IMG/VR virus record: IMGVR_UViG_3300035670_000147
Span: 9,294 to 73,293 of that record
Reading direction: 5' to 3' (one strand)
DNA: 64,000 bases
Source: a virus
Part shown: piece by piece, positions 1 to 64,000 of the stretch
Position numbering within the stretch: the first letter of the stretch is position 1
Layout: each line of letters starts with the position of its first letter
The notes under the pieces: model-generated
What the model was told of the DNA's origin: nothing
Database searches by the model: none
Seen by the model: the letters and a program-made list of their open reading frames with translations, nothing else
Position numbers and translations under genes: made by a program

Positions 1-1
1 A

Positions 2-1204
2 GCCGCCAGCACCCGGGCCGCCACCGAAGCCGCGCGCCAAGCCAAGCGCTTGCTCCTGCTCACCGGCACGCCGATCACAAACGAGCCGAGCGACTTAGCC
101 AGCCTGTTGTCCATGCTGCACAACAAGCCGATTTCGCCCGACCAGTTCGACGAGAAATACGTGGGCTATAAAAAAGTCCGTCCGGGTTGGTTGGGCTGGC
201 TCAAAGGCGTCAAGCCGGGTGAAAAGCCGCAGGTCAAAAACGAAGCCGAGTTGCGTGAGTTGCTCAAGGGCAAAGTCGACTATCAACCGAGCAAGACTCC
301 AGAAGGCGTAAACGTCAATGAAGAAGTCGTGCGCGTTCCGTTGTCGCCGGCGCAGCAGAAAATTCAAAACGCCATCCGCACCAAAATTCCACCGGGCTTC
401 TTGTGGAAACTCGATCAAGAGTTTCCGTTGTCGCGCGACGAACTGGCGAAACTTAATTCGTTCTTGACCGGGCTGCGCCAAGTGAGTTTAAGCACGCAGC
501 CGTTTCGGAAAGATAAAGACGTGCTCAAGGCATTCGACCAGTCGAGCAAATTGCAGAAAGCCTATGCCGACCTGCAGCAAGTCTTACAGGAAGACCCGCG
601 CAAGAAGGCGATTATCTATTCGAACTTCATTGATTCGGGCTTGAAACCGTATGCCGCCGCGCTGGAACGAGCCAAGGTGCCGTACGGTATTTTTCACGGC
701 AGCATTCCGGTGAAAACCCGGCTGCAGGCGTTGAAAGATTACAACGAAGGGCGGCTGCGGGCGTTGTTATTGGGCCCCGCGGCGGCTGAGGGAATTAGCA
801 CGAAGGGCACGAGTTTAATTCAACTCTTGGACCCGCACTGGAACGAGTCGCGGTTGCAGCAAGCCCGGGGTCGCGGCCTGCGCTTTGACAGCCACGCCGG
901 CCTGCCCGAAGACCTGAAAAACGTGCTCGTGCGCCGGTATCTCACGCAATCGGAAGAGCCGGGCCTTGTAGGAAAATATTTATTGGGCCGGCAACGGCAG
1001 CGCACCGGTGACGAAGTGCTGGAGCGCCTGACCGCCGAAAAAGAAGAGATTAACGAGGCATTTCGGCGCATTCTCCGCGAAGAGGGTGGTGCTCCCCCGC
1101 CCGAGGGCCCCAGCGTAAAGATATCAAGTATTCTGGACGACCCGCCGGAACCGCCGCTCAACCCTGCTGCAAAAGCATGGTTACAAGCGCAATTTGGTGC
1201 CTAA
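2..1204 (+). CDS. SNF2-family (SF2) helicase/ATPase, C-terminal part (5' truncated by window edge)
   Basis: Frame is open from base 2. Motifs: III LLLTGTPITN, IV IIYSNF, V AAAEGIS, VI WNESRLQQARGRGLR. Confidence 0.85.
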   Translation, partial: AASTRAATEAARQAKRLLLLTGTPITNEPSDLASLLSMLHNKPISPDQFDEKYVGYKKVRPGWLGWLKGVKPGEKPQVKNEAELRELLKGKVDYQPSKTPEGVNVNEEVVRVPLSPAQQKIQNAIRTKIPPGFLWKLDQEFPLSRDELAKLNSFLTGLRQVSLSTQPFRKDKDVLKAFDQSSKLQKAYADLQQVLQEDPRKKAIIYSNFIDSGLKPYAAALERAKVPYGIFHGSIPVKTRLQALKDYNEGRLRALLLGPAAAEGISTKGTSLIQLLDPHWNESRLQQARGRGLRFDSHAGLPEDLKNVLVRRYLTQSEEPGLVGKYLLGRQRQRTGDEVLERLTAEKEEINEAFRRILREEGGAPPPEGPSVKISSILDDPPEPPLNPAAKAWLQAQFGA

Positions 1205-1233
1205 AAATAGCGTTCGTCGTGGCTTTCGCGGCC

Positions 1234-1263
1234 TGATACAATCGTCTCATTGGCAAGGATGCC
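1234..1263 (+). promoter_or_regulatory. Extended -10 promoter (TGaTACAAT) followed by a GGC-AAGGAT-GCC hairpin (CsrA-like site)
   Basis: TGnTAnAAT at 1234-1242; hexaloop hairpin at 1252-1263 upstream of ATG 1280. Confidence 0.5.
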
Positions 1264-1279
1264 TTCTGGAGACGTGAGC

Positions 1280-1627
1280 ATGGCGGCTCGATTTAAACAG
1301 TACCAGTCTCTCTTGCGGATGCTTAAGAAGGAGTTGCCGGCTGCGTTTCCGGTCAGCGTCCGCCGCGTAAAACTTGCCCGCGTGGAAGGCCGGTGCTGGA
1401 AGCACGGCAAAAAGTTCCACATTCAGGTCGACAGCACGATCGACGAGCACCGGGCGATGGACACGCTTCTGCACGAATGGGCGCACGCCCGCGCGTGGAA
1501 CCACCGGCTCGACGCCGCGACCACGGACGACGAATTCAATAAGTTAGCCCATGACGCGGCGTGGGGCGTGGCATTTGCAGAAATTTATTCACTGTATGAG
1601 CAGCGATTCACCACGGCCAGCATGTAA
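1280..1627 (+). CDS. Small HExxH metallopeptidase-like protein
   Basis: TLLHEWAHA, with a downstream HDAAW motif (SprT/zincin-like). Start moved to ATG 1280 after GGAG. Confidence 0.6.
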   Translation: MAARFKQYQSLLRMLKKELPAAFPVSVRRVKLARVEGRCWKHGKKFHIQVDSTIDEHRAMDTLLHEWAHARAWNHRLDAATTDDEFNKLAHDAAWGVAFAEIYSLYEQRFTTASM

Positions 1628-1874
1628 ACCCTTAGCGCGCGAGGTGTTGTTATCCGCGGGAAAATGTTGCGGCAACGGCTGTGTAAACTGTCCGTATTGG
1701 CCGCGCCATCATCGAGGCAGCACGGAGTATGTTACAATGAAAACCTGCTGGGTATGTGGCGGCACACTGCTTGATATTCGCGGCAAATTGGTGTGCAATG
1801 CCTGTCGTACCGTGAACGAAACCTGCTGCGACGGCGGCCAGCAATGCCCCGCGACGCTAGAGAAAAAACAATGA
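1596..1874 (+). CDS. Cys-rich small protein (CCGNGCxNCPY module plus Zn ribbon); possible internal start at 1737
   Basis: REVLLSAGKCCGNGCVNCPY followed by CWVC...CNAC...CC; GGAG precedes ATG 1737. Confidence 0.5.
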   Translation: MSSDSPRPACKPLAREVLLSAGKCCGNGCVNCPYWPRHHRGSTEYVTMKTCWVCGGTLLDIRGKLVCNACRTVNETCCDGGQQCPATLEKKQ

Positions 1875-2539
1875 ACGCAAAACAATTTGGCCTGTTGTTG
1901 CGCCAAAAAATTGCCGCGGCCCCGCCGGACAACGTCGTGCCGCCGAATTCGCCGGCCACCCGCGATCCAGACTGGCAGGCTATCCGGACTAATTTGGCAA
2001 ATGCCAACCTACCGGCGGCGGCGTGGCAGCACGCCGGGTTACCGGCGATGACGGCAGAGCAATTGAACAATGCCAGCACGCGCGACATCTGGCACGTCAG
2101 CCAGCAACTGGCGAAAGCCCCGCGGGCTACCTATCGGCGCGGCAGCGACCCGCGACAAGTTAACGCGTTTAACGCGCTCAGAGGCAAATCCATCGGTCTT
2201 GGCAAACAATACAGCCCCGTGTTTGCGGGAGAGGGGAAGCCGGGCTACAAGCCGCCGCTGTCGTCTATCCCCGGCTTACCGCCACCCGCGGCAGCCGCGC
2301 CTCAACAGCGACAACCGCCAGCGCCCGCTCCTGTTCCGCCGCAGCCGCCTCGTGTTCCCGCGCCGCCGCCGCCTCCTCGCCGCCAGCCGCCGCAGCACGC
2401 CGTACCCGGCTTTCAGGTGGGACAGCCGGTTCCCGCTGGGCACGTACTGAACGACCAAAATATTTTAGTGCGAGACGTAACAAAGCAGCGGCCTCCGGCG
2501 CAAGCCGTGCCCCGGTTGCCCGCGCCGCCCCGCCAGTAA
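1871..2539 (+). CDS. Pro-rich hypothetical protein, putative virion internal protein
   Basis: ATG overlaps the previous stop (ATGA). Short N-terminal leader ends in QKIA. Confidence 0.6.
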   Translation: MNAKQFGLLLRQKIAAAPPDNVVPPNSPATRDPDWQAIRTNLANANLPAAAWQHAGLPAMTAEQLNNASTRDIWHVSQQLAKAPRATYRRGSDPRQVNAFNALRGKSIGLGKQYSPVFAGEGKPGYKPPLSSIPGLPPPAAAAPQQRQPPAPAPVPPQPPRVPAPPPPPRRQPPQHAVPGFQVGQPVPAGHVLNDQNILVRDVTKQRPPAQAVPRLPAPPRQ

Positions 2540-2548
2540 GAAAGGCTG

Positions 2549-4654
2549 ATGATGACACTTCCGCGCAACTTTCGTGCGACGCTGAACAAGTATGCGTTTA
2601 ACGTGAAGACGCCGGCGGGCGGAAAACCGCCGGCAGCCTCGGCTCCTGCTGCGGCGCCCTCTTCCGTCCCGAAAGGACTGACGGAGCAGGCGCAGGACTT
2701 CTGGGCGAGCCCGGCCGCGAAAGGCGCAACCCCGAAACCGGCAAAACTCTTAGAGCCTGCCGGCCCGTCGATCGGTGCGGGCCCGAAGCCCGTCGGCAAC
2801 AATGTTATTTTTGCGAATCAAAACGCAGCCGCCCAGACCCCGCAACCAGCCGCCGCGGCACCCGCGGGTCGTGGCGGCGGCGCCGCATTACCGTCGCATC
2901 TGCGTAATACGTCCCCGCGAAGCGCCCCGCCGCCGCAAGCAGCGCCGCGTGTGCCCGGCACTTATCGCGAAGGCGAGACGCCGGCCAGCCACACGGGTCT
3001 CGGCTCTTATGTTGACGTGTTAGATCGGTGGTACAACCCGTGGACGACGCAGACCGGCTCAGAGCGTGGCGAAGAAAGTTTGAAAGGCTGGGGCCAGACG
3101 GCCATGGGAGTCGCGGGTGGCGCAGCCGCTACGGCCGCGGCTGTTCCCGTGGCCGCCGCCGCGGGTATGACGGCAGCCGGTGGCGGGGCGATGACGGCCG
3201 GCGGAACGGCGACTACGATCGGGTCGCAGGCTGTGCTCCCCGCAGCCATAGAAGGGGCGCGGCAATTAACGGAACCCACTACGCCGCCGGCACCCTCTCC
3301 TGAACAGGCCGCGCCGCAAACGCAACAAACGCAGCAAACGCAGCAAACGCAACCGGGCGCGCAGCCGGCGCCCGACGCAGCAACAGCGGCGAAGCCGGCA
3401 GCACCAATGACGCCCGAGCAAAAGCAGCAGGCGAACACGGACGTCATGGCGAAGTTAAACAGCGACATGCCCGACGCCGAGAAGAAGCAACTGGCGCAGC
3501 AGCACGTGCAGCAGATGCTTGACAGCAATCCGGAAATGAAACAAGGCATGGCTGATTTGCACGCCGGCAAAGACACGCCGCAAGCCAAAGCGTTTCAGGC
3601 AGAAGTTGATAAAGCCGGAAACGCGTATATCCGGGAAGAGTTTGCCAAGTTACGGCAGCAGAATCCGGGTGCCGGGCCGCAAGAACAAGGCGGCATGTTA
3701 AACAGCGTGATGCAGGGTTGGCAAAACATGCCCGAGCCGATGAAGTGGATGATGGGCATTGGCTTGGGCGGCGGTCTTCTGGGCGTGCTTGGGAGCATGT
3801 TCGGTGGTGGCGGGGGCATGGGTATGTTGGGGCTGTTAGGTTTAGGCGCCGCGGGCTTAGCCGGCGCGGCCGGCGGCATGTTCGGTTCGGGCGCGCAAGA
3901 CGCGTTGGGCGGCATGGTCGGCCAACTGGGGCAAGCAACCGGCATGATTCCAAAAGACATGGACTTGTCGGCATTGAAGGGGGAAGACGCTGTGCAGCGC
4001 GCGACAGCGGACGCTTCTGGCGGCGGTATTTGGGGCGGCATCAAAGCGTACTTCAACCCCGAAGGCGAGGCGAAGAACGTGCAAGGCAAACTCGATCAGG
4101 CCAACCAATTGGAGCGCCTGATGATGGTGCCCGAAGGCATGCGCTCGGGCTTGATGCGGCAGATCAGCCCGAACTCGTCGCCGGAAGAAATTCAGCAAAT
4201 GTTAAATAACGCCAAACAAATGCATGGCGCAATGAACGATCCAAAACATCAACTCGGGCAGCAGATGCAGAAGGGGCGCGCGTTTGTGAGCGACCCGACG
4301 AAGTACGTGAACGACGCCGCGTCCGAATATTACAACCCGGCGAAGTGGGATGTGATGCCGTGGAATTGGGGCGGCAAGACAAGTGCCGACCGCGGCGCGC
4401 TCCTCGCGAAACATTGGGCGAAAGAAGCACGCTGCTGGAAGGGTTACGAGCCTGTACCGGGCAAGGCGCCATATAGCGAAAACTCGTGCCGCCCGATCGG
4501 CAGCAAGAAGAAGAAAAAGAAGACCGAGAAAGCCGAGAAGCGCGCGGAAGAAATTATTGACGAGTGGCTGAAAAAATATCGGGCTCGCGGCCAAAAGGGG
4601 CGCTGGGTTAACACCCGCCGCGGCAGCAAAACCGAACTTAAAATGGCGCACTAA
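2549..4654 (+). CDS. Large Ala/Gly/Pro/Gln-rich protein with glycine-zipper segments, putative internal/ejection protein
   Basis: 701-aa ORF. Leader ends in NKYA; GLGGGLLGVLG hydrophobic segment; C-terminal CWKGY module after AKEA. Confidence 0.6.
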   Translation: MMTLPRNFRATLNKYAFNVKTPAGGKPPAASAPAAAPSSVPKGLTEQAQDFWASPAAKGATPKPAKLLEPAGPSIGAGPKPVGNNVIFANQNAAAQTPQPAAAAPAGRGGGAALPSHLRNTSPRSAPPPQAAPRVPGTYREGETPASHTGLGSYVDVLDRWYNPWTTQTGSERGEESLKGWGQTAMGVAGGAAATAAAVPVAAAAGMTAAGGGAMTAGGTATTIGSQAVLPAAIEGARQLTEPTTPPAPSPEQAAPQTQQTQQTQQTQPGAQPAPDAATAAKPAAPMTPEQKQQANTDVMAKLNSDMPDAEKKQLAQQHVQQMLDSNPEMKQGMADLHAGKDTPQAKAFQAEVDKAGNAYIREEFAKLRQQNPGAGPQEQGGMLNSVMQGWQNMPEPMKWMMGIGLGGGLLGVLGSMFGGGGGMGMLGLLGLGAAGLAGAAGGMFGSGAQDALGGMVGQLGQATGMIPKDMDLSALKGEDAVQRATADASGGGIWGGIKAYFNPEGEAKNVQGKLDQANQLERLMMVPEGMRSGLMRQISPNSSPEEIQQMLNNAKQMHGAMNDPKHQLGQQMQKGRAFVSDPTKYVNDAASEYYNPAKWDVMPWNWGGKTSADRGALLAKHWAKEARCWKGYEPVPGKAPYSENSCRPIGSKKKKKKTEKAEKRAEEIIDEWLKKYRARGQKGRWVNTRRGSKTELKMAH

Positions 4655-4723
4655 CAGCGAAAATGCTGTTTACAGACCCGCGCAGACCCGCTACAGTACT
4701 AACTCCCTCGCAGGAGTTGTCCC

Positions 4724-5623
4724 TTGAAGCGGGTCTTGTTTTTTATTGAGAACAACTGGGTCTTCGGAAAGATATTCAATGAACTCTCCAAGCACATTTA
4801 CCCACTCTACGATTGCGACATATTCGATTGGGGCAAGGTCCAAGAAAAAGAAAACACGGACCGGATGCAGCAAAAGTACGATTTATTCTTCTCCACACCC
4901 GTGGGATGTTTTTTCCTGCACGACACCTACGGAATCCCGCTGGAACGATGCTATGGTCACGCCCACAGTGACTTTGACATCGTGGACGCCCGCAGACGAT
5001 TTCCGCCCGAATACTTCGACCGACTGCGCGGCTATGGCGTAGTGTCGTCGCCCCTGCGTTATGTTTCTTTTTCGCACGGCGTTCGTCGCGTGCCCGCAGT
5101 GTTACCCGCCGGCGTAACGTGCGCAAACTATCAACGGACGCCGCCTGCAAAAATAGCGCGGCTGGGTTACTTCGGGCGGATGACGCGCAAAGACGGCAAT
5201 TTTGATATCAAACGCGGTTATCTCGCCCAGACTGTCGCAGAAAAAACACAACTTGAATTCTGGAACCGCGAGCACGTGCCGTTCTTCGTCGCCGACCGGC
5301 TGTATCACGAAGTTGATCTAGTTATGTTTTGTTCGCTCGTTGAAGGCAATCCGTACGTGGCGATCGAAGCCTGTGCCGCCGGAATTCCGACGCTCGGAAC
5401 CGCTGCGGGTATTTTTCCTGACATCGCCAATATGGGCGCCGGAATTTTACTTCCCATGGAAGAAGATGCTTTCGTTGCTAGCGCCGTAAAAACAATTTCG
5501 ACTTTACAAAACGAGCCGGCGCTGTACGCTCGTATGTGTGAAAACGCCGCAGAGGTCGGCAAGACGTTCGATTGGTCCGTCATTAAAAACACGTGGATCG
5601 CTGAGTTTCAGCGCGTGACATAA
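4724..5623 (+). CDS. Glycosyltransferase (GT-B fold, GT4-like)
   Basis: LGYFGR...KRG; SLVEGNPYVAIEACAAGIP (E-x7-E motif); C-terminal FDW. Confidence 0.8.
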   Translation: MKRVLFFIENNWVFGKIFNELSKHIYPLYDCDIFDWGKVQEKENTDRMQQKYDLFFSTPVGCFFLHDTYGIPLERCYGHAHSDFDIVDARRRFPPEYFDRLRGYGVVSSPLRYVSFSHGVRRVPAVLPAGVTCANYQRTPPAKIARLGYFGRMTRKDGNFDIKRGYLAQTVAEKTQLEFWNREHVPFFVADRLYHEVDLVMFCSLVEGNPYVAIEACAAGIPTLGTAAGIFPDIANMGAGILLPMEEDAFVASAVKTISTLQNEPALYARMCENAAEVGKTFDWSVIKNTWIAEFQRVT

Positions 5624-5662
5624 ACGCCCCGCGCACGGATGCCCCAACGCGAAAGGATTCGC

Positions 5663-6298
5663 ATGGCCCAAAAACTAATAGAGATCGTCCCGACGAAACG
5701 CCAGATTCAACGCGCCCGCGACCGTGAAGAGGAAATGACCGCGCTGTTTACGGCACGCTACGGACGCAGCCACTTGAACAACTCGATTCTTGAAGGCGAA
5801 GGCATGTTCGCCGGCTTATTGGGTGAAGACCTGTTTCGCGATTATTACGGGTTTGTCCGGTCTTCTGGCGAAGCCATCTTTCATTACGACCTGCTAGACT
5901 CGGTGATTCTCGGGAAGATCGAGGTCAAAACCAAACGTTGCACGTCGGCGCCCAAGGAGCATTACAACTGCTCGATCGCGGCGAGCAACGCCGAGCAGCA
6001 GTGCAATTACTACGCTTTTGTTCGCGTGCTCAATGATTTCTCGCGCGCGTGGATTCTGGGTTTAATGCCCAAAGACGATTTTTTTGAAAAAGCGCTGTTC
6101 TTCAAGCGCGGCCAGACTGATCCGGCTGGTTTTGGTGGCTGGCGGTTTAAGTGGGACTGCTTCAACCTGCCGATTAAAGATTTATTGGCCCCGCCGCTAG
6201 TCACCCGCGGCTTTGACGATTATGATTATCGCCCGGCGCGGCATCCAGAGTTCACCCCCGAAATTGAAACTCGTAACCCCGAGGAGTTTGAAGCATGA
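5663..6298 (+). CDS. PD-(D/E)xK nuclease-like protein
   Basis: GLLGE...YDLLD...KIEVKTK...YAFVRV pattern. Two ANGGAN hairpins precede the ATG. Confidence 0.55.
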   Translation: MAQKLIEIVPTKRQIQRARDREEEMTALFTARYGRSHLNNSILEGEGMFAGLLGEDLFRDYYGFVRSSGEAIFHYDLLDSVILGKIEVKTKRCTSAPKEHYNCSIAASNAEQQCNYYAFVRVLNDFSRAWILGLMPKDDFFEKALFFKRGQTDPAGFGGWRFKWDCFNLPIKDLLAPPLVTRGFDDYDYRPARHPEFTPEIETRNPEEFEA

Positions 6299-6837
6299 CA
6301 TTATCTGATTCCGGCCCGAAAGGCCCGCTCGGCGAACCGGGCCTGACGCTGCAGTCGTTTCTGGAGTTCATGAACAATGACCTGCAGAACGAGTGGACGC
6401 ATTTAAAGTTTTATTTGTACCACTCGGCGCTGATTGCGGGGCTGCACTCCGCCGAGTACCGCGAGTTCTTTACTGACGCGGCCAAGGGCGAAATGGAGCA
6501 TGTGCAAGCGTTCATGGACCGGCTGCTGGGGCTGAACTACTCCAACCCGACGCAGACATCGGCCGCGTTTTCAACGTTCTCGCACCCCGCGGACGCGATT
6601 ACGCACGCCATCGAGTTAGAAATGCATGTTGTTGAAAACTACATTCAGCGATTGAAGCAGTTGGAGCATCTTTCTGCGGCCCACCCGGTAACCGCCCGGT
6701 ATTTAACTGTGTTCTATGAAGATCAACTCAAGGACAGTTACGAGGACTGCGAGCGGATGCGCCGGATTATGTCGGACGACCTGCGGCAGATTTTGCGCAA
6801 CACCCGGCACGACCCGCACAAGTTTTTAGCCAAGTAA
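6295..6837 (+). CDS. Ferritin/bacterioferritin-like di-iron protein
   Basis: Four-helix-bundle pattern: NNDLQNEW...FYLYH...GEMEHVQAFMDRL...AIELE...VENY. Confidence 0.75.
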   Translation: MTLSDSGPKGPLGEPGLTLQSFLEFMNNDLQNEWTHLKFYLYHSALIAGLHSAEYREFFTDAAKGEMEHVQAFMDRLLGLNYSNPTQTSAAFSTFSHPADAITHAIELEMHVVENYIQRLKQLEHLSAAHPVTARYLTVFYEDQLKDSYEDCERMRRIMSDDLRQILRNTRHDPHKFLAK

Positions 6838-6841
6838 TGTC

Positions 6842-6934
6842 ATGACGGAGATACTGTGGTGTGTTGCGGTCGCATTGATGCTGCACTTGCTTACTCGCGC
6901 CGGCGGCAACACGACGGACACGGGGCCAAGGTGA
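6842..6934 (+). CDS. 30-aa small hydrophobic protein (not in ORF track)
   Basis: MTEILWCVAVALMLHLLTRAGGNTTDTGPR fills the gap; its stop abuts the tRNA. Confidence 0.35.
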   Translation: MTEILWCVAVALMLHLLTRAGGNTTDTGPR

Positions 6935-7006
6935 TGCCCGGTAGCACAATGGTAGTGCACGGCACTGTTAATGCTGGGGTTGTAAGTTCGAGTCTTACCC
7001 GGGCAG
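6935..7006 (+). tRNA. trnN: tRNA-Asn (GTT), CCA not encoded
   Basis: Acceptor stem TGCCCGG/CCGGGCA; D arm GCAC/GTGC; anticodon arm CGGCA-CTGTTAA-TGCTG; T arm GTAAG-TTCGAGT-CTTAC; discriminator G. Confidence 0.95.
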
Positions 7007-7014
7007 TTTGAGCG

Positions 7015-7560
7015 ATGATTGTTGAGATCGGCACCTGCGACTTCGAAACCCAAGCCGGAGTTGCCGACGGATTGTTTATCGAACCGGTCAAGTATTATTT
7101 CGACCGGCTCCCGCCGTGCCGCAAAGAAAATGTGGCGGTATCCAACTACACCGGCGAAATTGATATCTATTACGTGGACCCCGACGAGATCGCCGCCCGG
7201 GGGCTCGATACGTGGCTCCGCGGCTGCAACTCAGTGGTTCGGCCACACATGCAGCACGCCCGCCTGCCGCCGGAAATCGTACGAAAAGATACGGTGCCGG
7301 TTGTGCGGATCAAATCACTGCTCGATAAATACGAAATTACCGAGATTGACACATTAAAAATCGACACCGAGGGGCACGACGCGATAATTTTGAACGATTT
7401 TTTAAGTACGACCAGCATCCGCCCGCGGGAAATTATGTTTGAAAATAACGGGCTTGTTCCGCGCGCAGACATTAAATTGCTGGCAACGCGCTTGCAAACT
7501 TTGGGTTATGCTGTCACGATTACGGATGGCGCCGGGTACGCCCTGCGGCCTAGTACTTAA
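7015..7560 (+). CDS. FkbM-family methyltransferase
   Basis: VEIG, FIEP, ENVAVS and IDTLKIDTEGHD motifs. Confidence 0.8.
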   Translation: MIVEIGTCDFETQAGVADGLFIEPVKYYFDRLPPCRKENVAVSNYTGEIDIYYVDPDEIAARGLDTWLRGCNSVVRPHMQHARLPPEIVRKDTVPVVRIKSLLDKYEITEIDTLKIDTEGHDAIILNDFLSTTSIRPREIMFENNGLVPRADIKLLATRLQTLGYAVTITDGAGYALRPST

Positions 7561-7575
7561 TACAGGAGACGCGCA

Positions 7576-7785
7576 ATGGATCGGTTTGAGTTAGAGCAGG
7601 CGATCGTGGCCTGCGGCAACGTGGCAGACGACCTCGATATGCTGCTGGAGACGATCTTAGAAGACAACATCGACCCCGACCGGATTGCGAACGCGCTGCT
7701 GGGCGCCCGCGAACTGCACGAGATGCGCTGCAAAAAAGCATTTGATATTTTTTCGCACATGATTCAGACGGGCCACATTTCGTAA
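7576..7785 (+). CDS. Hypothetical phage protein
   Basis: 69 aa, AGGAG RBS. Confidence 0.65.
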   Translation: MDRFELEQAIVACGNVADDLDMLLETILEDNIDPDRIANALLGARELHEMRCKKAFDIFSHMIQTGHIS

Positions 7786-7796
7786 AGTTGCGGCTT

Positions 7797-8057
7797 ATGG
7801 AAGAGTTTAGTTGGTACACCGCCGCGACCGTGTTCGTGGTGTACGTGTTCTTCGACATTCTGTACGCGCTGTATGTAATTTGCGTCAGCCGCCAACAGGC
7901 CCTTACAGCGAGCGGCATCAGCGCCGTGCTATACAGCCTCGGAGCGTACGGCGTGATGAACTACTTGCATAATCCGTGGTATTTAATTCCGCTCGCGATC
8001 GGTGCTTTTATCGGCACCTACATCGCCGTGAAGTACATGGGCAACTGGCACGCATGA
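7797..8057 (+). CDS. Small membrane protein (about 3 TM segments)
   Basis: Hydrophobic segments; its stop overlaps the next ATG. Confidence 0.65.
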
Positions 8058-8464
8058 CGCCGTACCGGTATACGACGATCGCCATTGACTTCGACCGGAC
8101 CTTTACCAGCGACGTCGAATTCTGGCGCTTTTTTATTCGCCACGCGGTCAAACGCGGGCATAAAGTTATTTGTGTCACCGGCCGGACGGAAACTCCTTTT
8201 TCGCGGATGGAGTTGTTGCACACGTTTGGCGAGCAGACTTACAAACTGCTGGCGGACTGTATTTTTTGCAACCACTCCCCGAAACGTGACCGGACGCTCG
8301 CGCTGGGCTATAAAATCGACATCTGGATCGACGATATGCCCGAAGGAATAGGCGCGACAGATGCGGCGGTGTTTCGTAAGTTGGAAGATATGTTCCCGGT
8401 CTGCGAAACGTTGCCGGTGTTTGTAAAAAAAGCCGTAGACCCCGTGAAAGTGTGGGCGCCATGA
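8054..8464 (+). CDS. HAD-superfamily hydrolase
   Basis: Motif I IAIDFDRT, motif II VTGR, motif IV WIDD. Confidence 0.75.
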
Positions 8465-8730
8465 CACTCCCCTACGAACGAACGCGGGCTGTCATTCACG
8501 CCGTCGATTTTTTGACGCGGCTTGTGAGTCCGTACAACGAGCGCGGCATCAAAAAGATACCGAAAGAGGTGCGGCAAGAAGCCCTGCGGGTGTTGCGGCA
8601 CTTTCCCCGGCCCTACGACTTATACGAAGCCGCGAAAGCCGCCCCTGATGTGTTCGACTCTCAAGAATTATTACGCTATGACGAAGAGCAACAACAAAAA
8701 TGGCTCGTTAAACAACCGCATGAAACGTAA
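8461..8730 (+). CDS. BPSL0761-like small protein
   Basis: [11 protein letters not shown]...[13 protein letters not shown] pattern. Confidence 0.6.
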
Positions 8731-8759
8731 GGTATACTTAAGTTTCACGCGGAGGAGTT

Positions 8760-9125
8760 ATGGATATTTATGACATCTTGGCTGTCGTTTTTGTCGTTGT
8801 ATTTGGCGCTGGTTTTCTTGGCGGTTATCTTTGCGCACGCCTTGATTACCTCTATGTCCGTCTCCGGGAGTGGCACGAAGGCGCCAGTCAAATTCCGCAA
8901 GCGACGGGATTCTTCTCGGAGCGCGCCAGTTCGTCCTCGCGGCAAGCCAAAACCCAAGCCCGCGCGGTTGCAGAAAAAATCGACATCGACACGCGCACGG
9001 TCGTCACGGAAATCAACACGGCGGGCATCCAAAAAGGCTCAGAAGTAGAAATGGGCAAAACGACCGCAGCGCAAGATACAATTAACGAGTCAGTTTCTCG
9101 GCTGGCGCAATTAAAAGGAAAATAG
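8760..9125 (+). CDS. N-terminally membrane-anchored protein, likely partner of the actin-like ATPase
   Basis: N-terminal TM helix, GGAGG RBS, GTATACT at 8732-8738. Confidence 0.65.
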   Translation: MDIYDILAVVFVVVFGAGFLGGYLCARLDYLYVRLREWHEGASQIPQATGFFSERASSSSRQAKTQARAVAEKIDIDTRTVVTEINTAGIQKGSEVEMGKTTAAQDTINESVSRLAQLKGK

Positions 9126-9126
9126 A

Positions 9127-9270
9127 TTGAGTACGCCGCTGCTCGCCGCCGTTGGACTAGTGTATTTCTACGTCGCCTGCGAGCAGTGGTGGAAGGGCAA
9201 TACGGCCGGCTTTGCGCTGTTCATGAATTACGGCTGTGCCAATATCGCATTAATCTGGTATATGAAATAG
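9127..9270 (+). CDS. 47-aa membrane protein (TTG start; not in ORF track)
   Basis: LSTPLLAAVGLVYFYVACEQWWKGNTAGFALFMNYGCANIALIWYMK fills the gap between the neighbouring genes. Confidence 0.55.
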   Translation: MSTPLLAAVGLVYFYVACEQWWKGNTAGFALFMNYGCANIALIWYMK

Positions 9271-9279
9271 GAGAGCATC

Positions 9280-10314
9280 ATGGCTAAAGGACTCGACGTC
9301 GGAACTTCTTTTATCGTGCTGGCCTCGGACTCAGACGCCCCGATTAGTTACACCAGCGACGACAAGTTCGGGTACGTCAAATACACCGATTTCCGCGACG
9401 CCTTTTTCGTCATTAAGCCTACGACGCCAGTCGCCACGAAGATGATTGAAAAGGGCTTGCAGGGAAAAGTGTTCGTGAAAGACACGGACGGCTCATTTAT
9501 CATTCTCGGTCAAGACGCGATCGAAAAAGCCATCGAGCGTAACGAGTCGGCCAAGCGCCCCATGTATCGCGGCGTTGTAAGCCCCAAAGAAAAAGAAGCG
9601 AAGCGCGTGCTGGCCTACATTCTCCAGCAGGTGTGCGGCCAAGCCAGCGAGCCGGACGAAAAGTTGGTGTTCTGTATTCCGGCCCAGCCCGTCGATCAAG
9701 AAGACGACGAGTTTGATGTCGGATATCACGAAGATGTGGTCAAAACCGTGCTGCAGGGCCAAGGGTACAGCGCGCGGGCGATCAACGAGGCGGAAGCCCT
9801 GTGCTACTCGGAGTTGGAGAACGACGATTACACTGGCGTGGCGCTGTCGTGGGGCGCCGGCATGGTGAACTGCTGCGTCATGCTCAACGGCGAGCCCACG
9901 GTGACGTTCTCGACCACGAAATCGGGCGACTGGATCGACCGCATGTCGGGCATTGCGACGGGCGAGCCGGATAGCGTCGTGCAGGCCGAGAAAGAAAATG
10001 GCGAGTTCGTAATTGGCGAACAGAATGACAATCCGGTTCTCGCCGCGGTCAGCGCCTACTATGAGCGGCTGATCGACTACACCACGAAGCAATTGGCAAA
10101 TGCGCTCCGCGGGCACAAAGCCTTGCCCAAGTTCAAGAGTCCTTTGCTCGTCGCGTTAGCCGGCGGAACAACGCAGGCGCAGGGTTTTGTGGCGATGTTT
10201 GAAAAGAAACTGGCGGAGAATGAGTTTCCGTTGCCGGTCAAAGAAGTGCGCCACGCCGCAGACCCTTTACACGCAGTTGCCCGCGGTTGTTTGATTGCTG
10301 CCAAAGTGCTCTGA
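9280..10314 (+). CDS. Actin-superfamily ATPase (MreB/FtsA/MamK-like)
   Basis: Phosphate-1 GLDVGTS, connect-1 INEAEA, phosphate-2 LSWGAGMVN, adenosine LAGGT, connect-2 PLHAVARG. Confidence 0.85.
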   Translation: MAKGLDVGTSFIVLASDSDAPISYTSDDKFGYVKYTDFRDAFFVIKPTTPVATKMIEKGLQGKVFVKDTDGSFIILGQDAIEKAIERNESAKRPMYRGVVSPKEKEAKRVLAYILQQVCGQASEPDEKLVFCIPAQPVDQEDDEFDVGYHEDVVKTVLQGQGYSARAINEAEALCYSELENDDYTGVALSWGAGMVNCCVMLNGEPTVTFSTTKSGDWIDRMSGIATGEPDSVVQAEKENGEFVIGEQNDNPVLAAVSAYYERLIDYTTKQLANALRGHKALPKFKSPLLVALAGGTTQAQGFVAMFEKKLAENEFPLPVKEVRHAADPLHAVARGCLIAAKVL

Positions 10315-10334
10315 TTTTTGCCACGCAGATAGAC

Positions 10335-10374
10335 GCGCCCATCGACCCTTGGTACGATGGGCGCTTTCTTTTTT
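10335..10374 (+). terminator. Rho-independent terminator
   Basis: GCGCCCATCG/CGATGGGCGC stem followed by TTTCTTTTTT. Confidence 0.8.
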
Positions 10375-10398
10375 GAGGCGCGGAGCAAGGACGGCGTT

Positions 10399-10854
10399 AT
10401 GCGCAAGCAGGCTTTTGATGGAATTATTATTGCACACCTTGGCAACACAGATGGGCGGCAACCGGAGTTAGAAAACACGCTGCCGTATATTCAAAAAGCG
10501 TTAAAAGAAGGCTGGCACGTTTGCGTCGATGTCGTATTTAAATACGGGCAATTTCTGTTACCGCACGCCCGCGGCCACTATGCCGCCCCGCCGGCCCTGC
10601 TTTCTAAGCAGCGTGTTTGGAGCCGCGCCTTTGACGCCGACACCGTCGACGCGTTGTGCAACATTGGCGCCCATTGTTTTTTACATAGCGACAATTTTAT
10701 GTCGTTAACAAGCGCGCAGTTTATTTTTACATTGCCGCCACATGTGCTTTCACCCCGATCGATCGCTATGTTTCCGGAAACAACTAGCGACGACTGGTTA
10801 AAAAATTTTGAGCCAGCGGGGCTATGCAGCAACGAGCCGCGCCGGTATATCTAG
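10399..10854 (+). CDS. Glycerophosphodiester phosphodiesterase-like protein (divergent)
   Basis: IIAHLGN...ENTLPYIQKALKEG...VDV. Start moved to ATG 10399, past the terminator. Confidence 0.6.
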   Translation: MRKQAFDGIIIAHLGNTDGRQPELENTLPYIQKALKEGWHVCVDVVFKYGQFLLPHARGHYAAPPALLSKQRVWSRAFDADTVDALCNIGAHCFLHSDNFMSLTSAQFIFTLPPHVLSPRSIAMFPETTSDDWLKNFEPAGLCSNEPRRYI

Positions 10855-10915
10855 TCTCGTTCTTTGACAATTTGCCCGCACACGCTACCGGTCAAACCCC
10901 GGTAGTTTGTATAAT

Positions 10916-11149
10916 TGGTGTGTACCGTAAGTTGACCGTGGTGGTCGGTCGGTTAGGGTTGGAGCCAACGCAGGGATGCGGCAGCGACAACATGGTTTCG
11001 TGGTCAGGTTTAGTCGTGAACACGATCGGAGGCGCGGCGAATACCACACAGGGCGAAATTCCTTGCCCTCGAAAGTTGCCGTGAAGCCTTGATTTTTATC
11101 AAGGTCGGACCCGCGGAAAGGGGATCGCGGGGGCTTGCGGTACACACCA
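10916..11149 (+). ncRNA. Unassigned structured RNA (~234 nt) upstream of the holin
   Basis: 17-bp terminal helix (10916-10932 with 11133-11149, two G-U pairs), at least 6 internal stems, preceded by GTATAAT and followed by T5. Confidence 0.6.
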
Positions 11150-11188
11150 TTTTTGACAAAAGAAACGACATTTACTGGTTTACGGTCT

Positions 11189-11554
11189 ATGCTCGATGAT
11201 TTTATTGCATCTTTATCCGTGTTTGCGGCCTCGTTCGGCGTTTCGGCGTTCGCGGGGTTGGCGACCCTTTTGCGTTTCAGCCGCAAACTTTCTAAACTAG
11301 CGATTACCAGCGCAATGCTGAATTCGGGGTTTATGGGCCTCGCCATTTCGTTGATTTGGTACCAAAACTACCGAGAAGCCGCGAACATTCATGGGTTAAT
11401 TGGTATTTGTGTCCTTGCCGGCATGGGTGGTTCCACGCTGACCGACGTTTTAATTTCTGTGCTGTCGGGCGCCGGCATCAAAGTCGTCATTAATCACGAG
11501 AGGGACCGCGATGAACTCCACTGCCCCCACGACAGCGAGCGATCCAATGATTGA
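11189..11554 (+). CDS. Putative holin (3 TM segments)
   Basis: Three hydrophobic helices with small-residue motifs (NSGFMGLAISL, LAGMGG) and a charged C-terminus. Confidence 0.55.
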   Translation: MLDDFIASLSVFAASFGVSAFAGLATLLRFSRKLSKLAITSAMLNSGFMGLAISLIWYQNYREAANIHGLIGICVLAGMGGSTLTDVLISVLSGAGIKVVINHERDRDELHCPHDSERSND

Positions 11555-11714
11555 CCAACACGTGCGCAATCAGATGAGTTTAATGGCGTGGGTAATGACA
11601 TTTTTGTGCGGGTGGGTTATGTTTCTTTCAGCGTACGTGTGTGTAGCATGCCACCGAGCCGAGGCTAACGATACCGCAACGACAAAAACGACCGCCGTGA
11701 CAGCCCGGCACTAA
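11547..11714 (+). CDS. Small single-TM protein overlapping the holin (lysis accessory?)
   Basis: Hydrophobic LMAWVMTFLCGWVMFLSAYVCVAC segment. Confidence 0.45.
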   Translation: MIDQHVRNQMSLMAWVMTFLCGWVMFLSAYVCVACHRAEANDTATTKTTAVTARH

Positions 11715-11732
11715 AACTTTTGCGGGTTTGCC

Positions 11733-13655
11733 ATGGATGGCTTCTCTATTCTTGACGGCGTGTGGCGGAAACCGCTGACGAGCCAGCGCGAATACCACGT
11801 CGGCAACGCGATTGGGTGGCTGGCGCGCACAGAAAAACAAGCCGCCACGCAACACGCCCTCGCCGGCCGGCTGTATGTGGCGAAAAGCGGCTGGCTACTC
11901 CTCTCGGTTCCGAACGCGCTGGTCCGGGGCGTCTACGACGCGATGACCGCCCCCGGCGCCGAACTTCCGCTGGCGGGCACTATGAATGTGCCCAACGTAG
12001 CCAGCGATGTCTTGAACGCGCATATTTCGGTCATGACCGCCGAAGAAGTCAAAAAGATCGGCGCTGAAAATATCAATGAGCGCGGGCACATGGTCGGCTA
12101 CTCGCTGGGCCACCTAAAAGAAATCACGCCGAGGAACGTTGCCGGCGTGAGCAAGGTCTGGGCGCTGCAGGTCTCGTCGCCCATGCTCTCGGCGATTCGT
12201 AAAAGTTACGGGCTACAGCCGTTCGTAAATGGCCACCCGTTCCACATTACCGTTGCCGTGCGCCGGAAAAACGTGCTGCAGGCCAATAGCACGCGCAAAG
12301 CCGCGGCGGCCGCTAAAAGCCCGCAGCCCCGTGTGCGCGTCGTCGTGCCGTACAAAGACCAGTATTTGATGGAAACGCTCAATAACTCGAAGTGGCCTGA
12401 AAATATCGGCAAACGGCGATTTATCGGTGGCGGTATCGAAACGGGCGAAACACCAGAACAGGCCGCTGCGCGTGAGTTATTCGAAGAACTCGGCGTGAAG
12501 ATCAAACCGACCGCTTTTCGCGCTTTAGGTAACGATCCGCGCGAAGGATGGCAGCACGAGCATTATCTGGAACTGCCCAAGCACAAACTCAAGCCCGGAA
12601 ATTTTAACGCTACCGTTGGTTCTGACGCCGTGGTCACGCTTTCGCACGGGCTGCCCGAAGGCGACGATTATATGGGGCCAGACATCAAAAAACTGCTTGC
12701 TCCTGTTTTGAAGAAGGCAAATGACCTGCTTCACGGCGGCGCGGCAGACAATATGTCCGACAGTAAATTTCCCAAAGAAGAACTTGCCGAAGGAGCAGAG
12801 CATGAGCGCGAGCACACCGACAATGACCAAATCGCCAAAGAAATTGCCAAAGATCATCTGCAAGAAGACCCGGCCTACTACAAAAAAGTAGAGGCGATTG
12901 AAAAAGACGCGGCTACAGCAGTGGTGCCGGTACCGCAGCCGCCGAAGCCGCCAGAAATGCGGGAAGATGTAACCGCCCCGCCTGAGATGCCCCCGCCCCC
13001 GACAGCCGACGTCGCGTTTGGTGTTGTCCCGCCGCCGGCTCTCCCGCCATCCGGGCAGCAACTCCAAAGCCCGCAGCAGACCCCAGAGCAAGAAGAGCAA
13101 GATAAACAAGCAGAGTCTAAGGCGCTCTTGTTAGCCGAACTTCAAGCGGCAAAAGAGCACTCAGATAACAAGCGGTACGAACTAAAAACGCAAATTTTGC
13201 GGCGATTAATGCAACAATCGCCGCAAGACTGGCGTGTAGACGATCCAAAACCCTACCACAAAGGCATTACGCACGGGCCGACCAAGTTTAAGTTTCACGT
13301 CGAGCCGACAGCGATTCCGGCGTCCGTAAAAGCCGCGGCCCGCCAGCCGCGCAGCGCGTACATGTCGGCGCTCTATAACTCGTACGGTCTGCATCGACCA
13401 ATTACGTACAACTACAACAAAACAGTTGCCGAAAACATTCAGGATCAAATGATGATGGTAAAGCAGCGCGGCGACTTCATGCGCAACGCTAAAATTAATC
13501 ATCAGCGATACATGGCCACGCTCGACCCCAAATACCGGTATGAGTTAGCAATGAAAGCCATGAATAACGAACTCGAAGAAGAGCCGATGGTCGACAAAAT
13601 GATCGGGCGGTATGGCGATAGTTTTATGAACACGATTTTTGGGAGGCCGAAATGA
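11733..13655 (+). CDS. Multidomain protein: 2H phosphoesterase + Nudix hydrolase + DUF5661-like module + C-terminal domains
   Basis: HISV and HITV 2H motifs; Nudix box GGGIETGETPEQAAARELFEELG; EHEREHT...AKEIAKDHLQEDPAYY. Confidence 0.75.
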   Translation: MDGFSILDGVWRKPLTSQREYHVGNAIGWLARTEKQAATQHALAGRLYVAKSGWLLLSVPNALVRGVYDAMTAPGAELPLAGTMNVPNVASDVLNAHISVMTAEEVKKIGAENINERGHMVGYSLGHLKEITPRNVAGVSKVWALQVSSPMLSAIRKSYGLQPFVNGHPFHITVAVRRKNVLQANSTRKAAAAAKSPQPRVRVVVPYKDQYLMETLNNSKWPENIGKRRFIGGGIETGETPEQAAARELFEELGVKIKPTAFRALGNDPREGWQHEHYLELPKHKLKPGNFNATVGSDAVVTLSHGLPEGDDYMGPDIKKLLAPVLKKANDLLHGGAADNMSDSKFPKEELAEGAEHEREHTDNDQIAKEIAKDHLQEDPAYYKKVEAIEKDAATAVVPVPQPPKPPEMREDVTAPPEMPPPPTADVAFGVVPPPALPPSGQQLQSPQQTPEQEEQDKQAESKALLLAELQAAKEHSDNKRYELKTQILRRLMQQSPQDWRVDDPKPYHKGITHGPTKFKFHVEPTAIPASVKAAARQPRSAYMSALYNSYGLHRPITYNYNKTVAENIQDQMMMVKQRGDFMRNAKINHQRYMATLDPKYRYELAMKAMNNELEEEPMVDKMIGRYGDSFMNTIFGRPK

Positions 13656-13897
13656 GTTGGCTACCCGACTGGCTCACCCGCCCAAAACCGTCGACACCCA
13701 ACGTGCCGATAGATGAACCGGGCCGCACGCCGTGGTTGCGCGTGTGGCGGCTACTTCGCGACGTAAACTTAAAAGATTTGTGGCCGGTTGTTATTAGCGT
13801 ACCAACGATTGTTTTTTTTGCTATCAGCGGTTTTATCGCGTGGGTGTATCTTCTGCTGCGCGCCGTAGTGCTTTTTGTGCGCAAACTCTTTAGGTAA
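13652..13897 (+). CDS. Small membrane protein
   Basis: Long C-terminal hydrophobic stretch; ATGA overlap with the previous gene. Confidence 0.6.
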   Translation: MSWLPDWLTRPKPSTPNVPIDEPGRTPWLRVWRLLRDVNLKDLWPVVISVPTIVFFAISGFIAWVYLLLRAVVLFVRKLFR

Positions 13898-13920
13898 CGA
13901 AACAGCGGGGACACGGGATA

Positions 13921-15009
13921 ATGATTGATGTTTCTTTATGGCGGGCTGTTCCAGAGCGCGTTGCGGACTTATTGCCGCGCGCGATAGAAATTGGCCACGC
14001 CTACATTAAAGTTGCCGAACAAACCGGCGACCTCGCCGGCAGCACGGCGACGTGGCTCGTCGATGAAGACGTGCTTGTGTGCTACCGCCCGAACGCGAAA
14101 CGCGCGGTCAAATTTGGGCATCTCGATAATGGGCGGTGTTTCCGCATCCGCGATATTAACGACAAACCGGATGTCGAAAAAGAAATTCTGATTAAGAAAG
14201 CCGCGCTGCCCGGCGTCAGCCATGTTTGGGATTTTGCGAACAAAGCCCTGCTCGGCCCAACGCCCCTGTCGAACGCGATTGTGTCCGGTTTAATGCTCGG
14301 CGGTTTGGGTTACGGCGCCGGCACGCTCGCTGAAAACTTGTTTCCGGAAAGATATTTAGAGCGGGGCAAGTTTCGCCGAACGCTTGGGCTGCTCGGCGCT
14401 GGCGCGGGTTTGGGCCTTGGCGCAATGAATGCGCACGCGAACGGCCGCCGTACCGGAAAAGGTTTTTGGTCCGGCCTGATTACGCGCAACGATTCAGATG
14501 TGTCGCAGTACACGCCTGAATCTCGGATTGCAGCCCGCGGCCTAAACGCGCGCGAGCGCCTTGGAATTGCCAAACAGCCGGCCGTAAAAACAAGCGCCGC
14601 AGAAACGGTGAAAGAAAGTTTTCAGCAGTTCCCGTCGCAGTTGCGGCAGCCCGGGCTGTTTGCGCCGATCGTTAACGTGCCGCAATTTAATCAGGCCGCG
14701 TGGGGCGACGTGCAACGCGGTATGCACACTAATAATTTTCAAAATTACACGCCGCCGCAGTTCGCCGCGGCGACGACCGGTTTAATGACGGGAATTAGCG
14801 CGGCACAACGGTCGCCGATTATTCGGCCGGTTGACGTCATTCGCGGCATTGCGTCGGCGGGCGTTGGGCTCGCCACGGCGAATCTTGCTGGCCGCACGTT
14901 ATCGGCGCTGGCGGGTTTAACACCGGCGGGACAAGAAAAATTACAGGATATGGGGCTGTGGGGTGGTATGATGCATGCTGTCGTACCCGCAATGTTTGGC
15001 AATCGTTAA
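13921..15009 (+). CDS. Glycine-zipper protein, putative virion internal protein
   Basis: GLMLGGLGYGAG and GLLGAGAGLGLG segments; IKKA, VKTS, VKES motifs. Confidence 0.55.
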   Translation: MIDVSLWRAVPERVADLLPRAIEIGHAYIKVAEQTGDLAGSTATWLVDEDVLVCYRPNAKRAVKFGHLDNGRCFRIRDINDKPDVEKEILIKKAALPGVSHVWDFANKALLGPTPLSNAIVSGLMLGGLGYGAGTLAENLFPERYLERGKFRRTLGLLGAGAGLGLGAMNAHANGRRTGKGFWSGLITRNDSDVSQYTPESRIAARGLNARERLGIAKQPAVKTSAAETVKESFQQFPSQLRQPGLFAPIVNVPQFNQAAWGDVQRGMHTNNFQNYTPPQFAAATTGLMTGISAAQRSPIIRPVDVIRGIASAGVGLATANLAGRTLSALAGLTPAGQEKLQDMGLWGGMMHAVVPAMFGNR

Positions 15010-15019
15010 AGGAGCCGTT

Positions 15020-15394
15020 ATGACTACGTCAAAGAAAAGTGTGGCAACTAAAGTAGAAGAATTGCGCTCATTCGGCGAAGCCGCCGAAGGCACCGCGCTC
15101 GAAGGGCTTGATAAGTGGCTCACGCCAGAGTTTTGGACAATGGCGCTCACCGCGGCTTCTAACATTATTGCCGTACTGGCGCTCGTTGGCTGGCTCGACC
15201 ACTCTCAAGTTGAAACTGTAACCAAAGCCGTCACGGCCTTAATTGGCGCCGTTGAGGTTATTTTGATCAACGGGTTGCTGGTCTGGAAGTACCTGTCCGG
15301 CCGACAGGAGATCGCGAAGCAAATTATGGCGTCGCGGTTGCGGATTCGCGAAGAAGTTGAGTACGCAAAATTGCAAGCGTTAAAATCTAGGTGA
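15020..15394 (+). CDS. Two-TM membrane protein (holin-like)
   Basis: AGGAG RBS; TPEFW followed by two TM helices. Confidence 0.55.
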   Translation: MTTSKKSVATKVEELRSFGEAAEGTALEGLDKWLTPEFWTMALTAASNIIAVLALVGWLDHSQVETVTKAVTALIGAVEVILINGLLVWKYLSGRQEIAKQIMASRLRIREEVEYAKLQALKSR

Positions 15395-15397
15395 TTT

Positions 15398-15811
15398 ATG
15401 GACGAGGGCGCTCTTGCAGACCGGATCAAAGCATCTCCGGCGTTGTCAGCGTTACACGACGACATTGCCAGAGAATTAGCCTTTCATTCGGAACACAGTG
15501 TGCAATTTGATCCGATTACGATCATCATGATTATTTCAATCGTGGTGCAAGTAATCATTCACTGCCGCAACAAGCGCAGTGACGAGCAAATTGCGCAAGA
15601 TATTCGCGACATTAGAACGCTTCCGCCGCGCCAATTAATGCGGCTCCGACGGCGTTTAAACAGATTGTGGCGAGACCGTTGCGGGGGTTACGACGCGAGC
15701 CCGAACGCAACGAATCCGCTAATCACTGCGTTGTACGAAGTAAGCGAGCGCGCAGACGACGAAACTATTAGTGAACTTTTACTGCTGGCGCGTCAGAATG
15801 AAAATGGGTAA
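15398..15811 (+). CDS. Hypothetical protein with one TM segment
   Basis: FDPITIIMIISIVVQVIIHC. Confidence 0.6.
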   Translation: MDEGALADRIKASPALSALHDDIARELAFHSEHSVQFDPITIIMIISIVVQVIIHCRNKRSDEQIAQDIRDIRTLPPRQLMRLRRRLNRLWRDRCGGYDASPNATNPLITALYEVSERADDETISELLLLARQNENG

Positions 15812-15816
15812 GAAAT

Positions 15817-16644
15817 ATGGCACGGAAGCCGAAACAGACAACTGAAAGCAAAAACGTCATTCCAACGAGTCAGGCGTTAAAGTATTTGTTCAACCTTGGA
15901 TATTTCGGAAAAGACCCGTGGTCGAAGGTTCGGTCAATACGCGGCAAGGAACTGGAAAAGGCCATTGCTGCGTATCAAGAGTTTAACGGGATTGAGCCGT
16001 GCGGGTGTGTAAACGACGTGACGGCCCACCGATTCAATCGGCGGCGGTGCGGGCTGCCGGACTTCGGGCTCACAGACCCGAACGGCGAGCCGTGCAAGTG
16101 GCCGATGAAAAACATTACGTACTATCACGAAATTAAAATGCCGGGATTGAGCGACGAGCAGGTTCGTGAGGCGTATGACGTCGCGTTCAGTCAGTGGGCC
16201 GAGGTTTGCAACATTGAACCGACCCGCGTTGACAGCCCGGCTCGTGCCAACATTTATGCGCGTTCCGGGACCGGCCGAAAAAATCATCTCGATAATCGCG
16301 GCGGCACATTAGCGTGGAGTGAGTTACCGTGCGGCGTTCATGAAACTATTCAGTTAGACCAGATGTACGACGAGGCTGAGCCGTGGTCGTTTAACATGGC
16401 TATCGCAGTGATGTGTCACGAACTCGGACACGCGCTTGGCCTGCCGCATTTAAACGATGGTAATTTAATGGCCCCGTACTACGACCCGAATGTGACGGCG
16501 CCGCAGAAAGATGATATTAAAGAAATCGTAAAGTTATACGGGAAACGCGCGCAAAAGTACCCCATTACGAAAGACGCGTCGCTAAAAATTGGCGGCACAA
16601 TCGTAATTAACGGTCGCCCGTATGTACTCGTGCCAAAAACCTGA
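15817..16644 (+). CDS. Matrixin (M10) metalloprotease with MMP-type propeptide
   Basis: HELGHALGLPH zinc motif, Met-turn LMAPYY, cysteine switch RRCGLPD, PG-binding-like prodomain (YLFNLGY...AIAAYQEFNGI). Confidence 0.85.
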   Translation: MARKPKQTTESKNVIPTSQALKYLFNLGYFGKDPWSKVRSIRGKELEKAIAAYQEFNGIEPCGCVNDVTAHRFNRRRCGLPDFGLTDPNGEPCKWPMKNITYYHEIKMPGLSDEQVREAYDVAFSQWAEVCNIEPTRVDSPARANIYARSGTGRKNHLDNRGGTLAWSELPCGVHETIQLDQMYDEAEPWSFNMAIAVMCHELGHALGLPHLNDGNLMAPYYDPNVTAPQKDDIKEIVKLYGKRAQKYPITKDASLKIGGTIVINGRPYVLVPKT

Positions 16645-16676
16645 TAGAATCATACGCGTCTTGCAAGGAGATAATT

Positions 16677-16958
16677 ATGACCCAGTTTCAAATGCTTGCA
16701 CTTGGTTTATTTCTCGGCGTCACGGCTGTCGCCTACCGTAAAGAACTTGTTTCTTTGGCGAAAGCCCTGCTGAAGCGCGGCGGCGTTGAAACCCCCGCTG
16801 TACAGCAGTCGATCGCCGTGACGATCGTCGACGATCTTGTGTCTGTAACCGAACTCCGCGACAAATTGGCCGCAGAGGATTGCCCGCAGGGTGTTGAGGC
16901 GTGCACAAATTTACTGCGCGTAATCGTCGAACACATCCCGCCGGCAAAAACCGTCTGA
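16677..16958 (+). CDS. Small N-terminally anchored protein
   Basis: AAGGAG RBS, N-terminal hydrophobic helix, upstream TGaTAGAAT. Confidence 0.6.
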   Translation: MTQFQMLALGLFLGVTAVAYRKELVSLAKALLKRGGVETPAVQQSIAVTIVDDLVSVTELRDKLAAEDCPQGVEACTNLLRVIVEHIPPAKTV

Positions 16959-16982
16959 TAACCCCGATCGGGAGTAATTTCA

Positions 16983-17432
16983 ATGAAAAAGTTAGTTTGG
17001 GTCGCCGGTTTGTTGCTTATTGTGGCGCTCTTATACCCGAACGGGATTTCTCTGCCGACGCCGTCTCCGGAGCCCGTACCCGTTCCGGCGCCGGACGACG
17101 TTGTTGACACGAATCCCGAAATTGTTTCTCTCCTCGCCAACGCGACAGCGGAAGATAAGCAACGCATCGCCGGCACGTACGAGGGTATGCTTCGGGTTTT
17201 TACGCGCGACAAAGGCACCCGCGTGAAGACGACCGAGCAGTGGGCCGATTTTCAGGCAAACACATTGCAGTTAGCGATTGATACGCCCGGTAAATATCCG
17301 GGACTAGACGTTGCGATTGAAAATGTGTTTAAGACACAACTTGGCACAGACGATGTGCTGCCGACAAATCCTGAAACGCAACAGCAGATTAACAAGGCTT
17401 GCCGAATTATTATCGCTTCGGCGCGTAAATGA
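16983..17432 (+). CDS. Exported or membrane-anchored protein with Pro-rich linker
   Basis: Signal-like MKKLVWVAGLLLIVALL followed by PTPSPEPVPVPAP. Confidence 0.65.
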   Translation: MKKLVWVAGLLLIVALLYPNGISLPTPSPEPVPVPAPDDVVDTNPEIVSLLANATAEDKQRIAGTYEGMLRVFTRDKGTRVKTTEQWADFQANTLQLAIDTPGKYPGLDVAIENVFKTQLGTDDVLPTNPETQQQINKACRIIIASARK

Positions 17433-17602
17433 TTTGGTGGCACACATTTGCGATAGGTGGTTCCATGACTGGGATCGATCCCTTTCTGGCAGCATTTGTT
17501 ATTTTGTGGTGCCTGTTTCTTTTTTTTGTTATCATAGGCAGTGTGTTGCCGCAGCGTCCTCTAACGCCGCGGTTGTCTGTTTTTGAGCAAAGGAGAGAGT
17601 CT

Positions 17603-17983
17603 ATGGCTGACGTTTTAACTTACGCTGTTTCTGCCGCACCGGTCGCTGAAGGCGACGTTGTGACCCGCGAACTCAGCGTGGTTATCAACGGAGTGGAACA
17701 ACCTGTTGTTTCTTTTCCGGGTTACGCGGTCGATCTCGGCACCGTGGAGGCGCCGCAGGATTCTGAAGTAGTATTACGGCTTGTCGACGTCGATGACGCC
17801 GGCAACCGATCCGAACCGGCTGAAGTAACGTTCGTCGCTGTCGATACGCTGCCGCCGTCCGTTCCGGGCGCGCTCGGCGTGGCGCTGGTCGGCGAAAAGA
17901 CAGTCGCTGACGAGGTCGTCGATGAAGTTGTCGACGAAGTCGTGGACGGCGAAGAGTCGAACGAAGACGTTACGGGTGCGTGA
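17603..17983 (+). CDS. Acidic Ig/FN3-like beta-sandwich protein (in-frame TM extension possible from 17429)
   Basis: AAGGAG RBS; VDVDDAGNRSEPA...DTLPPSVP pattern. Confidence 0.55.
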   Translation: MADVLTYAVSAAPVAEGDVVTRELSVVINGVEQPVVSFPGYAVDLGTVEAPQDSEVVLRLVDVDDAGNRSEPAEVTFVAVDTLPPSVPGALGVALVGEKTVADEVVDEVVDEVVDGEESNEDVTGA

Positions 17984-18001
17984 CGATTAAAATCGGTTAA
18001 C

Positions 18002-18029
18002 GCCCCTGCCGCCGAAAGGCGGCGGGGGC
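18002..18029 (+). terminator. GC-rich GAAA-tetraloop hairpin (terminator or processing site)
   Basis: GCCCCTGCCGCC-GAAA-GGCGGCGGGGGC; weak U-tract. Confidence 0.5.
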
Positions 18030-18052
18030 TTAACCCCAACCACAATCTACTT

Positions 18053-19078
18053 ATGGCTGACGAAGAACTGTTTTTTGAAAACGTATACGACGTTGTCGAG
18101 GCGTACGAAAAAGGGTTTATCGGCGCCTACAACGACCCCGAAGCCGACGCCCAATTGTGGGCAGAAGTCCGGGCCGCCGGCGGCATCCCAGACGGCGCGA
18201 TGGCTTGCCAAGCCTACGGGCTCGAAAATAGCGGCAAAGGCAAACTCAGTTTGCCGGTACTAGAAATTGAAGCGCTGTACCCCAGTTGTTTGCCCGGCGG
18301 CGCACAAGGCCGCGGCGACTGCGTCAGTTGGTCGACGCGGAATGCCTGTCTCGGCACAATGTGCTGCGAGATTACAAGCGGCAAGCCGGACGAAGTTAGC
18401 GGCCGGCTGGAGGGCGCTCCGGAAGTCAGCGACGTCGCGCGCTTAAACGGCGTTTTATCGACGGAAGCGTTTTACAATTGGCGCCGGCACGGCGGCGACG
18501 GCTGGACATGTTCGGCCGCGGCCCGAGTGGCGTTAAAAGAGTCTGGCTTGTGGCTGCGCAAGAAGTACGAATCTATTAACGTCGATATGACGCAGTATTC
18601 GTCGCGCAACGCCGGCATTTACGGCCGGACTACGCCGCCCGAGTCGTGGCTTGAGATCGGCAAAGACCATTTGGTGCGCACCGCGACGGACGTCGAAGAC
18701 TTTGAACAACTCCGCGATTTGTTAGCCAATGGTTACTGTGTAAGTTCGTGCGGCTCGGAAGGATTTTCCAGTCAACGCAATGAGCATGGCGTCAGTTCGC
18801 GTAAGGGGTCTTGGGCGCACGCGATGGCCTATCTGGGCGTAGATGATCGCGACGCTATTAAAGCCATTTACAACGAGCCGCTCGTGTTAGTCCAGAATTC
18901 ATGGGGCCAGTGGAATGACGGGCCTCGGCGAATTTTGGGTACGAATATCGACATTCCCGTTGGTTCGTTCTGGGCTCGCTGGTCAGATATTAAGAATCGG
19001 TCGATGATCGCGTTCTCTGGCGTAAATGGCTGGCCGCCCAAGAAACTGAAGTCATATGGTGCGTTAGGTAACATTTAG
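18053..19078 (+). CDS. Papain-like (C1-like) cysteine protease
   Basis: QGRGDCVSW (catalytic Cys), WAHAM (His), QNSWG (Asn). Confidence 0.85.
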   Translation: MADEELFFENVYDVVEAYEKGFIGAYNDPEADAQLWAEVRAAGGIPDGAMACQAYGLENSGKGKLSLPVLEIEALYPSCLPGGAQGRGDCVSWSTRNACLGTMCCEITSGKPDEVSGRLEGAPEVSDVARLNGVLSTEAFYNWRRHGGDGWTCSAAARVALKESGLWLRKKYESINVDMTQYSSRNAGIYGRTTPPESWLEIGKDHLVRTATDVEDFEQLRDLLANGYCVSSCGSEGFSSQRNEHGVSSRKGSWAHAMAYLGVDDRDAIKAIYNEPLVLVQNSWGQWNDGPRRILGTNIDIPVGSFWARWSDIKNRSMIAFSGVNGWPPKKLKSYGALGNI

Positions 19079-19168
19079 CGACATATCAGTTTTGATTTGT
19101 CGCGCGGAACGACATAAAAAACTTGTGTCATTCCGCGCAGACGTTCAAATACTTTAGAGGTTTGTGCC

Positions 19169-19444
19169 ATGCTTAACTGGTTATTAGCATTTTTTACCTC
19201 GCTTTTTTCTTGGGGTGGCGTGCAGCAAGCCGAGCCGCCGCAGAAAGATTATGTCGGGTATGTGGCGGCTGAGGCGGCATATTCGGCGCTAATTCCCGTA
19301 GCAGAGCCCACCAAGCCGAAAGTGCCCACAAAAGATTGCACGACCTGTAGGGGCACTGGCCGCGTCCGCACAGGCGACGATCAGGGCTGGACAAAATGCC
19401 CGGATTGCGAGGGTTTGCCGCCGAGTGACGCTATTTCGCAATAA
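19169..19444 (+). CDS. Exported small protein with DnaJ-type Zn finger
   Basis: Signal-like N-terminus; CTTCRGTG...CPDC. Confidence 0.6.
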   Translation: MLNWLLAFFTSLFSWGGVQQAEPPQKDYVGYVAAEAAYSALIPVAEPTKPKVPTKDCTTCRGTGRVRTGDDQGWTKCPDCEGLPPSDAISQ

Positions 19445-19557
19445 TTGCTCGTCAGCCAATAATTGCGAAATAGAATACCGTTGCCGAAATTCGTAATGTT
19501 CGATATACAAAACATTACGGAGGCTGACGTTCGATATATGCTACGTAAGGTGCAAGG

Positions 19558-20058
19558 ATGCCCGATCTGAAAAAAGTCACAGGGAAGTGCTATACGTTCC
19601 GCGGCCTCAAGTTTTATGCTGAAAACGGCTTTATCTGCCTGCACGACGAGGATACGGGCGAATTTTACGTCCTGACGCGCAAAGAATTCTTGCTGCGCGC
19701 TCAGGCGCTCTCCGAAGAAGCCGCCCGTCTTCGTCACGTTGCCGCCGCGAACCCCGATAAAGCGTCGTGGCTCTCCGCTGACCGCTCTGAGTTAATTCGC
19801 GCGATCGAGGAGATGATTGCCTGTACTAATGAGGCAAAAGAGCAGGGCGACCGTACAGACCCCGCCGTCGATGCTTGGTTTATGAAGCACCGACCCTCTC
19901 GCAAAAGCAGAATTTCGTTGGTAAGTGCTGCAGATTTTAAGACTGCAATGCCCGGCGCCCTTCCTTTAGGCCGAGATACTGGAAAACATGTCGCTCCAGA
20001 CTTTACAATGGGGGCTAAGCCAAATACCCCTAAAAAGTTAATTCTGCCGGGAGAGTGA
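19558..20058 (+). CDS. Hypothetical protein
   Basis: 166-aa ORF after a structured intergenic region. Confidence 0.65.
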   Translation: MPDLKKVTGKCYTFRGLKFYAENGFICLHDEDTGEFYVLTRKEFLLRAQALSEEAARLRHVAAANPDKASWLSADRSELIRAIEEMIACTNEAKEQGDRTDPAVDAWFMKHRPSRKSRISLVSAADFKTAMPGALPLGRDTGKHVAPDFTMGAKPNTPKKLILPGE

Positions 20059-20059
20059 C

Positions 20060-20578
20060 ATGGATTTAGATAGCATTGACGAAAAGACGGCGTTTAAGTT
20101 GGGTTTTGCCACGCGCTGCTTTGAAATGGGCCTCGAACCCGCGCAGGTCAAAGAAGCATTCGAAAAAAGCGCACTTCTTCCTACATTTCTCGGCGGTACC
20201 GGCACTGGAATATTAAGCCGCTTGGCGCCCGGATTAGCCGCCCGCCTCGCCCCGATTGCCGCGCGCACCGGACCTTGGGGTAAATGGATGGCTGGCGGCG
20301 CTGCTGCGGCCGGACTTCCCGCTGCTGGCTTTTTCGCAAGCGGCGCGCCGCTGCAGGCCATAAAAGACATGGGTCTGCTTGGCATCGGCCTCGGGGGCGG
20401 CGCGGGCTTACTGGGCGGCGCAGCGCTCGGCTACGGCAAGGCCAAGTTAGACGAGGAGCCGGTCGATGAGGACGAAATCAAGTCCAAGGAACTCTCAGAT
20501 ACTTATAAGGCGTACACGGCCCGATTGAAGTCTCAGCGGGCCTATCAGCAGTACCGCAAAGCGCGCGAAAGCGCCTAA
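20060..20578 (+). CDS. Glycine-zipper protein with K-x-A sites, putative virion internal protein
   Basis: EKTA, VKEA, EKSA near the N-terminus; GLGGGAGLLGGAALG. Confidence 0.6.
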   Translation: MDLDSIDEKTAFKLGFATRCFEMGLEPAQVKEAFEKSALLPTFLGGTGTGILSRLAPGLAARLAPIAARTGPWGKWMAGGAAAAGLPAAGFFASGAPLQAIKDMGLLGIGLGGGAGLLGGAALGYGKAKLDEEPVDEDEIKSKELSDTYKAYTARLKSQRAYQQYRKARESA

Positions 20579-20593
20579 CCACGGAAGGGTCTT

Positions 20594-20941
20594 GTGAGTA
20601 CACGGAAGTATTTTCAAGAGATAGCAGGCCAGCAGCACGGAAACCATCGCCTTTACTGGCCCGGCACGCCAGAAGGTTTTCCTGTAATCGCGCCGCCGGG
20701 AACCGCTCCAAACCTCAAACAAGAGGAAATGGAGAACATCGACTTCCGGCTCGATTTCAAGTCCAAAATGTTTGAATTGTGGGATACGGCGCAAAAAGCC
20801 GAATTTGACGACATCAATGATAAAATAGTCAACGGTTGGTACATGCTGCAAAAGCGGTCTGACCACTGGGACGACGAGCACAAACACTTTCGAATCTGGC
20901 TGGAGTGGTGCCAAGTTTACGGCATGATTCCGCCCAAATAA
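20594..20941 (+). CDS. Hypothetical protein
   Basis: 115 aa, GTG start. Confidence 0.65.
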   Translation: MSTRKYFQEIAGQQHGNHRLYWPGTPEGFPVIAPPGTAPNLKQEEMENIDFRLDFKSKMFELWDTAQKAEFDDINDKIVNGWYMLQKRSDHWDDEHKHFRIWLEWCQVYGMIPPK

Positions 20942-20953
20942 CGGCAGGCGATT

Positions 20954-21970
20954 ATGGGCTACGCAGAAGACGGCAAAGAAATCATAAATAACATTGTGTT
21001 GGGCACCGGAGTCGGGGCCTCGGCGACGGGGCTGTATTATCTGGCCAAGAAACTGCGGAAGCGGTTTGAAGAGCAGTTGGCTAAGAATGCGCCCAATACG
21101 CCGGACTATCACGACGTAGCCCTCGACGTGCCGAAACTCGAATCGCCTGCCCAGCCGAAGTTAGCATTTGACGCTTACAGTGTCGCGACACCTCTGGCTA
21201 CTGGCGGTGCGAGCGCAATTCTGGCGGCGGCCCTGTCGAACAAAAAAAATAAACTTCGTAACGCCGCTATTGCAGGCGCGCTGGGTGCCGGCGCCGGCGC
21301 TGGTTTGAACACCAAGCCCGTGCACGAGTTTGTCGGTAAAAATATCCCCAGTTCTATCTTCCCGTTTCTCGAACCAGTTATGGGCGGCTCGTGGTTTGAC
21401 CGCGGCTCTGGTTACAACGCTTGGAACGCCGCTTTGAATGTAGGTGGCGCCGGCCTTGGACTCGCAGGCGGAAAAGCCCTATACGACATGTCGGTCGCTC
21501 CGCAACTTGAGGTCGAGAAAAAGAAGGAGCACTACAACAGCGTAAACGACGCCCGTAAAAAATACTTTGACGCACTGCTGCGTGACGAAGACGACGACAA
21601 GAAGAGCGACAAGAAAGCCTCGGTAAACGACGCGCTCGAAGCCGCGTACACAGCCTACGCCGAAAAGAAAGCCGACTGGAAGGACTACATCAATCCGCTC
21701 AAACTGCCGCTATTAAAGCAGGTCTTTTACGACTTGCCCAACATGTACGCGGCGGCTGGCGTGGGCGCGACATTAGGTGGCGGCCTAATCGGCGGCAAAT
21801 ACATGTACGACAAGACGATGGCGGCGTCAAAAGCCAAGAACTTGGCGAAAGCCCTCGCCGCCAAGGAGCGAATGAAAGATGCGCTGCCAGTGTGGGTCGA
21901 CCCGCAAGAACTGGCGCAAATTAAAGACGTAGCCGCCGAGAAGGGCCTAGCCGCTGATCAAGGGGTGTGA
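20954..21970 (+). CDS. Glycine-zipper protein with K-x-A sites, putative virion internal protein
   Basis: PKLA, DKKA, EKKA; several GxxxG hydrophobic segments. Confidence 0.6.
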   Translation: MGYAEDGKEIINNIVLGTGVGASATGLYYLAKKLRKRFEEQLAKNAPNTPDYHDVALDVPKLESPAQPKLAFDAYSVATPLATGGASAILAAALSNKKNKLRNAAIAGALGAGAGAGLNTKPVHEFVGKNIPSSIFPFLEPVMGGSWFDRGSGYNAWNAALNVGGAGLGLAGGKALYDMSVAPQLEVEKKKEHYNSVNDARKKYFDALLRDEDDDKKSDKKASVNDALEAAYTAYAEKKADWKDYINPLKLPLLKQVFYDLPNMYAAAGVGATLGGGLIGGKYMYDKTMAASKAKNLAKALAAKERMKDALPVWVDPQELAQIKDVAAEKGLAADQGV

Positions 21971-24900
21971 CCATGTCAGACCCGCTGCCCCCGCTGCGCG
22001 CCCCCGCTCCGTTTCCTCCCGCTCCAGCGCTCCCGCAGCCGACACCGCCACAAACGCGCGCATTCGGTGATGTTGGGGCTCTGCGCGACAGCATTTTTAA
22101 CGAGGCGCTCCGCTCGGCGTCAGGGATCGAGCCGATTCAGAACGACCTGTATACGTTAAAGTTAACCAACGTCGCGTATACGGGTCCGGAACGCTACTCC
22201 CGTAAAGACCAAAAGAAAGCGGTGTTAACTCGCGGCTCGTTGGCGCGAAAGTTAACAGGAACGTGGACTTTAATAGAAAATGGCTCGGAAAAGCCTGTCG
22301 CTACGCGACAGGCTACTATAGCAAACGTGCCATATCTGACCGACTCGGGTACGTTTGTAAACAAAGGTGTCGAATACACGCTGGCACACCAACTCCGACT
22401 TCGGCCGGGCGTGTTCACGCGCGAAAAAGATAACGGCGAACTGGAGTCGCACGTTAACACGCTGCCGGGCAAGGGCCGCTCGCACCGGTATTACATGGAC
22501 CCCAAAACCGGCGAGTTTCAAATCCAAATCGGGCAGGCCAAGATTCCGCTGATGCCGCTGCTGAAGACGCTCGGCGTGCAGGAAAAGCAGATACGGGAAG
22601 CGTGGGGCAACGAGATCGCCTCTGTAAACATGCAGAAGGGCGATGCGGGCACGCTGGATAAACTTTACAGCCGCCTCGTGTTCAAGCCAGACCCCGCCGC
22701 AGATCAGTTAGCCAAGATCAAGGCTATCGCCGCGGAGTTCGCAAAAACAGAGTTAGACGAAGAGGTCACGAAACGAACGCTGGGCAAGCCGTACAAAAAT
22801 CTCACGCCGGAAGCGATTCTCGACATCACCAAAAAACTCATCGCTGTTAATCGAAAAGAAGCCGACAGTGATGACCGAGACAGCATGACGTTTCAGCAAG
22901 TCTTTGGGCCGGAGGATTTGATATCAGAACGGTTTGTGAAAGATAAGACCGCGTTGCGTCAATTGTTGTGGAAAGCGACCGCAAAGAAGTCGCTCGACCA
23001 TATTCCCAGCGGCGTATTTAACAAAGCCATTACCGCTGCGCTAATTGGCTCTGGGCTGGGTTCATCGCTCGAAGAAATTAATCCGGCAGAAATCTTTGAC
23101 CATCAAACGCGGGTCACCCGCCTTGGTGAGGGCGGCATTGGTTCGATGGACGCCGTACCGGCGGAATCGCGCAGCGTCCAGCCCAGCCATTTCGGGTTTA
23201 TCGACTACCTGCGCACGCCCGAGTCTGGCAAGGTGGGCGTCGACATGCGCTTCGCGTCGGGCGCCCGCAAGTTAGGTAATAACTTGCACACGTTTGTCGT
23301 GCCCGTCAAGAACGCTAACACTGGCGAGACAGAATATAAAACCCCGCAAGAACTGTCGGACATGCCGCTCATGTTTCCGGGCGAAGAGAAGTCCGACCTG
23401 CCGATGGTTGCGGCGCTTGTTAACGGCAAGATCAAATACGTGCCACGCAAGGACGCGCAGTACACCGTGCCGAACATGGACAACACTTTTTCGTCGCTGA
23501 CAAACATGGTGCCGATGAAAAGCATGGTAAAAGGCCAGCGCGTCATCATGGGCAGCCGCATGTTTACGCAGGCGCTTCCGCTTGAAAATGCTGAAGCCCC
23601 GTTTGTGCAGTCCGCTAAGTTTGATAGCGACGGGTCTATATCGCACGAAGACGAAATGGGCGAAAAGTTAGGCGCGATTAAAGCCCAAGTTGGCGGGCAG
23701 GTTCTGTCTGTCACGCCAGACGACATGGTTATTCGCGACAAGGACGGGCAAAAACACACGATAGACCTGTACAACGACATGCCGTTCAACCGAAAGACGT
23801 TTTGGACGCAGACGCCGACAGTCAAGCCCGGCGATACGGTGCAGCCCGGCCAACTTATTGCCACAAGCAACTTTACTGACAAAAGCGGCTCGGCCGCGCT
23901 GGGGCTGAACTTGCGCGTAGGCTACACGCCGTTTCGTGGTCGGAACTATGAAGACGCGGTTGTGATATCTGAATCGGCGGCCAAGAAACTTACTAGCCAG
24001 CACATGTATCAGCACGAAGCCGAGTGGGACGACAACACGCACGTCGGAAAAAAGTCTTTTTTGAGTTTGTTTCCCGCCGAATATGACAAGAAGGTGCTAG
24101 AAAACTTTGACGACAACGGCGCAATTAAAAAGGGTTCAATCGTAAACTTCGGTGATCCGCTTGTGCTCGTCGCCAAGAAGCGCGATCAGGTGTACGGCAA
24201 AGTACACCGCGGCCGAGCGGGTGCTTTTGCAAATGAAACAATTACGTGGGAACATCATTCTCCGGGCGTTGTGACTGACGTTGAGCACACAAAAAAGGGC
24301 GTATCGGTCGTCGTGAAGTCGCAGGCGCAGATGGAGGTTGGCGATAAAATTACGGGTCGTTTCGGCGATAAGGGCGTTGTGTCTGAAATTGTGCCGGACG
24401 ACCAGATGCCGCAGGACGCGAAGGGTCGCCCGCTTGAAATTCTGGTCAGTCCGCTCGGCCTTATAAACCGCGTAAACCCGGCGCAAATTATTGAAGCGGC
24501 TCTCGGAAAAGTTGCCGAAAAAACTGGCAAGCCGTTCAAAATCAAAGACTTCGACAACGACAATGATTTGATCGAAATGGCGATGGCTGAGTTGACTAAA
24601 AACGGTCTGACAGACACCGAAGACCTGATAGACCCCGAGACTGGGCGCAAGATTCGCGGCGTGCTGACTGGCAATCGTTTCTTTATGAAACTGCACCATA
24701 CGGCAGAGTCGAAGGGGCAGGGGCGGTCTATTGGTGGTTACACGGCAGAAGGCACGCCGGCAAAAGGCGGCAGCGAAGGCGCCAAGCGTGTCGGCATGTT
24801 GGAACTGGGTGCGCTTCTTTCGCACGGTGCCGGCAAAGTAGTCCGCGACGCCAAAATGGTGCGCGGACAGGCTAACCCTGAGTATTGGACGCAGTTCATG

Positions 24901-26403
24901 GCCGGTTACGACCCGCCGCTGCCCAAGGTGCCGCACGTCTACGAAAAGTTTGTGAATCAATTGCGAGGCGCCGGCGTTAACGCAGTTCGGACCGGTACGA
25001 AAACGCACATCATGGCGCTGACCGACAAGAACATCGACGAGTTAGCGGGCGACCGTGAAATCCAGAACGCCGAAACCGTGGATTGGAAGGGCAACCTTAA
25101 GCCCGTAAAGGGCGGGTTGTTTGACGAAACACTCACCGGCGGGCATAACGGCAATCGCTGGTCAAAAATAACATTGCACGAACCGATGCCGAATCCAATC
25201 ATGGAAGAACCAATTCGGCGTACGCTTGGGCTGACAGAAAAGAAATTTCGCGCGATACTCGCCGGGCAAGAAAAACTGGGCGACAAAACTGGCCCGACAG
25301 CAATTCACGAAGCGTTGAAAGCCGTTAACCTGCCGCGCGCAATCGAACAAGCGCGTGCTGATATTAAGTCTGGTCGCCGCACACTGCGCGACGCGGCGGT
25401 GCGTCGCTTGGCGTTTTTGAAGGGCGCCGAAGCAACGGGCGTGCACCCCAAAGACTGGATGCAAACAAAGGTAGGCGTCTTGCCGCCGGCATTTCGCCCC
25501 GTGTCGACGATGGGCGCAAAAAGAATGCAACTTATCGACGACGCAAACTATTTGTACAAAGAACTGCTTGATTCAAATAACGTGCTGAAAGAAGCGTCTG
25601 GATTACTGTCGGATGTGGGCAACGAGCGGCTGTCGCTGTACGACTCGATGAAAGCCGTCTCAGGTTTAGGCGACCCGCAGCACCCGAAAAACGTCGAGCG
25701 AAATGTCCGCGGATTTTTGTCAAAGATATTTGGTGATAGCCCCAAGTTCGGCACGATGCAGCGCAAGTTGTTGTCGAGCACCGTCGATCTTGTAGGTCGT
25801 GCGGTAATTTCGCCCAACCCAGACCTCGACATGGACGAGGTAGCGCTGCCCGAAGACAAGGCGTGGGAGATTTACAAGCCGTTCGTGGTTCGCGGCCTTA
25901 TTCGGCGCGGAATGCCGCGCATGAACGCGCTGCGCGCCGTTGAAGAACGCAACAAAGAAGCGTTTGCTGAGTTAAATACGCAGATGGGGTCGAAACCAAT
26001 TGTTATTAACCGCGCTCCGGTGCTGCATCGATACGGCGTAATGGCGTTTTACCCGCGTCTTACCAAGAACAAAGTCATGGAAGTCAACCCGGTTATTACC
26101 AAGGGGTTCGGGGCCGATTTCGACGGCGACGCGATGCAATATCACGTCCCCAGCACCGACGATGCCGCGAAAGAAGCCATAGAAAAAATGCTGCCTAGCC
26201 GCAATTTGTTTGCGGCGTCCAACTTTAAAGCGCATTACGTGCCCAACAAAGATTACCAAACTGGTGTATACTTAGCGTCCAGCAAGATTAATAGCAAATC
26301 AAAACCGCGCGTATATCGCACCAAAAAAGACGCTCTCGCGGCCTACCGCCGCGGTGACATCGATGTAGACACGCCGGTACATATTGTGGAAGATAAAGCC
26401 TGA
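21967..26403 (+). CDS. rpoBC: Phage multisubunit RNA polymerase: beta fused to the N-terminal half of beta' (contains the catalytic loop)
   Basis: Beta motifs: GTFVNKGVE, TPESGKVG, GRNYEDAVVISE, GDKITGRFGDKGVV, FMKLHH, KRVGMLE. Beta' motifs: GGLFD, VLPPAFRP, GRAVI, NRAPVLHR, GADFDGD. Confidence 0.93.
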   Translation: MTMSDPLPPLRAPAPFPPAPALPQPTPPQTRAFGDVGALRDSIFNEALRSASGIEPIQNDLYTLKLTNVAYTGPERYSRKDQKKAVLTRGSLARKLTGTWTLIENGSEKPVATRQATIANVPYLTDSGTFVNKGVEYTLAHQLRLRPGVFTREKDNGELESHVNTLPGKGRSHRYYMDPKTGEFQIQIGQAKIPLMPLLKTLGVQEKQIREAWGNEIASVNMQKGDAGTLDKLYSRLVFKPDPAADQLAKIKAIAAEFAKTELDEEVTKRTLGKPYKNLTPEAILDITKKLIAVNRKEADSDDRDSMTFQQVFGPEDLISERFVKDKTALRQLLWKATAKKSLDHIPSGVFNKAITAALIGSGLGSSLEEINPAEIFDHQTRVTRLGEGGIGSMDAVPAESRSVQPSHFGFIDYLRTPESGKVGVDMRFASGARKLGNNLHTFVVPVKNANTGETEYKTPQELSDMPLMFPGEEKSDLPMVAALVNGKIKYVPRKDAQYTVPNMDNTFSSLTNMVPMKSMVKGQRVIMGSRMFTQALPLENAEAPFVQSAKFDSDGSISHEDEMGEKLGAIKAQVGGQVLSVTPDDMVIRDKDGQKHTIDLYNDMPFNRKTFWTQTPTVKPGDTVQPGQLIATSNFTDKSGSAALGLNLRVGYTPFRGRNYEDAVVISESAAKKLTSQHMYQHEAEWDDNTHVGKKSFLSLFPAEYDKKVLENFDDNGAIKKGSIVNFGDPLVLVAKKRDQVYGKVHRGRAGAFANETITWEHHSPGVVTDVEHTKKGVSVVVKSQAQMEVGDKITGRFGDKGVVSEIVPDDQMPQDAKGRPLEILVSPLGLINRVNPAQIIEAALGKVAEKTGKPFKIKDFDNDNDLIEMAMAELTKNGLTDTEDLIDPETGRKIRGVLTGNRFFMKLHHTAESKGQGRSIGGYTAEGTPAKGGSEGAKRVGMLELGALLSHGAGKVVRDAKMVRGQANPEYWTQFMAGYDPPLPKVPHVYEKFVNQLRGAGVNAVRTGTKTHIMALTDKNIDELAGDREIQNAETVDWKGNLKPVKGGLFDETLTGGHNGNRWSKITLHEPMPNPIMEEPIRRTLGLTEKKFRAILAGQEKLGDKTGPTAIHEALKAVNLPRAIEQARADIKSGRRTLRDAAVRRLAFLKGAEATGVHPKDWMQTKVGVLPPAFRPVSTMGAKRMQLIDDANYLYKELLDSNNVLKEASGLLSDVGNERLSLYDSMKAVSGLGDPQHPKNVERNVRGFLSKIFGDSPKFGTMQRKLLSSTVDLVGRAVISPNPDLDMDEVALPEDKAWEIYKPFVVRGLIRRGMPRMNALRAVEERNKEAFAELNTQMGSKPIVINRAPVLHRYGVMAFYPRLTKNKVMEVNPVITKGFGADFDGDAMQYHVPSTDDAAKEAIEKMLPSRNLFAASNFKAHYVPNKDYQTGVYLASSKINSKSKPRVYRTKKDALAAYRRGDIDVDTPVHIVEDKA

Positions 26404-26423
26404 TTGTTCACACGGAGGTAAAC

Positions 26424-27155
26424 ATGGATTACACGGTAAATCCGGAACTGCTCGCGCTTGCGAACCGGCGCGTATTCGAAAAATCGGCGGTAGTGCCTCC
26501 GCAGGGCGGCATGGGTGTCGACCAGTCGCAGCAACTCGGTATGGCGCCCCCGACCCCGGACGCAATGGGCGCGCAACAGCCGGTTGACCCGGCACAGGCC
26601 GCCGCCGCTGCTGGCGGCGCGCCCCCAGCCGCTCCTCCCGGCATGATGGACCCGGCTATGTTGGGCGCGTTGCCACCCGCCACTCCGACCGCGCCGGCTC
26701 CCGGCGCCGCAGGGCAAAAATTGAAGCCCGAGCAGATGATGCAAATGCTCGATTATCGGCTGTACAACATGCAGCAGCAACTCACGGCGATTATGAACGC
26801 TATGGGCGTGCAAGTCGCGCCGGAGTCGCTTGTGTTGCCTCCCGGCACTACTGGCGCGCCGCCCGCAGAAACTGCGCTTCCGGGCGGCCCCATGGCCCCG
26901 CCGCCGGCACCAGAAGGCGCGGCCGGCCCGCAACCCCCCGGCGGGCCCATGCCTCCCGGAGGTCCGCTGCCTCCGGGCGCACCGCCTGCAGACCCGGCAG
27001 CCGGTAAGCAAGCGAACTGGTGGGAGCGCGTCGAGGCGCACGCCGTTAGCCGCGTAGGCCGCCCCGTAAGCCCCGACATTGTGACCATTGATCTGCAAGC
27101 GAAAGTCGGCGCCGCGAAGGCGTTGCACCGGAGTTTAGCGGACGATGCTCGTTAA
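26424..27155 (+). CDS. Pro/Gly/Ala-rich protein between the RNAP genes
   Basis: GGAGG RBS; EKSA and GKQA flank a low-complexity region with a central helical segment. Confidence 0.65.
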   Translation: MDYTVNPELLALANRRVFEKSAVVPPQGGMGVDQSQQLGMAPPTPDAMGAQQPVDPAQAAAAAGGAPPAAPPGMMDPAMLGALPPATPTAPAPGAAGQKLKPEQMMQMLDYRLYNMQQQLTAIMNAMGVQVAPESLVLPPGTTGAPPAETALPGGPMAPPPAPEGAAGPQPPGGPMPPGGPLPPGAPPADPAAGKQANWWERVEAHAVSRVGRPVSPDIVTIDLQAKVGAAKALHRSLADDAR

Positions 27156-27360
27156 AACTCAGCACAACTTAATGCCGGCGGAGCAGAAAGCCCACAGCGT
27201 TGTCGTTGAAGACGATTTAGGTAATCCTATTTTTGTCGCAACGCATTTGGTGGACGGCATTCTGTACTCAGCCGTCGGGGATAAAGATTTTAAGGCTGTG
27301 CTCAACATGGTCGGGCTGACGAATGCGCCCGAAGTTAAAGAATTACCGCCGCCGAAGTGA
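27145..27360 (+). CDS. Small hypothetical protein
   Basis: 71-aa ORF between the Pro-rich gene and the beta' C-half gene. Confidence 0.55.
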   Translation: MLVKTQHNLMPAEQKAHSVVVEDDLGNPIFVATHLVDGILYSAVGDKDFKAVLNMVGLTNAPEVKELPPPK

Positions 27361-27366
27361 TATATC

Positions 27367-29319
27367 GTGCTAAAAACCACCCTCGGCCAGTTAATGATTA
27401 ACGAAGCGCTTCCTGAAGACATGCGCGATTACGAGCGCGTGTTGGACAAGAAGACTATGGGCGCGCTGGCGACTGATCTGGCAAAACGATATCCGGATCG
27501 TTATCGCGAGGTGATGAAAAAAATTCACGACGTCTCTCGCGACGTGGCATACACGACGGGCGGTCTTTCGATGGGCTTGAAGGACATTCGCCCCACGTTT
27601 GCCAGCCAACACGCGCAAATTAAAGTGCGCAAAGAACTGCGGCAGATTCTGGCAGACACGAGTTTGTCAGACAAAGAACGCGAGTTGCGAATCCTCAAAC
27701 TCGCCGCCGAGACGCAGCAGAAACTTGTCGAAGACGTATTTAACGAAGCCCGCGACGCGAATAACCCGCTTGCCCATCAAGTGCTGGCCGGCGCGACTGG
27801 TAACAAATTCATGTTAAATTCGCTACTGGGCGCCGACCTGCAATACGTAGACCACCGCGACCAGCCGATTCCGCTGCCCGTAATGCGGAGTTACAGTCGG
27901 GGCTTAACTCCTGCAGAGTACTTCGCGGCGTCTTTCGGCACGCGTAAGGGTGTTATTGACGTAAAGACTGCCACAGCAGACGCCGGATTTTACGGCAAGC
28001 AACTAACGCAGATGGCGCACCGTTTACTCGTTACAGCCGACGATGACGACGACGAAGACAGGCTTAGAACTGCGCACAATCGCGGCCTGCCGTCCGACGT
28101 CGACGATCCGGACAACGAAGGCGCTTTTTTAGCGCGACCTGTGGGGCCATACAAGCGAAACACTGTACTGACGCCCAAAATTCTCAAAGATATCAAAGCG
28201 ATGGGCGTAAAAGATATTTTAGTGAGAAGCCCGCTCGTCGGTGGGCCAGAAGATGGCGGCGTGTACGCCAAAGACGTCGGATACCGCGAAAAAAGTCGGG
28301 TGCCGCCGGTCGGCGATTATGTCGGCATTGCCGCTGCGCAAGCGCTGTCTGAGCCAGTCTCGCAATCGCAACTATCGTCTAAGCACTCGGGCGGTGTTGG
28401 CGGCGCAAAGTCTATTTCTGGCTTCAAGGCTATCAACGCGCTAGTACAAGTGCCGCGCAAATATCCTGACGGCGCGACGCACGCTCAGCGCGAGGGTCGC
28501 GTGCAGGAAATACGCCCGGCGGCGCAGGGCGGATTTTATGTCACGGTAGACGGCGAAGATCATTACGTCCCGGCCGACCGGCAGGTCTCCGTAAAAAAAG
28601 GCGACGTGCTGGAGGCCGGCGACGTGCTGTCCGACGGCATGCCAAACCCGGCCGAAATTGTTAAGCACAAAGGCGTCGGCGAGGGCCGTAAATACTTTGT
28701 GCAGGCAATGCGCCAAGTTTTAGGCAACTCAGGTATCACCGCTCAGCGCCGAAACATTGAACTCGTGGCGCGGGGTTTGATTAATCACGTTCGGCTGACC
28801 GACGAATATGGCGATTACGCTCCGGACGACATTATTCCGTATTCCATGCTTGAGCGCTCGTGGCGCCCGCGCTCCGGAGCCGTGGCGTCAGCGCCCAGCG
28901 CGCTTGTAAATCATTATTTGGAAGAACCCGTACTGCACTACTCGGTCGGCACAAAAATAACAAAAAGCGTCGCTGACAATTTAAAGAAGTACGGTATTGC
29001 AACAGTGCAGGCTCACAAGCAGCCGCCGCCGTTCGAGTCAGAGATGGTGCGCGGCATGGCGAATATATCGAACGACCCCGACTGGATGACCCGCATGCTG
29101 GGTTCTTATCAGGAGCGCGGGTTTTTAAACAGTGTTCACCGCGGACTGGCCAGCGACACGGCCGGCAGCAGTTACGTTCCGGCGCTGGCACGAGGCGAAG
29201 AATTTGGCAATTCTGGCCCCACAAGCGGCTGGAAACCTGCGCCGCCCTCCGGTAGCATATTGCAGCCCGTCCCCAAGCCCCCGACAAGTCCGCTAGGCTC
29301 TGAGCCAAAAACACTGTAA
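27367..29319 (+). CDS. rpoC: Phage RNA polymerase beta' C-terminal subunit
   Basis: TTLGQLMINE; bridge helix GLTPAEYF...GTRKGVID...TADAGF; trigger loop VGIAAAQALSEPVSQ...KHSGG; RRNIELVAR. Confidence 0.9.
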   Translation: MLKTTLGQLMINEALPEDMRDYERVLDKKTMGALATDLAKRYPDRYREVMKKIHDVSRDVAYTTGGLSMGLKDIRPTFASQHAQIKVRKELRQILADTSLSDKERELRILKLAAETQQKLVEDVFNEARDANNPLAHQVLAGATGNKFMLNSLLGADLQYVDHRDQPIPLPVMRSYSRGLTPAEYFAASFGTRKGVIDVKTATADAGFYGKQLTQMAHRLLVTADDDDDEDRLRTAHNRGLPSDVDDPDNEGAFLARPVGPYKRNTVLTPKILKDIKAMGVKDILVRSPLVGGPEDGGVYAKDVGYREKSRVPPVGDYVGIAAAQALSEPVSQSQLSSKHSGGVGGAKSISGFKAINALVQVPRKYPDGATHAQREGRVQEIRPAAQGGFYVTVDGEDHYVPADRQVSVKKGDVLEAGDVLSDGMPNPAEIVKHKGVGEGRKYFVQAMRQVLGNSGITAQRRNIELVARGLINHVRLTDEYGDYAPDDIIPYSMLERSWRPRSGAVASAPSALVNHYLEEPVLHYSVGTKITKSVADNLKKYGIATVQAHKQPPPFESEMVRGMANISNDPDWMTRMLGSYQERGFLNSVHRGLASDTAGSSYVPALARGEEFGNSGPTSGWKPAPPSGSILQPVPKPPTSPLGSEPKTL

Positions 29320-29365
29320 ATTATTAGAGTTGCGAGTTTATATTTGCCGCATGGAGGTGGCGCAC

Positions 29366-31768
29366 GTGTATAACAAAAAGCAAAAAGAAGCGTCGGGAAA
29401 GCACTGGTTAAACGTTGTCCGGTCATATGACCGCACCCGCACCAAATCTGCCGAACTCGGCGGCCGCGGAGACGACGTAGCGTTTGAACAGGCTTTTTCG
29501 AACCTTGCGCACGCCTATCTCCGCGACGGCGCGCCGAAGTTGATGGACCACGAAATCGGTTTCCAACTTCTCGACCGCAACCGAGAAAACACAAAAGCCG
29601 TCGGCGTTTTTGCGTTTAAAGTCGGTTCCATGTGGTTGTACGCCCCGGTGTTCTTTTTGAACGGCGACCTCAAGGGCCACGAACTCCTGTACATCAAGAA
29701 TCAGGACATGTTCGTGCCGCTTAAGGAAAATTGGGTGAATTACCTTGTGAACCGCAAACCCAGCATTTTGGGGAGCGGCATCGACAAGAATTTAACGCAA
29801 TTTGGGCAGCGGCAGCCGGACTTCACGCAACTCTCGCGGAGCCCGGCCAAGTTCGGGTCCGCCCAGCCAACGCTGAAAGAGATGATGACCGCCGTGATGC
29901 CGACACTGGCCAAGACCGCCACGATGAACACCAAGTTGGCATTTGAAGAACTTGGTCACAAATTGAATCTCAAAGAGTTTTTGAAGCAGGCGGGGCTGGA
30001 AACAATTTCGGCGCTGGTGAAGACCTGCCAGTACGCGCCGCATCTCGCCGAGGCAATCGATGAATTTCACGGTTTAGATATTATTAGCGAAGCGATTAGC
30101 GCCGCGAACGCCCGCACCGCCGCCGCTAATCAAAAAGTTGCCAGCGTTTTGTCCGAGGCGCCCGATACGCCCAAGGCCATGGCGACATTAAAAGTCATTA
30201 CGTACGACGCAACAATGCAGACGGCGCTTCCTCCCGGGTATAGCGAGGAAGATCAAGAAAAATTATTGCGCGACGGAATTCTGATCAAGGACATCCGCGA
30301 TCGCGATAACGTTTCTGTGCCGTACAACATTCAGGTCGAAAAGAAGTTGTTCAACCCGACCGACAGCGGCCTCTACATGGTGCTAGTCAAGCCGGGCGAC
30401 GTCGAAAAATGCTACATCGCCGTACACCCGATGGGGTCGTGCAAGCGGAGCGACTTTGTCACCGTCGTGCGCACCGAAGGCACGCCCGAGTGGATCAACA
30501 TTCGAGCCGACCGCGTGTTCTGTTTAAGCCGGGTCGAGGGCGACGAGTTCGATTCTTGGTACAACGGGCTCCCCGACGCCGACAGCGTATCAAAGAGCGG
30601 GCGCTATATGGCAATTCACAAATGCGGCGACACCACAGTGCCGTTCCGCGTTTTGCGCGAATACGGCGACACAGAGTTTGGCGGCAACGCTTACGAAGTC
30701 CACATGGAAGATCGCTCTGATTTCCCGCCCAAAGGCCACATTAGCGGCTGCGGCTACACCGACGCATTAAACTACGACAAGTATCGCGACGGGGTGCGTG
30801 TCCACTTAAAAGGCAAGGGCGGCTCTAAACTTCGCGTCAGCATGGGCGACGTCTTTGTGCCGGAAGGCTATAAGTTACTGAAATGCGCCCCCGGCGAAGA
30901 CGATCAGACAAGCGCTGACGGCCAAGAGGCGTGCGGCTGTGGCGAGAGCAAAAACCCGCCGCTGATGCCGGGCAACCTCGCGGACGCGCAGTTGTCGCTC
31001 ATGCAAAAATTAGGCAGTGTCACGATTTATCACAACGGCACGGCCGTAGAAATTCATAGCCCCAAAAAGCAACTCGTTGAAAAAGAACTGTCGGAGAAGC
31101 AGGCGTTGGCGTCTCTGGTCGAGCGCCACGGGTTACGCGAAGAAGCCGCCCGAACGTTGCTCGACAACGCAAAAGCCCGCCGTAAGTTTTCTTGTCACAT
31201 CAAGTACGCCAATCCGTACGGCAGCCCGATGATGATTCAAAACGCCCCAACAGCCCCGGCCGACCCCGGCCCGGTTATGGGCGGCGAAACTATCATGGGA
31301 ACCAGCGTGCCGACACAACTTGGCATCGATGTCGGCGTGCCGGTGCCGGGGATGTCCGCCAGCCAAACAGATCGCAGCGTGTATAACCCGAATACAGAGT
31401 TAGATCAAAACTCCGTGAAACAGGTTCTTGACGCGGCGCAAACCGGTCAGCGCGAAGTATTTGATACTGCGATGATCGGTACGATGCTGCGCGCCGTGCG
31501 GGACGACGGCCTTGTTGACCGTTATATGGGCGAGTTGACGAAGGGCCTCGATAAGTTGGGCCGCATTTTGTTTATGTTTTACTGGCACGGCGACCGGTTT
31601 GCCGATCGCTACGGCAAGGCTGACATGCCGGAATTAGAGGATTCGTTGCGCAACGCGTTTGAAATGTTGGGCGACGTAATTTTGTTCCTCAAGCAAAAGA
31701 CGATCGAACCGTACCCTGAAGAAGAGTCGCAAGACGTCGATCTCGGCGCCGCGGCTGGCGCATCGTAA
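29366..31768 (+). CDS. Large head-associated protein with K-x-A sites
   Basis: GTG start after a GGAGG hairpin; TKSA, AKTA, TKLA, LKQA, QKVA, IKYA; lies in the head module. Confidence 0.6.
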   Translation: MYNKKQKEASGKHWLNVVRSYDRTRTKSAELGGRGDDVAFEQAFSNLAHAYLRDGAPKLMDHEIGFQLLDRNRENTKAVGVFAFKVGSMWLYAPVFFLNGDLKGHELLYIKNQDMFVPLKENWVNYLVNRKPSILGSGIDKNLTQFGQRQPDFTQLSRSPAKFGSAQPTLKEMMTAVMPTLAKTATMNTKLAFEELGHKLNLKEFLKQAGLETISALVKTCQYAPHLAEAIDEFHGLDIISEAISAANARTAAANQKVASVLSEAPDTPKAMATLKVITYDATMQTALPPGYSEEDQEKLLRDGILIKDIRDRDNVSVPYNIQVEKKLFNPTDSGLYMVLVKPGDVEKCYIAVHPMGSCKRSDFVTVVRTEGTPEWINIRADRVFCLSRVEGDEFDSWYNGLPDADSVSKSGRYMAIHKCGDTTVPFRVLREYGDTEFGGNAYEVHMEDRSDFPPKGHISGCGYTDALNYDKYRDGVRVHLKGKGGSKLRVSMGDVFVPEGYKLLKCAPGEDDQTSADGQEACGCGESKNPPLMPGNLADAQLSLMQKLGSVTIYHNGTAVEIHSPKKQLVEKELSEKQALASLVERHGLREEAARTLLDNAKARRKFSCHIKYANPYGSPMMIQNAPTAPADPGPVMGGETIMGTSVPTQLGIDVGVPVPGMSASQTDRSVYNPNTELDQNSVKQVLDAAQTGQREVFDTAMIGTMLRAVRDDGLVDRYMGELTKGLDKLGRILFMFYWHGDRFADRYGKADMPELEDSLRNAFEMLGDVILFLKQKTIEPYPEEESQDVDLGAAAGAS

Positions 31769-31778
31769 TAGGTGAAAA

Positions 31779-32177
31779 ATGGCAAATACAGTCTGGTCCG
31801 GTAAAAAAGAATTTACAGCAGTTAGCGGCGCCGAGACGGTAGTTTCCGTGCCGGCGCCTGCCCGCGGAGAACTGCGCGGCTACACGCTTGTGCAGTTAGA
31901 CGGTGCGGCCGCGGGTATTACGGCGTCGCTGTATACCAGCACAAAATCCCCTGAAGAGATTTATCATTTAGTTAATCTCAGCACGGCGGCTACTGTAACT
32001 TCTGATTCTGATGTCGTGGCTATCTTAGAAAACAATAGCCTCTCTATTGCTTATCAAAATCGTGACGGAACGCCGTCGCTGCATCAGCGGTATTTGTACC
32101 TCAAAATTACACCCGCGGGCACCGGCACAAAGTCTTTTGTGCTGTCGATTACGGTGGAAGATTCGCGGGTTAAGTAA
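31779..32177 (+). CDS. Small beta-rich structural protein
   Basis: 132 aa, Thr/Ser/Val-rich. Confidence 0.5.
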   Translation: MANTVWSGKKEFTAVSGAETVVSVPAPARGELRGYTLVQLDGAAAGITASLYTSTKSPEEIYHLVNLSTAATVTSDSDVVAILENNSLSIAYQNRDGTPSLHQRYLYLKITPAGTGTKSFVLSITVEDSRVK

Positions 32178-32198
32178 TACTGGCTTGGCAACAGCGCT

Positions 32199-33146
32199 AT
32201 GTCGGCGTCGCACATTTTAAACCCCTCGTTTCGCGACAATCCGTGCCGCGCCCCGCACTGGAAGTGGCTTCGCGTACAAGAAATTGACGCCGGCGGTCAG
32301 CGGGCGACCCGCGCCATCGACGGCCCCGACGGATTTACGTGGATTCGGCGGGCCGTGCGAATGAAGCGGCGTTACGAGCGCGCGGGTAATCGCCGAGACG
32401 CGATGCACGCGCTCATTCTGCGCGATAAAGAGTTATTCTGGGCGCACTCGATCTGGCTGGCCGAAAAGAATCCCGTGCGCTGGGGTATCGAGGCGCGCGT
32501 ACTGGCCGGCGAAACAAACGAAGAAATTGCCAAAAAGGTTGGGACGGACCCGGGCGTAATTGACGCTTACATAAGCGTGTTTTTCGACGTCCGGGACCGG
32601 CTGCAGAATCTTGATTATGTGCAAAACGTGATTATGGCGGATGCCGTGACGCGGGGGCTTCAGGAGCGGCACTACGACCTACTTTGGAAACTGCTCGGGT
32701 TTAAGGGCGGGCAGCATGTACTTGACGCCGTTATTAACCGCGGCACAGACGTCGCCAAGCCAACTTCGTCAGACGGCGTAGGTACGTTTTTCCAAGACTT
32801 TGCAATTAGTTCTATGAAGTACAAAGCAGCCTTGGCGAGCCTGACGGTACAGGTCAACACTCACACGCAACTGCCGCTTATTGAGTCGTTTGTGAAGTAC
32901 GTTGAAATCGAGAAAAACAGCGATAACGCAATGAAAGCCCAGTCGTCAATCGTCGATAACATCGGCGTAATGTTGACGTCTTTGCCGTTCAAAATTGGCA
33001 CAAAACTGGATTCCGAGGGTGCAAAAATGTTACCCTTTGATAACGGCGCAGCAGAATTGCGCGGCGACGAAATGCTGGTTATTTCTGCCGGCGGGCAACT
33101 TGAGAATACCGCCGATATCCAAAAATTAAGTTTCCCGGGAGATTAA
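32199..33146 (+). CDS. Hypothetical protein (possible HTH: TNEEIAKKVGT)
   Basis: 315-aa ORF. Confidence 0.6.
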   Translation: MSASHILNPSFRDNPCRAPHWKWLRVQEIDAGGQRATRAIDGPDGFTWIRRAVRMKRRYERAGNRRDAMHALILRDKELFWAHSIWLAEKNPVRWGIEARVLAGETNEEIAKKVGTDPGVIDAYISVFFDVRDRLQNLDYVQNVIMADAVTRGLQERHYDLLWKLLGFKGGQHVLDAVINRGTDVAKPTSSDGVGTFFQDFAISSMKYKAALASLTVQVNTHTQLPLIESFVKYVEIEKNSDNAMKAQSSIVDNIGVMLTSLPFKIGTKLDSEGAKMLPFDNGAAELRGDEMLVISAGGQLENTADIQKLSFPGD

Positions 33147-33147
33147 C

Positions 33148-35082
33148 ATGCGTTCACTCAGCAAGGAAGCCGAGCAAAAATTAATTGGCGCGATCGAAAA
33201 GGCCGCCACGCTCGTTAACGAAGGCGCGACCCCGACAGACGCAATTATCAAAAGCGCGCGCGAACACGATATTCCGTCGGGCCACATTAACCTTATGGTG
33301 CACGCTTACAACACCGGGCGCACCACGACGCAACGAGAAAAAGGAGAAAGCACGCTGGAAAAAGCGGCGGAATTTCCGTTGGCAGACGTTAAAGACGTGT
33401 TAAACGCCCTGTATCCCGAAACGGTAAAGTCCTCGTCTGAGATTAAGCGCGCAGAGGCGGTCTCCACGGAGTATGCGCTGCCAGTCGCTGGCATGCTGGC
33501 CCGCCGGCGCGGAGAGATGCAAAAGGCCGCTGCGGCTCAAGTCGCGCTGCCAGAAAAGACTTGGACGCCGCCACCGCGCGACGCCCACGCGGCTGTCATG
33601 CGCGCGCAAAGCGAAAAAGTTGCGGCGCAGCGGGCGGAAGAAGAAAAACGGCGGCAAGCGTCAGCGGCGTACAGCAAGGCCGCCGCCGCCATGGATGAAA
33701 TAAATATTTATTTCAGGACGCCCGGCAACATGCTATTCGGCGACGCTGTCCGAGAAGTTGGCTTACGGTTCGGCGACCCGGGTGTTTCAGTGCTGCAAAA
33801 AGTTGCGGCCGTATACCCGCACTTTACGAAACAGGCAGATAGCAAGAAAGCGCACTTTGGCGCAGACCCTGTTTACGAGTTGGTGCAAAATGTTCTGGAC
33901 GCGGTAGGTGCGTATAACAGCGCGCAAGGAGCCGTAGTCACAAAAAAATCTGAAGCGGTCAGTAAGAAAACCGCACCAGAATTTCTTACAGGCTCGATCC
34001 TGACAGCGATTCAAGAAGCGCCGCTGACATTAAAAGCCGCCGAAAGAAAAGGCGGCCCGGGAACGAACCCGCTCGGCGACCGAGCCAAGAACACGAACAA
34101 GCAGCCGCCAAAAGACAAGACGCCCCATATACCCTCGTTAAAGTCTACTCCCAAGCGTGAAGAGCCAGAGCCCGCCCCCGGCCCGGCACCGTCAGCGAAT
34201 ATTGACCCTCGCACAGCCGTTGACGGCCCGGATGACTGGGACGTGGGACCGACCCCCGAATTAGACGCGGCACTCGAAGAAATATCTTTTGGAGAGCAGT
34301 TAGACCGGAATAGGGCCGACGCAGCCGCGCGCAACCAAGAATACGCGCGGCAAAAAATGCTTGACGAAGCCAGCGAATACGAACGCGCCGAAAAAGAAAA
34401 ACTGCAAGACGCTTTATTTAACGAAAGCGAAACAAAGCGTGTGCAGCAAGAGCGGGACGAGGCGTATGCCAGAAAACTTCGGGACGAAGACTTGGCCGAC
34501 GACGCCGCGGCCGCAGAACAACTGAAAGCCGAGCAAGCACAAGCCGCCGAAACAAAGAAACAACGGCAAGAAACTTGGAGCAAAGGTAAAGACATCGGCA
34601 AAAACTTTGGCGAAGGTGTTAGCAAAACCATTAAAGACACGGTCGGCGAGCCGCTGACCGGGCCGGCAAAATTTATTGGACAACTGCTCGGGGCGAAGGA
34701 CCTGAGCGCCCTATCACCCATTAAAGATAAAGACCCGAAAAGCATGCTGCGCGAGCAGTATCAACAACTCACTGATCCAAGCCACGAAAATGCTCTCAAG
34801 ACAATTCGCGCAAAAAGCATTGTCCACGACATGGTGCTAAACGACCCAGTTATCTCGGGTTACGACCCGCAAGACGTCGCGATGGCATTTAACGAGATTG
34901 CGGAGTTGGCTCCGAGCCTCATTGACGCCCCGGGCATGATCCGCCCGCTGCTGCGTAAGCGCTTAGAGTCGGGACAGTTGGCCGACTTTGACGTTAAGCA
35001 AATTTTGGAGATGGACAAACTCCGGGCCGACCGCGATAAGACTTTGATGGACGTCAAAGACAAAACTCTCAACCTGCTGTAG
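33148..35082 (+). CDS. Coiled-coil head-associated protein with many K-x-A sites
   Basis: IKSA, EKAA, IKRA, QKAA, EKVA, QKVA, TKQA, KKTA, LKAA. Confidence 0.6.
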   Translation: MRSLSKEAEQKLIGAIEKAATLVNEGATPTDAIIKSAREHDIPSGHINLMVHAYNTGRTTTQREKGESTLEKAAEFPLADVKDVLNALYPETVKSSSEIKRAEAVSTEYALPVAGMLARRRGEMQKAAAAQVALPEKTWTPPPRDAHAAVMRAQSEKVAAQRAEEEKRRQASAAYSKAAAAMDEINIYFRTPGNMLFGDAVREVGLRFGDPGVSVLQKVAAVYPHFTKQADSKKAHFGADPVYELVQNVLDAVGAYNSAQGAVVTKKSEAVSKKTAPEFLTGSILTAIQEAPLTLKAAERKGGPGTNPLGDRAKNTNKQPPKDKTPHIPSLKSTPKREEPEPAPGPAPSANIDPRTAVDGPDDWDVGPTPELDAALEEISFGEQLDRNRADAAARNQEYARQKMLDEASEYERAEKEKLQDALFNESETKRVQQERDEAYARKLRDEDLADDAAAAEQLKAEQAQAAETKKQRQETWSKGKDIGKNFGEGVSKTIKDTVGEPLTGPAKFIGQLLGAKDLSALSPIKDKDPKSMLREQYQQLTDPSHENALKTIRAKSIVHDMVLNDPVISGYDPQDVAMAFNEIAELAPSLIDAPGMIRPLLRKRLESGQLADFDVKQILEMDKLRADRDKTLMDVKDKTLNLL

Positions 35083-35090
35083 GGCTAACT

Positions 35091-36548
35091 ATGAGCATGA
35101 TTAAAGTCATTCAGCCGCACTCGCAAGAGTTTAGCGAGCCGGTCGCCGCGCTGATTAAAGTTTCAAGTCGGGGCATTATTGGCCACGACAAGCAAGCGTT
35201 TGTAAAGCGCGCCGGGGCAGAGTTCGTCGAAAAAGTATCGCACATTAAATTCGCAAAAGATGAAGTTCCTGTGCACCTGATCGCTATCGGCGCCACTGAA
35301 GATTACGGGCCCAACCGCAACGGCGACGGGTTTAGCCGAGACACTTGCAAAAAAGATCATCATACGTTTGAGAAGTTAGCGCGGTTTTATCGTGACCACG
35401 CCAACAAAAACCCGGCTAAAAGTTTCGGGATTGTAAAGGCGTCGTACTACAACGAGCCAATGAAGCGCATCGAATTGATCTGCGCGCTAAACGGGTCAAA
35501 AGAGGCCGCCGATCGAAACGGCGGACTTCTTGCCGACAAAGAGATGGAAAAACTCTCGTCAGGCAAGGACATCCCCGTGTCCATGGCTTGCAAAATTCCT
35601 TTTGATATTTGCTCGGCCTGCGGCAATAAAGCCCGGACGCGCGCCGAATACTGCGACTCGATTGAAAACGGCGGACACTGTAAGGCGGGCGGGTTAAAAC
35701 ACAATATGGGTCGTGTGCTGGAAGACGGCCACATCCTTCACGCCGACAACATTAAATGCGCTTTTTTCGACATCTCTCACGTTTTCAGGCCCGCCGACCG
35801 GATCGCGTATGTATCAGGCCGGCTGGAAAAGGCGGCCTCAGCAGGGATCATTTCCGGCGCAGAACTTGCCGAGCAAATGGGGGTCACGATGCCGTTTGGG
35901 CTCGACTCTGCCGCGGCGTCGAAACAGGCAGCGAGGCAATTTAACGCGCTGCAGCAACTGGCCCAAGCCGAGCAAGAAGGCGTTAACAACTCGGCCGGCT
36001 GGACGCAGGCTGCGCTTGCCAGTCACCCAGCCGTGCAACCCCCGCTCGATGTAAATTCGTGCCCGTTTGCTAAAATGGCCGAAGTGCTGCGAGGACTTGC
36101 CGACGCTGGCGTGATCTTGTCAGTGCGGGATTTCTTGGCACTTACGGTAAAATCTGCTAATGTAAAACTTGTTGATGCAGTGACTTATGCGCTGCCCAAC
36201 ATTTTTTCCAAACTTGCGGCAGAAGAAGATATCGGTTCATTACTCGAAAACAACAAGTTCTATCCGGCAGAAGGGGCGTCAGAGTCCGTACGACTTTGGG
36301 CCGAAAAGGTCGCGACCACACACAGCGCGCTAACCCCTAATGTCGAAAAACGAGCGTATTTGGCCGCAATTCGCAACGTTAAACCTGTAAAACCAGAAAT
36401 AGAAAAGCGGGCGAGCACCAACGCAGAAATTGCACTTGCGAAGCATTACGCTTTGTATAAGATTGCTGCATTCGCTGCCGCCGGCGAAAAATATCAGAAT
36501 AACTTGTTGACAGCAAACCACTGTGTAATGCAAAATTATGTCACGTGA
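35091..36548 (+). CDS. Putative prohead maturation protease
   Basis: NRNGDGF, RDH, VSMACKIPFDICSACGN, FFDISHV..PAD (His/Ser layout of HK97/assemblin-type head proteases); directly upstream of scaffold and capsid genes. Confidence 0.65.
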   Translation: MSMIKVIQPHSQEFSEPVAALIKVSSRGIIGHDKQAFVKRAGAEFVEKVSHIKFAKDEVPVHLIAIGATEDYGPNRNGDGFSRDTCKKDHHTFEKLARFYRDHANKNPAKSFGIVKASYYNEPMKRIELICALNGSKEAADRNGGLLADKEMEKLSSGKDIPVSMACKIPFDICSACGNKARTRAEYCDSIENGGHCKAGGLKHNMGRVLEDGHILHADNIKCAFFDISHVFRPADRIAYVSGRLEKAASAGIISGAELAEQMGVTMPFGLDSAAASKQAARQFNALQQLAQAEQEGVNNSAGWTQAALASHPAVQPPLDVNSCPFAKMAEVLRGLADAGVILSVRDFLALTVKSANVKLVDAVTYALPNIFSKLAAEEDIGSLLENNKFYPAEGASESVRLWAEKVATTHSALTPNVEKRAYLAAIRNVKPVKPEIEKRASTNAEIALAKHYALYKIAAFAAAGEKYQNNLLTANHCVMQNYVT

Positions 36549-36595
36549 ACAAGACGCTAACTGCTAATAACAGTTAGGCCTTAAAGGAGATAAAC

Positions 36596-37894
36596 ATGGC
36601 ACGGATGCAACGTTCCCTCTTCGCTCAACTTAACGCTCTCGCGGAAGAAATTTCGCAGAGTTCGGTAAAGGCCGCCGCCGAAAAGAAGGCTGGTCCTGTT
36701 CCTTCTGACCCGGGCGGGTATCAAGGCGCTTCGACGCATCCGTCTGTCAGCGTAGGGAACGACGTGCAGGATGCCCCCTCCGGCGATCGTGCTCGCGAGT
36801 ACGAAGCCGACATCAAAAAGCAGCAGGGCGCGGTTTCCGTAGACAGCGCCCCCGAGATGTCGCAAGAGGGCCGGCAGGACGATGTCCAGTTGAACATCGG
36901 CACAAACGCCGCGGCCACCGGAGAAGACCCGGCTGCTGAAAAAGATTACAAGGGCACCAAAGACGACCCGGGCACCTCTTCGCCCGTTAAAGCCGACGAC
37001 GGCGAAAAGTATTCGTCGGTAACGTTTAAGCAGGCGCGCGACGCCTGCAGCACCCTTGGCAACGATATCTTGGCGAACCTGATTAATTTCGGCACGTCGA
37101 ATCTCAAGCAGGCCGAAATGCCGGCAGGTTTGGCGAAGGCGCTGCACGAAAAGAAAGAATCGCCCGCCGAAGAAAAAAGCGAACACAAGGGCGAGTTAAA
37201 GGGCGACCAGCATAAACTTGACGTCGACGACGACGGCAAGATCGAGGGCTCTGACCTCGCCGCCCTTCGCGCCGGCAAGGAAGCCGCTTACGAAGCCGGT
37301 TACGAACTGGCCGCGGCGCTGGGTGTCGAAAAAGACGCCGCCGAAGCCGCAGTGCGCGAGGTTTGTGCCAGCACAATCCGAGAAGCCGACGAGATGGCTG
37401 ACTTGTTAATCGGTTTTTTAACGGCTAAGCAGGCCGGAGCCGATGTTATGGACGAGGCAGCCGCGGGTGAAGATCATGGCGTGCCGGCCGATGCCGCCTC
37501 CGGCGCTAACGACGCGCCCCCGACGGGTGGCGGGCTTGAAGAAATGATGGCCGCTGGACCGGAAGGTGAGGCGGGCGGCGAGATGGGCGGCGAGATGGGC
37601 GGCGAGCCGAGCGACGAGGAAGCCGTGCAAGAACTGGCCATGGCGCTCGAAGAACTTGGAATCCCGCCGGAAGCGCTGCTGCAGGCCGTAGCCGAAGGCG
37701 GTGGCGGCGAAATGGGTGGCGGCGAAGCCGAGGCACCCAAAATGGCCGCCGCGGCCGATCTTAACGCGATCGGGCGTGCTGTTGTGAATTTTAAGCGTGC
37801 CGGAAAGTTTCAGGTCAAGGAAGCGCGCACCAAGCGTTCGCGCCAACTCCGCGACGTCATGAAGCAGCACGTGCTGGAACTCGTTAACCGATAA
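36596..37894 (+). CDS. Putative capsid scaffold protein (acidic, K-x-A-rich)
   Basis: Acidic low-complexity protein between protease and capsid genes; about 10 K-x-A sites; DVDDDGKIEGSD EF-hand-like loop. Confidence 0.55.
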   Translation: MARMQRSLFAQLNALAEEISQSSVKAAAEKKAGPVPSDPGGYQGASTHPSVSVGNDVQDAPSGDRAREYEADIKKQQGAVSVDSAPEMSQEGRQDDVQLNIGTNAAATGEDPAAEKDYKGTKDDPGTSSPVKADDGEKYSSVTFKQARDACSTLGNDILANLINFGTSNLKQAEMPAGLAKALHEKKESPAEEKSEHKGELKGDQHKLDVDDDGKIEGSDLAALRAGKEAAYEAGYELAAALGVEKDAAEAAVREVCASTIREADEMADLLIGFLTAKQAGADVMDEAAAGEDHGVPADAASGANDAPPTGGGLEEMMAAGPEGEAGGEMGGEMGGEPSDEEAVQELAMALEELGIPPEALLQAVAEGGGGEMGGGEAEAPKMAAAADLNAIGRAVVNFKRAGKFQVKEARTKRSRQLRDVMKQHVLELVNR

Positions 37895-37911
37895 GTCACG
37901 GAGGTTTACTA

Positions 37912-38337
37912 ATGTCCGATACGAACACGCTTGTACAGAAAGTCATCGACTACATCGGTTATTCCGATGCCGCGCTGACCAAGGCTGCTGCGGCGATCAA
38001 GGCGCAGGAAGAGCAGGCCGAAAAGTTGGCCGCGCTTATTCCGGCCGCGGTCGAAGCCTGCGTTGAACACGAACGTATTGAAGCCCACCAGAAAGAGGCG
38101 CTTGAGAAGGCGCTTCACGATCCGGTGCGCACAATGGAACTTGTCGTCAAACTCGCCGGCCACAAGAACGCCGCCGAGATGGCGCGACTCGGCACACCTG
38201 TGGGTCAGCAGAAGTCCGCTTCTTACGACCCCGATAAAAGTTTGACGAGCGGGTATGTGGGTGCCCGCGATGGTCGCCTCAAGGCCAGCGACATTAAGTT
38301 GTTTACTGGTCTTGGTCTCAATCCGCCCACTACCTGA
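37912..38337 (+). CDS. Helical head/scaffold-associated protein
   Basis: TKAA, EKLA, QKEA, VKLA, QKSA; GGAGG RBS. Confidence 0.55.
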   Translation: MSDTNTLVQKVIDYIGYSDAALTKAAAAIKAQEEQAEKLAALIPAAVEACVEHERIEAHQKEALEKALHDPVRTMELVVKLAGHKNAAEMARLGTPVGQQKSASYDPDKSLTSGYVGARDGRLKASDIKLFTGLGLNPPTT

Positions 38338-38373
38338 TAGATACAATAACTTTTTAGACATGGAGGTCTAACA

Positions 38374-38967
38374 ATGCCTGCTCCTGAGCAAATGTTTACT
38401 CACGGCCTTGACGTAAAGAAGGGCTGGTTCGACATGGCTTCGCTGGATTACGCAGCGAAGTTGTCGCCCGACGTAGAATTCGTTGTAAAGCGCGGTCGCG
38501 TTGTGCACGTCGATACGAACGGCGATTTTGTCCCCGGCGTGCACCAAACGAACGTCGCCATCTTCCTGCTCAACGGCAGCGAAGACGCTGACGTCAGCAA
38601 CCCGGGTTGGGGTCAGGGTCAGGGTGCCGGCGGCTCGAACGCCACCCAGACCGCTGCTAACTTCATGCACATTGCCGTCGCCCCGACTGGCAAGATGTCT
38701 GGCCTCGTGGCTACCGGCGGTTACGAAATCTCGTCGACCGAATTCGTCGAGACCGGAACTGCTTACGTGCCGGGCCAACTTTTGACTGCGACGACAACGG
38801 CTACGCCGGCTGCTGGTGACGGCCGCCTGACGAACGCCTCTGTCACGCAGTTTGAAACGCCGGTTGTCGGTGTGGTGTCCAGCGGTGTTGCTACGAACCA
38901 CAATGGAATTGCGGCCCTCTCGTTCTGGTGTGTCTGGCTCCCGGGCAGCACCGAATGGGCGGCTTGA
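38374..38967 (+). CDS. Putative capsid decoration/cement protein
   Basis: Beta-rich 197-aa protein immediately upstream of the major capsid gene; YVPGQLLT...VVGVVS pattern. Confidence 0.6.
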   Translation: MPAPEQMFTHGLDVKKGWFDMASLDYAAKLSPDVEFVVKRGRVVHVDTNGDFVPGVHQTNVAIFLLNGSEDADVSNPGWGQGQGAGGSNATQTAANFMHIAVAPTGKMSGLVATGGYEISSTEFVETGTAYVPGQLLTATTTATPAAGDGRLTNASVTQFETPVVGVVSSGVATNHNGIAALSFWCVWLPGSTEWAA

Positions 38968-39005
38968 ACTAATCAACCCTAATAGAAGACATGGAGGTCT
39001 TTAAA

Positions 39006-39932
39006 ATGCCCACTCAGCAAGAAGTTCAACTGCTCAACGAGACGCTTTTTGAGCAACTTGACACCCCCGGCATGCAGAAGCAGGCCATTGACGCGGTTAA
39101 CGACTTCACGCGCACCAAAATGCGTGAAGACGGGTTCTACCGGCGGATTATGCCGCCGCTGACCATCACCAACGACGAACTGGACCGTCAGGTTGACACT
39201 GACAAGCCGGTCAAGGTGGTGGACAAGGAGCCCGATTCCCCGGCGGCTGTGTCGCTCCCGTTTGCGACACTCCCGATCAACTTCTACATCCGTGGCCCGC
39301 GCTACCGCGTCATGTTTGACCGGATCGTGTCGCCCCGCGCTGTGAAGGACGTCGACGAACTCCGGACGTATGTCATCGACATCCGTCAGGTGCTCAGCGA
39401 CAACATGATCAAGGACATGCTCGCCGAGGAGGACTCCAAGTTCATCAACGCGATGGACGCCGCGGTTGGCGCCGCGGACACGAACAACGCGTTGTCTGGC
39501 GTTCCGCAGAACGTCACGATCTCGGGCGGAATCACCCGCGAGACGATCGTTGACGCGCTGAAGGTCATGCCGTCGACTCCCAGCCACTTCGAGGTGGAGA
39601 CTTGCTTGGTGAACAACATCACCATCAAGGAACTGCTGAAGTTCGGCCGCGACGAGATGGGCGGTGACTTCTCGCAGGACATCATCAAGAACGGTTGGGC
39701 GGAGACCAACTTCCTCAACTGCCGCTGGATTGTCACGATCAAGCGGAATCTTGTGCCGAACGATGTACTGTACATGTTCGCCTCGCCGAAGTTTATCGGC
39801 AAGAACTACGAGTTGGAGCCCACCACGATGTACATCCGTCGCGAGGCTTACATGCTTGAGTACTTTGCGTACAACACGCAGGGCGGCTCGTTCGGTCACA
39901 CGAACGGTCTGGCCAAGGTAACGTTTGTCTGA
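39006..39932 (+). CDS. Major capsid protein (HK97 fold, inferred)
   Basis: 308 aa; strong codon bias; position after protease, scaffold and decoration genes; helical IKDMLAEEDSKFINAMD segment. Confidence 0.75.
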   Translation: MPTQQEVQLLNETLFEQLDTPGMQKQAIDAVNDFTRTKMREDGFYRRIMPPLTITNDELDRQVDTDKPVKVVDKEPDSPAAVSLPFATLPINFYIRGPRYRVMFDRIVSPRAVKDVDELRTYVIDIRQVLSDNMIKDMLAEEDSKFINAMDAAVGAADTNNALSGVPQNVTISGGITRETIVDALKVMPSTPSHFEVETCLVNNITIKELLKFGRDEMGGDFSQDIIKNGWAETNFLNCRWIVTIKRNLVPNDVLYMFASPKFIGKNYELEPTTMYIRREAYMLEYFAYNTQGGSFGHTNGLAKVTFV

Positions 39933-39963
39933 GCCGTATAAATAACAAAGGAGCACCATCACC

Positions 39964-40356
39964 ATGTCCGAGAACATTAAGGAAGCGGCAGAGCAGGCTT
40001 ACGCCACAGTTGTGACGCAACTTGCTGCGCCATATTTCTTCGAAAAACTCGCCGCGCACGGCATTACGCCGGGCTCGGAGGGTGAAGCCGCAGAAATGTG
40101 GACTGCCGCGCAGAAATTGCACGTGCTCTATACGGCGGAACAGGAAAAAACCGCTGCGGCAAGGCACAGTGGTCTGGCTGCTGTAAATCAGCAACTGGAT
40201 GCGGTGCTTGCGGCGGCGACGGGCACCGACGGCGGCGACGAGAAGCAGGCTGCGTTTTATGACGTAGCCGCTCTCGCCGCAGGCCGGCCCGAAATTGCCG
40301 ATGCTGTATTAACCCTGCAAGCCGCCGCTGCTGCGGCCATGCAATCCGCAGAGTAA
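39964..40356 (+). CDS. Ala-rich head-associated protein
   Basis: IKEA, EKLA, EKTA, EKQA. Confidence 0.55.
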   Translation: MSENIKEAAEQAYATVVTQLAAPYFFEKLAAHGITPGSEGEAAEMWTAAQKLHVLYTAEQEKTAAARHSGLAAVNQQLDAVLAAATGTDGGDEKQAAFYDVAALAAGRPEIADAVLTLQAAAAAAMQSAE

Positions 40357-40367
40357 CGGAGTCAAAA

Positions 40368-40754
40368 ATGTCCATCACTTCTTCTGATCTTTATACTGTT
40401 GTAAAGAACGTTTCGGGCAAGACCCTGACGTTCGGTTTTCTGGGGGCGCACGGCAAGACGCTGGAAAGCAACGCTACGTTCACCGTCCCCGGCGACCTTG
40501 TAACGAAACTGGGCGCGCAACGCAGCCAGCGGAAGTTCAAGGCGCTGGAGCGCGCGCTGACAGAAAATTTGTTGGAAATTGTCAGGTCTCCGTCGGTCTA
40601 CTTGCTCAGCGAGTCTGGCAACGTAACCCGCGAACTGGCGATGGCGTCGACGAAAGAACTCGGCACAACTGCCCCGTCTTACAAGGGTGGCGGCGACTTT
40701 GTCGAGGGCGATCTTGACGCCAACGAACCCGAGCCTGTGCCCGAAGGCGCCTGA
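40368..40754 (+). CDS. Small virion protein
   Basis: Last gene of the capsid operon before a terminator. Confidence 0.55.
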   Translation: MSITSSDLYTVVKNVSGKTLTFGFLGAHGKTLESNATFTVPGDLVTKLGAQRSQRKFKALERALTENLLEIVRSPSVYLLSESGNVTRELAMASTKELGTTAPSYKGGGDFVEGDLDANEPEPVPEGA

Positions 40755-40779
40755 TAACAAAAACAGTCGCAATAAAATG

Positions 40780-40810
40780 AGGCTGACCGATTCGTCGGTC
40801 AGCCTTTTTT
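40780..40810 (+). terminator. Rho-independent terminator
   Basis: AGGCTGACCGA-TTCG-TCGGTCAGCCT followed by T5. Confidence 0.9.
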
Positions 40811-40845
40811 ATTTGTATACTAAGACGTAAATACAGGAGCAATTT

Positions 40846-41835
40846 ATGGCCGTCATTGCCACGCCTACGTCTCACGCGCTCGAACAATGCTGTGACAACC
40901 GCAATACGGCGCCCGTTTTGACGCCTGTTTCGTGCGCGGGGCAAAGCATAGTTAGCGCCCCGATCTCTGAGCAAAACGGCCAGCCCGTCCTGACGCGAAT
41001 GCGGGCTATTTCGATTACACAAGGCCAGTGCGCCACAATTACGTGGCAAATGCACGATAAAGACGGCTTGCCGGTCGACATGTCGGCGTGCAACGAACTG
41101 CCGCTAAAAGTCGTATTGCGCCTGCGCGAACAAATTGCGCTCAGCCACACGTCGCCAACAGTGCAGGTCGACGCGACAGTAACGGACGCAGCGACAGGCA
41201 AGATCGAAGTACAACTAACTAAAAATATGGTCGGAATACCGGGAATCTTTTATGGCGAAATGGCGTTAATCAACATTCCGGCCGAAGAAGCCGGGCTGCC
41301 ATGCGTCGTATTCTCGAACACTTTTTACGTAATTATTAACCGCAGCGCTTTTGATGCGCGCGGCGGGCTGAATAGCGGGCCACCGAGTGTTGCCGAGATC
41401 AGGCTGCATTTACGAGATTCAGCGCCGAATGAAAGTTATCTGTTAGAACATTTAATGTTTGATGACGCGGAAATCGCGCTCGCCATCGGCCGCCCAGTTA
41501 TGTACTGGAACGAGACGCCGCCTCCGCTGCGCACATTCAGCACACAAAACTTTCCGTTCAGATATCATTGGCTTGAAGGCATTTGCGCCAATTTATTCAT
41601 GATGGTAGCCGAGCAGTTTCGGCGTAATCAGTTGACTTACTCTGCCGGCGGAATTCAAGTAGACGACCAAAACAAAGAATCGTCGTACGAACGCGCGGGT
41701 CAGGCGCGCTGGCAGGCTTACCGCGAATGGGTCAGAGCCACGAAAGCCAGCATCAACCTCGAAAGTTGCTATGGTGAGGTGTCGTCGAACTACAAATACA
41801 GCGCCTACACCGACGCGATCAGGATTCGGTACTAG
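40846..41835 (+). CDS. Putative head-tail adaptor/neck protein with N-terminal Ig-like domain
   Basis: ITQG...DAATGKIEVQL (BppU-like) followed by a helical IRLHLRD...FDDAEI...WNETPP domain; position after the capsid operon. Confidence 0.55.
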   Translation: MAVIATPTSHALEQCCDNRNTAPVLTPVSCAGQSIVSAPISEQNGQPVLTRMRAISITQGQCATITWQMHDKDGLPVDMSACNELPLKVVLRLREQIALSHTSPTVQVDATVTDAATGKIEVQLTKNMVGIPGIFYGEMALINIPAEEAGLPCVVFSNTFYVIINRSAFDARGGLNSGPPSVAEIRLHLRDSAPNESYLLEHLMFDDAEIALAIGRPVMYWNETPPPLRTFSTQNFPFRYHWLEGICANLFMMVAEQFRRNQLTYSAGGIQVDDQNKESSYERAGQARWQAYREWVRATKASINLESCYGEVSSNYKYSAYTDAIRIRY

Positions 41836-41861
41836 TATCGCATTCTAGAATTTGGAATATT

Positions 41862-41945
41862 CGCCGTAAGTCGTTTATTTTCAAACACTTACGACGTCAG
41901 GGTATTGCTTGCGCGCCGTAAGTCGTTTATTTTCAAACACTTACG
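41862..41945. repeat. Two identical 32-bp direct repeats, each an imperfect palindrome, separated by 20 bp
   Basis: CGCCGTAAGTCGTTTATTTTCAAACACTTACG at 41862-41893 and 41914-41945. Confidence 0.95.
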
Positions 41946-42122
41946 CAATTCGCGAATAGCGAACGTGTTACGGAACGTAGGTCGAAATTTTTTTTGACCG
42001 AGGTTTTGTAACACCTAAATATCCGGCAAAAACGCGGCATATTTGGTAGTGCACGTTTTTTATTGCCGGTCGAACGCGCATTCTCCGGCAATTTCCTTCC
42101 ACTGCGCGGTGGAGAATACCAA

Positions 42123-42656
42123 ATGAAGAGCGTGAGTTTAGCCACTCAGGACGTTTTGGCTCAGTTTCGCAAAAAGGCGGCTGATTTGCCGTACGAGTCC
42201 CACCCTTACGCGAACGCCGCACGCGGTCGCGACAATCTCGGTCTTTCCGAGTGGACCGAGGAGCACCGCCACGACGCCACGATGGCGATGGCTATGTGGG
42301 TGACCATGATCGTCGGCCAGTCGATTGCGTCGACGCTGAACGAAATGGTGGCGCTCATGAAAATCGCCTGCGAAACGGGCGACGAAGAGCATAAGAAGGC
42401 CGCCGACGAACTCGCGGGGTCTATGACGTTTGTTGAGAACGTTTTTAAGACTTTTATGTGCTCTATCGATTTTGAGCACGTCGCTGAGCAATTGTTTGCG
42501 GACGGCGAAAAGATGGAGAAAGAGCGTCGCGAAGAATTCGCGGCGGCGGAGGCGGCGAAGGCAAAGGTTGCGAAGTCAAATATCGACAACCCAACCCCGA
42601 GCCCGGCGCCCCTGAGCGGCACCGTTCACCGGCGCTGGGAGCCGAGCCAGAACTAA
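42123..42656 (+). CDS. Hypothetical protein, first gene of the inserted island
   Basis: GGAG RBS; followed by a terminator. Confidence 0.65.
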   Translation: MKSVSLATQDVLAQFRKKAADLPYESHPYANAARGRDNLGLSEWTEEHRHDATMAMAMWVTMIVGQSIASTLNEMVALMKIACETGDEEHKKAADELAGSMTFVENVFKTFMCSIDFEHVAEQLFADGEKMEKERREEFAAAEAAKAKVAKSNIDNPTPSPAPLSGTVHRRWEPSQN

Positions 42657-42678
42657 CGCAACAGCGTTAGCGGCCGAG

Positions 42679-42725
42679 AAAGAGCCACCCCAGAATGCAG
42701 TCTCTGGGGTGGCTCTTTTATTTTT
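42679..42725 (+). terminator. Rho-independent terminator
   Basis: AAAGAGCCACCCCAGA/TCTGGGGTGGCTCTTT stem followed by a T tract. Confidence 0.8.
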
Positions 42726-42743
42726 GACTGCGCAGGAGCAAAC

Positions 42744-43574
42744 ATGTCCGCTTCCGTTGAAACGCTGCTGCCCGGCTATCACGCGCGGCGGCGTGAAAGT
42801 TTGGCCGCCAAGTTGTTGGCGCTCGTCACCGACACGGTTCGTGCCGCACTCCTTGTCGGGGCTCCCGGTACCGGAAAGACTTTCTTTGCCGAGTGCTTTG
42901 CGCGCGGCAGGAAGGCTAAACACTACTTCATTCCGTGCCATCCTTGGTTGACCAACGAAGAGGTTAATCAGGGCGTGGATATCGGCAAGGTGGCGGTCGG
43001 CGTCGCGCACGCAGATGAGGCGTATCTTGACGGCCAGTTGCTGCGCGCGGTCAAAGCAACGGCACATCACGACGTCGTCATCACGCTCGACGAGGTGGAG
43101 AAGGCCGGCAGTCGGTTCTACCCGCTTATTCTGGACTTTCTCCAGCACGGGCGGGTGCCAGACGCGCGACACCACATGCACCAAGCCGACCTGAAACGAC
43201 TCTTTATCGTGCTTACCGCGAACGAAGAGACGGACTTGCCCGAAGCCGTGAAGCGTCGATGTTTTCGCGTGATCATGGAATTCCTTCCTGAGCACATCGA
43301 GGTCGACGTCTTACGGAAATCGACCGGCGCGCCGGGAGGGGCTTGTCGGCTGGCGGTGCGCATGGCGAACGCCATTCGCACCCGCGGCGAATCCAAGCCG
43401 AGCCTTCAGGAGTTGCGTGAACTTCTGCGGTCTCGTGTTTTGGTGGAATCCGCGGCGGACACAGACGCGCTGATTGACGGGTTTCTCGTAAAGGACCCGA
43501 AGGACCGCGCCGCAATCGAACGTGAAATTCGTTCGCCCGGCGCAGTCTTGTTCGGCGAGTTCGGGAGGAAGTAG
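42744..43574 (+). CDS. MoxR-like AAA+ ATPase
   Basis: Walker A GAPGTGKT, Walker B TLDEVEK, sensor-1 LTAN, arginine finger EAVKRRC. Confidence 0.85.
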   Translation: MSASVETLLPGYHARRRESLAAKLLALVTDTVRAALLVGAPGTGKTFFAECFARGRKAKHYFIPCHPWLTNEEVNQGVDIGKVAVGVAHADEAYLDGQLLRAVKATAHHDVVITLDEVEKAGSRFYPLILDFLQHGRVPDARHHMHQADLKRLFIVLTANEETDLPEAVKRRCFRVIMEFLPEHIEVDVLRKSTGAPGGACRLAVRMANAIRTRGESKPSLQELRELLRSRVLVESAADTDALIDGFLVKDPKDRAAIEREIRSPGAVLFGEFGRK

Positions 43575-43644
43575 TCAACGGGGCGCGACTCTGTGGCGGG
43601 AGTCGCGCCCCGTACACCCACGCCACGAAAGGAGGTTGCAAATC

Positions 43645-45096
43645 ATGGCTATAACACTTCGTGAAATGCAGAAGTTTTTGAGCCTGTCGCGGCGCGACGG
43701 GGTGGTGGATTCTGCGCTATACCCGTGGCGCAAAACCGTAGCGCGATTTGCCAATTTCGTGGCGGGGCATAAGCGCTTTCGTAGAGTAGTACTTGACCGC
43801 GGATTAATTGTAAACACGTGCACTTGCAACGAATGCGTGTTTGCCGGGCGGACAACCAACCCGCAGTCGCTTGTCGACTCGTTAACGCGACGCTACGGTC
43901 CTTATGCCGATCTTGATGACGTTTTGAACGATCTGGAGCGAGCGGCCGCCGAAAAGCAGCCGCAGCAACCCCAGCAAAACGAGCAAAGTCAGCACGAGCA
44001 GCCGGCGCAGGAGCAGGAGCCGCAAAACCAGCAATCGCAGGGCGGTCAGGGTTCGGACAGCGATCAGGACGGCGATCCCGACCCCGACGGGGCGGGAGAA
44101 CCTGACGCGCAGTCTCAGCCCCAGCCGGGACAATCTCGCGCGCAGCCAACCGGTTCTGCGCCTGAGTCGTCTCAGCAGCCGCACCCGCAGCAGGTGTTGC
44201 AGCAGATGAAAGAGGCTTTTCGCGAGGCAGTTCGGACGGCGCAACGGCAGCCCAACTGCCCCGTTGCCGCGAATAACCTCCGGCAGGCAAAGAAGTTGTT
44301 GCGAGAAACTCGTAAGCGGGTATCGGTTAAACCGAGACCTGTGCGCGAGGGTCCTTCGCTCTCCGCTCGGAAACACCTGACAACTTCCCACGGGAGGTTG
44401 CGGCGTGTGCCGCAAAATTTGCGGAGTCAGATGGCCGAACTGATTAATCGGCTAGTCTTACAGGCCGGGACATCAGGTTCCCAACTGGGTCCTATTCCTG
44501 TATTGAGCCCGCGTAAACTTGTAAATAGGATGCTTGTCCAGCGTCCGTTACAAAACGCACTCAAGGAAGACAGCGTCAGCGGACGTCCGGTTACGCTGTT
44601 TCTTCCAGACATTTCGCCGAGTTGCGAGGCGCAGGCTCAGATCGCCTGCGACCTTGCAAACGCGGCAGGGTACGCCGGAATCTCAGGTTCCGACGTGTTG
44701 GTTTTTCCGCACTGCAACGGCGAAGTGTCCGCGCACGAGGACTACTTTCCGTGGCTTAACGGGAAGCCAGTTACCGACGCCGTCCGCGAGATTCCCAAAC
44801 TCTACGAGGACGTTTGCACCGGTCACAGTCGTTTTAAGGTTCGTGTTGTCGTCTTACTAGGCGACCACGACGCGGTTCATCATTACGAGAAAATCGCGGC
44901 ACTCAAGACGGTGCTCCGAGTCGTCTGGCTGCATAACTACCGGTCCTCGTCGGACCGGCGTGACGCGGCGCTGGAGGAATCCAGTTCTTTCCTCGCCCCG
45001 GGCTGGTCTACCGAGGTGATGGAAAAGTTGTCGTTGGTGTCTGGCTGCACCACGACGACAACAATGCTTCGCGGCTTTGGTTTGGCCGTGAAGTAA
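43645..45096 (+). CDS. vWA/MIDAS-domain partner of MoxR with Gln-rich disordered linker
   Basis: AGGAGG RBS; MIDAS-like LPDISPS (DxSxS) and VVVLLGD; Q/E/P/D-rich linker. Confidence 0.7.
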   Translation: MAITLREMQKFLSLSRRDGVVDSALYPWRKTVARFANFVAGHKRFRRVVLDRGLIVNTCTCNECVFAGRTTNPQSLVDSLTRRYGPYADLDDVLNDLERAAAEKQPQQPQQNEQSQHEQPAQEQEPQNQQSQGGQGSDSDQDGDPDPDGAGEPDAQSQPQPGQSRAQPTGSAPESSQQPHPQQVLQQMKEAFREAVRTAQRQPNCPVAANNLRQAKKLLRETRKRVSVKPRPVREGPSLSARKHLTTSHGRLRRVPQNLRSQMAELINRLVLQAGTSGSQLGPIPVLSPRKLVNRMLVQRPLQNALKEDSVSGRPVTLFLPDISPSCEAQAQIACDLANAAGYAGISGSDVLVFPHCNGEVSAHEDYFPWLNGKPVTDAVREIPKLYEDVCTGHSRFKVRVVVLLGDHDAVHHYEKIAALKTVLRVVWLHNYRSSSDRRDAALEESSSFLAPGWSTEVMEKLSLVSGCTTTTTMLRGFGLAVK

Positions 45097-45148
45097 ACGC
45101 AGCAACCGCAGCGCAGAAGGGAGGTAATAAGGTGTTTACGTAAATACG

Positions 45149-45693
45149 GCCCGCGGAGTTAACAACTCGCGCGGGCAATCTATTTTGCGCATTTTAGTTC
45201 GTTGGCGCAGAGTAGACGTAGGACGAAACTAACGAGCACAGGCGAGCGAAAAGTCGCCCGGGGACAAAAGTCGCGACCTCGTCGGTTGCGATACTTTTCG
45301 GGGTGGTTGGTCCTGCACCCATAGAGATACCAGAGAGATAGCCGGGACGTCGCGCAAGCGAAACGCCGGCGACTCGTCTCTGTAAGGCACAGTACCCCGG
45401 ATTTGTAGTGGGGCGCGCAAAATGGATAGGCAGGCGCGTTTTATGTAAAATCCGGAGCGCCTGCGGGCGCTTATACGCCACGTCTGAAGGGCCTAGTCCC
45501 CGCAGACATGTTTCCTCGTTGTACCTTTCGGCCGCGATAATAATAACTAACGCGCGCCGGTTGTTGCCGCCATGGCCGGTGAACAACGAGCCAGTTAACG
45601 CGCGAGCCCGCGTAAGCGGGTCGTTAACGGGGGACGCCGGGTGGGAGAGTTGCTAGCCTCTCCCACCCGGCGCACATCGCACTTCTTTTTTTT
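45149..45693 (+). ncRNA. Unassigned large structured RNA or structured 3' region (~550 nt)
   Basis: No credible ORF; about 12 stems including a long-range 13-bp helix (45178-45190 with 45415-45427); ends with a 15-bp hairpin (45635-45672) and a T tract. Confidence 0.55.
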
Positions 45694-45723
45694 AGATATC
45701 AGACGCCGGGGTATAATTACGCT

Positions 45724-47013
45724 ATGAGCCAACCACGCATTTTTCCGTTCCGCCGCGTATCTGTCGACCACATGACCCGCGGCGTTTCGCGTGTCTGGTG
45801 GCAATTAGACCGCCTTTTTCGCGACGAGGGTCCGTACTCTTTTCAATTGCAGTACGGCCGCACGGGCGTCCGCGACGCCGCTGACTGGACAAATATCGGG
45901 GCGCCCGTCGTTAATTCATACTTCGCGCTCGACCCAGAGTGGCGCGAAAGCGGCTACGATATAACCTCGCATTATCGTGTCGTTTTAACTACTCCGAACG
46001 GTCGCTATGTTTCTCAGGCAGCCAGTTGCTTTGGCGAGTTAACCGAAAAAGACTGGTTACTTGCCCGAGAGATTATTCGCAAGGAGCAGTTGCGCAACCG
46101 GCTCGTATCAATTCCCGGTTATTTGATTAAGCCACTGCGGTACGGTACACCCTGCAAACGGTGCCGCGACCAGTTAACTGACGAAATCTCAGACGCTGAT
46201 TGCCCGCTCTGTAGCGGCACCGGTTTCGAGACTGGATACCATACCCCCGTCCCGCTGCAGTGTTGGGATTTGTCGCCGCAAGTTATTCAAGAACAAATCG
46301 ATAATAACATCAAAGGCAATACGCGAGAAAACCCATACGTTAATGCACGCGTAATCGGCTTCCCGGCGTTAAACAAGTACGATATCTGGGCCAACGGCTC
46401 GTCCGACGAGCGCTGGATGATCGATACAATACAGGTAACAGCCGCCTTGCGGGGCGTGCCGATTATCTATCAAGTGCGCATGGGATTATTACCGTTTAGT
46501 AACGCCGTATACGCAATCGAGATTGGCGGAGAACCAGCCGCTCGCCGCGGGCCCACCCTGCCGATAGAAGGTTGCGGCGACGTTATTGTAGACCACGATT
46601 ACACGGGTATTGATGCTTTAATTTATACAACGGCTGCCGGCTGCCCTGTAGAAGGTGCTGATGTTTACTTGTTTACAAAAGAGTCCTTTGACGCGCACGG
46701 ATTAAATATTGACCGAAGTTTGGCGGCTGGTAAAACAAAAACACGGGTTAACGGGCGCTGGTTACAGTCGCTAAAACTCGACGCGGGCGATTATGTTATC
46801 TTGTACGAGAAGGTCGGCGAGTACGGACCGGACACGCAAGAAATAACCGTCGCGCCTCCCGAGGCCCCGCTGCCAATGTCATATCCGCCGGTTATGGGTT
46901 CTCACGAACCGCCGCCGGCGCACCAATTACCGGTCGGACGGAAAATACGTACTGTTGTGCCCGGCCGCCCGTCGCCGCCCGATCAGACCGAAAAAGGTTT
47001 CTGGGATATATGA
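45724..47013 (+). CDS. Putative head-closure/neck protein with Zn finger and C-terminal beta-sandwich
   Basis: CKRC...CPLCSGTGF..GY; lies between adaptor and tail terminator; apparently leaderless (GTATAAT at 45711-45717). Confidence 0.55.
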   Translation: MSQPRIFPFRRVSVDHMTRGVSRVWWQLDRLFRDEGPYSFQLQYGRTGVRDAADWTNIGAPVVNSYFALDPEWRESGYDITSHYRVVLTTPNGRYVSQAASCFGELTEKDWLLAREIIRKEQLRNRLVSIPGYLIKPLRYGTPCKRCRDQLTDEISDADCPLCSGTGFETGYHTPVPLQCWDLSPQVIQEQIDNNIKGNTRENPYVNARVIGFPALNKYDIWANGSSDERWMIDTIQVTAALRGVPIIYQVRMGLLPFSNAVYAIEIGGEPAARRGPTLPIEGCGDVIVDHDYTGIDALIYTTAAGCPVEGADVYLFTKESFDAHGLNIDRSLAAGKTKTRVNGRWLQSLKLDAGDYVILYEKVGEYGPDTQEITVAPPEAPLPMSYPPVMGSHEPPPAHQLPVGRKIRTVVPGRPSPPDQTEKGFWDI

Positions 47014-47177
47014 AAGACCAGCAATTATCGCCGGACAAAGTGAAACTGTTCGAAAAGCCGATTAAACTGTTCTCGAAAATCAGCCTGTTTGGCGACGATA
47101 AAGAAGTCAAAATACTCCCGAAAATAGATTTGCGGCGGGAAAAGGAACAAGAAAATGACCGACTGCCCGAATCCTGA
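47010..47177 (+). CDS. 55-aa basic protein (not in ORF track)
   Basis: ATGA overlap with the upstream stop; MKDQQLSPDKVKLFEKP... Confidence 0.4.
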   Translation: MKDQQLSPDKVKLFEKPIKLFSKISLFGDDKEVKILPKIDLRREKEQENDRLPES

Positions 47178-47871
47178 GCAAGACAACACCCCGTTTGAAG
47201 ACCAGTTTCCGCCCGGGAGTGGTCCGGAAAACAAGGTAGCAAAGGTCAGCGCGCTGTGTTCGTATGGAATGCGGCCGCACGTAATGACCGGATTTCTGCG
47301 GCAACTATTAATCGGCCACTTCTCTGACCCCGAAAACATTGAAGAGCCGCGTATACGCCGCCACATTCAAGAAATCGGAACATGGCAACCGTCGCAAAAC
47401 GGTTTGAACTCGGGCGGGATTTTGATAGAAAGTATTACTAGATGGGCGCCAAATACCGCCGATAAACGTCCGGCCATACTAATTAAAAGAAATGGCTGGC
47501 AGTGGTCTTCGCGAGTAATTGGTGACAGGTCCGTTGAAAATCTTTATACTGGAGAGACAGGTTACGTAGGTTTCTGGGAAGGCAGCCATACACTATTCTG
47601 CCTCGCCCAAAACGGTGCCGAAGCCGAGTTTTTATCCACGGAGGTGTTCAAGTTTTTAATACTTTTCTCGCCAATGATTAGGGAACAAATGGATTTGTTT
47701 AAATTCATGCCCACCCAAGTCGGCGGTGTTGGGGAAGTACAAGAGGTGATGCAGGGGTATGCCGTCCCGATCACTGTGACGTATGTGGCCGAGGAAGCGT
47801 GGTCGCTCCAGCCGTACGTCCCGCGGCTTAAGCGGATTGTCTTTAAGGCATCAGATTTGTTGTCAGGTTAA
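47155..47871 (+). CDS. Putative tail terminator/completion protein
   Basis: Immediately upstream of the sheath gene; KRPAILIKR pattern. Confidence 0.55.
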   Translation: MTDCPNPEQDNTPFEDQFPPGSGPENKVAKVSALCSYGMRPHVMTGFLRQLLIGHFSDPENIEEPRIRRHIQEIGTWQPSQNGLNSGGILIESITRWAPNTADKRPAILIKRNGWQWSSRVIGDRSVENLYTGETGYVGFWEGSHTLFCLAQNGAEAEFLSTEVFKFLILFSPMIREQMDLFKFMPTQVGGVGEVQEVMQGYAVPITVTYVAEEAWSLQPYVPRLKRIVFKASDLLSG

Positions 47872-47970
47872 ATTTTGTCGCGAGGTGTTTTTTTCAAGCA
47901 TGAGTGGTTGTGTATACTACTCGCTAAGCACTTGACCGCACACAAATAACTGAGGCACGGAGGCCTTCGC

Positions 47971-50900
47971 ATGTCGAGTTATATCAAGCCACAAGTATTA
48001 GTCTTCCAAGAGTTCCGGATCGTCCCGACGGAGATCACGGAACCGCTGCGCGCCCACATCGCCGGCCCGCACGCCATCCTTCACCGCTACAGCGATCTTG
48101 ACGAGAAGAAGACCATTCTTCTTGGGCAATATGATCGGCTGAACGACATTTGCTATCTGTGGCCGTCGCGTCGGCCCGGTTCGATCGTCGACCTGCCGTA
48201 CACGAAGGTGTATATGGACGACGCGCTGCTGAAGTATTTCGACCACGTACTTCAGAGCACGTACACCACGATCACCGCGGTAGACGGCAAGTTCAACTGG
48301 ATTCAATCGGACGATCTTTCGTTTAAGTCCAACACGTCGGCTTATCCGCGCAGCAGCGACTTCCTCGACCGCGACGTGGCGGTTGGCGACGTCGCTTACC
48401 TGCGCACGGTGTATGACCGCGACGACGAGTGCCGCGAAATCGAACTGTGGACTGAAGTTGTTGGCTTTGCTAGCGACCTCGTCGACTCTTTGATCAAGCC
48501 CGCCGAAAACGACGAAGACAATCAGCCCAACACGCTGGCTTACTGCGGTATCCCGAACCCGGCCGTGGGCGACGATGGGCAGCCCGATGCTGACAACAAC
48601 TATTTGCAAGTTGCCGGCAAAGAAAACTGCGTCAAACTCGTCGAACTTGACGGCGCTGCTTACAACGGCCTCGCCAGCGGCGATGTCGAAGAAGAGTACA
48701 CTATTCAAGTTATTAAGAGCACCGTGTCGGGGTGCAACGCCGCGCGTCTGCGCGTGCGCAGCGCCAGCGGCCGCGACGATCAAGAAGAAGTTGTGCCGAA
48801 CGACATGGGCCAGTGGACCGAAATCGGCACCCGCGGCTTGAAGGTCAAGTTTAACGTGCTTGACACCGAAGCCTGCATCGACGCCTCGGTGGCGAACGAC
48901 GTTGTTTATGATAACTTTGTCACCGGCCAGAAGTGGGTCGTGGCCGTGGCGCAAGAGTTTTACGCCGCAGACGCCGACTCGGCTGCTGACGGGCAGTTCA
49001 CGGTGCAGTTGGACGGCGACATTGCCGGCGCTTACAACGGCGCTAAGAACGACGTTTACATTGTTGAGGTCACGAAGGGCGGCGCGTTGGACGCCGTGGT
49101 CGCCGATACGCTCGGCTTCCCGGAAATCACCGTACGCACCGTCAAAGGTCTCGACATGTCGGGCCCCACGGAGGTTGTGGAAAACGGCGGCGAAATCGGC
49201 ATCGGTACCAATGGCGTAAAGGTCATCCTGTCCGTCCCCGGTCCGGTGTCCGCGCTTGAGTTGCAAAACGGCGGCAGCACGTACACCACGGCTCCCACCG
49301 TGACGATCGTCCCGCAGCCCGGCGAGCCGGGACAGGGCGCGACGGCTACGTGCACTATTAATGACGACGGCGTCGTCGACAGCATCACCCTGACAAACGC
49401 GGGCAGCGGTTACTTGAATCCGCCGCAAGTCGTGTTTACTGGCGGCGGCGGGACGGGCGCTTCGGCGCAGGCCTCGCTGAACGTCGGACTCCGGAAGGGT
49501 GACAAGTTCTACGTCGCGGTCGTTTCCAGCAAGGCTGGTCCGGTGCGCAAACTCATCCTTCGCGACGACCTGCCCAGCGAAATGCGCGACACCTACGTGC
49601 GCGCTTCGACTGTTAAGCAGTCGGTCAAGGTGGTTGCCGACGCGAACATCACGTTGGAAGGCCTGCAGACAATCGACGAAGTCGAACTGGAAGCCGGAGA
49701 ACGCGTGCTCGTAGTCGACCAAGATGACGCGACCGAAAACGGGGTTTACGTTGTTAGCGCCGAGGCGTGGACTCGCGCCACCGATTTCGACGAAACATCC
49801 GAAATCTCGAAAAACGTTTACGTTCCGGTACTGTCCGGCGACACTTATGCCGGTTCGGGCTGGGTCGTGACGAACAGCGGCACGGTCGCCGTTGGTGAAT
49901 CTGTTATTAACTTTGTGCGCGACGACGAGGCGAACACAGATCGCCCCGTGCCGCTCGACCTGAAGTTGTTCATTAAGGACGACATCCAGATTTCGCGCGT
50001 CCGTCCGGAGACTTATGCTCTGACGAACTACTGGTTCGAAGACACGCAAATCTGCATTCAGGAAGGCATCACTGCCTATCATCCTGACTGGACGGCGACG
50101 GGCGTCGAGCAGCCGCTTCCCGTTGAAGCGGGCAAGGTGTACGTCGAGTACCGCGAATGGCTGGCCGAGTTCGCTGACGAAGTAAATTCGATCAGCGACG
50201 TCGCCGATCTTGACGATCTTGCCGGGCAACTTCACCCGGATAACCCGCTGAAGTGGGGCGTGTACAAGGCGCTCTCCAACAGCAACGGTACGGTTGTGAA
50301 GTACACCGCGGTTGCCCACCCTGAAGAGTTCGATGAGACCGGGAAAATCCTCGGCCCCGACCTCGACAGTTGGGTACAGGTGCTTGAGCGCATCAAGGGT
50401 CGCGACGATATGTACAACCTCGTACCGATGACGTTTGACCGCAGGGTGCAAAACCTGTGGGCTGCGCACATCGGCGCCGAGTCGAACGAGATCGCCAACA
50501 ACTGGAAGGCCGGCTTCTTCTCCCTTAAGGCCGAGCCGAAGCAACTGGTTGTCGGCGAGGGCGCCCTTATCAAGGGCGTGCTTGGCGAAGTTATGGAGCC
50601 GATGCTTGCTACGCTGAAGGACGACCCGAACGCTACGGGCCAGCAGTACACGTTGCTGCAGGTTCCGCAGGGTACGACTTTCGCTAAGGGCTACTTCATC
50701 ACCAATGAGGTGCAGCCGGGCGACATCGTGCGCTACAACTTCTCGGTCGACCAATACGGCGAGGAGCAGTACGAAGAGTATGTTGTCGATCAGGTTCTGT
50801 CGGAAAACTCGCTGCGGCTGTTCACCGGCGCTGACGCGCCCGTGACGCAGGAACAGCGGTTTGAAATCTGGCACAACCGGAACCGCAACGAGATCGCGGA

Positions 50901-51528
50901 GGACATTGCGCAGCAAGCCGGTTCGCTTTCGAACCGCCGTATCTGCGCCGTGTGGCCCGATCAGGTAGGCGAGGCTGGCACGAGCCAGCCCGGCTACTAC
51001 CTCGCCGCTGCGCTCGCTGGTCTCGTCTCCGGCGTGGTGCCTCACCAGCCGCTGACGAACGTTGAGGTCGCCGGTTTCGACGACTTCACGCGGTCCTACA
51101 AGTATTTCAATGAAACGCAACTGAACCGCATGGCGGAAGCCGGCGTGTGGATCGTCACGGAAGACCGCGACGGCACCCCGCACACCCGGCACGCTCTGAC
51201 GACGGACAACCTCGACCTGAATCGTCGGGAAGAGATGATCCGCCGCAATGTGGACTCGATGTCGTACCTGTTCCTGCGTCGGCTGCGTCCGTTCATCGGC
51301 CGCACCAACGTGCAGCCCGGCATGTTGCGTCGTCTGAAGTTCGAGGTCGAAACAATCATCAACTTCCTGTCTAACAACGGCAACACGGAAGAACTGGGCT
51401 CGCAGTTAATCTCCGGCGAAATCCGGAAACTGCAAGTGCATCCGCTGCTGAAGGACCGGATTGAGATTGTGCTGGACCTCGTTGTTCCGGCGCCGCTCAA
51501 CAACATCGAACTGCACTTGGTCGTCTGA
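47971..51528 (+). CDS. Contractile tail sheath protein with inserted domains
   Basis: N-terminal YIKPQVLVFQE; C-terminal PGYYLAAALAG...QPLTN...RHALTT...RRNVD...VPAPLNNIELHLVV. Confidence 0.85.
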   Translation: MSSYIKPQVLVFQEFRIVPTEITEPLRAHIAGPHAILHRYSDLDEKKTILLGQYDRLNDICYLWPSRRPGSIVDLPYTKVYMDDALLKYFDHVLQSTYTTITAVDGKFNWIQSDDLSFKSNTSAYPRSSDFLDRDVAVGDVAYLRTVYDRDDECREIELWTEVVGFASDLVDSLIKPAENDEDNQPNTLAYCGIPNPAVGDDGQPDADNNYLQVAGKENCVKLVELDGAAYNGLASGDVEEEYTIQVIKSTVSGCNAARLRVRSASGRDDQEEVVPNDMGQWTEIGTRGLKVKFNVLDTEACIDASVANDVVYDNFVTGQKWVVAVAQEFYAADADSAADGQFTVQLDGDIAGAYNGAKNDVYIVEVTKGGALDAVVADTLGFPEITVRTVKGLDMSGPTEVVENGGEIGIGTNGVKVILSVPGPVSALELQNGGSTYTTAPTVTIVPQPGEPGQGATATCTINDDGVVDSITLTNAGSGYLNPPQVVFTGGGGTGASAQASLNVGLRKGDKFYVAVVSSKAGPVRKLILRDDLPSEMRDTYVRASTVKQSVKVVADANITLEGLQTIDEVELEAGERVLVVDQDDATENGVYVVSAEAWTRATDFDETSEISKNVYVPVLSGDTYAGSGWVVTNSGTVAVGESVINFVRDDEANTDRPVPLDLKLFIKDDIQISRVRPETYALTNYWFEDTQICIQEGITAYHPDWTATGVEQPLPVEAGKVYVEYREWLAEFADEVNSISDVADLDDLAGQLHPDNPLKWGVYKALSNSNGTVVKYTAVAHPEEFDETGKILGPDLDSWVQVLERIKGRDDMYNLVPMTFDRRVQNLWAAHIGAESNEIANNWKAGFFSLKAEPKQLVVGEGALIKGVLGEVMEPMLATLKDDPNATGQQYTLLQVPQGTTFAKGYFITNEVQPGDIVRYNFSVDQYGEEQYEEYVVDQVLSENSLRLFTGADAPVTQEQRFEIWHNRNRNEIAEDIAQQAGSLSNRRICAVWPDQVGEAGTSQPGYYLAAALAGLVSGVVPHQPLTNVEVAGFDDFTRSYKYFNETQLNRMAEAGVWIVTEDRDGTPHTRHALTTDNLDLNRREEMIRRNVDSMSYLFLRRLRPFIGRTNVQPGMLRRLKFEVETIINFLSNNGNTEELGSQLISGEIRKLQVHPLLKDRIEIVLDLVVPAPLNNIELHLVV

Positions 51529-51562
51529 CAAACAAATTAGAGTTCAAAGGAGTTAACAAACT

Positions 51563-52024
51563 ATGCCATCGGTCTTTCAAGGTACAAGTCAGGCGCTCAA
51601 CGGCGTCATCCGGGCTGAGGACGTTAAACTCACGTTCCCGGGTGCCGCCGGCGGGGCCGACGGGGCTCTTGTTCAGCAGGCGCAAATCACCTGCGAGCGC
51701 ACCGTCAACATGATTTATGAAATCGGCTCGTCGAAAGTTTATTACGTCGGCGACCGTCGTCGTGGCACTGCGCAGTTCAGCCGAGTTGTCGGCGGTTCGG
51801 CGTCGTTCAAGGCGATGATTGCTCAGTTCGGCGACATCTGCAAAGCGCCCGACAACCACATCGACATGGAAGTTGGGTCGAGTTCTTGCGGCGGTACCAA
51901 CGGCACCATGAACTACAAGATGATGTCGGCGACGTTAAACTCGCTGGGGGCGTCTGTGACGGCCCAAGACATCGTCGTAACGGAGAGCATGGGCTTCATG
52001 TTCGTCGACCTCGAATACGTCTGA
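51563..52024 (+). CDS. Tail tube protein
   Basis: 153 aa directly after the sheath; RTVNMIYEIGS pattern. Confidence 0.75.
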   Translation: MPSVFQGTSQALNGVIRAEDVKLTFPGAAGGADGALVQQAQITCERTVNMIYEIGSSKVYYVGDRRRGTAQFSRVVGGSASFKAMIAQFGDICKAPDNHIDMEVGSSSCGGTNGTMNYKMMSATLNSLGASVTAQDIVVTESMGFMFVDLEYV

Positions 52025-52050
52025 TTCGTTTAATATTGGCTTATACCGAA

Positions 52051-52083
52051 AAACGGCGGTTGCGGTTTCCGCAGCCGCCGTTT
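52051..52083 (+). terminator. Terminator-like hairpin after the tube gene
   Basis: AAACGGCGGTTGCGG-TTT-CCGCAGCCGCCGTTT. Confidence 0.7.
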
Positions 52084-52138
52084 AAGGTATATGGGCTTCG
52101 GCCCGGGGTCTTTTTGACCCGTAACCGCACCTTAACTG

Positions 52139-55100
52139 GTGGATAAAATGGCAGAAAATGGCGATAATTCCGCCGGGCAATCCGGCGGCAAAACTTCTTT
52201 TGGCGTCGACGTTCCGTCCGCCATGAACGCGGCCGCAAACATCGCCAACGCGATGATTGGCGGCGGAAAAACCACCAACGCGGTCGGGGGCATTGCTTTA
52301 GGCGGGATAGCCGCGGTGGCGAACGCGGCGACTGGCGGCGCGATGAGCCAGACGCATAAGGGCACAGGCGTCGGTTCCAGCCCCACAACTCAGACACAGT
52401 ATTTTCACGACCCGTCAGCGGCCGCGCGCAGTGTATTGAGACAAATCGTAGGCCGCGGCGTTCTCGGCGACTACGGCTCCAATCTAGCCTCAGTAGCCGA
52501 CCCATTTCTTAACATGGTCGGGTACAAAACGGGCTTTCAGGACACCGGCCGAATCTTAACGGGGATTATTCACGACGGGACGCCGATCGCGAATAACTAT
52601 ATTGTGCACCCCGACCACGGGCACAATCCCGTCATCGCCGTAGCCATGACGCACACAAGTTCCGCTGCGTTCGGAGTGACGGAATTAAACACGTATATTC
52701 CCGGCACCCGCGTCATTGTCATGATTCAAGACAAGGACTATCGGGGCGTCATTCTCGGAGCAATTCCGCACACCTTGGAGTGCGGCAAACGCGCCTTTCA
52801 AGATTACTACTCGCAAGCCAGCCGAAATCGCGTAGATGACTGCCAGAAAAAGCACATCAAGCAAGAAAAAAGTTCGAACATGGCTGACTACGCCAATTGG
52901 CGGCCATATGACGCGACATTAGCCGGCGAGTGGGGCGCGATTTCATCGACAGGCGCGAGAATTACTCTGGACGATTTTATGTTCCAGACCGCCGTGAATG
53001 AGTTTTGCGGCGTGTACGGCTTTTATCACGACAGCCTGCTCCGGATTGCCGGTTACAACATGCAGGTTTGGACCGCCGGCAGCGAACGCGACGCCTACAT
53101 GGATCAGGCTGAGTGCAACGACTCGCAGGGTTACACGCCGTATCCGTGGGAAGGTATGGGTGTACTCATTCCGGGTCCGCCTATTATCGAGGAGTATGAG
53201 CCGGGCTGTTATCACTGTTTTGAGCAAAAGCCGTACTACTCACGCTGGGAAAATAAACACGAATTTGCGCAGCCTTATCACCGCTCGCAAATTTTCTACG
53301 GTTATCTCGGGCAGGGGATGCGGCAACTTGTACACGCCCCGCCGCCCGGAAAAGAGCGCTGGACGTACAAGGGCGTTCCGGGCCCAACCGGCGATACGCC
53401 GTTTGATTCCAAGGTCGAGCCCCGGCGTAACGGCGGTACGCTTAGTTACAACTGCGAAGGCGGCCCCGATAAAGATAAAGACCACCAAGAAGAGCCAGTA
53501 TACGGCCTGAGCGAAGAAAACAAAGCGCTCGATGGTCGGTTGTTTCTGGCGTCGGCTAAGGGTGTGCATATCTCGAAGCGCATTTTGTTGCCGTTTCCGC
53601 AGCGCATCAAGCGACCAGAAGATTACAAAAACGGCGACGAAGCAGAGAAAAACTACAAGGCTGCTAGCAAGTACGGTTCCGGGCCTGAGCACGACATAAC
53701 TGGCACTATTAAGACCACAGACGATCAGTATCCAAATTTTCAGCGTGCGGCCGCGCTACTGGACCTGCACGGTTACCTGTACAACTACGCCGGATTACAC
53801 GCGTTCTACTGGCATGAAAAAGACTATAAGACGTGGGAACAGCAAGACCTGCCGTACGCCAAAACTAATCAAAAAATCCCGAAGTTCAATCGGCTGCTGG
53901 GCAAGATGTATCTGAAAGAAGAAATCCCAGTCAACTTTAAAATCGACCACCGTTACGACAAAAAAGGCGAGCAAAAATTCTACGAGACTGAGTCTTTTGT
54001 GTCCCTGCTCGAAGACGGCGGCATAGTTATCGGCGACGGGTACGGCGGCGAAATTCGGATGACCGGTGGCTGTGTTTTTATCTCGGCTCCGGGTGACATT
54101 TGGCTGAAGGGCGGGCGAGACGTACAGACGTGGGCCGGCAACGACGTTATTGCGCGAGCAAACAAAACTGTCGATATATCGGCTACGGAGAAAAATGTCC
54201 GCATCAAAGCCGAGCGCAACGTGTTGGTGCTCGCGGGCAACGAGACGTCGGATCGCGAGGGCGGCATTCTGCTTGAGAGCCGCAGTAAAACGACAATTTA
54301 CGACTTTGAAAAGTGCGGCGACGAGATTTTATTCGGGGGCGTGGTTATGCGCGCGCCAAAGTCGAATGTCGTGGCGCTGGCCAAAGATATCTATTTGCGG
54401 ACTGGAGGCGGCGAGGTCGAAAAGGGCGACATTTACATCGACGCGTCAGTGGGCGAAAAAGACATTATCACCAAGTCTAATGACATACATCATTTCGTAA
54501 AAGAAGAAGGGCGTATTTACCAGTACTTTGGCGGGCAAGAAGTTGGCGGGGCAACGAAAGCCAACATGTTTTCAAAAAATATCAACCTGCTGTGCGACGA
54601 CACAAGCATCGGCGGCAATGCTTTTATCAACGGATTTGTGCTCTGCAACCGCGATATCTTTGTGCATGACGGGCATATCTTCACCAAAGACGCCGAGCAA
54701 ACGCCAATGGTTCTGCCGTGTACTGGCGAATGCACAACCGAAGTTGGAAAAGCCCTCGACGAGTTTCGTGTGCTTACAAATCTGACTATCCCGAAGGCCG
54801 GCGATAAAGTTGACGAGGCACAGGCGCTCAAATGGTATATCGAGAAGCGCGCCGGTAATGATCGCGTAATGACGATTATGGAGTTCTCATTCCGCAAAGA
54901 CGACGACTACGATATCGACGATTTTATGCTGTACGAAGATCGTTGGCAGCAGATGGCGCGGATCGGCGGGCAAGACCCTGACAAATGGAAAGAACGCCCT
55001 GTTCCTGTCAAAGTGTGCGAAGAAACATACCCATTCCCCGGCAAAAAATGGTTGCAAGACAAGCCCGCCTACAAAGAACAAGATTTCAAAATTGTGCAAC

Positions 55101-55237
55101 TTGAAGGTGGCGGGTATATCGATAAAAAACGAAACCCCGCGCCGGGGCTGGCCGGAGAATACCGCGACCCCGAGTTCAAACAACCTCGTCCGCAGATCAT
55201 CAACGGTTACTACCCGATCGTACCCCGCCCCAAATAG
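52139..55237 (+). CDS. Baseplate spike/hub protein (gp5/VgrG-like OB fold plus beta-rich region)
   Basis: YIPGTRVIVM...GVILGAIP OB-fold pattern; beta-helix-like region (GGEIRMTGG..ISAPGDIWLKGG). Confidence 0.55.
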   Translation: MDKMAENGDNSAGQSGGKTSFGVDVPSAMNAAANIANAMIGGGKTTNAVGGIALGGIAAVANAATGGAMSQTHKGTGVGSSPTTQTQYFHDPSAAARSVLRQIVGRGVLGDYGSNLASVADPFLNMVGYKTGFQDTGRILTGIIHDGTPIANNYIVHPDHGHNPVIAVAMTHTSSAAFGVTELNTYIPGTRVIVMIQDKDYRGVILGAIPHTLECGKRAFQDYYSQASRNRVDDCQKKHIKQEKSSNMADYANWRPYDATLAGEWGAISSTGARITLDDFMFQTAVNEFCGVYGFYHDSLLRIAGYNMQVWTAGSERDAYMDQAECNDSQGYTPYPWEGMGVLIPGPPIIEEYEPGCYHCFEQKPYYSRWENKHEFAQPYHRSQIFYGYLGQGMRQLVHAPPPGKERWTYKGVPGPTGDTPFDSKVEPRRNGGTLSYNCEGGPDKDKDHQEEPVYGLSEENKALDGRLFLASAKGVHISKRILLPFPQRIKRPEDYKNGDEAEKNYKAASKYGSGPEHDITGTIKTTDDQYPNFQRAAALLDLHGYLYNYAGLHAFYWHEKDYKTWEQQDLPYAKTNQKIPKFNRLLGKMYLKEEIPVNFKIDHRYDKKGEQKFYETESFVSLLEDGGIVIGDGYGGEIRMTGGCVFISAPGDIWLKGGRDVQTWAGNDVIARANKTVDISATEKNVRIKAERNVLVLAGNETSDREGGILLESRSKTTIYDFEKCGDEILFGGVVMRAPKSNVVALAKDIYLRTGGGEVEKGDIYIDASVGEKDIITKSNDIHHFVKEEGRIYQYFGGQEVGGATKANMFSKNINLLCDDTSIGGNAFINGFVLCNRDIFVHDGHIFTKDAEQTPMVLPCTGECTTEVGKALDEFRVLTNLTIPKAGDKVDEAQALKWYIEKRAGNDRVMTIMEFSFRKDDDYDIDDFMLYEDRWQQMARIGGQDPDKWKERPVPVKVCEETYPFPGKKWLQDKPAYKEQDFKIVQLEGGGYIDKKRNPAPGLAGEYRDPEFKQPRPQIINGYYPIVPRPK

Positions 55238-55252
55238 CAATAAGGATGCGCT

Positions 55253-56269
55253 ATGGAACTGGTTGAAAACGTTTACGTCTCTGACTTCACCAAAAAAACG
55301 CTGGAGCAATTTGGCTGGAAAACCGGCGACGCTATCCCCGCCGACCTTGGCGGTTTGATGATCAAAATGAAAGAAACGTTGCCTACGTCAAAACGCGACG
55401 ACGTTTTGGTCGACAAGGACGTTATGTCTGAAGAACAGGTTGAAACAGTCACAAATATGCTGCGCGAAGCGCGGGACCTCGGGCGCAAGAAAAAGAAGGA
55501 AGAAGAGTTAAACGAACAAACAAAAAATATGGCCGACAGCGTCAGTGAAGTTTACAAGCAAATCGTAAAGGCGACTGAAGGGCCAGAAATTATTGACGAC
55601 CGAGAAGAAGCAGCCAGTCAAAGCGAACCACCAGCGCCCGCGGCAGCACCAGAAAAGCCGGAAGAAAAAAAAGAAGAGCCAGCGCCTGCAACAGCAGCAA
55701 CACCCCAGCCCGAAGAAAATTTGCGGCCGGCCGTTGTCGCGTACTGCCCGCGCTGCGGCTGGGACATGCGGCAAAAATTCGACATTGTCCCGACAGACCG
55801 GGACAAAGAGGATTTTATTGCAACGCTGCTGGGCGGCTCGCGATTTAAGAAAAAGTACGAGTTGTTTGGCGGTAAAGTTGTGATTACGTTTCGCAGCCTG
55901 CTCGCCGAAGAGAACAAACTGGTATACCGCCAGTTAGTGCTCGACCAGCAAAAAAACAAAGTAGCCACCGAAGCCGAATGGTTCGTGCAAATGATGGACT
56001 ACCGGCTGGCCTGCTCGCTGGAGACGATCGCGGACAAGAAAGGCAAAGTTATCGCCTCAATTCCGCTGCTGGAAGAAATGAATTGGGACGGAAATAGCGA
56101 CGAACCGCTTGCCACTCCGCTTCCTAAACAATTAGCGTTAGTAAACCAACACTTGGCTCAAGAAGCAACAAGGCGCCTTGTCGGCACGCACCTCCGACAA
56201 TTTCAACGGCTCCTTGAAGGCCTTGAAGCCATGGCGCTTGAACCAAATTTTTGGAACGGGATCGAATAG
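55253..56269 (+). CDS. Tail assembly chaperone (G-like)
   Basis: Two genes upstream of the tape measure; ends at a slippery heptamer. Confidence 0.65.
   Translation: MELVENVYVSDFTKKTLEQFGWKTGDAIPADLGGLMIKMKETLPTSKRDDVLVDKDVMSEEQVETVTNMLREARDLGRKKKKEEELNEQTKNMADSVSEVYKQIVKATEGPEIIDDREEAASQSEPPAPAAAPEKPEEKKEEPAPATAATPQPEENLRPAVVAYCPRCGWDMRQKFDIVPTDRDKEDFIATLLGGSRFKKKYELFGGKVVITFRSLLAEENKLVYRQLVLDQQKNKVATEAEWFVQMMDYRLACSLETIADKKGKVIASIPLLEEMNWDGNSDEPLATPLPKQLALVNQHLAQEATRRLVGTHLRQFQRLLEGLEAMALEPNFWNGIE
56245..56251 (+). other. -1 programmed ribosomal frameshift site A_AAT_TTT
   Basis: X_XXY_YYZ in the frame of 55253; the -1 frame continues into ORF 56251..56679. Confidence 0.75.
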
Positions 56270-56679
56270 CAGCCTACATGGTGCGGGCTGCAGTATCGGG
56301 GGCCGTCGACTACTCCCGAGCCGATCCCACGGATACTCGCTGGCGCATTAAGCACCGACTCGTGCTGCTGGAAATGCAGCGGCGAGAGAATCAGCACGTG
56401 CTGGAATATACGCACCGGCACTGGTGCGCATATTTAGCGCACGGCGCCCTGACCGAAGAAAGTTTCGGGAACGTCAAAAAGAATGCGGGAGAGACGCTTA
56501 TTGACCTGCAAAACAACGTATTTCCGTGGAGTGCTAAGCCCGCGAGCGAAGAAAAACCCGATGGCGAAAAAGAAGAAACAGAGGCGCAAAACAGTAAAAT
56601 AGACCCTGAAACCAAAAAGATGATCGAAAAGTTTAAAATTTGGCGCCACGGAAACGCACAGAGCGGCGATAAAAAATGA
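56251..56679 (+). CDS. Tail assembly chaperone frameshift extension (T-like)
   Basis: -1 frame overlap with the upstream gene; no clear RBS; stop overlaps the tape measure start. Confidence 0.65.
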   Translation: MERDRIAAYMVRAAVSGAVDYSRADPTDTRWRIKHRLVLLEMQRRENQHVLEYTHRHWCAYLAHGALTEESFGNVKKNAGETLIDLQNNVFPWSAKPASEEKPDGEKEETEAQNSKIDPETKKMIEKFKIWRHGNAQSGDKK

Positions 56680-59600
56680 CAATGATGGGTGGCCAAACAC
56701 AGCCGTTTCTGTATCCCGGCATGTATAACCCGGGGCAGTTTGCATTCGGCAACAACGCCGAAATGTCGAACTTGATATCTATGATGGCCATGCCGATTTT
56801 GGGGCAAATGGCCGGGCCGGGTAATTTTTTGCCGCACATGATGCCCGGGCAGGCGCTGTTCGATCAGTTCACAATGCGGAACTATCAGCAGCAGACGCAA
56901 GCGGCTACGTACCAAATTGCCGGCGCGCAAAACGACGAACTAGCCACCCGCTTGCTTGGCGGTCGGTCTATTTTTACGCCCGAAGGGGCCACTGATTTAA
57001 ATAAATCGCAAGCGTCGAATATCGCCGGAATGTTAAACAACCCGATGGTGAAAAGCCTGATGGGTATGGCGCTCGGACCGGATAACGTCGAAGCGCTGTT
57101 ACACGGCAGCAAGGGCGACATTCAAAGCCTAGGGTCCTCTATAAATCAGATTGGTTATTTTCGGCGCGACCCGGGCGGCGGCGGGCGCATGGACTCCGAA
57201 TCGCTAGAAGACCTCACGACCGGCATATTTTCACACTTGTACGAGCCCCAAGAAGATTTAGGCAAATTATCCGAGCAAGCCAAGGCCGGCGATGAGCGCG
57301 CCATGAAGCGCCTGCGAGAAGCGTCTAACACGATGGACGATCAGGTTGTCGTGTCTGACGACGACGTTCAAACGCGCTTACGAAATAAAGGCGACACAGA
57401 AGTCGGTCGGCTGTACGAAAAATACGTGCAGGGCGGCACCGCTACAGACGCCGAGACGCAAGCCAAAGAACTTGTTAAATTTGACCGCGCAATCAAAGAA
57501 GCGGGCGTGATCGGGGGCGGAGAAACAACTTTTGGCCGAATGCAGGACCGCGCAGAAAGAATGCCGGTCGATGAAATGCACGGCTTTATGGCTGGGCAGG
57601 TCGGGCAACTAACTGAGAACCTTGCGCAGCGCGGCATATTGCCGCCCAGCATCGGCAGCCTATCTGCGCGCGAGCGCGTCGGGGCCGTCGCCGAAACAAA
57701 ATTAGACGACGCCACGCTGGACAGATTAGCGCAAACAATGGCGCGCCGTGATTTACAGTCCGGCGACAGCGACGCGGCTATTAAATACCGCGAAGCCGTT
57801 GCCGCCGGAGACGAAACCGCTAAAAGCCGGATTCTAGAAGAAGCCGCAGCCGGGCATGCGTCTGGTTTGCGCGCCACCAAAGAAGAAGCCGAAAAGTTCG
57901 CCCGCGGCGAGAGCACTAAATCTGCGGAAGAAATTTTGCAAGGCGCCGGCGGCGAAGCGTTGGCAGGTAACGTCGACGCCAGCCGCTCCGCCGAAAAAAT
58001 AAAGGGATACACGGACGCCCTGTCAGCCGTGCGCGATATCTTTGGCGACAACGGCAACCCGAACGCCCCGATGCCTGCGCTAATGGCGATGCTTGACCAT
58101 TTAGCGCAGGGCGGCATGGGCAGCATGGACCCGAAACGTGCCGCATCCACGTTGCGTTCTATGCAAACGCTGGCGCGCGAAACGGGCACAGGAATGCAAC
58201 AACTTGCGCAGATGTCTTCCGTGGCCGGCAATATGGGCCAGCAACTCGGACTGGCCCCGAGCATCACAATGCAAAACGTCGCCGCCACGATGGGCATGAC
58301 AAAAGCCGCGATGGACAGCGGCGCCTTTAGCACCGGCACGTTCGGGACAATGAACAAGGAGCAGTTTCAAAATCAAACGTTGCAAATGCTGCAAGAAGGC
58401 GACGCGTCTGGGAACGCGAAATCCATGGCGGCACTGGCGCGCATTTACGAAATGGACCCCGACAAGTTTAAGGGCACAGAACTTGAGGCGGCCATGGCGG
58501 CGTACAACGATCCGAACAGTGATGGCACATACACGTTTACCGATCCGGCGACAGGCGAAAGTGTTACGCGCAATATTTACGAGGATATCGGTAAGGGCCG
58601 GCAATTCGCGGCGCAAGATTTGCTGACAGACTCCGGCGGTTCTGTTGAAGATTTTCACGCGTCGCTGCATGACCCGCTTACACAACAGTTTGCTCGCGCC
58701 GGCGCCGGCTACATGACGCAAAAACACGAACGTATTCAAGAGTTGAGCGCGTACGTTACTGAAGGCACAATCCGGTCGCGAATGGCTGGCACAGACACGC
58801 TCAACGACATGGGCGACGACGAAATCATGGCCGCCGGCGAAGTAATTACCGGCATGATGCTTGATTCTGCAGATATGGGTCCAGACGCACAAATGGACTA
58901 CATGCAGAACAACATGGAAGAAAAACTAACTGCGCACTTTAAAGATCAAGGAAAAGACGAAGCCACTGCGAAAAAAATGGCGCAAGAAATGACCCAAAAA
59001 ATGACCGGGGACAGGTCGGCGCTAAATCGCATGATTGCAAATACCGGCACGGTTGCGCATCAAGTCTACGGGCAAAATCTCGCCGCTATGTCGCAGCAAT
59101 ACGGACATAATCGCGATGTTTACGGCATGTTAGAGCAGGGTAACGCGCAGGCCCGGGCCGAGGCGCAAAAAAGAATGGTGGGTTATGAGAGCACGATTGG
59201 GCAGCGGGCGTCCGATTATCTTCTCGACATCGGGAAGAAGGGGGAGAAGTTTAATCTTGATCAGTTTATGAAAGCGATGGCGCCCGTAATTGGCGACGAT
59301 GAAGTGCTTCGCCAATTTTCTGGCGAAATGGGCGCAGGCATGAGCACCGCGGCCAAAATGCGCGACCAGTATCAAGTCACGCAAAAGCACATCGACACGC
59401 TCGCCGAAAAATCGCGCGGTGGAGACGCCGCTGCGATGAAAGAGTTGCGCCGACTGGGTAACGTCGCTGACGACGTAAAAGTTATATCGTCAAAAGAAAT
59501 TGACGACGCTCGTGAAGAAAAAATCAGCAAACTCGAAGGCGACGATTTAGAAAAAGCGTATTCACAAGCCTTCGGCGGTTCTGGCGCCCACCTCACTCCA

Positions 59601-60875
59601 GAGCAGAAAAAAGAAGCACTTCGCAAAAGCGAAAGTTATCGCAACACGTTTTCTAAACAATACAAAGACGAGCAGCGAAGCCGAAAAGACGGCAAGTACA
59701 TTACAGAAGAAGAGTTGGAGTCGCGCGCGGCCGGCAGTCTTGGGAAGGCGCTTACAGCCGATGTTGAAGGCGACCTTAAAGACATCGAGTCGGTGCAGCG
59801 CGCGTTTGAGCAGGGACAAAGCAAAGACGCGCTGCAAGGCGGCGTTGATGCCATGTTCCGCCTAAAAGGTTTGAAGGGCGCGTTTAGCGGTATGAGCGCC
59901 AAAGATAAAAAAGCGCTCGAAGAAGCCATCACGACAGAGGGCGACAGTAAAGACGCAATTCTAAAAAGTTTTGGGTTAAGCGAAGAGGAGTATCAGAAGG
60001 GTCTGCAATCGGCGGAAAAGAGCGACAAGCAAAAAGCCGCCGAGATCGCGATGGGGCTCGACGCCGCGCATAAATATGACATGGATAAGATGGCGCAAGA
60101 TGCCGCGCAGAAAGTCGAAAAAGCCGAGATCGACGCCACCACCGTCACGATTAACGCAGACCGCGTCGAAGGCGGCGGTGCCGGCGCCGGAGGCGCTGCC
60201 GCTGGCGCCGCGGCCGTTCAGGCGCCCGGGGCAGCCTTACCAAGCGACATGGCCGGCATTGACGCTGAACTCGCGGCAATTGAGGAGCGCAACGCAGATA
60301 ACTGGTGGGATTACGACGCCCCGGATAAAGAACGCCGCGCCGAGTTGATGAAAAAGAAAGAAGAACTCGCGCAGAAAGAAATGGACGAAAAGACACGTCC
60401 AAAAGACGCCGCCGAAACAAAACCGGACAAACCCGCTGATCCGCCACACAAACCGCCAGAGGAGGCCACTAAAACGCCACCGGGGGCCGACGGGCAGCCG
60501 CCGCCCGGCTCGGATGTTGCGCAAAGCGAGTCTGCGCAGCGCGGCGCAGAGGCGGCGGCTACAGTCAACGCACAGCAGTCTGCCGCGGCGGCCATACCGG
60601 ACGCAACGGCGGCTACTGGCACGTCGGGCGCCACGTCGGCAAATGTGACGCCGGCGGCTACAAGTTCTCCGCAGCAACAACCCGCCCCGGCGACTACCGC
60701 TGGCGGCGGTGGCGGCGGTGGTGGCGGTGGCGGCGGGCCTATTACTGTAACCGGCACCGTAAGCCTCTCAAATTTACGCGAAGGCGTGTTGGAGTTAGTC
60801 AGCCAAAACGCAATTCATCCCCCGGCTAACGGCTCGCCGATTGTGCCGGACCCTGCGCCCAACCATGTCGGCTAG
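56676..60875 (+). CDS. Tape measure protein
   Basis: 1399 aa, Ala/Gly/Met-rich and helical; follows the chaperone pair. Confidence 0.75.
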   Translation: MTMMGGQTQPFLYPGMYNPGQFAFGNNAEMSNLISMMAMPILGQMAGPGNFLPHMMPGQALFDQFTMRNYQQQTQAATYQIAGAQNDELATRLLGGRSIFTPEGATDLNKSQASNIAGMLNNPMVKSLMGMALGPDNVEALLHGSKGDIQSLGSSINQIGYFRRDPGGGGRMDSESLEDLTTGIFSHLYEPQEDLGKLSEQAKAGDERAMKRLREASNTMDDQVVVSDDDVQTRLRNKGDTEVGRLYEKYVQGGTATDAETQAKELVKFDRAIKEAGVIGGGETTFGRMQDRAERMPVDEMHGFMAGQVGQLTENLAQRGILPPSIGSLSARERVGAVAETKLDDATLDRLAQTMARRDLQSGDSDAAIKYREAVAAGDETAKSRILEEAAAGHASGLRATKEEAEKFARGESTKSAEEILQGAGGEALAGNVDASRSAEKIKGYTDALSAVRDIFGDNGNPNAPMPALMAMLDHLAQGGMGSMDPKRAASTLRSMQTLARETGTGMQQLAQMSSVAGNMGQQLGLAPSITMQNVAATMGMTKAAMDSGAFSTGTFGTMNKEQFQNQTLQMLQEGDASGNAKSMAALARIYEMDPDKFKGTELEAAMAAYNDPNSDGTYTFTDPATGESVTRNIYEDIGKGRQFAAQDLLTDSGGSVEDFHASLHDPLTQQFARAGAGYMTQKHERIQELSAYVTEGTIRSRMAGTDTLNDMGDDEIMAAGEVITGMMLDSADMGPDAQMDYMQNNMEEKLTAHFKDQGKDEATAKKMAQEMTQKMTGDRSALNRMIANTGTVAHQVYGQNLAAMSQQYGHNRDVYGMLEQGNAQARAEAQKRMVGYESTIGQRASDYLLDIGKKGEKFNLDQFMKAMAPVIGDDEVLRQFSGEMGAGMSTAAKMRDQYQVTQKHIDTLAEKSRGGDAAAMKELRRLGNVADDVKVISSKEIDDAREEKISKLEGDDLEKAYSQAFGGSGAHLTPEQKKEALRKSESYRNTFSKQYKDEQRSRKDGKYITEEELESRAAGSLGKALTADVEGDLKDIESVQRAFEQGQSKDALQGGVDAMFRLKGLKGAFSGMSAKDKKALEEAITTEGDSKDAILKSFGLSEEEYQKGLQSAEKSDKQKAAEIAMGLDAAHKYDMDKMAQDAAQKVEKAEIDATTVTINADRVEGGGAGAGGAAAGAAAVQAPGAALPSDMAGIDAELAAIEERNADNWWDYDAPDKERRAELMKKKEELAQKEMDEKTRPKDAAETKPDKPADPPHKPPEEATKTPPGADGQPPPGSDVAQSESAQRGAEAAATVNAQQSAAAAIPDATAATGTSGATSANVTPAATSSPQQQPAPATTAGGGGGGGGGGGGPITVTGTVSLSNLREGVLELVSQNAIHPPANGSPIVPDPAPNHVG

Positions 60876-60882
60876 GTGACGT

Positions 60883-61368
60883 ATGTCTAATTTAGTTTTC
60901 ACGCCATGCACCGGCGCCGTAGAAGTCACCCGAACGGGGTGCACGGACGAAGATTTTTTAACAATCACAATCGACGGCAGCAAATTCACTAGCGAATTTA
61001 TTTTGCAGGGCGTCACGTTAGAGATGTCCGGTAACTATCAGTTTTTGCATACCGTTAATGATTTTGTGTACTTCTATTCGTTCGGTGACCGCGTCGGGAT
61101 GCTGACTGTTACTGGAATCGGTTTTTTGAAAACATGTCAGGGCGCGAAAGAAGGCGCCAACATTTTTCAAATCTACAAATACTACAATGACAATAAAGCC
61201 GTCGCACGCGAAGGGAAAGCGTTAAATGTCGTGCTCACGGCGCCAAGTGGGCCGCCGATCAGGTTGCACGGTTTTCTGACAGGCATGAAAATAGACGTCA
61301 ATCAAAGCGAAACCGGGCCCGTCGGATATTGGACGTTGCGGCTAGAAGTGTTGCCGCAAAAAGAATAA
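60883..61368 (+). CDS. Baseplate/tail-tube initiator-like protein
   Basis: Follows the tape measure; YFYSFGDRVGMLTVTG pattern. Confidence 0.5.
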   Translation: MSNLVFTPCTGAVEVTRTGCTDEDFLTITIDGSKFTSEFILQGVTLEMSGNYQFLHTVNDFVYFYSFGDRVGMLTVTGIGFLKTCQGAKEGANIFQIYKYYNDNKAVAREGKALNVVLTAPSGPPIRLHGFLTGMKIDVNQSETGPVGYWTLRLEVLPQKE

Positions 61369-61370
61369 AC

Positions 61371-62369
61371 ATGATCAATCACGCGCGTACACTGCTGTTA
61401 AATCAAGCCCGTCGCAAAACTCACTACAGCGACATTGGCTACGAGTACGTACCGCCAGAATTTCGCCCGGTAACGCTCACGCCAACACTGCAACTAGTTC
61501 GGCAATTATTGTTCGGCTCTACCCCGGACAACTATTTTTTGAACTATCGGTGCCGCGAGTTGTTGTCTTATGTACACGCAACTGAACTCGAAGAATATAT
61601 CTATCGTTTTGATCCTCGCGTCACGTACTGGCCTGAGACGCACAAACCATTTTTTGAGCCCACCAGCAAGCGCGTCGTAATTAATCAAACGTACGGTACG
61701 CCTTACCGCTTTAACGTCACAGGAAGCCTGCAATCACTCAACTCGCTGGGCCACGCAAATCGTCAGTACACAATTGACTTGTTTAAAACAAACATCGGCG
61801 GCGAAGTTGTGATGCAACTTAAGTTGCAGCGCGTCGGTTCGCGTGCCGCGCCAATTGTCGAAACTGTACAAAGTTTTGACTCGACACCCGTACTCGTACT
61901 GCCAGAAACAGACATTAAATTGAGACTAACGCTGCGCGCGCCGATACTAGGCGAAACGTTACTCGCGAGTGAACGAGACAACAATTTTCAAATTGAAACT
62001 TATTCTGAAGGTTTTAACTCATTTCTTACTACGGAGCCGTTTGGTTTACGGCGTATTACCAGCGATAACGACGCGCTAACTTTAATCGAAGTCTATTCAG
62101 CAAGCAGCGTGGCGGCTGAAACAGACACAGGGCTAATTGCGCGTTGGTTCGTAGAAACCAAAGCCACCCCCGAACCAATTCTCACGTCAGCGATAGCGGG
62201 GTTAGAACTAATTGGAGAGCCGGCCAGTATCGAATTGTTTGGCTTCAAAAATGAAGAACCTTATTTGACGTTCAAAAATTTGTGGTTTGACCATCCGTTG
62301 CCGGTTTACAGATTAAACGGTATGGTATTGGCTCTTATCTACCGCACCGAGGAGTTACGCGGCCGATGA
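61371..62369 (+). CDS. Putative baseplate protein
   Basis: 332 aa in the baseplate region. Confidence 0.5.
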   Translation: MINHARTLLLNQARRKTHYSDIGYEYVPPEFRPVTLTPTLQLVRQLLFGSTPDNYFLNYRCRELLSYVHATELEEYIYRFDPRVTYWPETHKPFFEPTSKRVVINQTYGTPYRFNVTGSLQSLNSLGHANRQYTIDLFKTNIGGEVVMQLKLQRVGSRAAPIVETVQSFDSTPVLVLPETDIKLRLTLRAPILGETLLASERDNNFQIETYSEGFNSFLTTEPFGLRRITSDNDALTLIEVYSASSVAAETDTGLIARWFVETKATPEPILTSAIAGLELIGEPASIELFGFKNEEPYLTFKNLWFDHPLPVYRLNGMVLALIYRTEELRGR

Positions 62370-64000
62370 CGTCACAATTAGACCCGCCATATATCCGCAC
62401 TGAATTCAAGTTAGAAGCGATTTTCAAGCATCGCCGCGGGGGAGAAACAAAGTTTGAAGACATCGTCGGGATGTCGGCGTCGTTTCCTTTAAACACAATA
62501 CCATCGGCGTCGCTCGAAGTTCCAACGGGACTGGAAGTGCGCACGCAAAAACGCGCGACGATTCACGACGTCATTGAGAAATTGGAGCCGCGCGATCGTT
62601 GCTTGGTGTATCTAGAAATTAAGTCAACTGACGGTTATTTAAAGGCGCCGATCACGAACGGCATGAAAGACGGCCGCTATTTGATATTTGACGGCTATTA
62701 TGCGGGCATTGGTTACCAGCGCAGCCACAGCCACTGCAATTACACCATACATTTAATCCACTGGCTGGACGACTTGAATTGCTCGTCCATGCTTAACGGT
62801 GATTGGTCGCAAGGCACTCCCCACGACTTAACGCAGGCTGCGTCACACATTGTTGTTAGCGATTTAACGGGCGGCAGCGGCGGCCAAGTTACGCGCGGCG
62901 GAACTGGTGTGCGCGGCATCCCGCTTATTGACAATGAATACCCGTCGCCCGGCGGCAAAACAATTGTGACAACCACAAATATGGAAGAAGATTTGTGGGA
63001 AAAAGTCATCAAAAAAATTCTCACCACTATCGCCAAGATGCGGCACCCGCGGCTGCAGTGCAAAAAGCCAGACGGCTCAGAACCAGACCCGCCGCCGGGC
63101 GGGGCTGAAGACGCGGATAATGCGCGTAAACCAAAAGATAATAACGAAGCCGCGATAGCGGCTTTAGATCGGATGCCCGGTAGGGCGCCGGAAAAATACA
63201 AAGCAAAATTACCGCTGAACCTTCGTGGGTTTGAGTCAGGCGAGCCGTTTGCCTATATGAGCCTGTCTGCGCACGACGGACTTTGTCGAATGATTATGGA
63301 CGGTATGGGCTACAACTCTTTTTGGAGCAAACTTGTCGGGGACTTGGGGCCGTCATTTTTATTCGCGATCTCGCCGTGTGTTGACTACGCACAGGCAATT
63401 CCGTTTTTTCCCGGGCTACATACGCCGTACGTTACGATTACAGGCGAAGAGTACAACTACGCGAACTTTAACGTAAACTGCGCGCACATGATCAGTAGCA
63501 TCATTATTTACTGGGCGCCGCAAGCAGACGGCTCGCAGGCGCAGATGGGCGGCAAACTTTCAGCCATTCACGGTTACTGCCGACCTGCCGGCATGTATCC
63601 CGTAGACCCGGCAGATCACGATCATCATTGGGGAAACATTCTCGTTCGTGACCCGCCCGCGTGGTTAGCCAACCCTGTGTACACAATGGGCTACACGCGC
63701 GAACAGCATTTAAACTACCGCGGGCGATCGGCCGCCCGGCCGCAAAAGGGGGAGCAGCCCAATCCAGAAGCGAAAGACACACATCGCGAATGCGAAGACA
63801 CGTATTTAAACAAATCTAAAGACGACATTGACGGAAAAAGTTTAAACATTTACGACCGCTTCGCCAGTCATTGGTATAAGTCAGCAATTCTTGGTCAACG
63901 TCACGGCGAGATATCTGGCAAACTAAGATTCGACATCGCGCCGGGAAGCATTGTTAAAATTATGCCGCCCATCACTTCAATCGGCAAAGAAAACACGCCG
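62366..64000 (+). CDS. Putative baseplate hub protein (3' truncated by window edge)
   Basis: ATGA overlap at 62366; frame appears open to the window end; GEISGKLRFDIAPGSIVKI resembles the gp27/gpD-type hub C-terminus. Confidence 0.55.
   Translation, partial: MTSQLDPPYIRTEFKLEAIFKHRRGGETKFEDIVGMSASFPLNTIPSASLEVPTGLEVRTQKRATIHDVIEKLEPRDRCLVYLEIKSTDGYLKAPITNGMKDGRYLIFDGYYAGIGYQRSHSHCNYTIHLIHWLDDLNCSSMLNGDWSQGTPHDLTQAASHIVVSDLTGGSGGQVTRGGTGVRGIPLIDNEYPSPGGKTIVTTTNMEEDLWEKVIKKILTTIAKMRHPRLQCKKPDGSEPDPPPGGAEDADNARKPKDNNEAAIAALDRMPGRAPEKYKAKLPLNLRGFESGEPFAYMSLSAHDGLCRMIMDGMGYNSFWSKLVGDLGPSFLFAISPCVDYAQAIPFFPGLHTPYVTITGEEYNYANFNVNCAHMISSIIIYWAPQADGSQAQMGGKLSAIHGYCRPAGMYPVDPADHDHHWGNILVRDPPAWLANPVYTMGYTREQHLNYRGRSAARPQKGEQPNPEAKDTHRECEDTYLNKSKDDIDGKSLNIYDRFASHWYKSAILGQRHGEISGKLRFDIAPGSIVKIMPPITSIGKENTP

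Follow-up and report, generated by a model that had tools for sequence, protein, structure and literature searches.

Candidate CsrA-type hairpins over the ribosome-binding sites of virion genes in a large freshwater phage

Analysis of a 64,000-nt stretch of DNA (hereafter, the window), which lies within a 73-kb fragment from a large freshwater phage with a genome of ~200 kb, revealed a class of short hairpins overlapping the Shine-Dalgarno (SD) sequence of a subset of genes. Comparative sequence data point, with moderate confidence, to a role of these hairpins as operators through which a phage-encoded CsrA would tune the translation of virion genes. The class is defined by a 4-7-bp stem, mostly closed by C-G, and by the hexaloop A-N-G-G-A-G. 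Within the window, the genes bearing such hairpins are those for the capsid and the sheath, the gene upstream of the capsid gene, and genes 26424 and 29366; the genes at 5663 and 1280 probably belong to the same subset. According to the proposed mechanism, the hairpins would be read by a CsrA-family protein encoded by the phage itself, and host CsrA may also take part. By clamping on the GGA loop, a CsrA dimer would contest the access of the 30S subunit to the SD, and in this way would determine how fast or when very abundant virion proteins are translated. Binding of the hairpins by phage CsrA is predicted, and we infer that its outcome would be repression, rather than stabilization or activation.

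Hairpin-bearing leaders and their conservation in relatives

The phages of this clade encode their own RNA polymerase, and the majority of their genes lack annotation. Features of the window relevant to this study are collected in Table 1. The capsid assignment is in agreement with a tblastn match to a protein of Salmonella phage Arash that is annotated as major capsid protein. In the sheath gene, the matches are to tail-sheath PHROGs 2839 and 279 in the C-terminal part and to Ig-like virion domains in the middle. No family assignment was obtained for the 197-aa gene upstream of the capsid gene, for which "decoration" is a putative label taken from a preliminary description of this DNA; the 243-aa gene downstream of the 26405 hairpin is flanked on both sides by RNA-polymerase genes.

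Table 1. Coordinates of genes, leader hairpins and other RNA elements in the window.
Feature	Coordinates	Strand	Remarks
Nested stem-loop	1243..1274	+	Inner GGC-AAGGAT-GCC (1252-1263) presents GGA; gene start at 1280
Hairpin GCGA-AAGGAT-TCGC	5649..5662	+	4-bp stem, directly 5' of ATG at 5663
Structured non-coding RNA, ~220 nt	10915..11150	+	RNAalifold; separate from the leader hairpins
Hairpin around ACGGAG	26405..26424	+	5' of 243-aa gene; one C-A stem mismatch in the window
Hairpin TGCCGC-ATGGAG-GTGGCG	29345..29362	+	6-bp stem, MFE structure; 5' of 800-aa gene, GTG start at 29366
CACGGAGGT motif	37897..37911	+	5' of 141-aa gene at 37912; linear-motif match, stem of only 1 bp
Hairpin TTAGAC-ATGGAG-GTCTAA	38354..38371	+	Perfect 6-bp stem, 5' of 197-aa gene (38374-38967)
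Capsid-leader hairpin	38985..39002	+	6-bp stem (one G-U), hexaloop ATGGAG; ATG at 39006
Major capsid protein gene	39006..39932	+	PHROG 2522, major head protein, E = 2.4e-5
Sheath-leader hairpin GAGGC-ACGGAG-GCCTT	47952..47967	+	5-bp stem; ATG at 47971
Tail sheath gene with inserted Ig-like domains	47971..51528	+	PHROG matches

The preliminary description had proposed candidate CsrA-type sites over the ribosome-binding sites (RBSs) of virion genes, and all 14 sequence strings that it quoted are present where it placed them. The proposal agreed with every computational test run, but with a shorter list of sites: seven hairpins (1252, 5649, 26405, 29346, 38354, 38985 and 47952) are retained in relatives, and about half of the listed sites are due to chance or to an ordinary SD, the 2-bp cases being chance or a plain SD/ATG. 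The reference to "many genes" was overstated, as only 5 of the 68 genes called in the 73-kb record carry a hairpin of at least 4 bp, and nine have the linear motif CANGGANG near their start.

In the capsid leader, the SD GGAGG extends from the loop into the first base of the 3' stem strand, and the hairpin, which is the MFE structure, is retained by the majority of the 42 distinct relatives in the alignment. Its covariation score (0.369 vs 0.130 in shuffles) was reached by none of 500 shuffles, and the same holds for its 34 doubly compensated cells in the 42 relatives (13.3 in shuffles). The hairpin at 26405 occurs as a perfect 7-bp version in the relative G001; among 27 distinct relatives, 68.9% of its cells are paired and 20 are doubly compensated, compared with 11.8 in shuffles, none of 500 reaching that number. 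Formal covariation was found for the capsid leader and also, more weakly, for the leader of gene 26424.

Compensated forms were also detected in other leaders. The AGAC/GTCT core of the 38354 hairpin is retained in close relatives, and the variants AAAC/GTTT, AGCAT/GTGCT and GTGAAC/GTTCAC maintain pairing; at 29346, CCGC/GTGG is replaced in G003 by the compensated form CAGC/GCTG. The sheath hairpin is identical in G001, keeps its GGC/GCC core in G003 and G012, is weaker in G005, and was found in none of the leaders compared from three csrA-lacking relatives; in a 44-nt context, the MFE favours another fold for this leader. The hairpin at 5649 is identical in G001, where the upstream ACGGAT motif at 5633-5642 is retained as well; with a stem of only 2 bp in the window (3 bp in G001), this upstream element was not kept as a supported hairpin. 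In the nested structure at the beginning of the window, the real SD of the gene with its start at 1280, GGAG (1268-1271), is paired within the outer helix, and the fold has an energy of -19.2 kcal/mol (z = -1.6); the inner hairpin is retained in G001 and G003, with a compensatory change in the outer helix in G003. By inspection, two GGA sites are present only at 5633/5649 and 1252/1268, and the capsid, sheath and 29346 leaders show one. Overall, hairpin contexts (46 nt) fold no better than shuffles (z from -1.5 to +1). The hairpins are thermodynamically weak, and the evidence for them is therefore covariation and enrichment, not stability.

Enrichment of hairpins near start codons

The 73-kb record contains 24 ANGGAN hexamers located 6-25 nt upstream of predicted starts, 19 of them inside the window. 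Stems were counted as contiguous Watson-Crick or G-U pairs, and the null distribution was obtained by permuting the 3' flanks among sites 20,000 times, keeping the loop and the SD. Stems of at least 3 bp were found at 7/24 sites (permuted mean 1.83, p = 0.0005), of at least 4 bp at 5/24 (0.87, p = 0.00045), and of at least 5 bp at 4/24 (0.33, p <5e-5), so that the enrichment is real with the SD preserved. Elsewhere on the coding strand of the record, a stem of at least 5 bp occurs at 5 of 203 ANGGAN sites.

An excess was also evident in four whole relatives carrying csrA, in which the observed and expected numbers of stems of at least 4 bp were 14/2.66, 11/2.81, 22/5.0 and 13/3.64, the observed counts being reached by none of 3000 permutations. 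In three csrA-lacking relatives, the corresponding values for hairpins were 2/4.21, 2/2.99 and 8/3.65; the first two thus have no excess, and the last of these genomes (G007) shows a borderline excess (p = 0.03) with heterogeneous loops.

Chance complementarity around ordinary SDs, with no function, accounts for roughly half of the sites listed initially (19552, 20579, 10386, 55241 and the 2-bp stem at 5633), and it is in line with context fold energies that are not unusual. As an explanation of the core set it is very improbable, being excluded by the flank permutation in five genomes, by the register specificity described below and by compensatory changes in dozens of relatives.

Loop register and consensus of the hairpins

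Among 28 combinations of loop size and offset evaluated in csrA-carrying genomes, only the hexaloop with GGA at positions 3-5 was enriched (60 vs 14.2); the value for the 8-nt loop (33 vs 13.1) is a trivial derivative of this register. The consensus drawn from the 60 hairpins of at least 4 bp in the four csrA-carrying relatives is CANGGAGG, i.e., C-[A-N-G-G-A-G]-G. Loop position 1 is A in 53/60 hairpins (35% at near-start GGA sites without structure), C-G closes the loop in 38/60, and loop position 6 is G in 47/60. The outer A/U positions of the CsrA motif are not enriched (28/60 at position -2). In published work, the optimal contact motif of RsmE is (A/U)CANGGANG(U/A), and selection experiments (SELEX) place GGA in a hairpin loop (PMC5864733, PMC6849547, PMC4347634). 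The SELEX consensus is RUACARGGAUGU, and RsmE-hcnA is an example of such an operator. The hairpin consensus matches the core of this published RsmE/CsrA motif in bases, loop size and register.

The linear motif CANGGANG follows the same pattern. It is enriched in csrA-carrying genomes (89/755 vs 404/11237), where it is found at 89 of 755 near-start GGA sites, compared with 14 of 601 in csrA-lacking genomes (Fisher p = 8e-12). In the record that includes the window, it occurs at 9/45 near-start GGA sites vs 28/755 inside genes.

The loop GGAG and the next G constitute the SD, with stems that stop 2-6 nt short of the start codon. The phage site has to serve as a strong SD as well, which constrains its last loop base and its first stem base to G-G. 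An SD plus a hairpin, with GGAG-G as a strong SD, would by itself cover every feature except the loop A and the register; the C-A located 5' of the SD in the consensus is not accounted for by SD/anti-SD pairing. These observations bear on a purely cis-acting explanation, which we regard as rather unlikely, whereby the hairpins, with no dedicated protein involved, would display a strong SD or partly mask it, to tune initiation or to shield the 5' region of abundant late mRNAs from nucleases, and csrA would serve for host manipulation, as suggested for other phages. It is supported by the fact that the loop and first 3' stem base form the best SD in the genome, by short stems that melt easily, and by the location of the hairpins on genes for which high expression is expected, those for capsid and sheath among them. 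Nevertheless, it leaves unexplained the enrichment of the hexaloop register, since other geometries masking or presenting the SD are at expectation, the predominance of A at loop position 1, where G would serve just as well as A in keeping the loop open, and the lack of excess in csrA-lacking relatives with GGAG-type SDs.

A sharply defined, covarying motif of sequence and structure implies a trans-acting reader, and this counts in favour of a reader other than CsrA, such as another RNA-binding protein of the phage, an endoribonuclease cutting at GGAG or a factor specific to the bacteria that the clade infects. T4 RegB is an endoribonuclease of this kind, cutting GGAG at the SDs of early genes, and most genes of the phages studied here have no annotation. 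However, the motif agrees with the CsrA/RsmE consensus in one point after another, a gene for CsrA exists in these phages, no match to RegB (PF10715) was obtained in five complete relatives, a search in which the control genomes were also silent, and no other candidate reader turned up. A different reader is considered improbable.

Distribution of csrA in relatives and in other phages

As already noted in the preliminary description, no csrA gene is found in the window, nor is there one in its 73-kb record, a fragment that is 36% complete. In the closest relative, which shares 98% capsid identity, csrA is located ~22.7 kb past the point corresponding by synteny to the end of this record, from which we infer that the phage studied here carries csrA outside the 73-kb record. 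The prediction of a CsrA from the motif was confirmed in relatives: a CsrA-family gene above the Pfam cut-off was present in 5/5 complete relatives first tested, and CsrA (PF02599, curated cut-off 27 bits) was detected above cut-off in 9/9 hairpin-bearing relatives that are at least 90% complete. The gene was undetected in two hairpin-bearing relatives of 78-84% completeness, and it is absent from three relatives (at least 90% complete), all of them without the capsid hairpin. Since these three genomes form one sister clade, the co-occurrence of csrA and hairpins amounts to a single phylogenetic contrast, a point in favour of the cis-acting explanation, and a difference in hosts could equally be its cause.

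The CsrA proteins of the relatives score 49.6-89.8 bits against PF02599, which places them within the family. They retain the N-terminal MLxLxRK and C-terminal HRxE segments, and the alignment spans the RNA-binding strands beta1 and beta5. The protein of G005 aligns to the RsmE-RNA complex entry 2jpp (E = 1.9e-16); for that of G001, the match is B. subtilis CsrA 1t3o (E = 1.9e-4), and the alignment includes a 4-residue insertion. In one relative, a tandem csrA gene has its own hairpin, ATCGA-AAGGAG-TCGAT, over its SD.

Genes for csrA are rare in phages, with matches in 83 of 50,697 GenBank phage records, and finding csrA in this clade after a motif-based prediction is therefore informative. 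Members of the same family are present elsewhere in F116, phi297, Vibrio and Providencia phages and E. coli phage PTXU04. Unlike the clade studied here, in which CsrA-type hairpins lie on the phage's own RBSs, six unrelated csrA-carrying phages (6/6) showed neither a hairpin excess nor the motif near starts (linear motif in 5/231 near starts vs 118/3594 inside genes). Carriage of csrA alone does not predict the hairpin arrangement, which again suits the cis-acting explanation, as do the published proposals on phage CsrA, which concern the host (PMC8450108, PMC11879866). Phage CsrA homologues have already been catalogued, and the standing proposal is that they manipulate CRISPR-Cas or the physiology of the host (PMC8450108); in the case of PTXU04, knocking down the homologue is described as leading to smaller plaques (PMC11879866). 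The data presented here point elsewhere.

Comparison with known translational control systems

Like bacterial CsrA/RsmE operators, the phage hairpins present GGA in an apical penta- or hexaloop overlapping the SD, have flanks matching the core CANGGANG, and occur in genomes that encode a CsrA-family protein (here, in the relatives). In contrast to the bacterial operators, the predicted targets are the virus's own structural genes, and the phage leaders usually have one site. High-affinity CsrA targets often contain two GGA sites each, an arrangement that is typical, not obligatory.

Classical phage translational operators include the hairpin at the replicase start bound by the MS2 and PP7 coat proteins, and those of T4 RegA, gp32 and gp43. 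As in these systems, a phage protein would act on an RNA element containing the SD or the start codon, here a candidate, and provide translational control apart from transcription. Those systems rely on phage-specific proteins and motifs, whereas the putative reader in the present case is a borrowed bacterial global regulator and the operator has the bacterial consensus. A bacterial translational regulator appears to have been captured by the virus and re-wired onto the RBSs of its own capsid and tail genes. No description of a phage self-regulon of CsrA type was found in the main texts of the openly searchable literature. If true, this regulation would give phage csrA a concrete function open to testing, add post-transcriptional regulation to the control of late genes in jumbo phages that carry an RNA polymerase of their own, and supply a small protein/operator system, varied in sequence by nature, in which CsrA specificity could be studied.

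In the B. subtilis CsrA-hag-FliW and E. coli CesT-CsrA systems, as outlined in PMC5864733, CsrA targets the SD of whichever subunit is most plentiful in a large machine that assembles itself, and its activity is tied to assembly or secretion through a protein antagonist. A comparable flagellin-checkpoint logic is plausible for the supply of capsid and sheath proteins; the analogy is functional only, with no FliW homologue found in five complete relatives. The biological logic of CsrA operators on virion genes could be a titration threshold, with virion proteins not made until there are more late mRNAs than CsrA, or a homeostatic adjustment of subunit supply like that in the control of flagellin. 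A broader version, unlikely as it stands, would be a self-contained viral Csr circuit in this jumbo-phage clade, in which phage CsrA (single, duplicated or tandem-fused) would clamp capsid, sheath and other virion mRNAs, and structural translation would be governed by CsrA titration and not by transcription alone; the antagonist could be the flood of late mRNAs or the non-coding RNA of Table 1. If such a circuit were true, it would represent the first function assigned to phage csrA in the phage's own life cycle and a parallel in viral assembly to the flagellin CsrA checkpoint.

Sites set aside and a structured non-coding RNA

Several listed sites were discarded, all on the plus strand. GC-AAGGAT-GC (19552..19561) contains the start codon ATG at 19558, its SD lies upstream (TAAGGTG), and the site is missing from G003; the earlier suggestion that AAGGAT and ACGGAT loops are regulatory loops distinct from an SD fails at this site, where the ATG of the loop is the start codon. 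CC-ACGGAA-GG (20579..20588) has a 2-bp stem and is conserved in neither G001 nor G003. A second ACGGAA hairpin, at 20596-20613, is intragenic and corresponds to ACAAGGAAGT in G001. The site at 10386..10400 is an SD-like AAGGAC with a 1-bp stem that is not conserved, and the orthologous leader in G001 has a different 3-bp hairpin, GAC-AGGGAT-GTC. At 55241..55255, a plain SD, TAAGGAT, precedes the ATG at 55253, with a 1-bp stem and no hairpin in relatives. The leader orthologous to that at 37897 forms 4-6-bp hairpins in more distant relatives.

The non-coding RNA is detectable only in the subclade of the window, a distribution narrower than that of csrA, and it has no Rfam match at E <= 1. A decoy of the CsrB/RsmY/Z type would have many GGA motifs in its loops and linkers, and the non-coding RNA does not fit this type, having only two conserved GGA loops in a closed multi-helix fold; likewise, no cluster of GGA-loop hairpins that could represent a decoy sRNA was found in the non-coding gaps of G000 or G001. 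An RNAalifold model from 14 relatives comprises 69 pairs, 35 of them with compensatory changes. Its elements include the hairpin CGC-AGGGAT-GCG at 10969-10980 and a GGGGAT exposed in a terminal loop. The former is a real hairpin, with a stem that covaries (CGC/GCG, TGC/GCA, TAC/GTA and GGC/GCC), and in some relatives the RNA includes a near-SELEX-perfect ACAGGGAUGU hairpin.

Shine-Dalgarno hairpins in the record

All 14 hairpin strings listed in the preliminary description, which proposed a CsrA/RsmA-type regulon gating translation of virion genes, were found at the window positions assigned to them. The usual Shine-Dalgarno (SD) sequences in this phage are GGAG, AGGAG and GGAGG; therefore, ANGGAN close to a start codon is expected, and the question is whether the flanks pair beyond chance. 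Near-start sites were defined as ANGGAN hexamers 6-25 nt upstream of a predicted start (24 in the record), and their 3' flanks were permuted among these sites 20,000 times, keeping every loop and SD and scoring contiguous stems of Watson-Crick and GU pairs. Under this SD-preserving null, 1.83, 0.87 and 0.33 stems of at least 3, 4 and 5 bp were expected, and 7, 5 and 4 were observed (p = 0.0005, 0.00045 and <5e-5, respectively), which bears out the suspected enrichment. The strong cases all come from six genes that have CAYGGAGG in common; this motif is absent from the - strand and occurs eight times on the + strand, six of these no more than 28 nt from a start. The 2-bp stems at 5633, 19552 and 20579, also put forward as hairpins, did not rise above chance level, and 19552 was rejected as a regulatory loop, its GGAT being part of a GGATG that includes the gene's own ATG. 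Fold energies of the leader contexts were no better than those of shuffles (z from -1.5 to +1). The hairpins are weak, and their support comes from evolution, not from stability.

Conservation and covariation of the leaders

In most relatives, the capsid leader keeps a stem-A[CT]GGAG-stem hairpin whose 3' end lies 3-6 nt before the ATG, with stems as varied as GAAGAC/GTCTTT, AGAAC/GTTCT, GGAAC/GTTCC, GGAC/GTCC, GCAC/GTGC, GATC/GATC, TTC/GAA and TAAC/GTTA. The covariation check called for in the preliminary description came out positive: among 42 distinct sequences, 34 doubly compensated cells were counted versus 13.3 after shuffling, a number reached in 0 of 500 shuffles, and the covariation score was 0.369 versus 0.130, every slid register scoring lower. 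This alignment left out two of 63 loci without an upstream GGAG, both from csrA-lacking relatives. A weaker but positive signal was obtained for the leader of gene 26424 (243 aa), with 20 doubly compensated cells versus 11.8 (0/500) and 68.9% of cells paired in 27 distinct sequences from 42 loci. The leader of gene 38374 (197 aa) keeps an AGAC/GTCT core with few compensated variants, and that of the sheath a GGC/GCC core; the latter observation rests on seven whole genomes, since a scan of viral contigs with the sheath N-terminus gave one locus only. The hairpin at 29346 is compensated in the relative G003, and the one at 5649 is the same in G001, the closest complete relative, as in the window. 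Both of these genomes keep the hairpin at 1252 and its enclosing helix, the outer helix being compensated in G003. The proposed sites at 19552, 20579, 10386 and 55241 showed no conservation in relatives. Chance, with which the 2-bp stems agree, is a very improbable explanation for the core set of hairpins in view of the pairing excess and the covariation.

CsrA-family genes in the relatives

No csrA gene had been seen in the window, and none was found in the whole 73-kb record, which is a fragment. The search beyond it that had been suggested was productive: a CsrA-family gene (PF02599) scored above the curated cut-off in all five complete relatives first examined. After ten further relatives had been searched, csrA was present in 9/9 hairpin-bearing relatives at least 90% complete, and in 0/3 of those without the capsid hairpin. 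It was not detected in two hairpin-bearing records that are 78-84% complete; in the 84%-complete G013, the InPase/HAD gene that adjoins csrA in G009 and G012 has as its sole counterpart a larger gene that matches more weakly and resembles a paralogue. The closest relative, whose capsid is 98% identical, has csrA 22.7 kb past the end of the window's record. Judged by their sequences, the relatives' CsrA-family proteins are canonical and contain an N-terminal segment resembling MLVLSRK, as well as GDKVRLG-like and HR(E/K)E-like ones. That of G005 aligns to the RsmE chain in an RsmE-RNA complex (E = 1.9e-16), and the more divergent one of G001 to Bacillus subtilis CsrA (E = 1.9e-4).

Several peculiarities of these genes were observed. 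A single 163-aa protein of G004 (L070, on contig C1) consists of two CsrA domains in tandem, possibly a single-chain dimer, and the SD of its gene lies inside an ATCGA-AAGGAG-TCGAT hairpin. Two separate csrA-family genes occur in G012 (L098, L101) and in G014 (L099, L102), and an insertion of 20-30 residues interrupts the domain in one G014 copy and in the single G010 copy. In the more distant csrA-bearing relatives, the divergently oriented neighbour of csrA is a gene with domains of InPase and HAD-phosphatase type (L069 in G005, L213 in G012, L214 in G009); in G005 csrA also adjoins a 2H-phosphoesterase gene, and there it is on the minority strand.

Proposed link between the hairpins and CsrA

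Whole genomes were analyzed like the record, with identical gene calling and flank permutation, using 3000 permutations. Hairpins of at least 4 bp numbered 14, 11, 22 and 13 in four genomes with csrA, versus 2.66, 2.81, 5.0 and 3.64 expected, and the observed counts were reached in 0/3000 permutations. In three genomes lacking csrA, there were 2, 2 and 8, versus 4.21, 2.99 and 3.65 (p = 0.94, 0.82 and 0.03). When loops of 3 to 9 nt were scanned with GGA at every offset, a sole register was enriched in the genomes with csrA, a hexaloop whose GGA occupies positions 3-5 (60 versus 14.2 expected); the 8-nt loop at offset 3 (33 versus 13.1) is what these hairpins give when their closing pair is opened. 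No register stood out in the genomes lacking csrA, where this hexaloop gave 12 versus 10.8. The three csrA-lacking genomes form one well-supported clade in the capsid tree, sister to all others; hence, the co-occurrence of csrA and hairpins amounts to one contrast, which could reflect a host shift. That the SD hairpins work without any protein, despite an excess seen in genomes that carry csrA and confined there to one loop register, is considered unlikely.

The consensus of the 60 hairpins is C-[A-N-G-G-A-G]-G, with A at loop position 1 in 53/60 (35% in unstructured sites) and a C-G closing pair in 38/60. By sequence comparison, it matches the RsmE optimal-contact motif, (A/U)CANGGANG(U/A), and the SELEX rule of a GGA in a hairpin loop (PMC5864733, PMC6849547, PMC4347634). 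The linear motif CANGGANG was found at 89/755 near-start GGA sites and 404/11,237 sites inside genes in the genomes with csrA, at 14/601 and 239/9,906 in those lacking it, and at 9/45 and 28/755 in the window's record. Beside this match, recognition of the hairpins by a reader other than CsrA seems quite improbable. Six unrelated csrA-carrying GenBank phages (L239-L250, L211, L212) lacked both the hairpin excess and the near-start motif (CANGGANG in 5/231 near starts versus 118/3594 inside genes). The hairpin arrangement is clade-specific. If anything, the motif is rarer near the starts of these six phages than inside their genes, which may reflect avoidance of self-repression.

Taken with the csrA genes of the relatives, these data make it rather probable that a phage-encoded CsrA, possibly together with host CsrA, acts on the SD hairpins of virion genes. 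A CsrA dimer would bind the GGA hexaloop hairpins in which capsid, sheath and several further genes have their SD, in competition with the 30S subunit. If the pool of CsrA is limited, titration could set a threshold, virion proteins being made only once late transcripts exceed CsrA; alternatively, CsrA might buffer subunit supply, as in the flagellin CsrA checkpoint (PMC5864733). Phage-encoded CsrA/RsmA homologues are known, and the host is their proposed target (PMC8450108), whereas here the putative operators lie on the phage's own structural genes. Knock-down of one phage homologue is reported to cause a plaque-size defect, its role in the phage life cycle being called untested in that paper (PMC11879866). 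Searches of openly accessible article texts turned up no description of CsrA operators in front of structural genes of the phage itself.

Searches for accessory factors in complete relatives detected neither FliW nor RegB (for RegB, the control genomes were silent as well), and the non-coding gaps of G000 and G001 contained no decoy RNA with multiple GGA. In G001, gaps rich in GGA were rejected as decoys; they are probably coding sequence that lacks annotation, or else a repeat region rich in GGCAGGC.

Genomic context and structured RNA

The record carrying the window is 73,293 bp long and 36% complete (CheckV), the window being bases 9294-73293, and all 68-71 called genes are on the + strand. 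A 10-kb piece of the window had no megablast match among GenBank phages, which contain distant capsid relatives only (28% identity). In IMG/VR, 65 capsid-related loci (54-99% identity) were found, many of them on contigs of 190-235 kb that have terminal repeats, which indicates that the window is a fragment of a jumbo phage lineage of about 200 kb. A host search of genome contigs matched MAG contigs only, one of which bears the label Nannocystaceae MAG. Sequence searches of the PDB did not identify genes 29366 (800 aa) and 26424, and yielded weak repeat matches only for gene 38374. Weak RNA evidence comes from contigs of freshwater metatranscriptome libraries, which span the capsid ORF at 90-99% identity; DNA carry-over is possible, and such contigs are uninformative on ends or levels. 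One of them includes a relative's hairpin leader.

Coordinates of features in the window
Feature	Position	Strand	Basis
Nested stem-loop 1252	1240-1294	+	-19.2 kcal/mol, z = -1.6; outer helix pairs true SD of gene 1280
tRNA-Asn (GTT)	6935-7006	+	Sole Rfam or ARAGORN match in window
Structured ncRNA, ~220 nt	about 10915-11150	+	69 predicted pairs, 35 compensated across 14 relatives
Multisubunit RNA-polymerase beta/beta'-like genes, among virion genes	21973-26403 and 27367-29319	+	Rpb2 domain 6, Rpb1 domains 2 and 5
Major capsid protein	39006-39932	+	PHROG major head protein; tblastn to annotated capsid
Tail sheath, 1185 aa, Ig-like inserts	47971-51528	+	PHROG match

The hairpin at 10969-10980 is part of the structured non-coding RNA, which has a TATAAT-like box just upstream, no Rfam match at E <= 1, and is detectable only in the window's subclade (G000, G001, G003). 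In 4/14 aligned relatives this hairpin reads UAC-AGGGAU-GUA, close to the SELEX consensus. The RNA was not classed as a Csr decoy because only two of its apical loops have a conserved GGA; it remains a candidate for a link to CsrA.

The longest stretch of the window in which no gene was called, 45097-45723 (627 nt), contains 10 GGA versus 7.5 expected and no GGA-loop hairpins. Outside the window, an 810-nt non-coding stretch on the reverse strand of G001 (132592-133401, L078/L079 region) carries irregular repeats rich in GGCAGGC / GACACGGCAGGC and ends with a terminator-like hairpin. The hairpin-bearing gene 26424 sits between the two RNA-polymerase genes. The sheath is unusually long, and its residues from about 390 to 650 match Ig-like and decoration-type domains common to many virion proteins.

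Follow-up and report, generated by a model that had tools for sequence, protein, structure and literature searches.

The window analyzed here is a 64,000-nucleotide stretch of the viral record IMGVR_UViG_3300035670_000147 (positions 9,294 to 73,293). An open reading frame at 11733..13655 encodes a protein of 640 aa (plus stop) that, according to the ORF list, Pfam and AlphaFold, is a modular "Swiss-army-knife" chain; this gene and all features of the polyprotein and of the head-gene region given below are on the plus strand. The chain begins with a 37-residue leader, followed by a 2H phosphoesterase (2H-SAK) domain, a Nudix domain and a DUF5661 module of three helices; after a Pro-rich spacer come a small alpha/beta module and, at the C-terminus, a helical module. 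This bears out both the frame and the layout proposed in an earlier sequence-only reading of this DNA. The description of the product as a modular chain of nucleotide-processing enzymes is likewise supported by Pfam matches to 2H-SAK, NUDIX and DUF5661. The gene thus described codes for a polyprotein of the beads-on-a-string type, and its phage belongs to an uncultivated clade whose members measure roughly 200 kb. It is located ~20 kb from the head genes, amid small membrane-protein genes and upstream of RNA-polymerase genes, outside any late structural block.

The N-terminal leader (residues 1-37; 11733..11843) contains a helix at residues 19-31, ends in K35-Q-A-A and is a candidate propeptide. 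The 2H phosphoesterase domain occupies residues 41-184 (11853..12284) and matches Pfam PF22547 at residues 95-180 (E 5.1e-9; 36.9 bits, curated cut-off 27). Both 2H motifs are present, HISV at residue 97 (H97-I-S) and HITV at residue 171 (H171-I-T), and in a 120-row alignment of relatives (A2) H171 is retained in 103/120 rows and T173 in 100/120. The domain was modelled by AlphaFold at pLDDT about 86-97, and in three fold searches that used the 640-residue model, Nudix matches took up the whole list. Pfam names PF22547 "Swiss Army Knife, 2H phosphoesterase domain"; no paper behind the name "2H-SAK" or "Swiss Army Knife" was found in the literature searched, and we take the 2016 RNA-repair paper of Burroughs and Aravind to be a possible source. 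The Nudix hydrolase domain (residues 195-328; 12315..12716) is supported by Pfam (PF00293 at residues 218-290; 43.6 bits, cut-off 21.1), by a complete Nudix box, GX5EX7REUXEEXGU, at residues 233-254, and by a fold match of model range 192-326 to 3r03_B (Z 12.1, rmsd 3.1, 120 residues aligned). No Nudix subfamily was assigned because MutT, ADP-ribose pyrophosphatase and RppH chains give similar scores. Both the 2H and the Nudix module thus keep their catalytic motifs intact.

The DUF5661 module (residues 341-395; 12753..12917) is a unit of three helices carrying H357-E-x-E-H361 and D374-H375, with a Pfam match (PF18905) at residues 350-391 (37.2 bits, cut-off 27). It is followed by a Pro/Gln-rich disordered spacer at residues 396-450 (12918..13082; pLDDT <50 at 399-445), which is present in some relatives and absent from others. 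The next unit, an alpha-alpha-beta-beta-beta fold in the AlphaFold model that is termed here the "AKEHSDNKRY" module (residues 451-530; 13083..13322), was found again in other architectures. The C-terminal module (residues 541-640; 13353..13652), helical in the AlphaFold model, gave a weak PDDEXK_7 match (E 0.012) under the curated Pfam cut-off. An ESM Atlas search with residues 466-640 returned no usable match, a PDB sequence search with the whole polyprotein returned Nudix matches only, and a PDB search with a 2H profile (A3; 15/26 sequences) returned none. Tblastn and megablast searches of the polyprotein and its region against 50,697 phage records also found no match, and none of the cultured phages in that collection carries the protein.

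The sequence-only reading had placed a K-x-A at every apparent domain junction. The protein contains K-x-A at residues 35 (KQA), 189 (KAA), 327 (KKA), 391 (KDA), 458 (KQA) and 533 (KAA), and at five of the six sites the confidence of the AlphaFold model drops between one folded module and the next; the sixth, at 458, is within a predicted helix and is not a junction. Segments 33-40 and 185-194 have pLDDT <50, and the mean pLDDT falls to 68 over the ten residues 321-330, to 66 over 391-400 and to 63 over 531-540, compared with ~90 on either side. The whole model has a mean pLDDT of 82.9 and a pTM of 0.37, a combination typical of independent domains. Within the chain, junction K189-A-A-A (12297..12308) is in the disordered linker 185-194; K327-K-A-N (12711..12722), which reads KKAA or KTAA in relatives, is next to a cluster of similarity breakpoints at residue 329; K391-D-A-A (12903..12914) is next to a cluster at 397; and for K533-A-A-A (13329..13340), breakpoints of relatives fall at the equivalent site. 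The largest breakpoint cluster, with 112 of the 563 HSP ends, is at residue 192. The bare K-x-A count is at the level expected by chance from composition (6 observed, 5.0 expected), whereas the extended motif K-x-A-[AS] occurs four times against 0.83 expected from 300 composition-preserving shuffles. The non-random features are the extended motif and the placement of the sites, not the number of bare K-x-A triplets. A flexible linker bearing K-x-A stands between each folded module and the next, and K-x-A-[AS] is the more exact form of this junction motif.

Metagenomes contain a very large number of family members, with 4768 matches among 50%-identity representatives at E<=0.001. Of the homologues, 390 were scored at E<=0.001, and the best 120 of the 390 are referred to here as close relatives. 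Among the scorable family members, 128 of 153 carry K-x-A-[AST] within 20 residues ahead of the 2H core. Exchange of modules at K-x-A by homologues, which had been suggested as a check on the sequence-only reading, was examined among 264 metagenomic relatives, and modules are indeed swapped at these sites. Architectures vary by whole modules, including the presence or absence of the Nudix domain, two further Nudix types, an AAA_18/SKI kinase, a GNAT domain, His_Phos_1 and a Cys-rich module. All-against-all BLASTP of the 264 proteins gave 1321 internal similarity breakpoints, of which 57.6% have a K.A within 6 residues, compared with 12.0% of random positions; for K.A[AS] the values are 31.7% and 6.1%. 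With the post-2H junction left out, K.A is near 51.2% of the remaining 803 breakpoints, compared with 11.9%. The control patterns E.A[AS], K.[LV][AS], L.E and [SAG].E showed no enrichment at breakpoints in the 264 proteins. In the 120 close relatives, 536 K.A were observed near breakpoints against 103 expected, and 100 away from breakpoints against 437 expected, a depletion of ~4-fold. Among 144 diverse representatives, K.A is weakly depleted outside the breakpoints that were detected (381 observed, 432 expected), and the depletion controls E.A and K.L, calculated for these 144 representatives only, are near 1. All family counts were taken on related sequences and hence do not represent independent events.

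The same short motif is found in the head-gene region of this phage. The gene at 35091..36548 encodes a 485-aa homologue of head-maturation proteases, identified by tblastn, motif count and alignment, in whose N-domain H103 and S164 are invariant. In tblastn searches, it matches the "prohead protease" region (gp77) of Rhodococcus phage E3 (E 4e-12), gp13 ("capsid maturation protease") of Gordonia phage Stormageddon and gp19 of Bacillus phage G (E 9e-14), the last of which is named as a head maturation protease by the authors of PMC12484599. Moreover, a 31%-identical relative in a phage with a complete 208-kb record (the L064 phage) matches phrog_18299, "head maturation protease" (E 3.1e-4), so that the assignment consists of annotations in other records plus one transitive PHROG match. 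The homologue had no Pfam match and no PDB sequence match, and a profile of the family (A1; 24/40 sequences, L057 being dropped for a stop codon) found nothing significant in the PDB. The AlphaFold model of its N-domain, built with 24 sequences, reached a pLDDT of 51.9, which was too poor for use in a fold search. Its six K-x-A-[AS] sites (1.21 expected) are at residues 137, 247, 275, 374, 438 and 457, and only the site at 137 precedes the end of the N-domain.

Together, five ORFs within 33148-40356 contain 22 K.A[AS] against 4.7 expected from shuffles. In addition to the protease homologue, these are a charged 644-aa protein with four K-x-A-A sites (33148..35082), for which only 4 orthologues passed the length filter; an acidic, scaffold-like protein of 432 aa with four K-x-A-A sites against 1.10 expected (36596..37894); a 141-aa protein with four K-x-A-[AS] against 0.42 expected (37912..38337); and a 130-aa protein with four K-x-A-A against 0.44 expected (39964..40356), the last two being supported by motif count and alignment. 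The four sites of the scaffold-like protein are kept in 29-30 of 30 orthologues, K and A-A being invariant or nearly so and x variable, while conservation of the flanks around them falls to as low as 0.18. In the protease homologue and the small head proteins, too, the tetrapeptide keeps its position among orthologues. No K-x-A-[AS] is present in the major-capsid-protein-like gene (38991..39932, 313 aa), which matches phrog_2522 (E 2.3e-5) and is syntenic with gp226, "major capsid protein", of Salmonella phage Arash. The polyprotein carries the same short motif as the scaffold-like protein and the C-terminal region of the protease homologue of its own phage. Arash, a cultured relative, and the L064 phage possess the same protease family, and the motif is still found in their head-region proteins, although neither has a 2H-SAK (PF22547) match and the whole polyprotein has no match in the L064 phage. 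In Arash, K.A[AS] occurs 7 times in gp220 (0.57 expected), 6 times in gp223 (0.86) and 5 times in gp225 (0.51), and all three proteins have been found in virion preparations (PMC10585845); the "coverage" column of the Arash virion table gives 100% with 2 peptides and was therefore not used to judge propeptide loss. In the L064 phage, the protease homologue has 5 sites.

Based on these data, we consider the best explanation to be that the polyprotein is packaged into the prohead and cut there by the head protease into separate enzymes, to which we assign a probability of roughly 55%. Since the Lys-x-Ala-Ala of the linkers also marks head-assembly proteins, the chain is probably cut inside the capsid. 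Putative cutting and packaging are indirectly supported by the enrichment and conservation of the tetrapeptide in the protease homologue and scaffold-like proteins, and by its depletion away from breakpoints. In the proposed mechanism, the polyprotein would be incorporated into the prohead, to which its leader perhaps targets it as a propeptide, and the head-maturation protease (35091-36548) would cut at or beside K-x-A-[AS], as it would likewise do in its own C-terminal region and in the scaffold-like proteins. The freed enzymes would remain inside the capsid and reach the host together with the DNA. What they act on is the least certain part of the proposal: early in infection, their substrates may be nucleotides or RNA ends. 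Possible targets are immune signals, such as cyclic or 2'-5'-linked oligonucleotides and ADP-ribose derivatives, or cleaved RNA ends that would be healed. An anti-defence role, as put forward in the sequence-only reading, is something that we infer from the sequences, as are cleavage, packaging and injection, and a role in RNA-end healing fits the module repertoire equally well as one against signals.

Three other explanations were weighed against this one. The junction signal might be a by-product of Ala/Lys-rich composition, or of BLAST ends in low-complexity runs, without biological meaning. The bare K-x-A count is what this idea predicts (6 and 5.0), and breakpoints also show some enrichment of AAA (11.0% compared with 3.0%) and of A.A[AS] (7.3% compared with 2.7%), but shuffled sequences yield 0.83 K.A[AS] where the polyprotein has 4 and 4.7 where the head proteins have 22, E.A[AS], K.[LV][AS] and K.L are not enriched, and the sites match independent structural boundaries and are column-conserved in orthologue alignments. 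This explanation is thus largely refuted, and we regard it as highly improbable. A more serious candidate, though on balance rather unlikely, is an uncut cytoplasmic multi-enzyme for RNA-end healing or nucleotide processing, in which K-x-A-[AS] would be a favoured flexible connector where recombinants stay functional. The repertoire of the relatives (2H, AAA_18/SKI/AAA_33 kinase, His_Phos_1 and several Nudix types) is an end-processing toolkit whose members could act in sequence, so that a set of 2H, P-loop kinase, phosphatase and Nudix activities would be sensible as one intact enzyme; the Pfam family name "Swiss Army Knife" and the position of the gene outside the head-gene block agree with this. 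A plain linker nevertheless leaves unexplained the invariant Lys two residues ahead of Ala-Ala, the 4-fold shortage of K-x-A outside breakpoints among the close relatives, and the enrichment and conservation of the tetrapeptide in the protease and scaffold-like proteins of the window phage, Arash and the L064 phage.

It is also conceivable, if distinctly unlikely, that the chain is cut at K-x-A-[AS] by another protease, namely the DUF5661 module on the same chain acting as a small metal-dependent peptidase, a matrixin-like M10 peptidase encoded at 15817-16644, ~2 kb downstream of the polyprotein gene, or a host protease. Zincin-like peptidase domains have been proposed as the processors of polyvalent proteins (PMC5512222), the DUF5661 module is present in most close relatives, and its residues H357-E-x-E-H361 and D374-H375 are kept in 92, 106, 103, 104, 108 and 106 of the 120 rows of A2. 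The first His is, however, Asp in 14/120 rows, one relative reads DEREY, the 55-residue three-helix unit as modelled is without the beta-sheet of known zincins, and Pfam gave no peptidase family match in the polyprotein; with its motif not invariant, DUF5661 was set aside as a zincin. A homologue of the M10 gene is downstream in 19 of 25 related loci, but this linkage is simple synteny within one clade, on which ground the neighbour was set aside as the processor, and the protein also has a peptidoglycan-binding domain and would thus suit a lysis or entry role. Neither DUF5661 nor M10 explains the motif in the head proteins of Arash and the L064 phage, both of which are without a 2H-SAK match.

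Several known systems come close to this one. In 2017, Iyer, Burroughs, Anand, de Souza and Aravind described polyvalent proteins, which occur in phages and in conjugative elements; they predicted capsid packaging and delivery with the DNA and proposed that the 2H domains among them serve either to destroy nucleotide signals, cyclic or 2'-5'-linked, or as RNases (PMC5512222). Like them, the window protein unites several effector domains in one phage polypeptide, with at least two conflict-type domains among 2H, Nudix and DUF5661. Unlike them as described there, it has no MuF or portal fusion and no recognised zincin peptidase domain, and its link to the head apparatus, whose genes are ~20 kb away, is the shared K-x-A-[AS] only. 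The accessible text of PMC5512222, in which the word "linker" occurs 0 times, does not describe a uniform cleavable connector joining each domain to the next, and it draws no connection with a head-protease motif. The head proteases of T4, phiKZ and SPN3US are reported to cut at one short motif in propeptides, scaffold and packaged ejection proteins and to auto-cleave their own C-termini, and the long propeptides of their substrates carry several sites (PMC5694885). The phage studied here resembles them in that one short motif is common to scaffold, protease C-terminus and candidate cargo. As described in that paper, however, those proteases cut after Glu (A-X-E or related), whereas the motif here is K-x-A-[AS], and their substrates lose a propeptide, whereas the window protein would yield five or more enzymes, which is the logic of a polyprotein. 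T4- and phiKZ-type motifs, of the form (L/I/A/S/G)-x-E, were also considered at the junctions and rejected, neither L.E nor [SAG].E being enriched at breakpoints. A keyword search of open-access text found no description of a Lys-x-Ala head-protease motif.

The sequence-only reading had further named Acb1, a 2H phosphodiesterase with which phage T4 counters CBASS (PMC9117128); additional clades of viral 2H phosphodiesterases also exist (bioRxiv 10.1101/2025.08.21.671373). Like these, the 2H domain studied here is phage-encoded, belongs to the 2H superfamily and has both H-x-T/S motifs. A sequence link to Acb1 did not emerge, however, as tblastn of the 2H domain (residues 36-195) against the 50,697 phage records gave one chance-level match (E 0.9), to a Bacillus phage. 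In contrast to Acb1, the 2H domain here is part of a longer modular chain, and an activity for it is predicted.

In summary, genomic, structural-model and family-wide analyses are compatible with a clade of abundant uncultivated dsDNA jumbo phages that may use a true polyprotein strategy, with K-x-A-[AS] as a standard cleavable connector read by the head-maturation protease, so that any enzyme placed between two connectors by recombination would automatically be packaged, set free inside the capsid and carried into the host along with the genome; we place this proposal slightly short of an even bet. If true, it would represent a plug-and-play system for cargo, with the shuffling of modules as its mode of evolution. 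Cutting of the connectors in the prohead would make the chain a dsDNA-phage counterpart of the polyproteins of RNA viruses, allow the proteins that an entire group of phages brings into its host cells to be predicted by one general rule, and establish a new specificity for head proteases, with Lys-x-Ala in place of x-x-Glu, that is testable in the cultured relative Salmonella phage Arash. It would also mean that these phages deliver many enzymes in shuffled combinations within the first minute (2H, three Nudix types, kinases, phosphatase and GNAT), the likely substrates of which would be host defence signals or damaged RNA.

The polyprotein is a modular protein with intact catalytic motifs and flexible K-x-A-[AS] connectors. 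It is encoded by a single 640-aa frame (11733..13655, + strand), in which three Pfam families exceed their curated cut-offs, namely 2H-SAK (residues 95-180), NUDIX (218-290) and DUF5661 (350-391). Both 2H motifs are present (H97-I-S and H171-I-T) and the Nudix box is complete at residues 233-254; the module layout proposed in the sequence-only reading is therefore correct. The AlphaFold model, built with an alignment of 120 members selected out of 264 family proteins, has a mean pLDDT of 82.9 and a pTM of only 0.37, the latter as expected of independent beads. It comprises a leader helix (residues 19-31), a 2H unit (41-184), a Nudix unit (195-328), the three helices of DUF5661 (348-395), a disordered Pro-rich spacer (399-445), a two-helix and three-strand unit (451-523) and a helical C-terminal unit (542-636). 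The Nudix fold was confirmed by 3r03_B (Z 12.1, rmsd 3.1, 120 aligned residues, model residues 192-326), with no Nudix subfamily singled out among the fold matches. The pLDDT falls below 50 at residues 33-40 and 185-194 and to 63-68 across residues 321-330, 391-400 and 531-540, and these dips coincide with K35QAA, K189AAA, K327KAN, K391DAA and K533AAA. The bare K-x-A count does not exceed chance (6 observed, 5.0 expected); the protein has 4 copies of K-x-A-[AS], where composition-preserving shuffles predict 0.83.

A total of 390 homologues were scored, of which the best 120 were listed, and a search of 50%-identity representatives gave 4768 matches, including 299 at E<=1e-30. Among the matches listed, the homologues are all metagenomic, many of them on contigs of about 200 kb. 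Their architectures vary by entire modules: some lack the Nudix module (about 436-515 aa), some begin with the Nudix module, and others carry two further Nudix types, a P-loop kinase (AAA_18/SKI/AAA_33), GNAT, a histidine phosphatase or a Cys-rich module. Short (E)LSR[ST]G(Q/T)(K/N)D peptides, at times repeated, precede DUF5661 in many relatives (among them P0002, P0024, P0029 and P0101), and none is found in the window protein.

Modules are exchanged at the connectors. Breakpoints, the internal ends of BLASTP similarity, were taken from an all-against-all comparison of the 264 proteins, and alignment ends cluster on the window protein at residues 192, 329, 397, 447 and 465; three of these five clusters lie at junction motifs and the remaining two flank the optional Pro-rich spacer. 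The proposal that homologues swap modules at K-x-A boundaries was borne out: of 1321 breakpoints, 57.6% have a K-x-A no more than 6 residues away, compared with 12.0% of random positions. Such counts were made on related sequences and so describe the family rather than independent trials. K-x-A-[AS] lies within the same distance of 31.7% of these breakpoints against 6.1% at random, and with the post-2H junction left out K-x-A is still near 51.2% of 803 breakpoints against 11.9%. The controls E-x-A-[AS], K-x-[LV]-[AS], L-x-E and [SAG]-x-E show no enrichment at breakpoints in family-wide counts, and AAA and A-x-A-[AS] are mildly enriched because both overlap KAAA. A logo built on 680 distinct junction contexts reads [ELVS]-K-[AQT]-A-[AS]-[AD]. 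Moreover, the motif is avoided inside modules in the close family: among the 120 close relatives, K-x-A was observed 536 times near breakpoints against 103 expected and 100 times elsewhere against 437 expected, a four-fold avoidance. The 144 diverse representatives show the same excess near breakpoints (302 against 58) and a weak depletion away from them (381 against 432), partly because so few relatives leave many junctions undetectable.

The motif is also common to head-assembly proteins. Across the 67 script-called plus-strand ORFs of the contig, K-x-A-[AS] occurs 52 times against 25.2 expected, and the excess stems from two sources, the polyprotein and a group of five ORFs between 33148 and 40356; these five hold 22 sites against 4.7 expected. 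The capsid-like ORF 38991-39932, the best conserved of the head block, has none. Orthologues were aligned from 39 related head loci, after matches below 40% identity or half query coverage were dropped and identical rows collapsed. The acidic scaffold-like protein (36596-37894) keeps its sites at residues 25, 246 and 382 in 30/30 rows and the one at residue 228 in 29/30; at these sites K and A-A are invariant or nearly so, x is variable and flank conservation goes down to 0.18. ORF 35091-36548 keeps K-x-A-[AS] at residue 247 in 26/30 rows and at residue 457 in 30/30; for ORF 33148-35082 only 4 orthologue rows passed the filter.

By the annotation of its matches and one transitive hit, the product of ORF 35091-36548 is homologous to head maturation proteases. 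The N-domain aligns with the 'prohead protease' region of Rhodococcus phage E3 gp77 (E 4e-12) and the 'capsid maturation protease' region of Gordonia phage Stormageddon gp13. This ORF further matches gp222 of the cultured Salmonella phage Arash (E 3e-30) and gp19 of Bacillus phage G (E 9e-14), the latter termed a head maturation protease in PMC12484599. Its relative in L064, a head locus from a complete 208-kb phage (31% identity), matches phrog_18299 'head maturation protease' (E 3.1e-4). Across 24 aligned sequences, neither H103 nor S164 varies. Pfam and PDB searches with this ORF gave no match, and its predicted fold was too poor for use.

In Arash, K-x-A-[AS] is found 7 times in gp220 (0.57 expected), 6 in gp223 (0.86) and 5 in gp225 (0.51), all adjoining the protease homologue, and a search for 2H-SAK (PF22547) gave no match; these three proteins are reported in its virion preparation (PMC10585845). 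The L064 phage has five such sites in its protease homologue and no match to PF22547 or to the polyprotein. Within the clade of the window itself, a complete 204.6-kb genome has one 2H-SAK gene. Judged from these sequences, K-x-A-[AS] belongs to the protease system rather than to the polyprotein.

The SNF2-type helicase at -844 to 1204 (3' part, 2-1204, inside the window) carries K-T-A-A at residue 22 of the full-length form, and several other contig ORFs have K-x-A-[AS] in their first 50 residues; such early sites hint that further packaged proteins have N-terminal propeptides. The Arash DNA helicase is listed among proteins of virion preparations (PMC10585845). Upstream of the window, a 779-aa ORF (-9087 to -6748) has four K-x-A-[AS] against 1.42 expected and a Cys-rich stretch resembling the Cys-rich module of polyprotein relatives, and may be a second connector-delimited protein.

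The 73-kb contig is phage-like, with genes on one strand, and many of its ORFs have no family match. It encodes a capsid-like protein, a tail-sheath-like protein and a multisubunit RNA polymerase (21967-26403 and 27367-29319, +), in which a 1478-aa protein fuses beta to the N-terminal part of beta' and a second gene holds the remaining beta'; its closest cultured matches are from Salmonella phage Arash and Vibrio phages D69, D148 and D181 (~32% identity). A 1064-aa open frame (47998-51192, -) covers nearly all of the 1185-aa tail-sheath-like gene with Ig-like inserts (47971-51528, +) and is probably a composition effect. Auxiliary genes for a group-1 glycosyltransferase, a ferritin-like protein and an FkbM-type methyltransferase cluster at 4724-7560 (+). 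A 344-aa protein (9280-10314, +) matches Volactin (PF25216), a family named after an archaeal actin, end to end (E 2.2e-58); 23/25 related loci have a homologue of it upstream of the polyprotein, and it may be a conserved actin-like gene of a jumbo-phage clade that merits a separate look. Downstream of the polyprotein, 19/25 related loci keep a matrixin-like M10 metallopeptidase (15817-16644, +; E 6e-21) whose N-terminus weakly resembles PG_binding_1 (E 0.0017; 19.0 bits, below the cut-off of 23). This enzyme may act on the cell wall or during entry; as the protease that processes the polyprotein it was considered but down-weighted.

The polyprotein falls within the loose definition of polyvalent proteins, but has no MuF or portal fusion and no recognised peptidase domain. 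A tblastn search of 50,697 phage records with its 2H domain revealed no relationship to Acb1. Iyer et al. (2017, PMC5512222) argued that the 2H domains in polyvalent proteins are RNases or break down nucleotide signals, either 2'-5' or cyclic. The kinase, phosphatase and Nudix partners suit RNA-end healing as well as they suit an anti-signal role. In T4, phiKZ and SPN3US, packaged ejection proteins share a single motif with the scaffold, with propeptides and with the C-terminus of the protease itself (PMC5694885). The polyprotein appears to behave like such head-protease substrates, except that its motif is Lys-x-Ala whereas theirs is x-x-Glu, and that it would be cut at each domain boundary, which is a polyprotein logic. 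By analogy with these phages, we infer that the chain would enter the prohead, where the head protease would split it into its individual enzymes, and that these would be delivered together with the DNA.

Follow-up and report, generated by a model that had tools for sequence, protein, structure and literature searches.

A tailed-phage RNA polymerase lineage with beta fused to the N-terminal half of beta′ and a separate gene for the C-terminal half

Cellular-type RNA polymerases (RNAPs) are thought to require an alpha-dimer platform, omega and structural zinc. In Helicobacter and Wolbachia, rpoB–rpoC fusions join the C-terminus of beta to the N-terminus of beta′ and keep the whole of beta′ in the chain. 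Cyanobacterial and plastid RNAPs divide beta′ into gamma (RpoC1) and beta′ (RpoC2), and the cyanobacterial enzyme has an unfused beta together with alpha, omega and zinc sites.

Among phages, the phiKZ/AR9 enzymes are bacterial-type cores without alpha or omega, one set of which is packaged, and their beta′ is cut after the double-psi barrel at a site that coincides with the cyanobacterial one (PMC7598289, available text); in phages of this type the RNAP genes are accompanied by a linked SNF2 helicase gene (PMC7824862, available text). The smaller phage YerA41 has genes for beta′N, beta′C and beta. Deep-branching bacterial-type RNAPs are also found in the uncultured tailed mReC phages, where beta (920–1563 aa) and beta′ (902–1391 aa) are separate proteins in the 28 “Metagenomic phage” rows, one of which is garbled (Weinheimer and Aylward 2020; PMC7481178, available text). 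Two large chains of another kind are encoded by the cultured Salmonella phage Arash (gp206, 1525 aa; gp216, 606 aa) and by Vibrio phages D69, D148 and D181, whose records label them beta and beta′ or hypothetical proteins. A fusion goes unmentioned in the available text of the Arash paper (0 occurrences of “fused”; PMC10585845), and the literature apart from bioRxiv supplements and subscription journals returned no description of a phage beta::beta′N fusion with a separate beta′C.

Layout and conservation of the two chains

The window (the whole 64,000-nucleotide stretch analysed here) carries this layout. The first-pass annotation had proposed a beta fused to the N-half of beta′, with the C-half of beta′ as a separate gene, and this is borne out by the ORFs, by Pfam and by matches to solved chains (Table 1). 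A Pro-rich N-terminal tail precedes a complete bacterial-type beta, which includes the double-psi barrel: Rpb2_3 matches residues 368–428 of the fused chain, Rpb2_6 matches residues 577–926 (E 1e-49; the beta double-psi barrel region), and solved bacterial beta chains cover residues 111–1027 (best E 6e-66). Only a few residues join beta to the beta′ N-half, in which the clamp helices and the beta′ double-psi barrel are kept and the N-terminal zinc-binding domain is deleted in the alignment. Solved beta′ chains cover residues 1081–1474, corresponding to E. coli beta′ ~145–544; Rpb1_2 is matched with an E-value of 7e-23, and Rpb1_1 at residues 1153–1210 falls below its cut-off. The motifs KRVGMLELGAL, GADFDGD and AYRRGDIDVDTPVHI stand at residues 940, 1382 and 1459, and the chain ends at the equivalent of enterobacterial beta′ ~545–552. 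Since beta is tethered to the beta′ N-half, both double-psi barrels and the Mg loop lie in one polypeptide, as had been proposed and as Pfam and the solved beta and beta′ chains agree. For the fused gene, ATG 21973 is a likelier start than GTG 21967, given an AAGGGG 7 nt upstream and a cluster representative of 1476 aa; the stop of the preceding 338-aa ORF overlaps the GTG and lies 2 nt before the ATG.

Table 1. Features of the RNAP locus and its surroundings, in window positions.
Feature	Position	Strand	Remarks
SNF2-family helicase, 3′ part	1..1204	+	Pfam Helicase_C and SNF2-rel_dom; PHROG 62; 0 Cys
Gly/Ala-rich, glycine-zipper-like ORF	20954..21970	+	338 aa; 0 Cys
Fused beta::beta′N ORF	21967..26403	+	1478 aa; lies where the first-pass annotation placed it
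Beta part (fused chain residues 1–1075)	21967..25191	+	Pfam Rpb2_3 and Rpb2_6; solved beta chains; junction alignment with Arash and D69
Beta′ N-half (fused chain residues 1076–1478)	25192..26403	+	Pfam Rpb1_1 and Rpb1_2; solved beta′ chains
Catalytic Mg loop GADFDGD (fused chain residues 1382–1388)	26110..26130	+	Gly replaces the usual Asn
243-aa ORF	26424..27155	+	Pro/Ala/Gly/Met/Gln-rich; conserved helical core at residues ~98–160; 0 Cys
71-aa conserved ORF	27145..27360	+	0 Cys; ends 6 nt before the beta′C start
Beta′ C-half	27367..29319	+	650 aa; Pfam Rpb1_5; solved beta′ chains; blastp to Salmonella beta′
~800-aa ORF directly after beta′C	29366..31768	+	Probable GTG start at 29366, preceded by GGAGG
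485-aa ORF	35091..36548	+	Homolog of Arash gp222 (40% identity over 238 aa); PHROG 2774 (function unknown)

The beta′C gene lies 964 nt downstream of the fused gene. Its product begins VLKTTLGQLMINE, at the TTLG segment (enterobacterial beta′ ~575–580), with ~25 residues deleted at the break. Rpb1_5 is matched with an E-value of 3e-23, residues 2–497 match solved beta′ chains (e.g. Streptomyces beta′ 659–1166), and blastp finds Salmonella beta′ 702–939, equivalent to residues 115–343, and 1180–1283; residues 122–346 align with E. coli beta′ 709–942. From these ranges and from the positions that we take the two elements to have in E. coli numbering, the bridge helix is placed at residues ~189–219 and the trigger loop at ~316–346, and the chain closes with a Pro-rich tail. 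Rpb2_6, Rpb1_2 with its DFDGD loop, and Rpb1_5 with bridge helix and trigger loop are all found, which confirms a bacterial-type catalytic core at the level of sequence.

The break falls in the same region beyond the catalytic barrel as in cyanobacteria and plastids, but, in keeping with the first-pass claim, it stands just before the TTxGR segment, where it precedes the cyanobacterial gamma/beta′ boundary by ~12 aligned residues. This comparison is one of coordinates (RpoC2 residue 12 equals phage beta′C residue 24; gamma residue 557 of 626 equals chain 1 residue 1472), as the beta′C N-terminus gave no direct alignment with the cyanobacterial gamma tail at E-values up to 10. In YerA41 the beta′ break lies ~100 residues further on. 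Unlike in cyanobacteria, beta is fused in the phage, and unlike in Helicobacter and Wolbachia, the phage chain ends after the beta′ barrel and leaves beta′C separate. The phiKZ/AR9 enzymes differ in that beta is split too, giving 4–5 chains, in two sets and with no sigma, whereas here beta is whole and fused, there is one set, and relatives have a sigma-like gene. The mReC filter (beta′ of at least 800 aa with NADxDGD; PMC7481178) is not passed, because beta′C has 650 aa and the other chain carries GADFDGD.

Arash and the three Vibrio phages share the fusion, its junction, the zinc-domain deletion, the end of chain 1 and the start of chain 2; for Arash gp206 and D69 the junction, the deletion and the C-terminal end were found to be the same. 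Arash also has in common the SNF2 helicase (gp217), a gp10-like sigma (its sigma genes being gp10 and gp196), a non-Asn catalytic loop and the clade in the RNAP tree. It differs in that its RNAP is only 32% identical, its chains have 1 and 4 Cys, and nine other genes stand between its two RNAP genes, with the helicase directly after beta′C. Matches with strong E-values number more than 1000 sequence clusters, and each of the 120 homolog clusters listed has PF00562 and PF00623 in a single chain. Of the 36 related IMG/VR loci, 32 show the order fused gene, 243-aa ORF, beta′C, the remaining four ending inside the fused gene. On sequence grounds the enzyme belongs to an Arash-like fused lineage, with a beta::beta′N of ~1450–1530 aa, a beta′C of ~600–650 aa and the same junction and break.

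It is highly improbable that the fusion arose through an assembly error or a false frameshift, or that cellular rpoB and rpoC lie on a misbinned bacterial contig. The fused frame is open in all 36 related loci as far as each extends, and Logan contigs from three studies, the kind of check suggested at first pass, cross the beta/beta′ junction (nt ~25190) without indels: one run covers 24200–26502 with 0 differences, and two runs from two other studies also span it. The contig is viral, carries tail-sheath-like and further phage genes and lacks ribosomal-protein genes, whereas the cellular rpoBC loci used for comparison adjoin rplKAJL. In a tree of 17 rows and 928 columns (IQ-TREE; mReC sequences are not among the rows), the fused enzymes form one clade with support 100/99, split at 99/98 from the nine cellular or MAG rows. 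This supports a phage lineage distinct from cellular RNAPs, as had been supposed. Nothing was found in favour of an artefact or misbinning apart from three MAG contigs that a scan of genome contigs found to carry such genes; these three gave no host clue.

Subunit complement and neighbouring genes

Neither RNA_pol_L (alpha) nor Rpb6 (omega) is matched in any of five records (the contig, three complete relatives and Arash), and 14 of 14 control genomes match; the phage enzyme may use host alpha. A single RNAP set is indicated by one Rpb2_6 match each in four complete relatives and in Arash. The first-pass statement that no alpha, omega or sigma gene is nearby holds for the window, which contains none, but not for the lineage. 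The closest complete relative has a 268-aa sigma-like ORF, homologous to Arash gp10 (E 6e-18), with Sigma70_r3 (4e-9), Sigma70_r4 (7.5e-5), PHROG 351 (a sigma factor family) and 0 Cys. By synteny with this relative the gene would lie ~300 bp beyond the contig end, being absent from the contig itself. No match to Sigma70_r2 was obtained in the complete genomes of the three closest relatives, which marks the sigma-like protein as divergent or partial.

Not one but two ORFs lie between the fused gene and the beta′C gene, and 26300–27500 has neither a sigma-70-type promoter-like nor a terminator-like site. The 243-aa ORF keeps its position in all relatives that reach it. The 71-aa ORF shows codon-rhythm conservation in a DNA alignment of 11 loci and is found by tblastn in 32 related loci at 33–87% identity, a count that leaves out two entries representing the window's own contig; D23, N27, A32, D48 and F49 are invariant in the protein alignment. 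One possibility is that it is a putative small RNAP-associated subunit. An RNAP with more than two phage subunits, in which either or both ORFs serve as omega-like, assembly or packaging adaptors, would fit the constant position of both, which lie between the RNAP genes in each related locus that extends this far, from 52% to 94% RNAP identity, as well as their freedom from cysteine, like the RNAP, and the proximity of the 71-aa ORF to beta′C. We nevertheless consider it unlikely, as neither ORF has a Pfam or PHROG family, no homolog is recognised at that place in Arash or D69, and both diverge faster than the RNAP (42–87% against 70–94% identity). A complex prediction of beta′C with the 71-aa ORF, scored at 0.00 without controls, weighs neither for nor against this reading.

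The SNF2 helicase, a candidate RapA-like RNAP partner, is 682 aa in full; its gene starts 844 nt upstream of the window, and the protein is 36% identical to Arash gp217 over 456 aa. Directly before the fused gene, the 338-aa ORF evolves fast (25–35% identity in loci whose RNAP is ~77% identical), has no Pfam or PHROG family, and is possibly a membrane-active ejection or internal protein. The ~800-aa ORF is conserved in 30 related loci (two entries for the window's contig not counted) and weakly resembles the Arash particle protein gp218 (24% identity over 145 aa, E 2e-4). Its predicted fold is poor (pLDDT 51.6, pTM 0.34); Foldseek against BFVD gave at best an unnamed phage protein (TM 0.17–0.20), and ESM Atlas no usable match. 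The 485-aa ORF, likewise with a low-scoring fold (pLDDT 31.9), is suspected from motifs seen by eye to be a prohead protease.

The first pass had placed the RNAP genes inside a head module, between putative internal head proteins. What the analysis shows is less specific: Pfam, PHROGs and predicted folds identified no portal or major capsid protein in the window, but the locus is syntenic with homologs of Arash particle proteins, namely gp218 (weak), gp222, gp233, gp234 and gp236. The RNAP genes are co-oriented among these and by homology sit in a block of virion-protein genes. The ORF at 36596–37894, tried as a capsid candidate, was set aside: it has 449 homologs, all unnamed, and its consensus, rich in Ala, Glu and Lys and containing an EF-hand-like DVDNDGKIEGSDL, resembles a scaffold more than a capsid protein.

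Virion packaging and cysteine content

The locus almost certainly encodes a real two-chain RNAP. This enzyme, the only recognisable RNAP of an uncultured tailed phage of ~200 kb, is a stripped-down bacterial-type core in which chain 1 (~1476 aa) supplies the whole of beta and the beta′ N-half, with both barrels and the Mg loop, and chain 2 (650 aa) would dock on it and complete the active centre with bridge helix and trigger loop. The covalent beta–beta′ tether may stand in for the assembly role of the alpha dimer. Because the clamp helices are kept and a sigma-family protein with regions 3 and 4 is encoded, promoter recognition is most likely sigma-dependent, which we hold with good though not high confidence. 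The enzyme would most likely be made late with virion proteins, sigma and the SNF2 (RapA-like) helicase, be packed into the capsid, be ejected with the DNA and transcribe early genes, and the same single RNAP would serve later in infection. By analogy with Arash, and from gene position and lack of cysteine, packaging and ejection are somewhat favoured; the explanation as a whole, graded by this weakest part, is held no more firmly. The layout itself would probably suit an RNAP that is carried inside virions.

The particle proteomics of Arash, a relative of only 32% RNAP identity, lists Gp206 as the most detected protein with 3516 spectra, above the capsid protein, and gives counts for Gp216 (1210), helicase Gp217 (1148), sigma Gp10 (467) and Gp222 (365) (PMC10585845, available text). 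The same preparation contained 116 proteins, ribonucleotide reductases and helicases among them, and its authors allow for carry-over of abundant proteins (PMC10585845, available text).

Both RNAP chains of the window lack cysteine entirely, with 0 Cys in 2128 residues against ~20.9 expected from the 0.98% in the remaining plus-strand ORFs that reach at least 100 aa (P(0) ~8e-10). Having no cysteine, the RNAP can have no Cys4 zinc site; neither of the two in beta′ is present, and the alignment shows a deletion where the N-terminal zinc segment would lie. Other large ORFs here are also cysteine-free (the SNF2 helicase, a NUDIX/2H protein and a 1399-aa ORF), as is the sigma-like protein of the complete relative, and neighbours have 1–3% Cys. 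Among the 120 listed fused homologs, 111 have no cysteine, three have one, and six have 6–13; these six are 1805–1878 aa long, a length that fits an intein.

A candidate functional analogue is N4 gp50, which is carried in the capsid, ejected and reads early genes, although it is a single-subunit T7-like polymerase and not a homolog. N4 ejects gp50, gp51 and gp52 (PMC13434306, available text), which have 0 Cys in 4294 residues, with 1.26% in 15 other N4 proteins. The virion RNAP of phiKZ consists of Gp80, Gp149, Gp178 and Gp180 (PMC10612078, available text). Unlike the enzyme here it contains cysteine, 16 in 2614 aa (0.61%), with 0.53% in 14 other large phiKZ proteins. The non-virion RNAP of phiKZ, for which we assume the subunit list other than Gp55, is higher at 1.16%. 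A cysteine rule for ejected proteins holds for N4, fails for phiKZ and is not general; as the packaged phiKZ RNAP has cysteine, absence of cysteine is not diagnostic of packaging. The literature apart from bioRxiv supplements and subscription journals gave no description of cysteine-free ejected proteins.

The phiKZ result is one reason to weigh a real two-chain RNAP that stays unpackaged. Host RNAP would then read the early genes, the phage enzyme with its sigma would take over middle and late transcription, the Arash signal would be carry-over as its authors allow for their 116 proteins with unexpected enzymes, and cysteine would have been lost for other causes, e.g. loss of zinc sites with drift, or an oxidising niche. 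It would also fit the one set per genome, where packaging phages of the phiKZ type keep a second. We judge it a minority reading that deserves weight: it sits poorly with the rank of Gp206 above the capsid protein in Arash particles, with RNAP genes co-oriented amid particle-protein homologs, and with a whole set of large cysteine-free ORFs that includes the helicase, the NUDIX/2H protein, the 1399-aa ORF and the relative's sigma-like protein, a pattern shared by the N4 ejected proteins.

Returning to packaging, a broader version can be put forward tentatively, at less than even confidence: a tail-delivered kit would comprise an alpha-less, zinc-free, two-chain sigma-holoenzyme, the RapA-like SNF2 helicase and perhaps the NUDIX/2H protein as an RNA-end-processing enzyme, all cysteine-free so as to unfold, pass the envelope and refold, with one enzyme running the whole infection and no host RNAP, second polymerase or phage nucleus. 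If true, phages would have a third way of bringing their own polymerase, alongside those of N4 and phiKZ, and the enzyme would be the smallest natural sigma-dependent cellular-type RNAP. Packaging by itself would make a third strategy for host-independent early transcription and would support cysteine absence as a sequence-only clue to ejected proteins. Whether packaged or not, a very large natural family does without alpha, omega and zinc by means of re-cut large subunits, apparently keeping sigma. At ~2130 residues, two chains and no cysteine, it provides a minimal naturally tethered RNAP for structural and mechanistic work and a test of the purpose of the beta–beta′ tether and of the conserved post-barrel break; bench tests are possible because cultured members exist (Arash and the Vibrio phages).

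A smaller observation concerns the Mg loop. The Asn of NADFDGD is otherwise near-universal, and its replacement by Gly is a point against the explanation favoured here. Among the 120 listed homologs the loop reads GADFDGD in 105, NADFDGD in 13 and AADFDGD in two, and in the alignment Arash and D69 have AADYDGD.

Organization of the two RNA polymerase chains

The two RNAP genes encode a phage enzyme that is conserved, consists of two chains, has neither zinc sites nor cysteine, and belongs to the lineage that includes the cultured Salmonella phage Arash. They lie on an IMG/VR virus record of 73,293 bases (estimated completeness 36%), of which the window covers 64 kb with nearly all genes on the plus strand. 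The first-pass annotation had described a beta subunit fused to the N-terminal half of beta′, with the C-terminal half in a gene of its own, and Pfam and matches to solved chains both bear this out. In the fused chain (P0001), Rpb2_3 and Rpb2_6 of beta are followed by Rpb1_1 (below the cut-off) and Rpb1_2 of beta′; residues 111–1027 match solved bacterial beta chains (best E 6e-66), and residues 1081–1474 match beta′ chains at approximately E. coli beta′ 145–544. The beta′ match of the second chain (P0002, beta′C) begins at the TTLG segment, e.g. Streptomyces beta′ 659–1166. ATG 21973 is the likelier start of the fused gene; it is preceded by AAGGGG at 7 nt, and the cluster representative has 1476 residues.

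Features discussed in the text (window coordinates unless another record is named)
Feature	Coordinates	Strand	Details
Cysteine-free ORF	-5860..-5372		162 aa
Cysteine-free ORF	-5338..-2990		782 aa
Trypsin-like protease	7054-8091 of the full record (G000)	+	upstream of window
Cysteine-free ORF	-844..1204		682 aa
Glycosyltransferase	4724-5623
Ferritin-like protein	6295-6837
tRNA-Asn(GTT)	6935-7006
FkbM-type methyltransferase	7015-7560
Volactin-family ORF	9280-10314	+	344 aa; Pfam Volactin end to end, E 2e-58; weak MreB match
2H phosphoesterase + NUDIX + DUF5661 protein	11733-13655	+	640 aa, cysteine-free
Matrixin-type (M10) metallopeptidase	15817-16644	+	weak, below-cut-off peptidoglycan-binding domain match
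Cysteine-free ORF	20954-21970		338 aa
P0001, fused beta::beta′N	21967-26403	+	1478 aa; Pfam
71-aa ORF	27145-27360	+	conserved
P0002, beta′C	27367-29319	+	650 aa; Pfam Rpb1_5; beta′ matches
Cysteine-free ORF	33148-35082		644 aa
Candidate scaffold protein	36596-37894	+	432 aa, Ala/Glu/Lys-rich, basic C-terminus
AAA_5 (MoxR-like) ATPase	42744-43574
ORF with tail-sheath-like matches	47971-51528
Cysteine-free ORF	56676-60875		1399 aa
In-frame RNAP-gene insertions in relatives	L028/L029 10001-15427; L039 10001-21286 (record G004)
N4 gp50, gp51, gp52	N4 record, L081 6759-7598 and 34523-47523		3500, 644 and 150 aa; no cysteine

The fusion is not an assembly artefact, as contigs of three studies bridge the junction without indels: Logan contigs of another run from that record's study span 24200–26502 with 0 differences, and those from two other studies cross the junction itself (nt ~25190). 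A scan of IMG/VR found 36 related loci (52–94% identity), several on contigs of 198–210 kb, two of which have terminal repeats. The order of fused gene, 243-aa ORF and beta′C is present in 32 of the 36, with beta′C clipped by the contig end in two of these; the remaining four stop within the fused gene. Rpb2_6 and Rpb1_2 share a single chain in all 120 homolog clusters listed (out of 1281 with E ≤0.001, among 7993 scored). Two ORFs separate the RNAP genes, the 243-aa ORF, which is of low complexity, and a 71-aa ORF that displays codon-rhythm conservation in a DNA alignment of 11 loci, five invariant residues in the protein alignment and tblastn matches in 32 related loci (33–87% identity). Arash (gp206, 1525 aa; gp216, 606 aa) and the Vibrio phages D69, D148 and D181, with 96% of the fused chain matched at 32% identity, have the same junction and chain ends as the window RNAP. 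The Arash records annotate the chains plainly as beta and beta′, and no description of the layout was found in the literature searched.

The beta part of the fused chain ends at about residue 1075 and is joined by approximately seven linker residues to the beta′ N-terminus, where alignment reveals a short Cys-free segment in place of the bacterial Cys4 zinc-binding domain, likewise in Arash and D69. The chain ends at about enterobacterial beta′ 545–552 and the second starts at about 575–580, with ~25 residues absent between them (625 on one side and 659 on the other in Streptomyces numbering). Residue 1472 of the first chain aligns with residue 557 of 626 in cyanobacterial gamma, the last one aligned, and residue 24 of the second with residue 12 of cyanobacterial RpoC2, so that the phage break precedes the cyanobacterial break by ~12 aligned residues. 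By these coordinates the break fits the position just before the cyanobacterial site that was originally proposed; no direct alignment to the gamma tail was obtained at E up to 10. Phage YerA41 differs in having beta′N, beta′C and beta as separate genes and a beta′ break ~100 residues further on. According to the accessible part of PMC7598289, phiKZ-type phages divide beta′ C-terminally of the barrel, at the position where cyanobacteria also divide it, so that a break in the post-barrel stretch is a recurrent theme. What is unusual is that an entire beta is joined to beta′N, not the position of the break. The catalytic loop of P0001 reads GADFDGD; its first position is G in 105, N in 13 and A in 2 of the 120 homologs listed, and the loop is AADYDGD in Arash and D69. 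In cellular enzymes, the Asn at this position is in contact with the ribose of the NTP as it enters.

Lineage and remaining transcription components

In a careful IQ-TREE analysis of the beta part (17 rows, 928 columns), the window groups with three IMG/VR relatives, Arash and D69 to one side of a branch supported at 100/99, and nine cellular or MAG-derived rows lie opposite (99/98); nearest to the fused clade are Carin-5 and phage YerA41, both on long branches. The cellular rows comprise Firmicutes, Gammaproteobacteria and a single Planctomycete, together with a faecal contig and three rows drawn from one mixed MAG of unknown origin. Because this sample is small, the tree is still compatible with an RNAP that may nest within a cellular phylum outside it. 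Such nesting is opposed by the similar scores of solved RNAPs from many phyla (226 to ~180 bits) and by the gene neighbourhood, as cellular rpoBC loci adjoin rplKAJL and the window locus does not. The distinct, non-cellular lineage suggested earlier therefore stands as far as the small cellular sampling reaches.

The uncultured mReC phages, which have a deep-branching bacterial-type RNAP, differ from the window phage in that their beta and beta′ genes are separate in the 28 rows of the accessible part of PMC7481178. The filter used there demands both the NADxDGD motif and a minimum beta′ length of 800 aa (PMC7481178), which the window layout would fail. Pieces of the window's phage family are also binned into bacterial MAGs (genome_contigs loci L061–L063 and record G006); one mixed MAG holds seven Rpb2_6 matches, and another, a Thermoguttaceae MAG, has a 46% relative. 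These fragments are probably misbinned phage DNA and not a host clue.

Four complete relatives and Arash each possess a single Rpb2_6 match. Alpha and omega families gave no match in the five records searched, and matched in 14 of 14 control genomes. Arash and a relative at 52% identity have Sigma70_r2, which none of the three closest complete genomes has. In G001, the complete genome nearest to the window, a 268-aa ORF is homologous to the Arash sigma factor gp10 (E 6e-18), has Sigma70_r3 and r4, and matches PHROG 351. The reported lack of a nearby sigma gene is thus true of the window, but alignment of the two contigs puts this sigma-like gene ~300 bp past the end of the record, in the same orientation. 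An SNF2 helicase gene with 36% identity to Arash gp217 spans the window start; in Arash, gp217 directly follows beta′C. SNF2 helicases have been linked to phiKZ-type RNAP genes, with a RapA-like role suggested (PMC7824862, accessible part).

Virion gene block and cysteine-free proteins

Packaging of the RNAP in the virion, already raised as a possibility by the first-pass annotation, is the best-supported reading, and by analogy with Arash we lean towards it. In the Arash particle proteome, the sole measurement that bears on packaging, Gp206 was top-detected with 3516 spectra, alongside Gp216 (1210), Gp217 (1148) and Gp10 (467); however, 116 proteins were identified in total, ribonucleotide reductases among them, and carry-over is considered possible by the authors (PMC10585845, accessible part). 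Window ORFs homologous to the Arash particle proteins gp218 (weak), gp222, gp233, gp234 and gp236, together with the tail-sheath-like ORF, argue that the RNAP genes lie in a putative virion-protein block, which would support packaging. What had been called a head module is therefore retained as a virion-gene block by synteny, but no portal or capsid protein was identified near the RNAP genes. The ORF at 36596–37894 looks like a scaffold protein from its sequence; its EF-hand-like DVDNDGKIEGSDL motif is invariant, and at 66–87% identity it is conserved as strongly as the RNAP.

Both RNAP chains and both ORFs between them contain 0 cysteine. The remaining plus-strand ORFs of at least 100 aa on the contig have 177 Cys in 18,063 residues (0.98%); ~20.9 are expected in the RNAP and 0 observed (P(0) ~8e-10). 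Among the 120 fused homologs listed, 111 have no Cys, three have one, and six (1805–1878 aa, one with intein families) have 6–13. Seven further cysteine-free ORFs of at least 150 aa on the full record include the SNF2 helicase, the NUDIX/2H protein and the 1399-aa ORF, most neighbours having 1–3% Cys, and the sigma-like protein of G001 also has 0 cysteine. Phages N4 and phiKZ served as controls. N4 gp50, gp51 and gp52, which are ejected proteins (PMC13434306, accessible part), have 0 Cys in 4294 residues against 1.26% in fifteen other N4 proteins, whereas the phiKZ virion RNAP subunits (identities from the accessible part of PMC10612078) have 16 in 2614, the phiKZ background level. Since N4 fits and phiKZ does not, the no-cysteine state is compatible with an ejected protein but is no proof of one; the cysteine-free set may represent proteins leaving the capsid through the tail. 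The N4 32-kDa virion protein is also without cysteine. No remark on cysteine-free N4 proteins was found in the literature searched, and "cysteine" occurs 0 times in the accessible part of the N4 ejection paper.

Insertions, extensions and other genes

The in-frame RNAP-gene insertions in relatives are inteins at conserved RNAP sites: one of ~1 kb at fused-chain residue 420–435, others at 939, 1394 and beta′C 337–353. G004 has a continuous open frame of 2555 aa, and intein and LAGLIDADG families occur in one homolog. A homing endonuclease lies within the RNAP gene of Vibrio phages D148 and D181. Many beta′C homologs (P0126, P0129 and others, ~50% identity) have the same start residue but reach 1000–1800 aa. 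In a set of four, the 1394- and 1491-aa homologs have a linker rich in Pro, Gln and Thr and are extended at the C-terminus by a helical segment; a third, of 741 aa, has a shorter Pro/Ala-rich tail, and the window beta′C ends after a short Pro-rich tail. The matches of other beta′C homologs fall into two or three segments, pointing to possible insertions, for example inteins.

The Volactin-family ORF is a phage-encoded actin-like protein, possibly with a role in positioning DNA or capsids; Volactin is an archaeal actin family. The domains of the 640-aa 2H/NUDIX protein make it a candidate enzyme for processing RNA ends or nucleotides.
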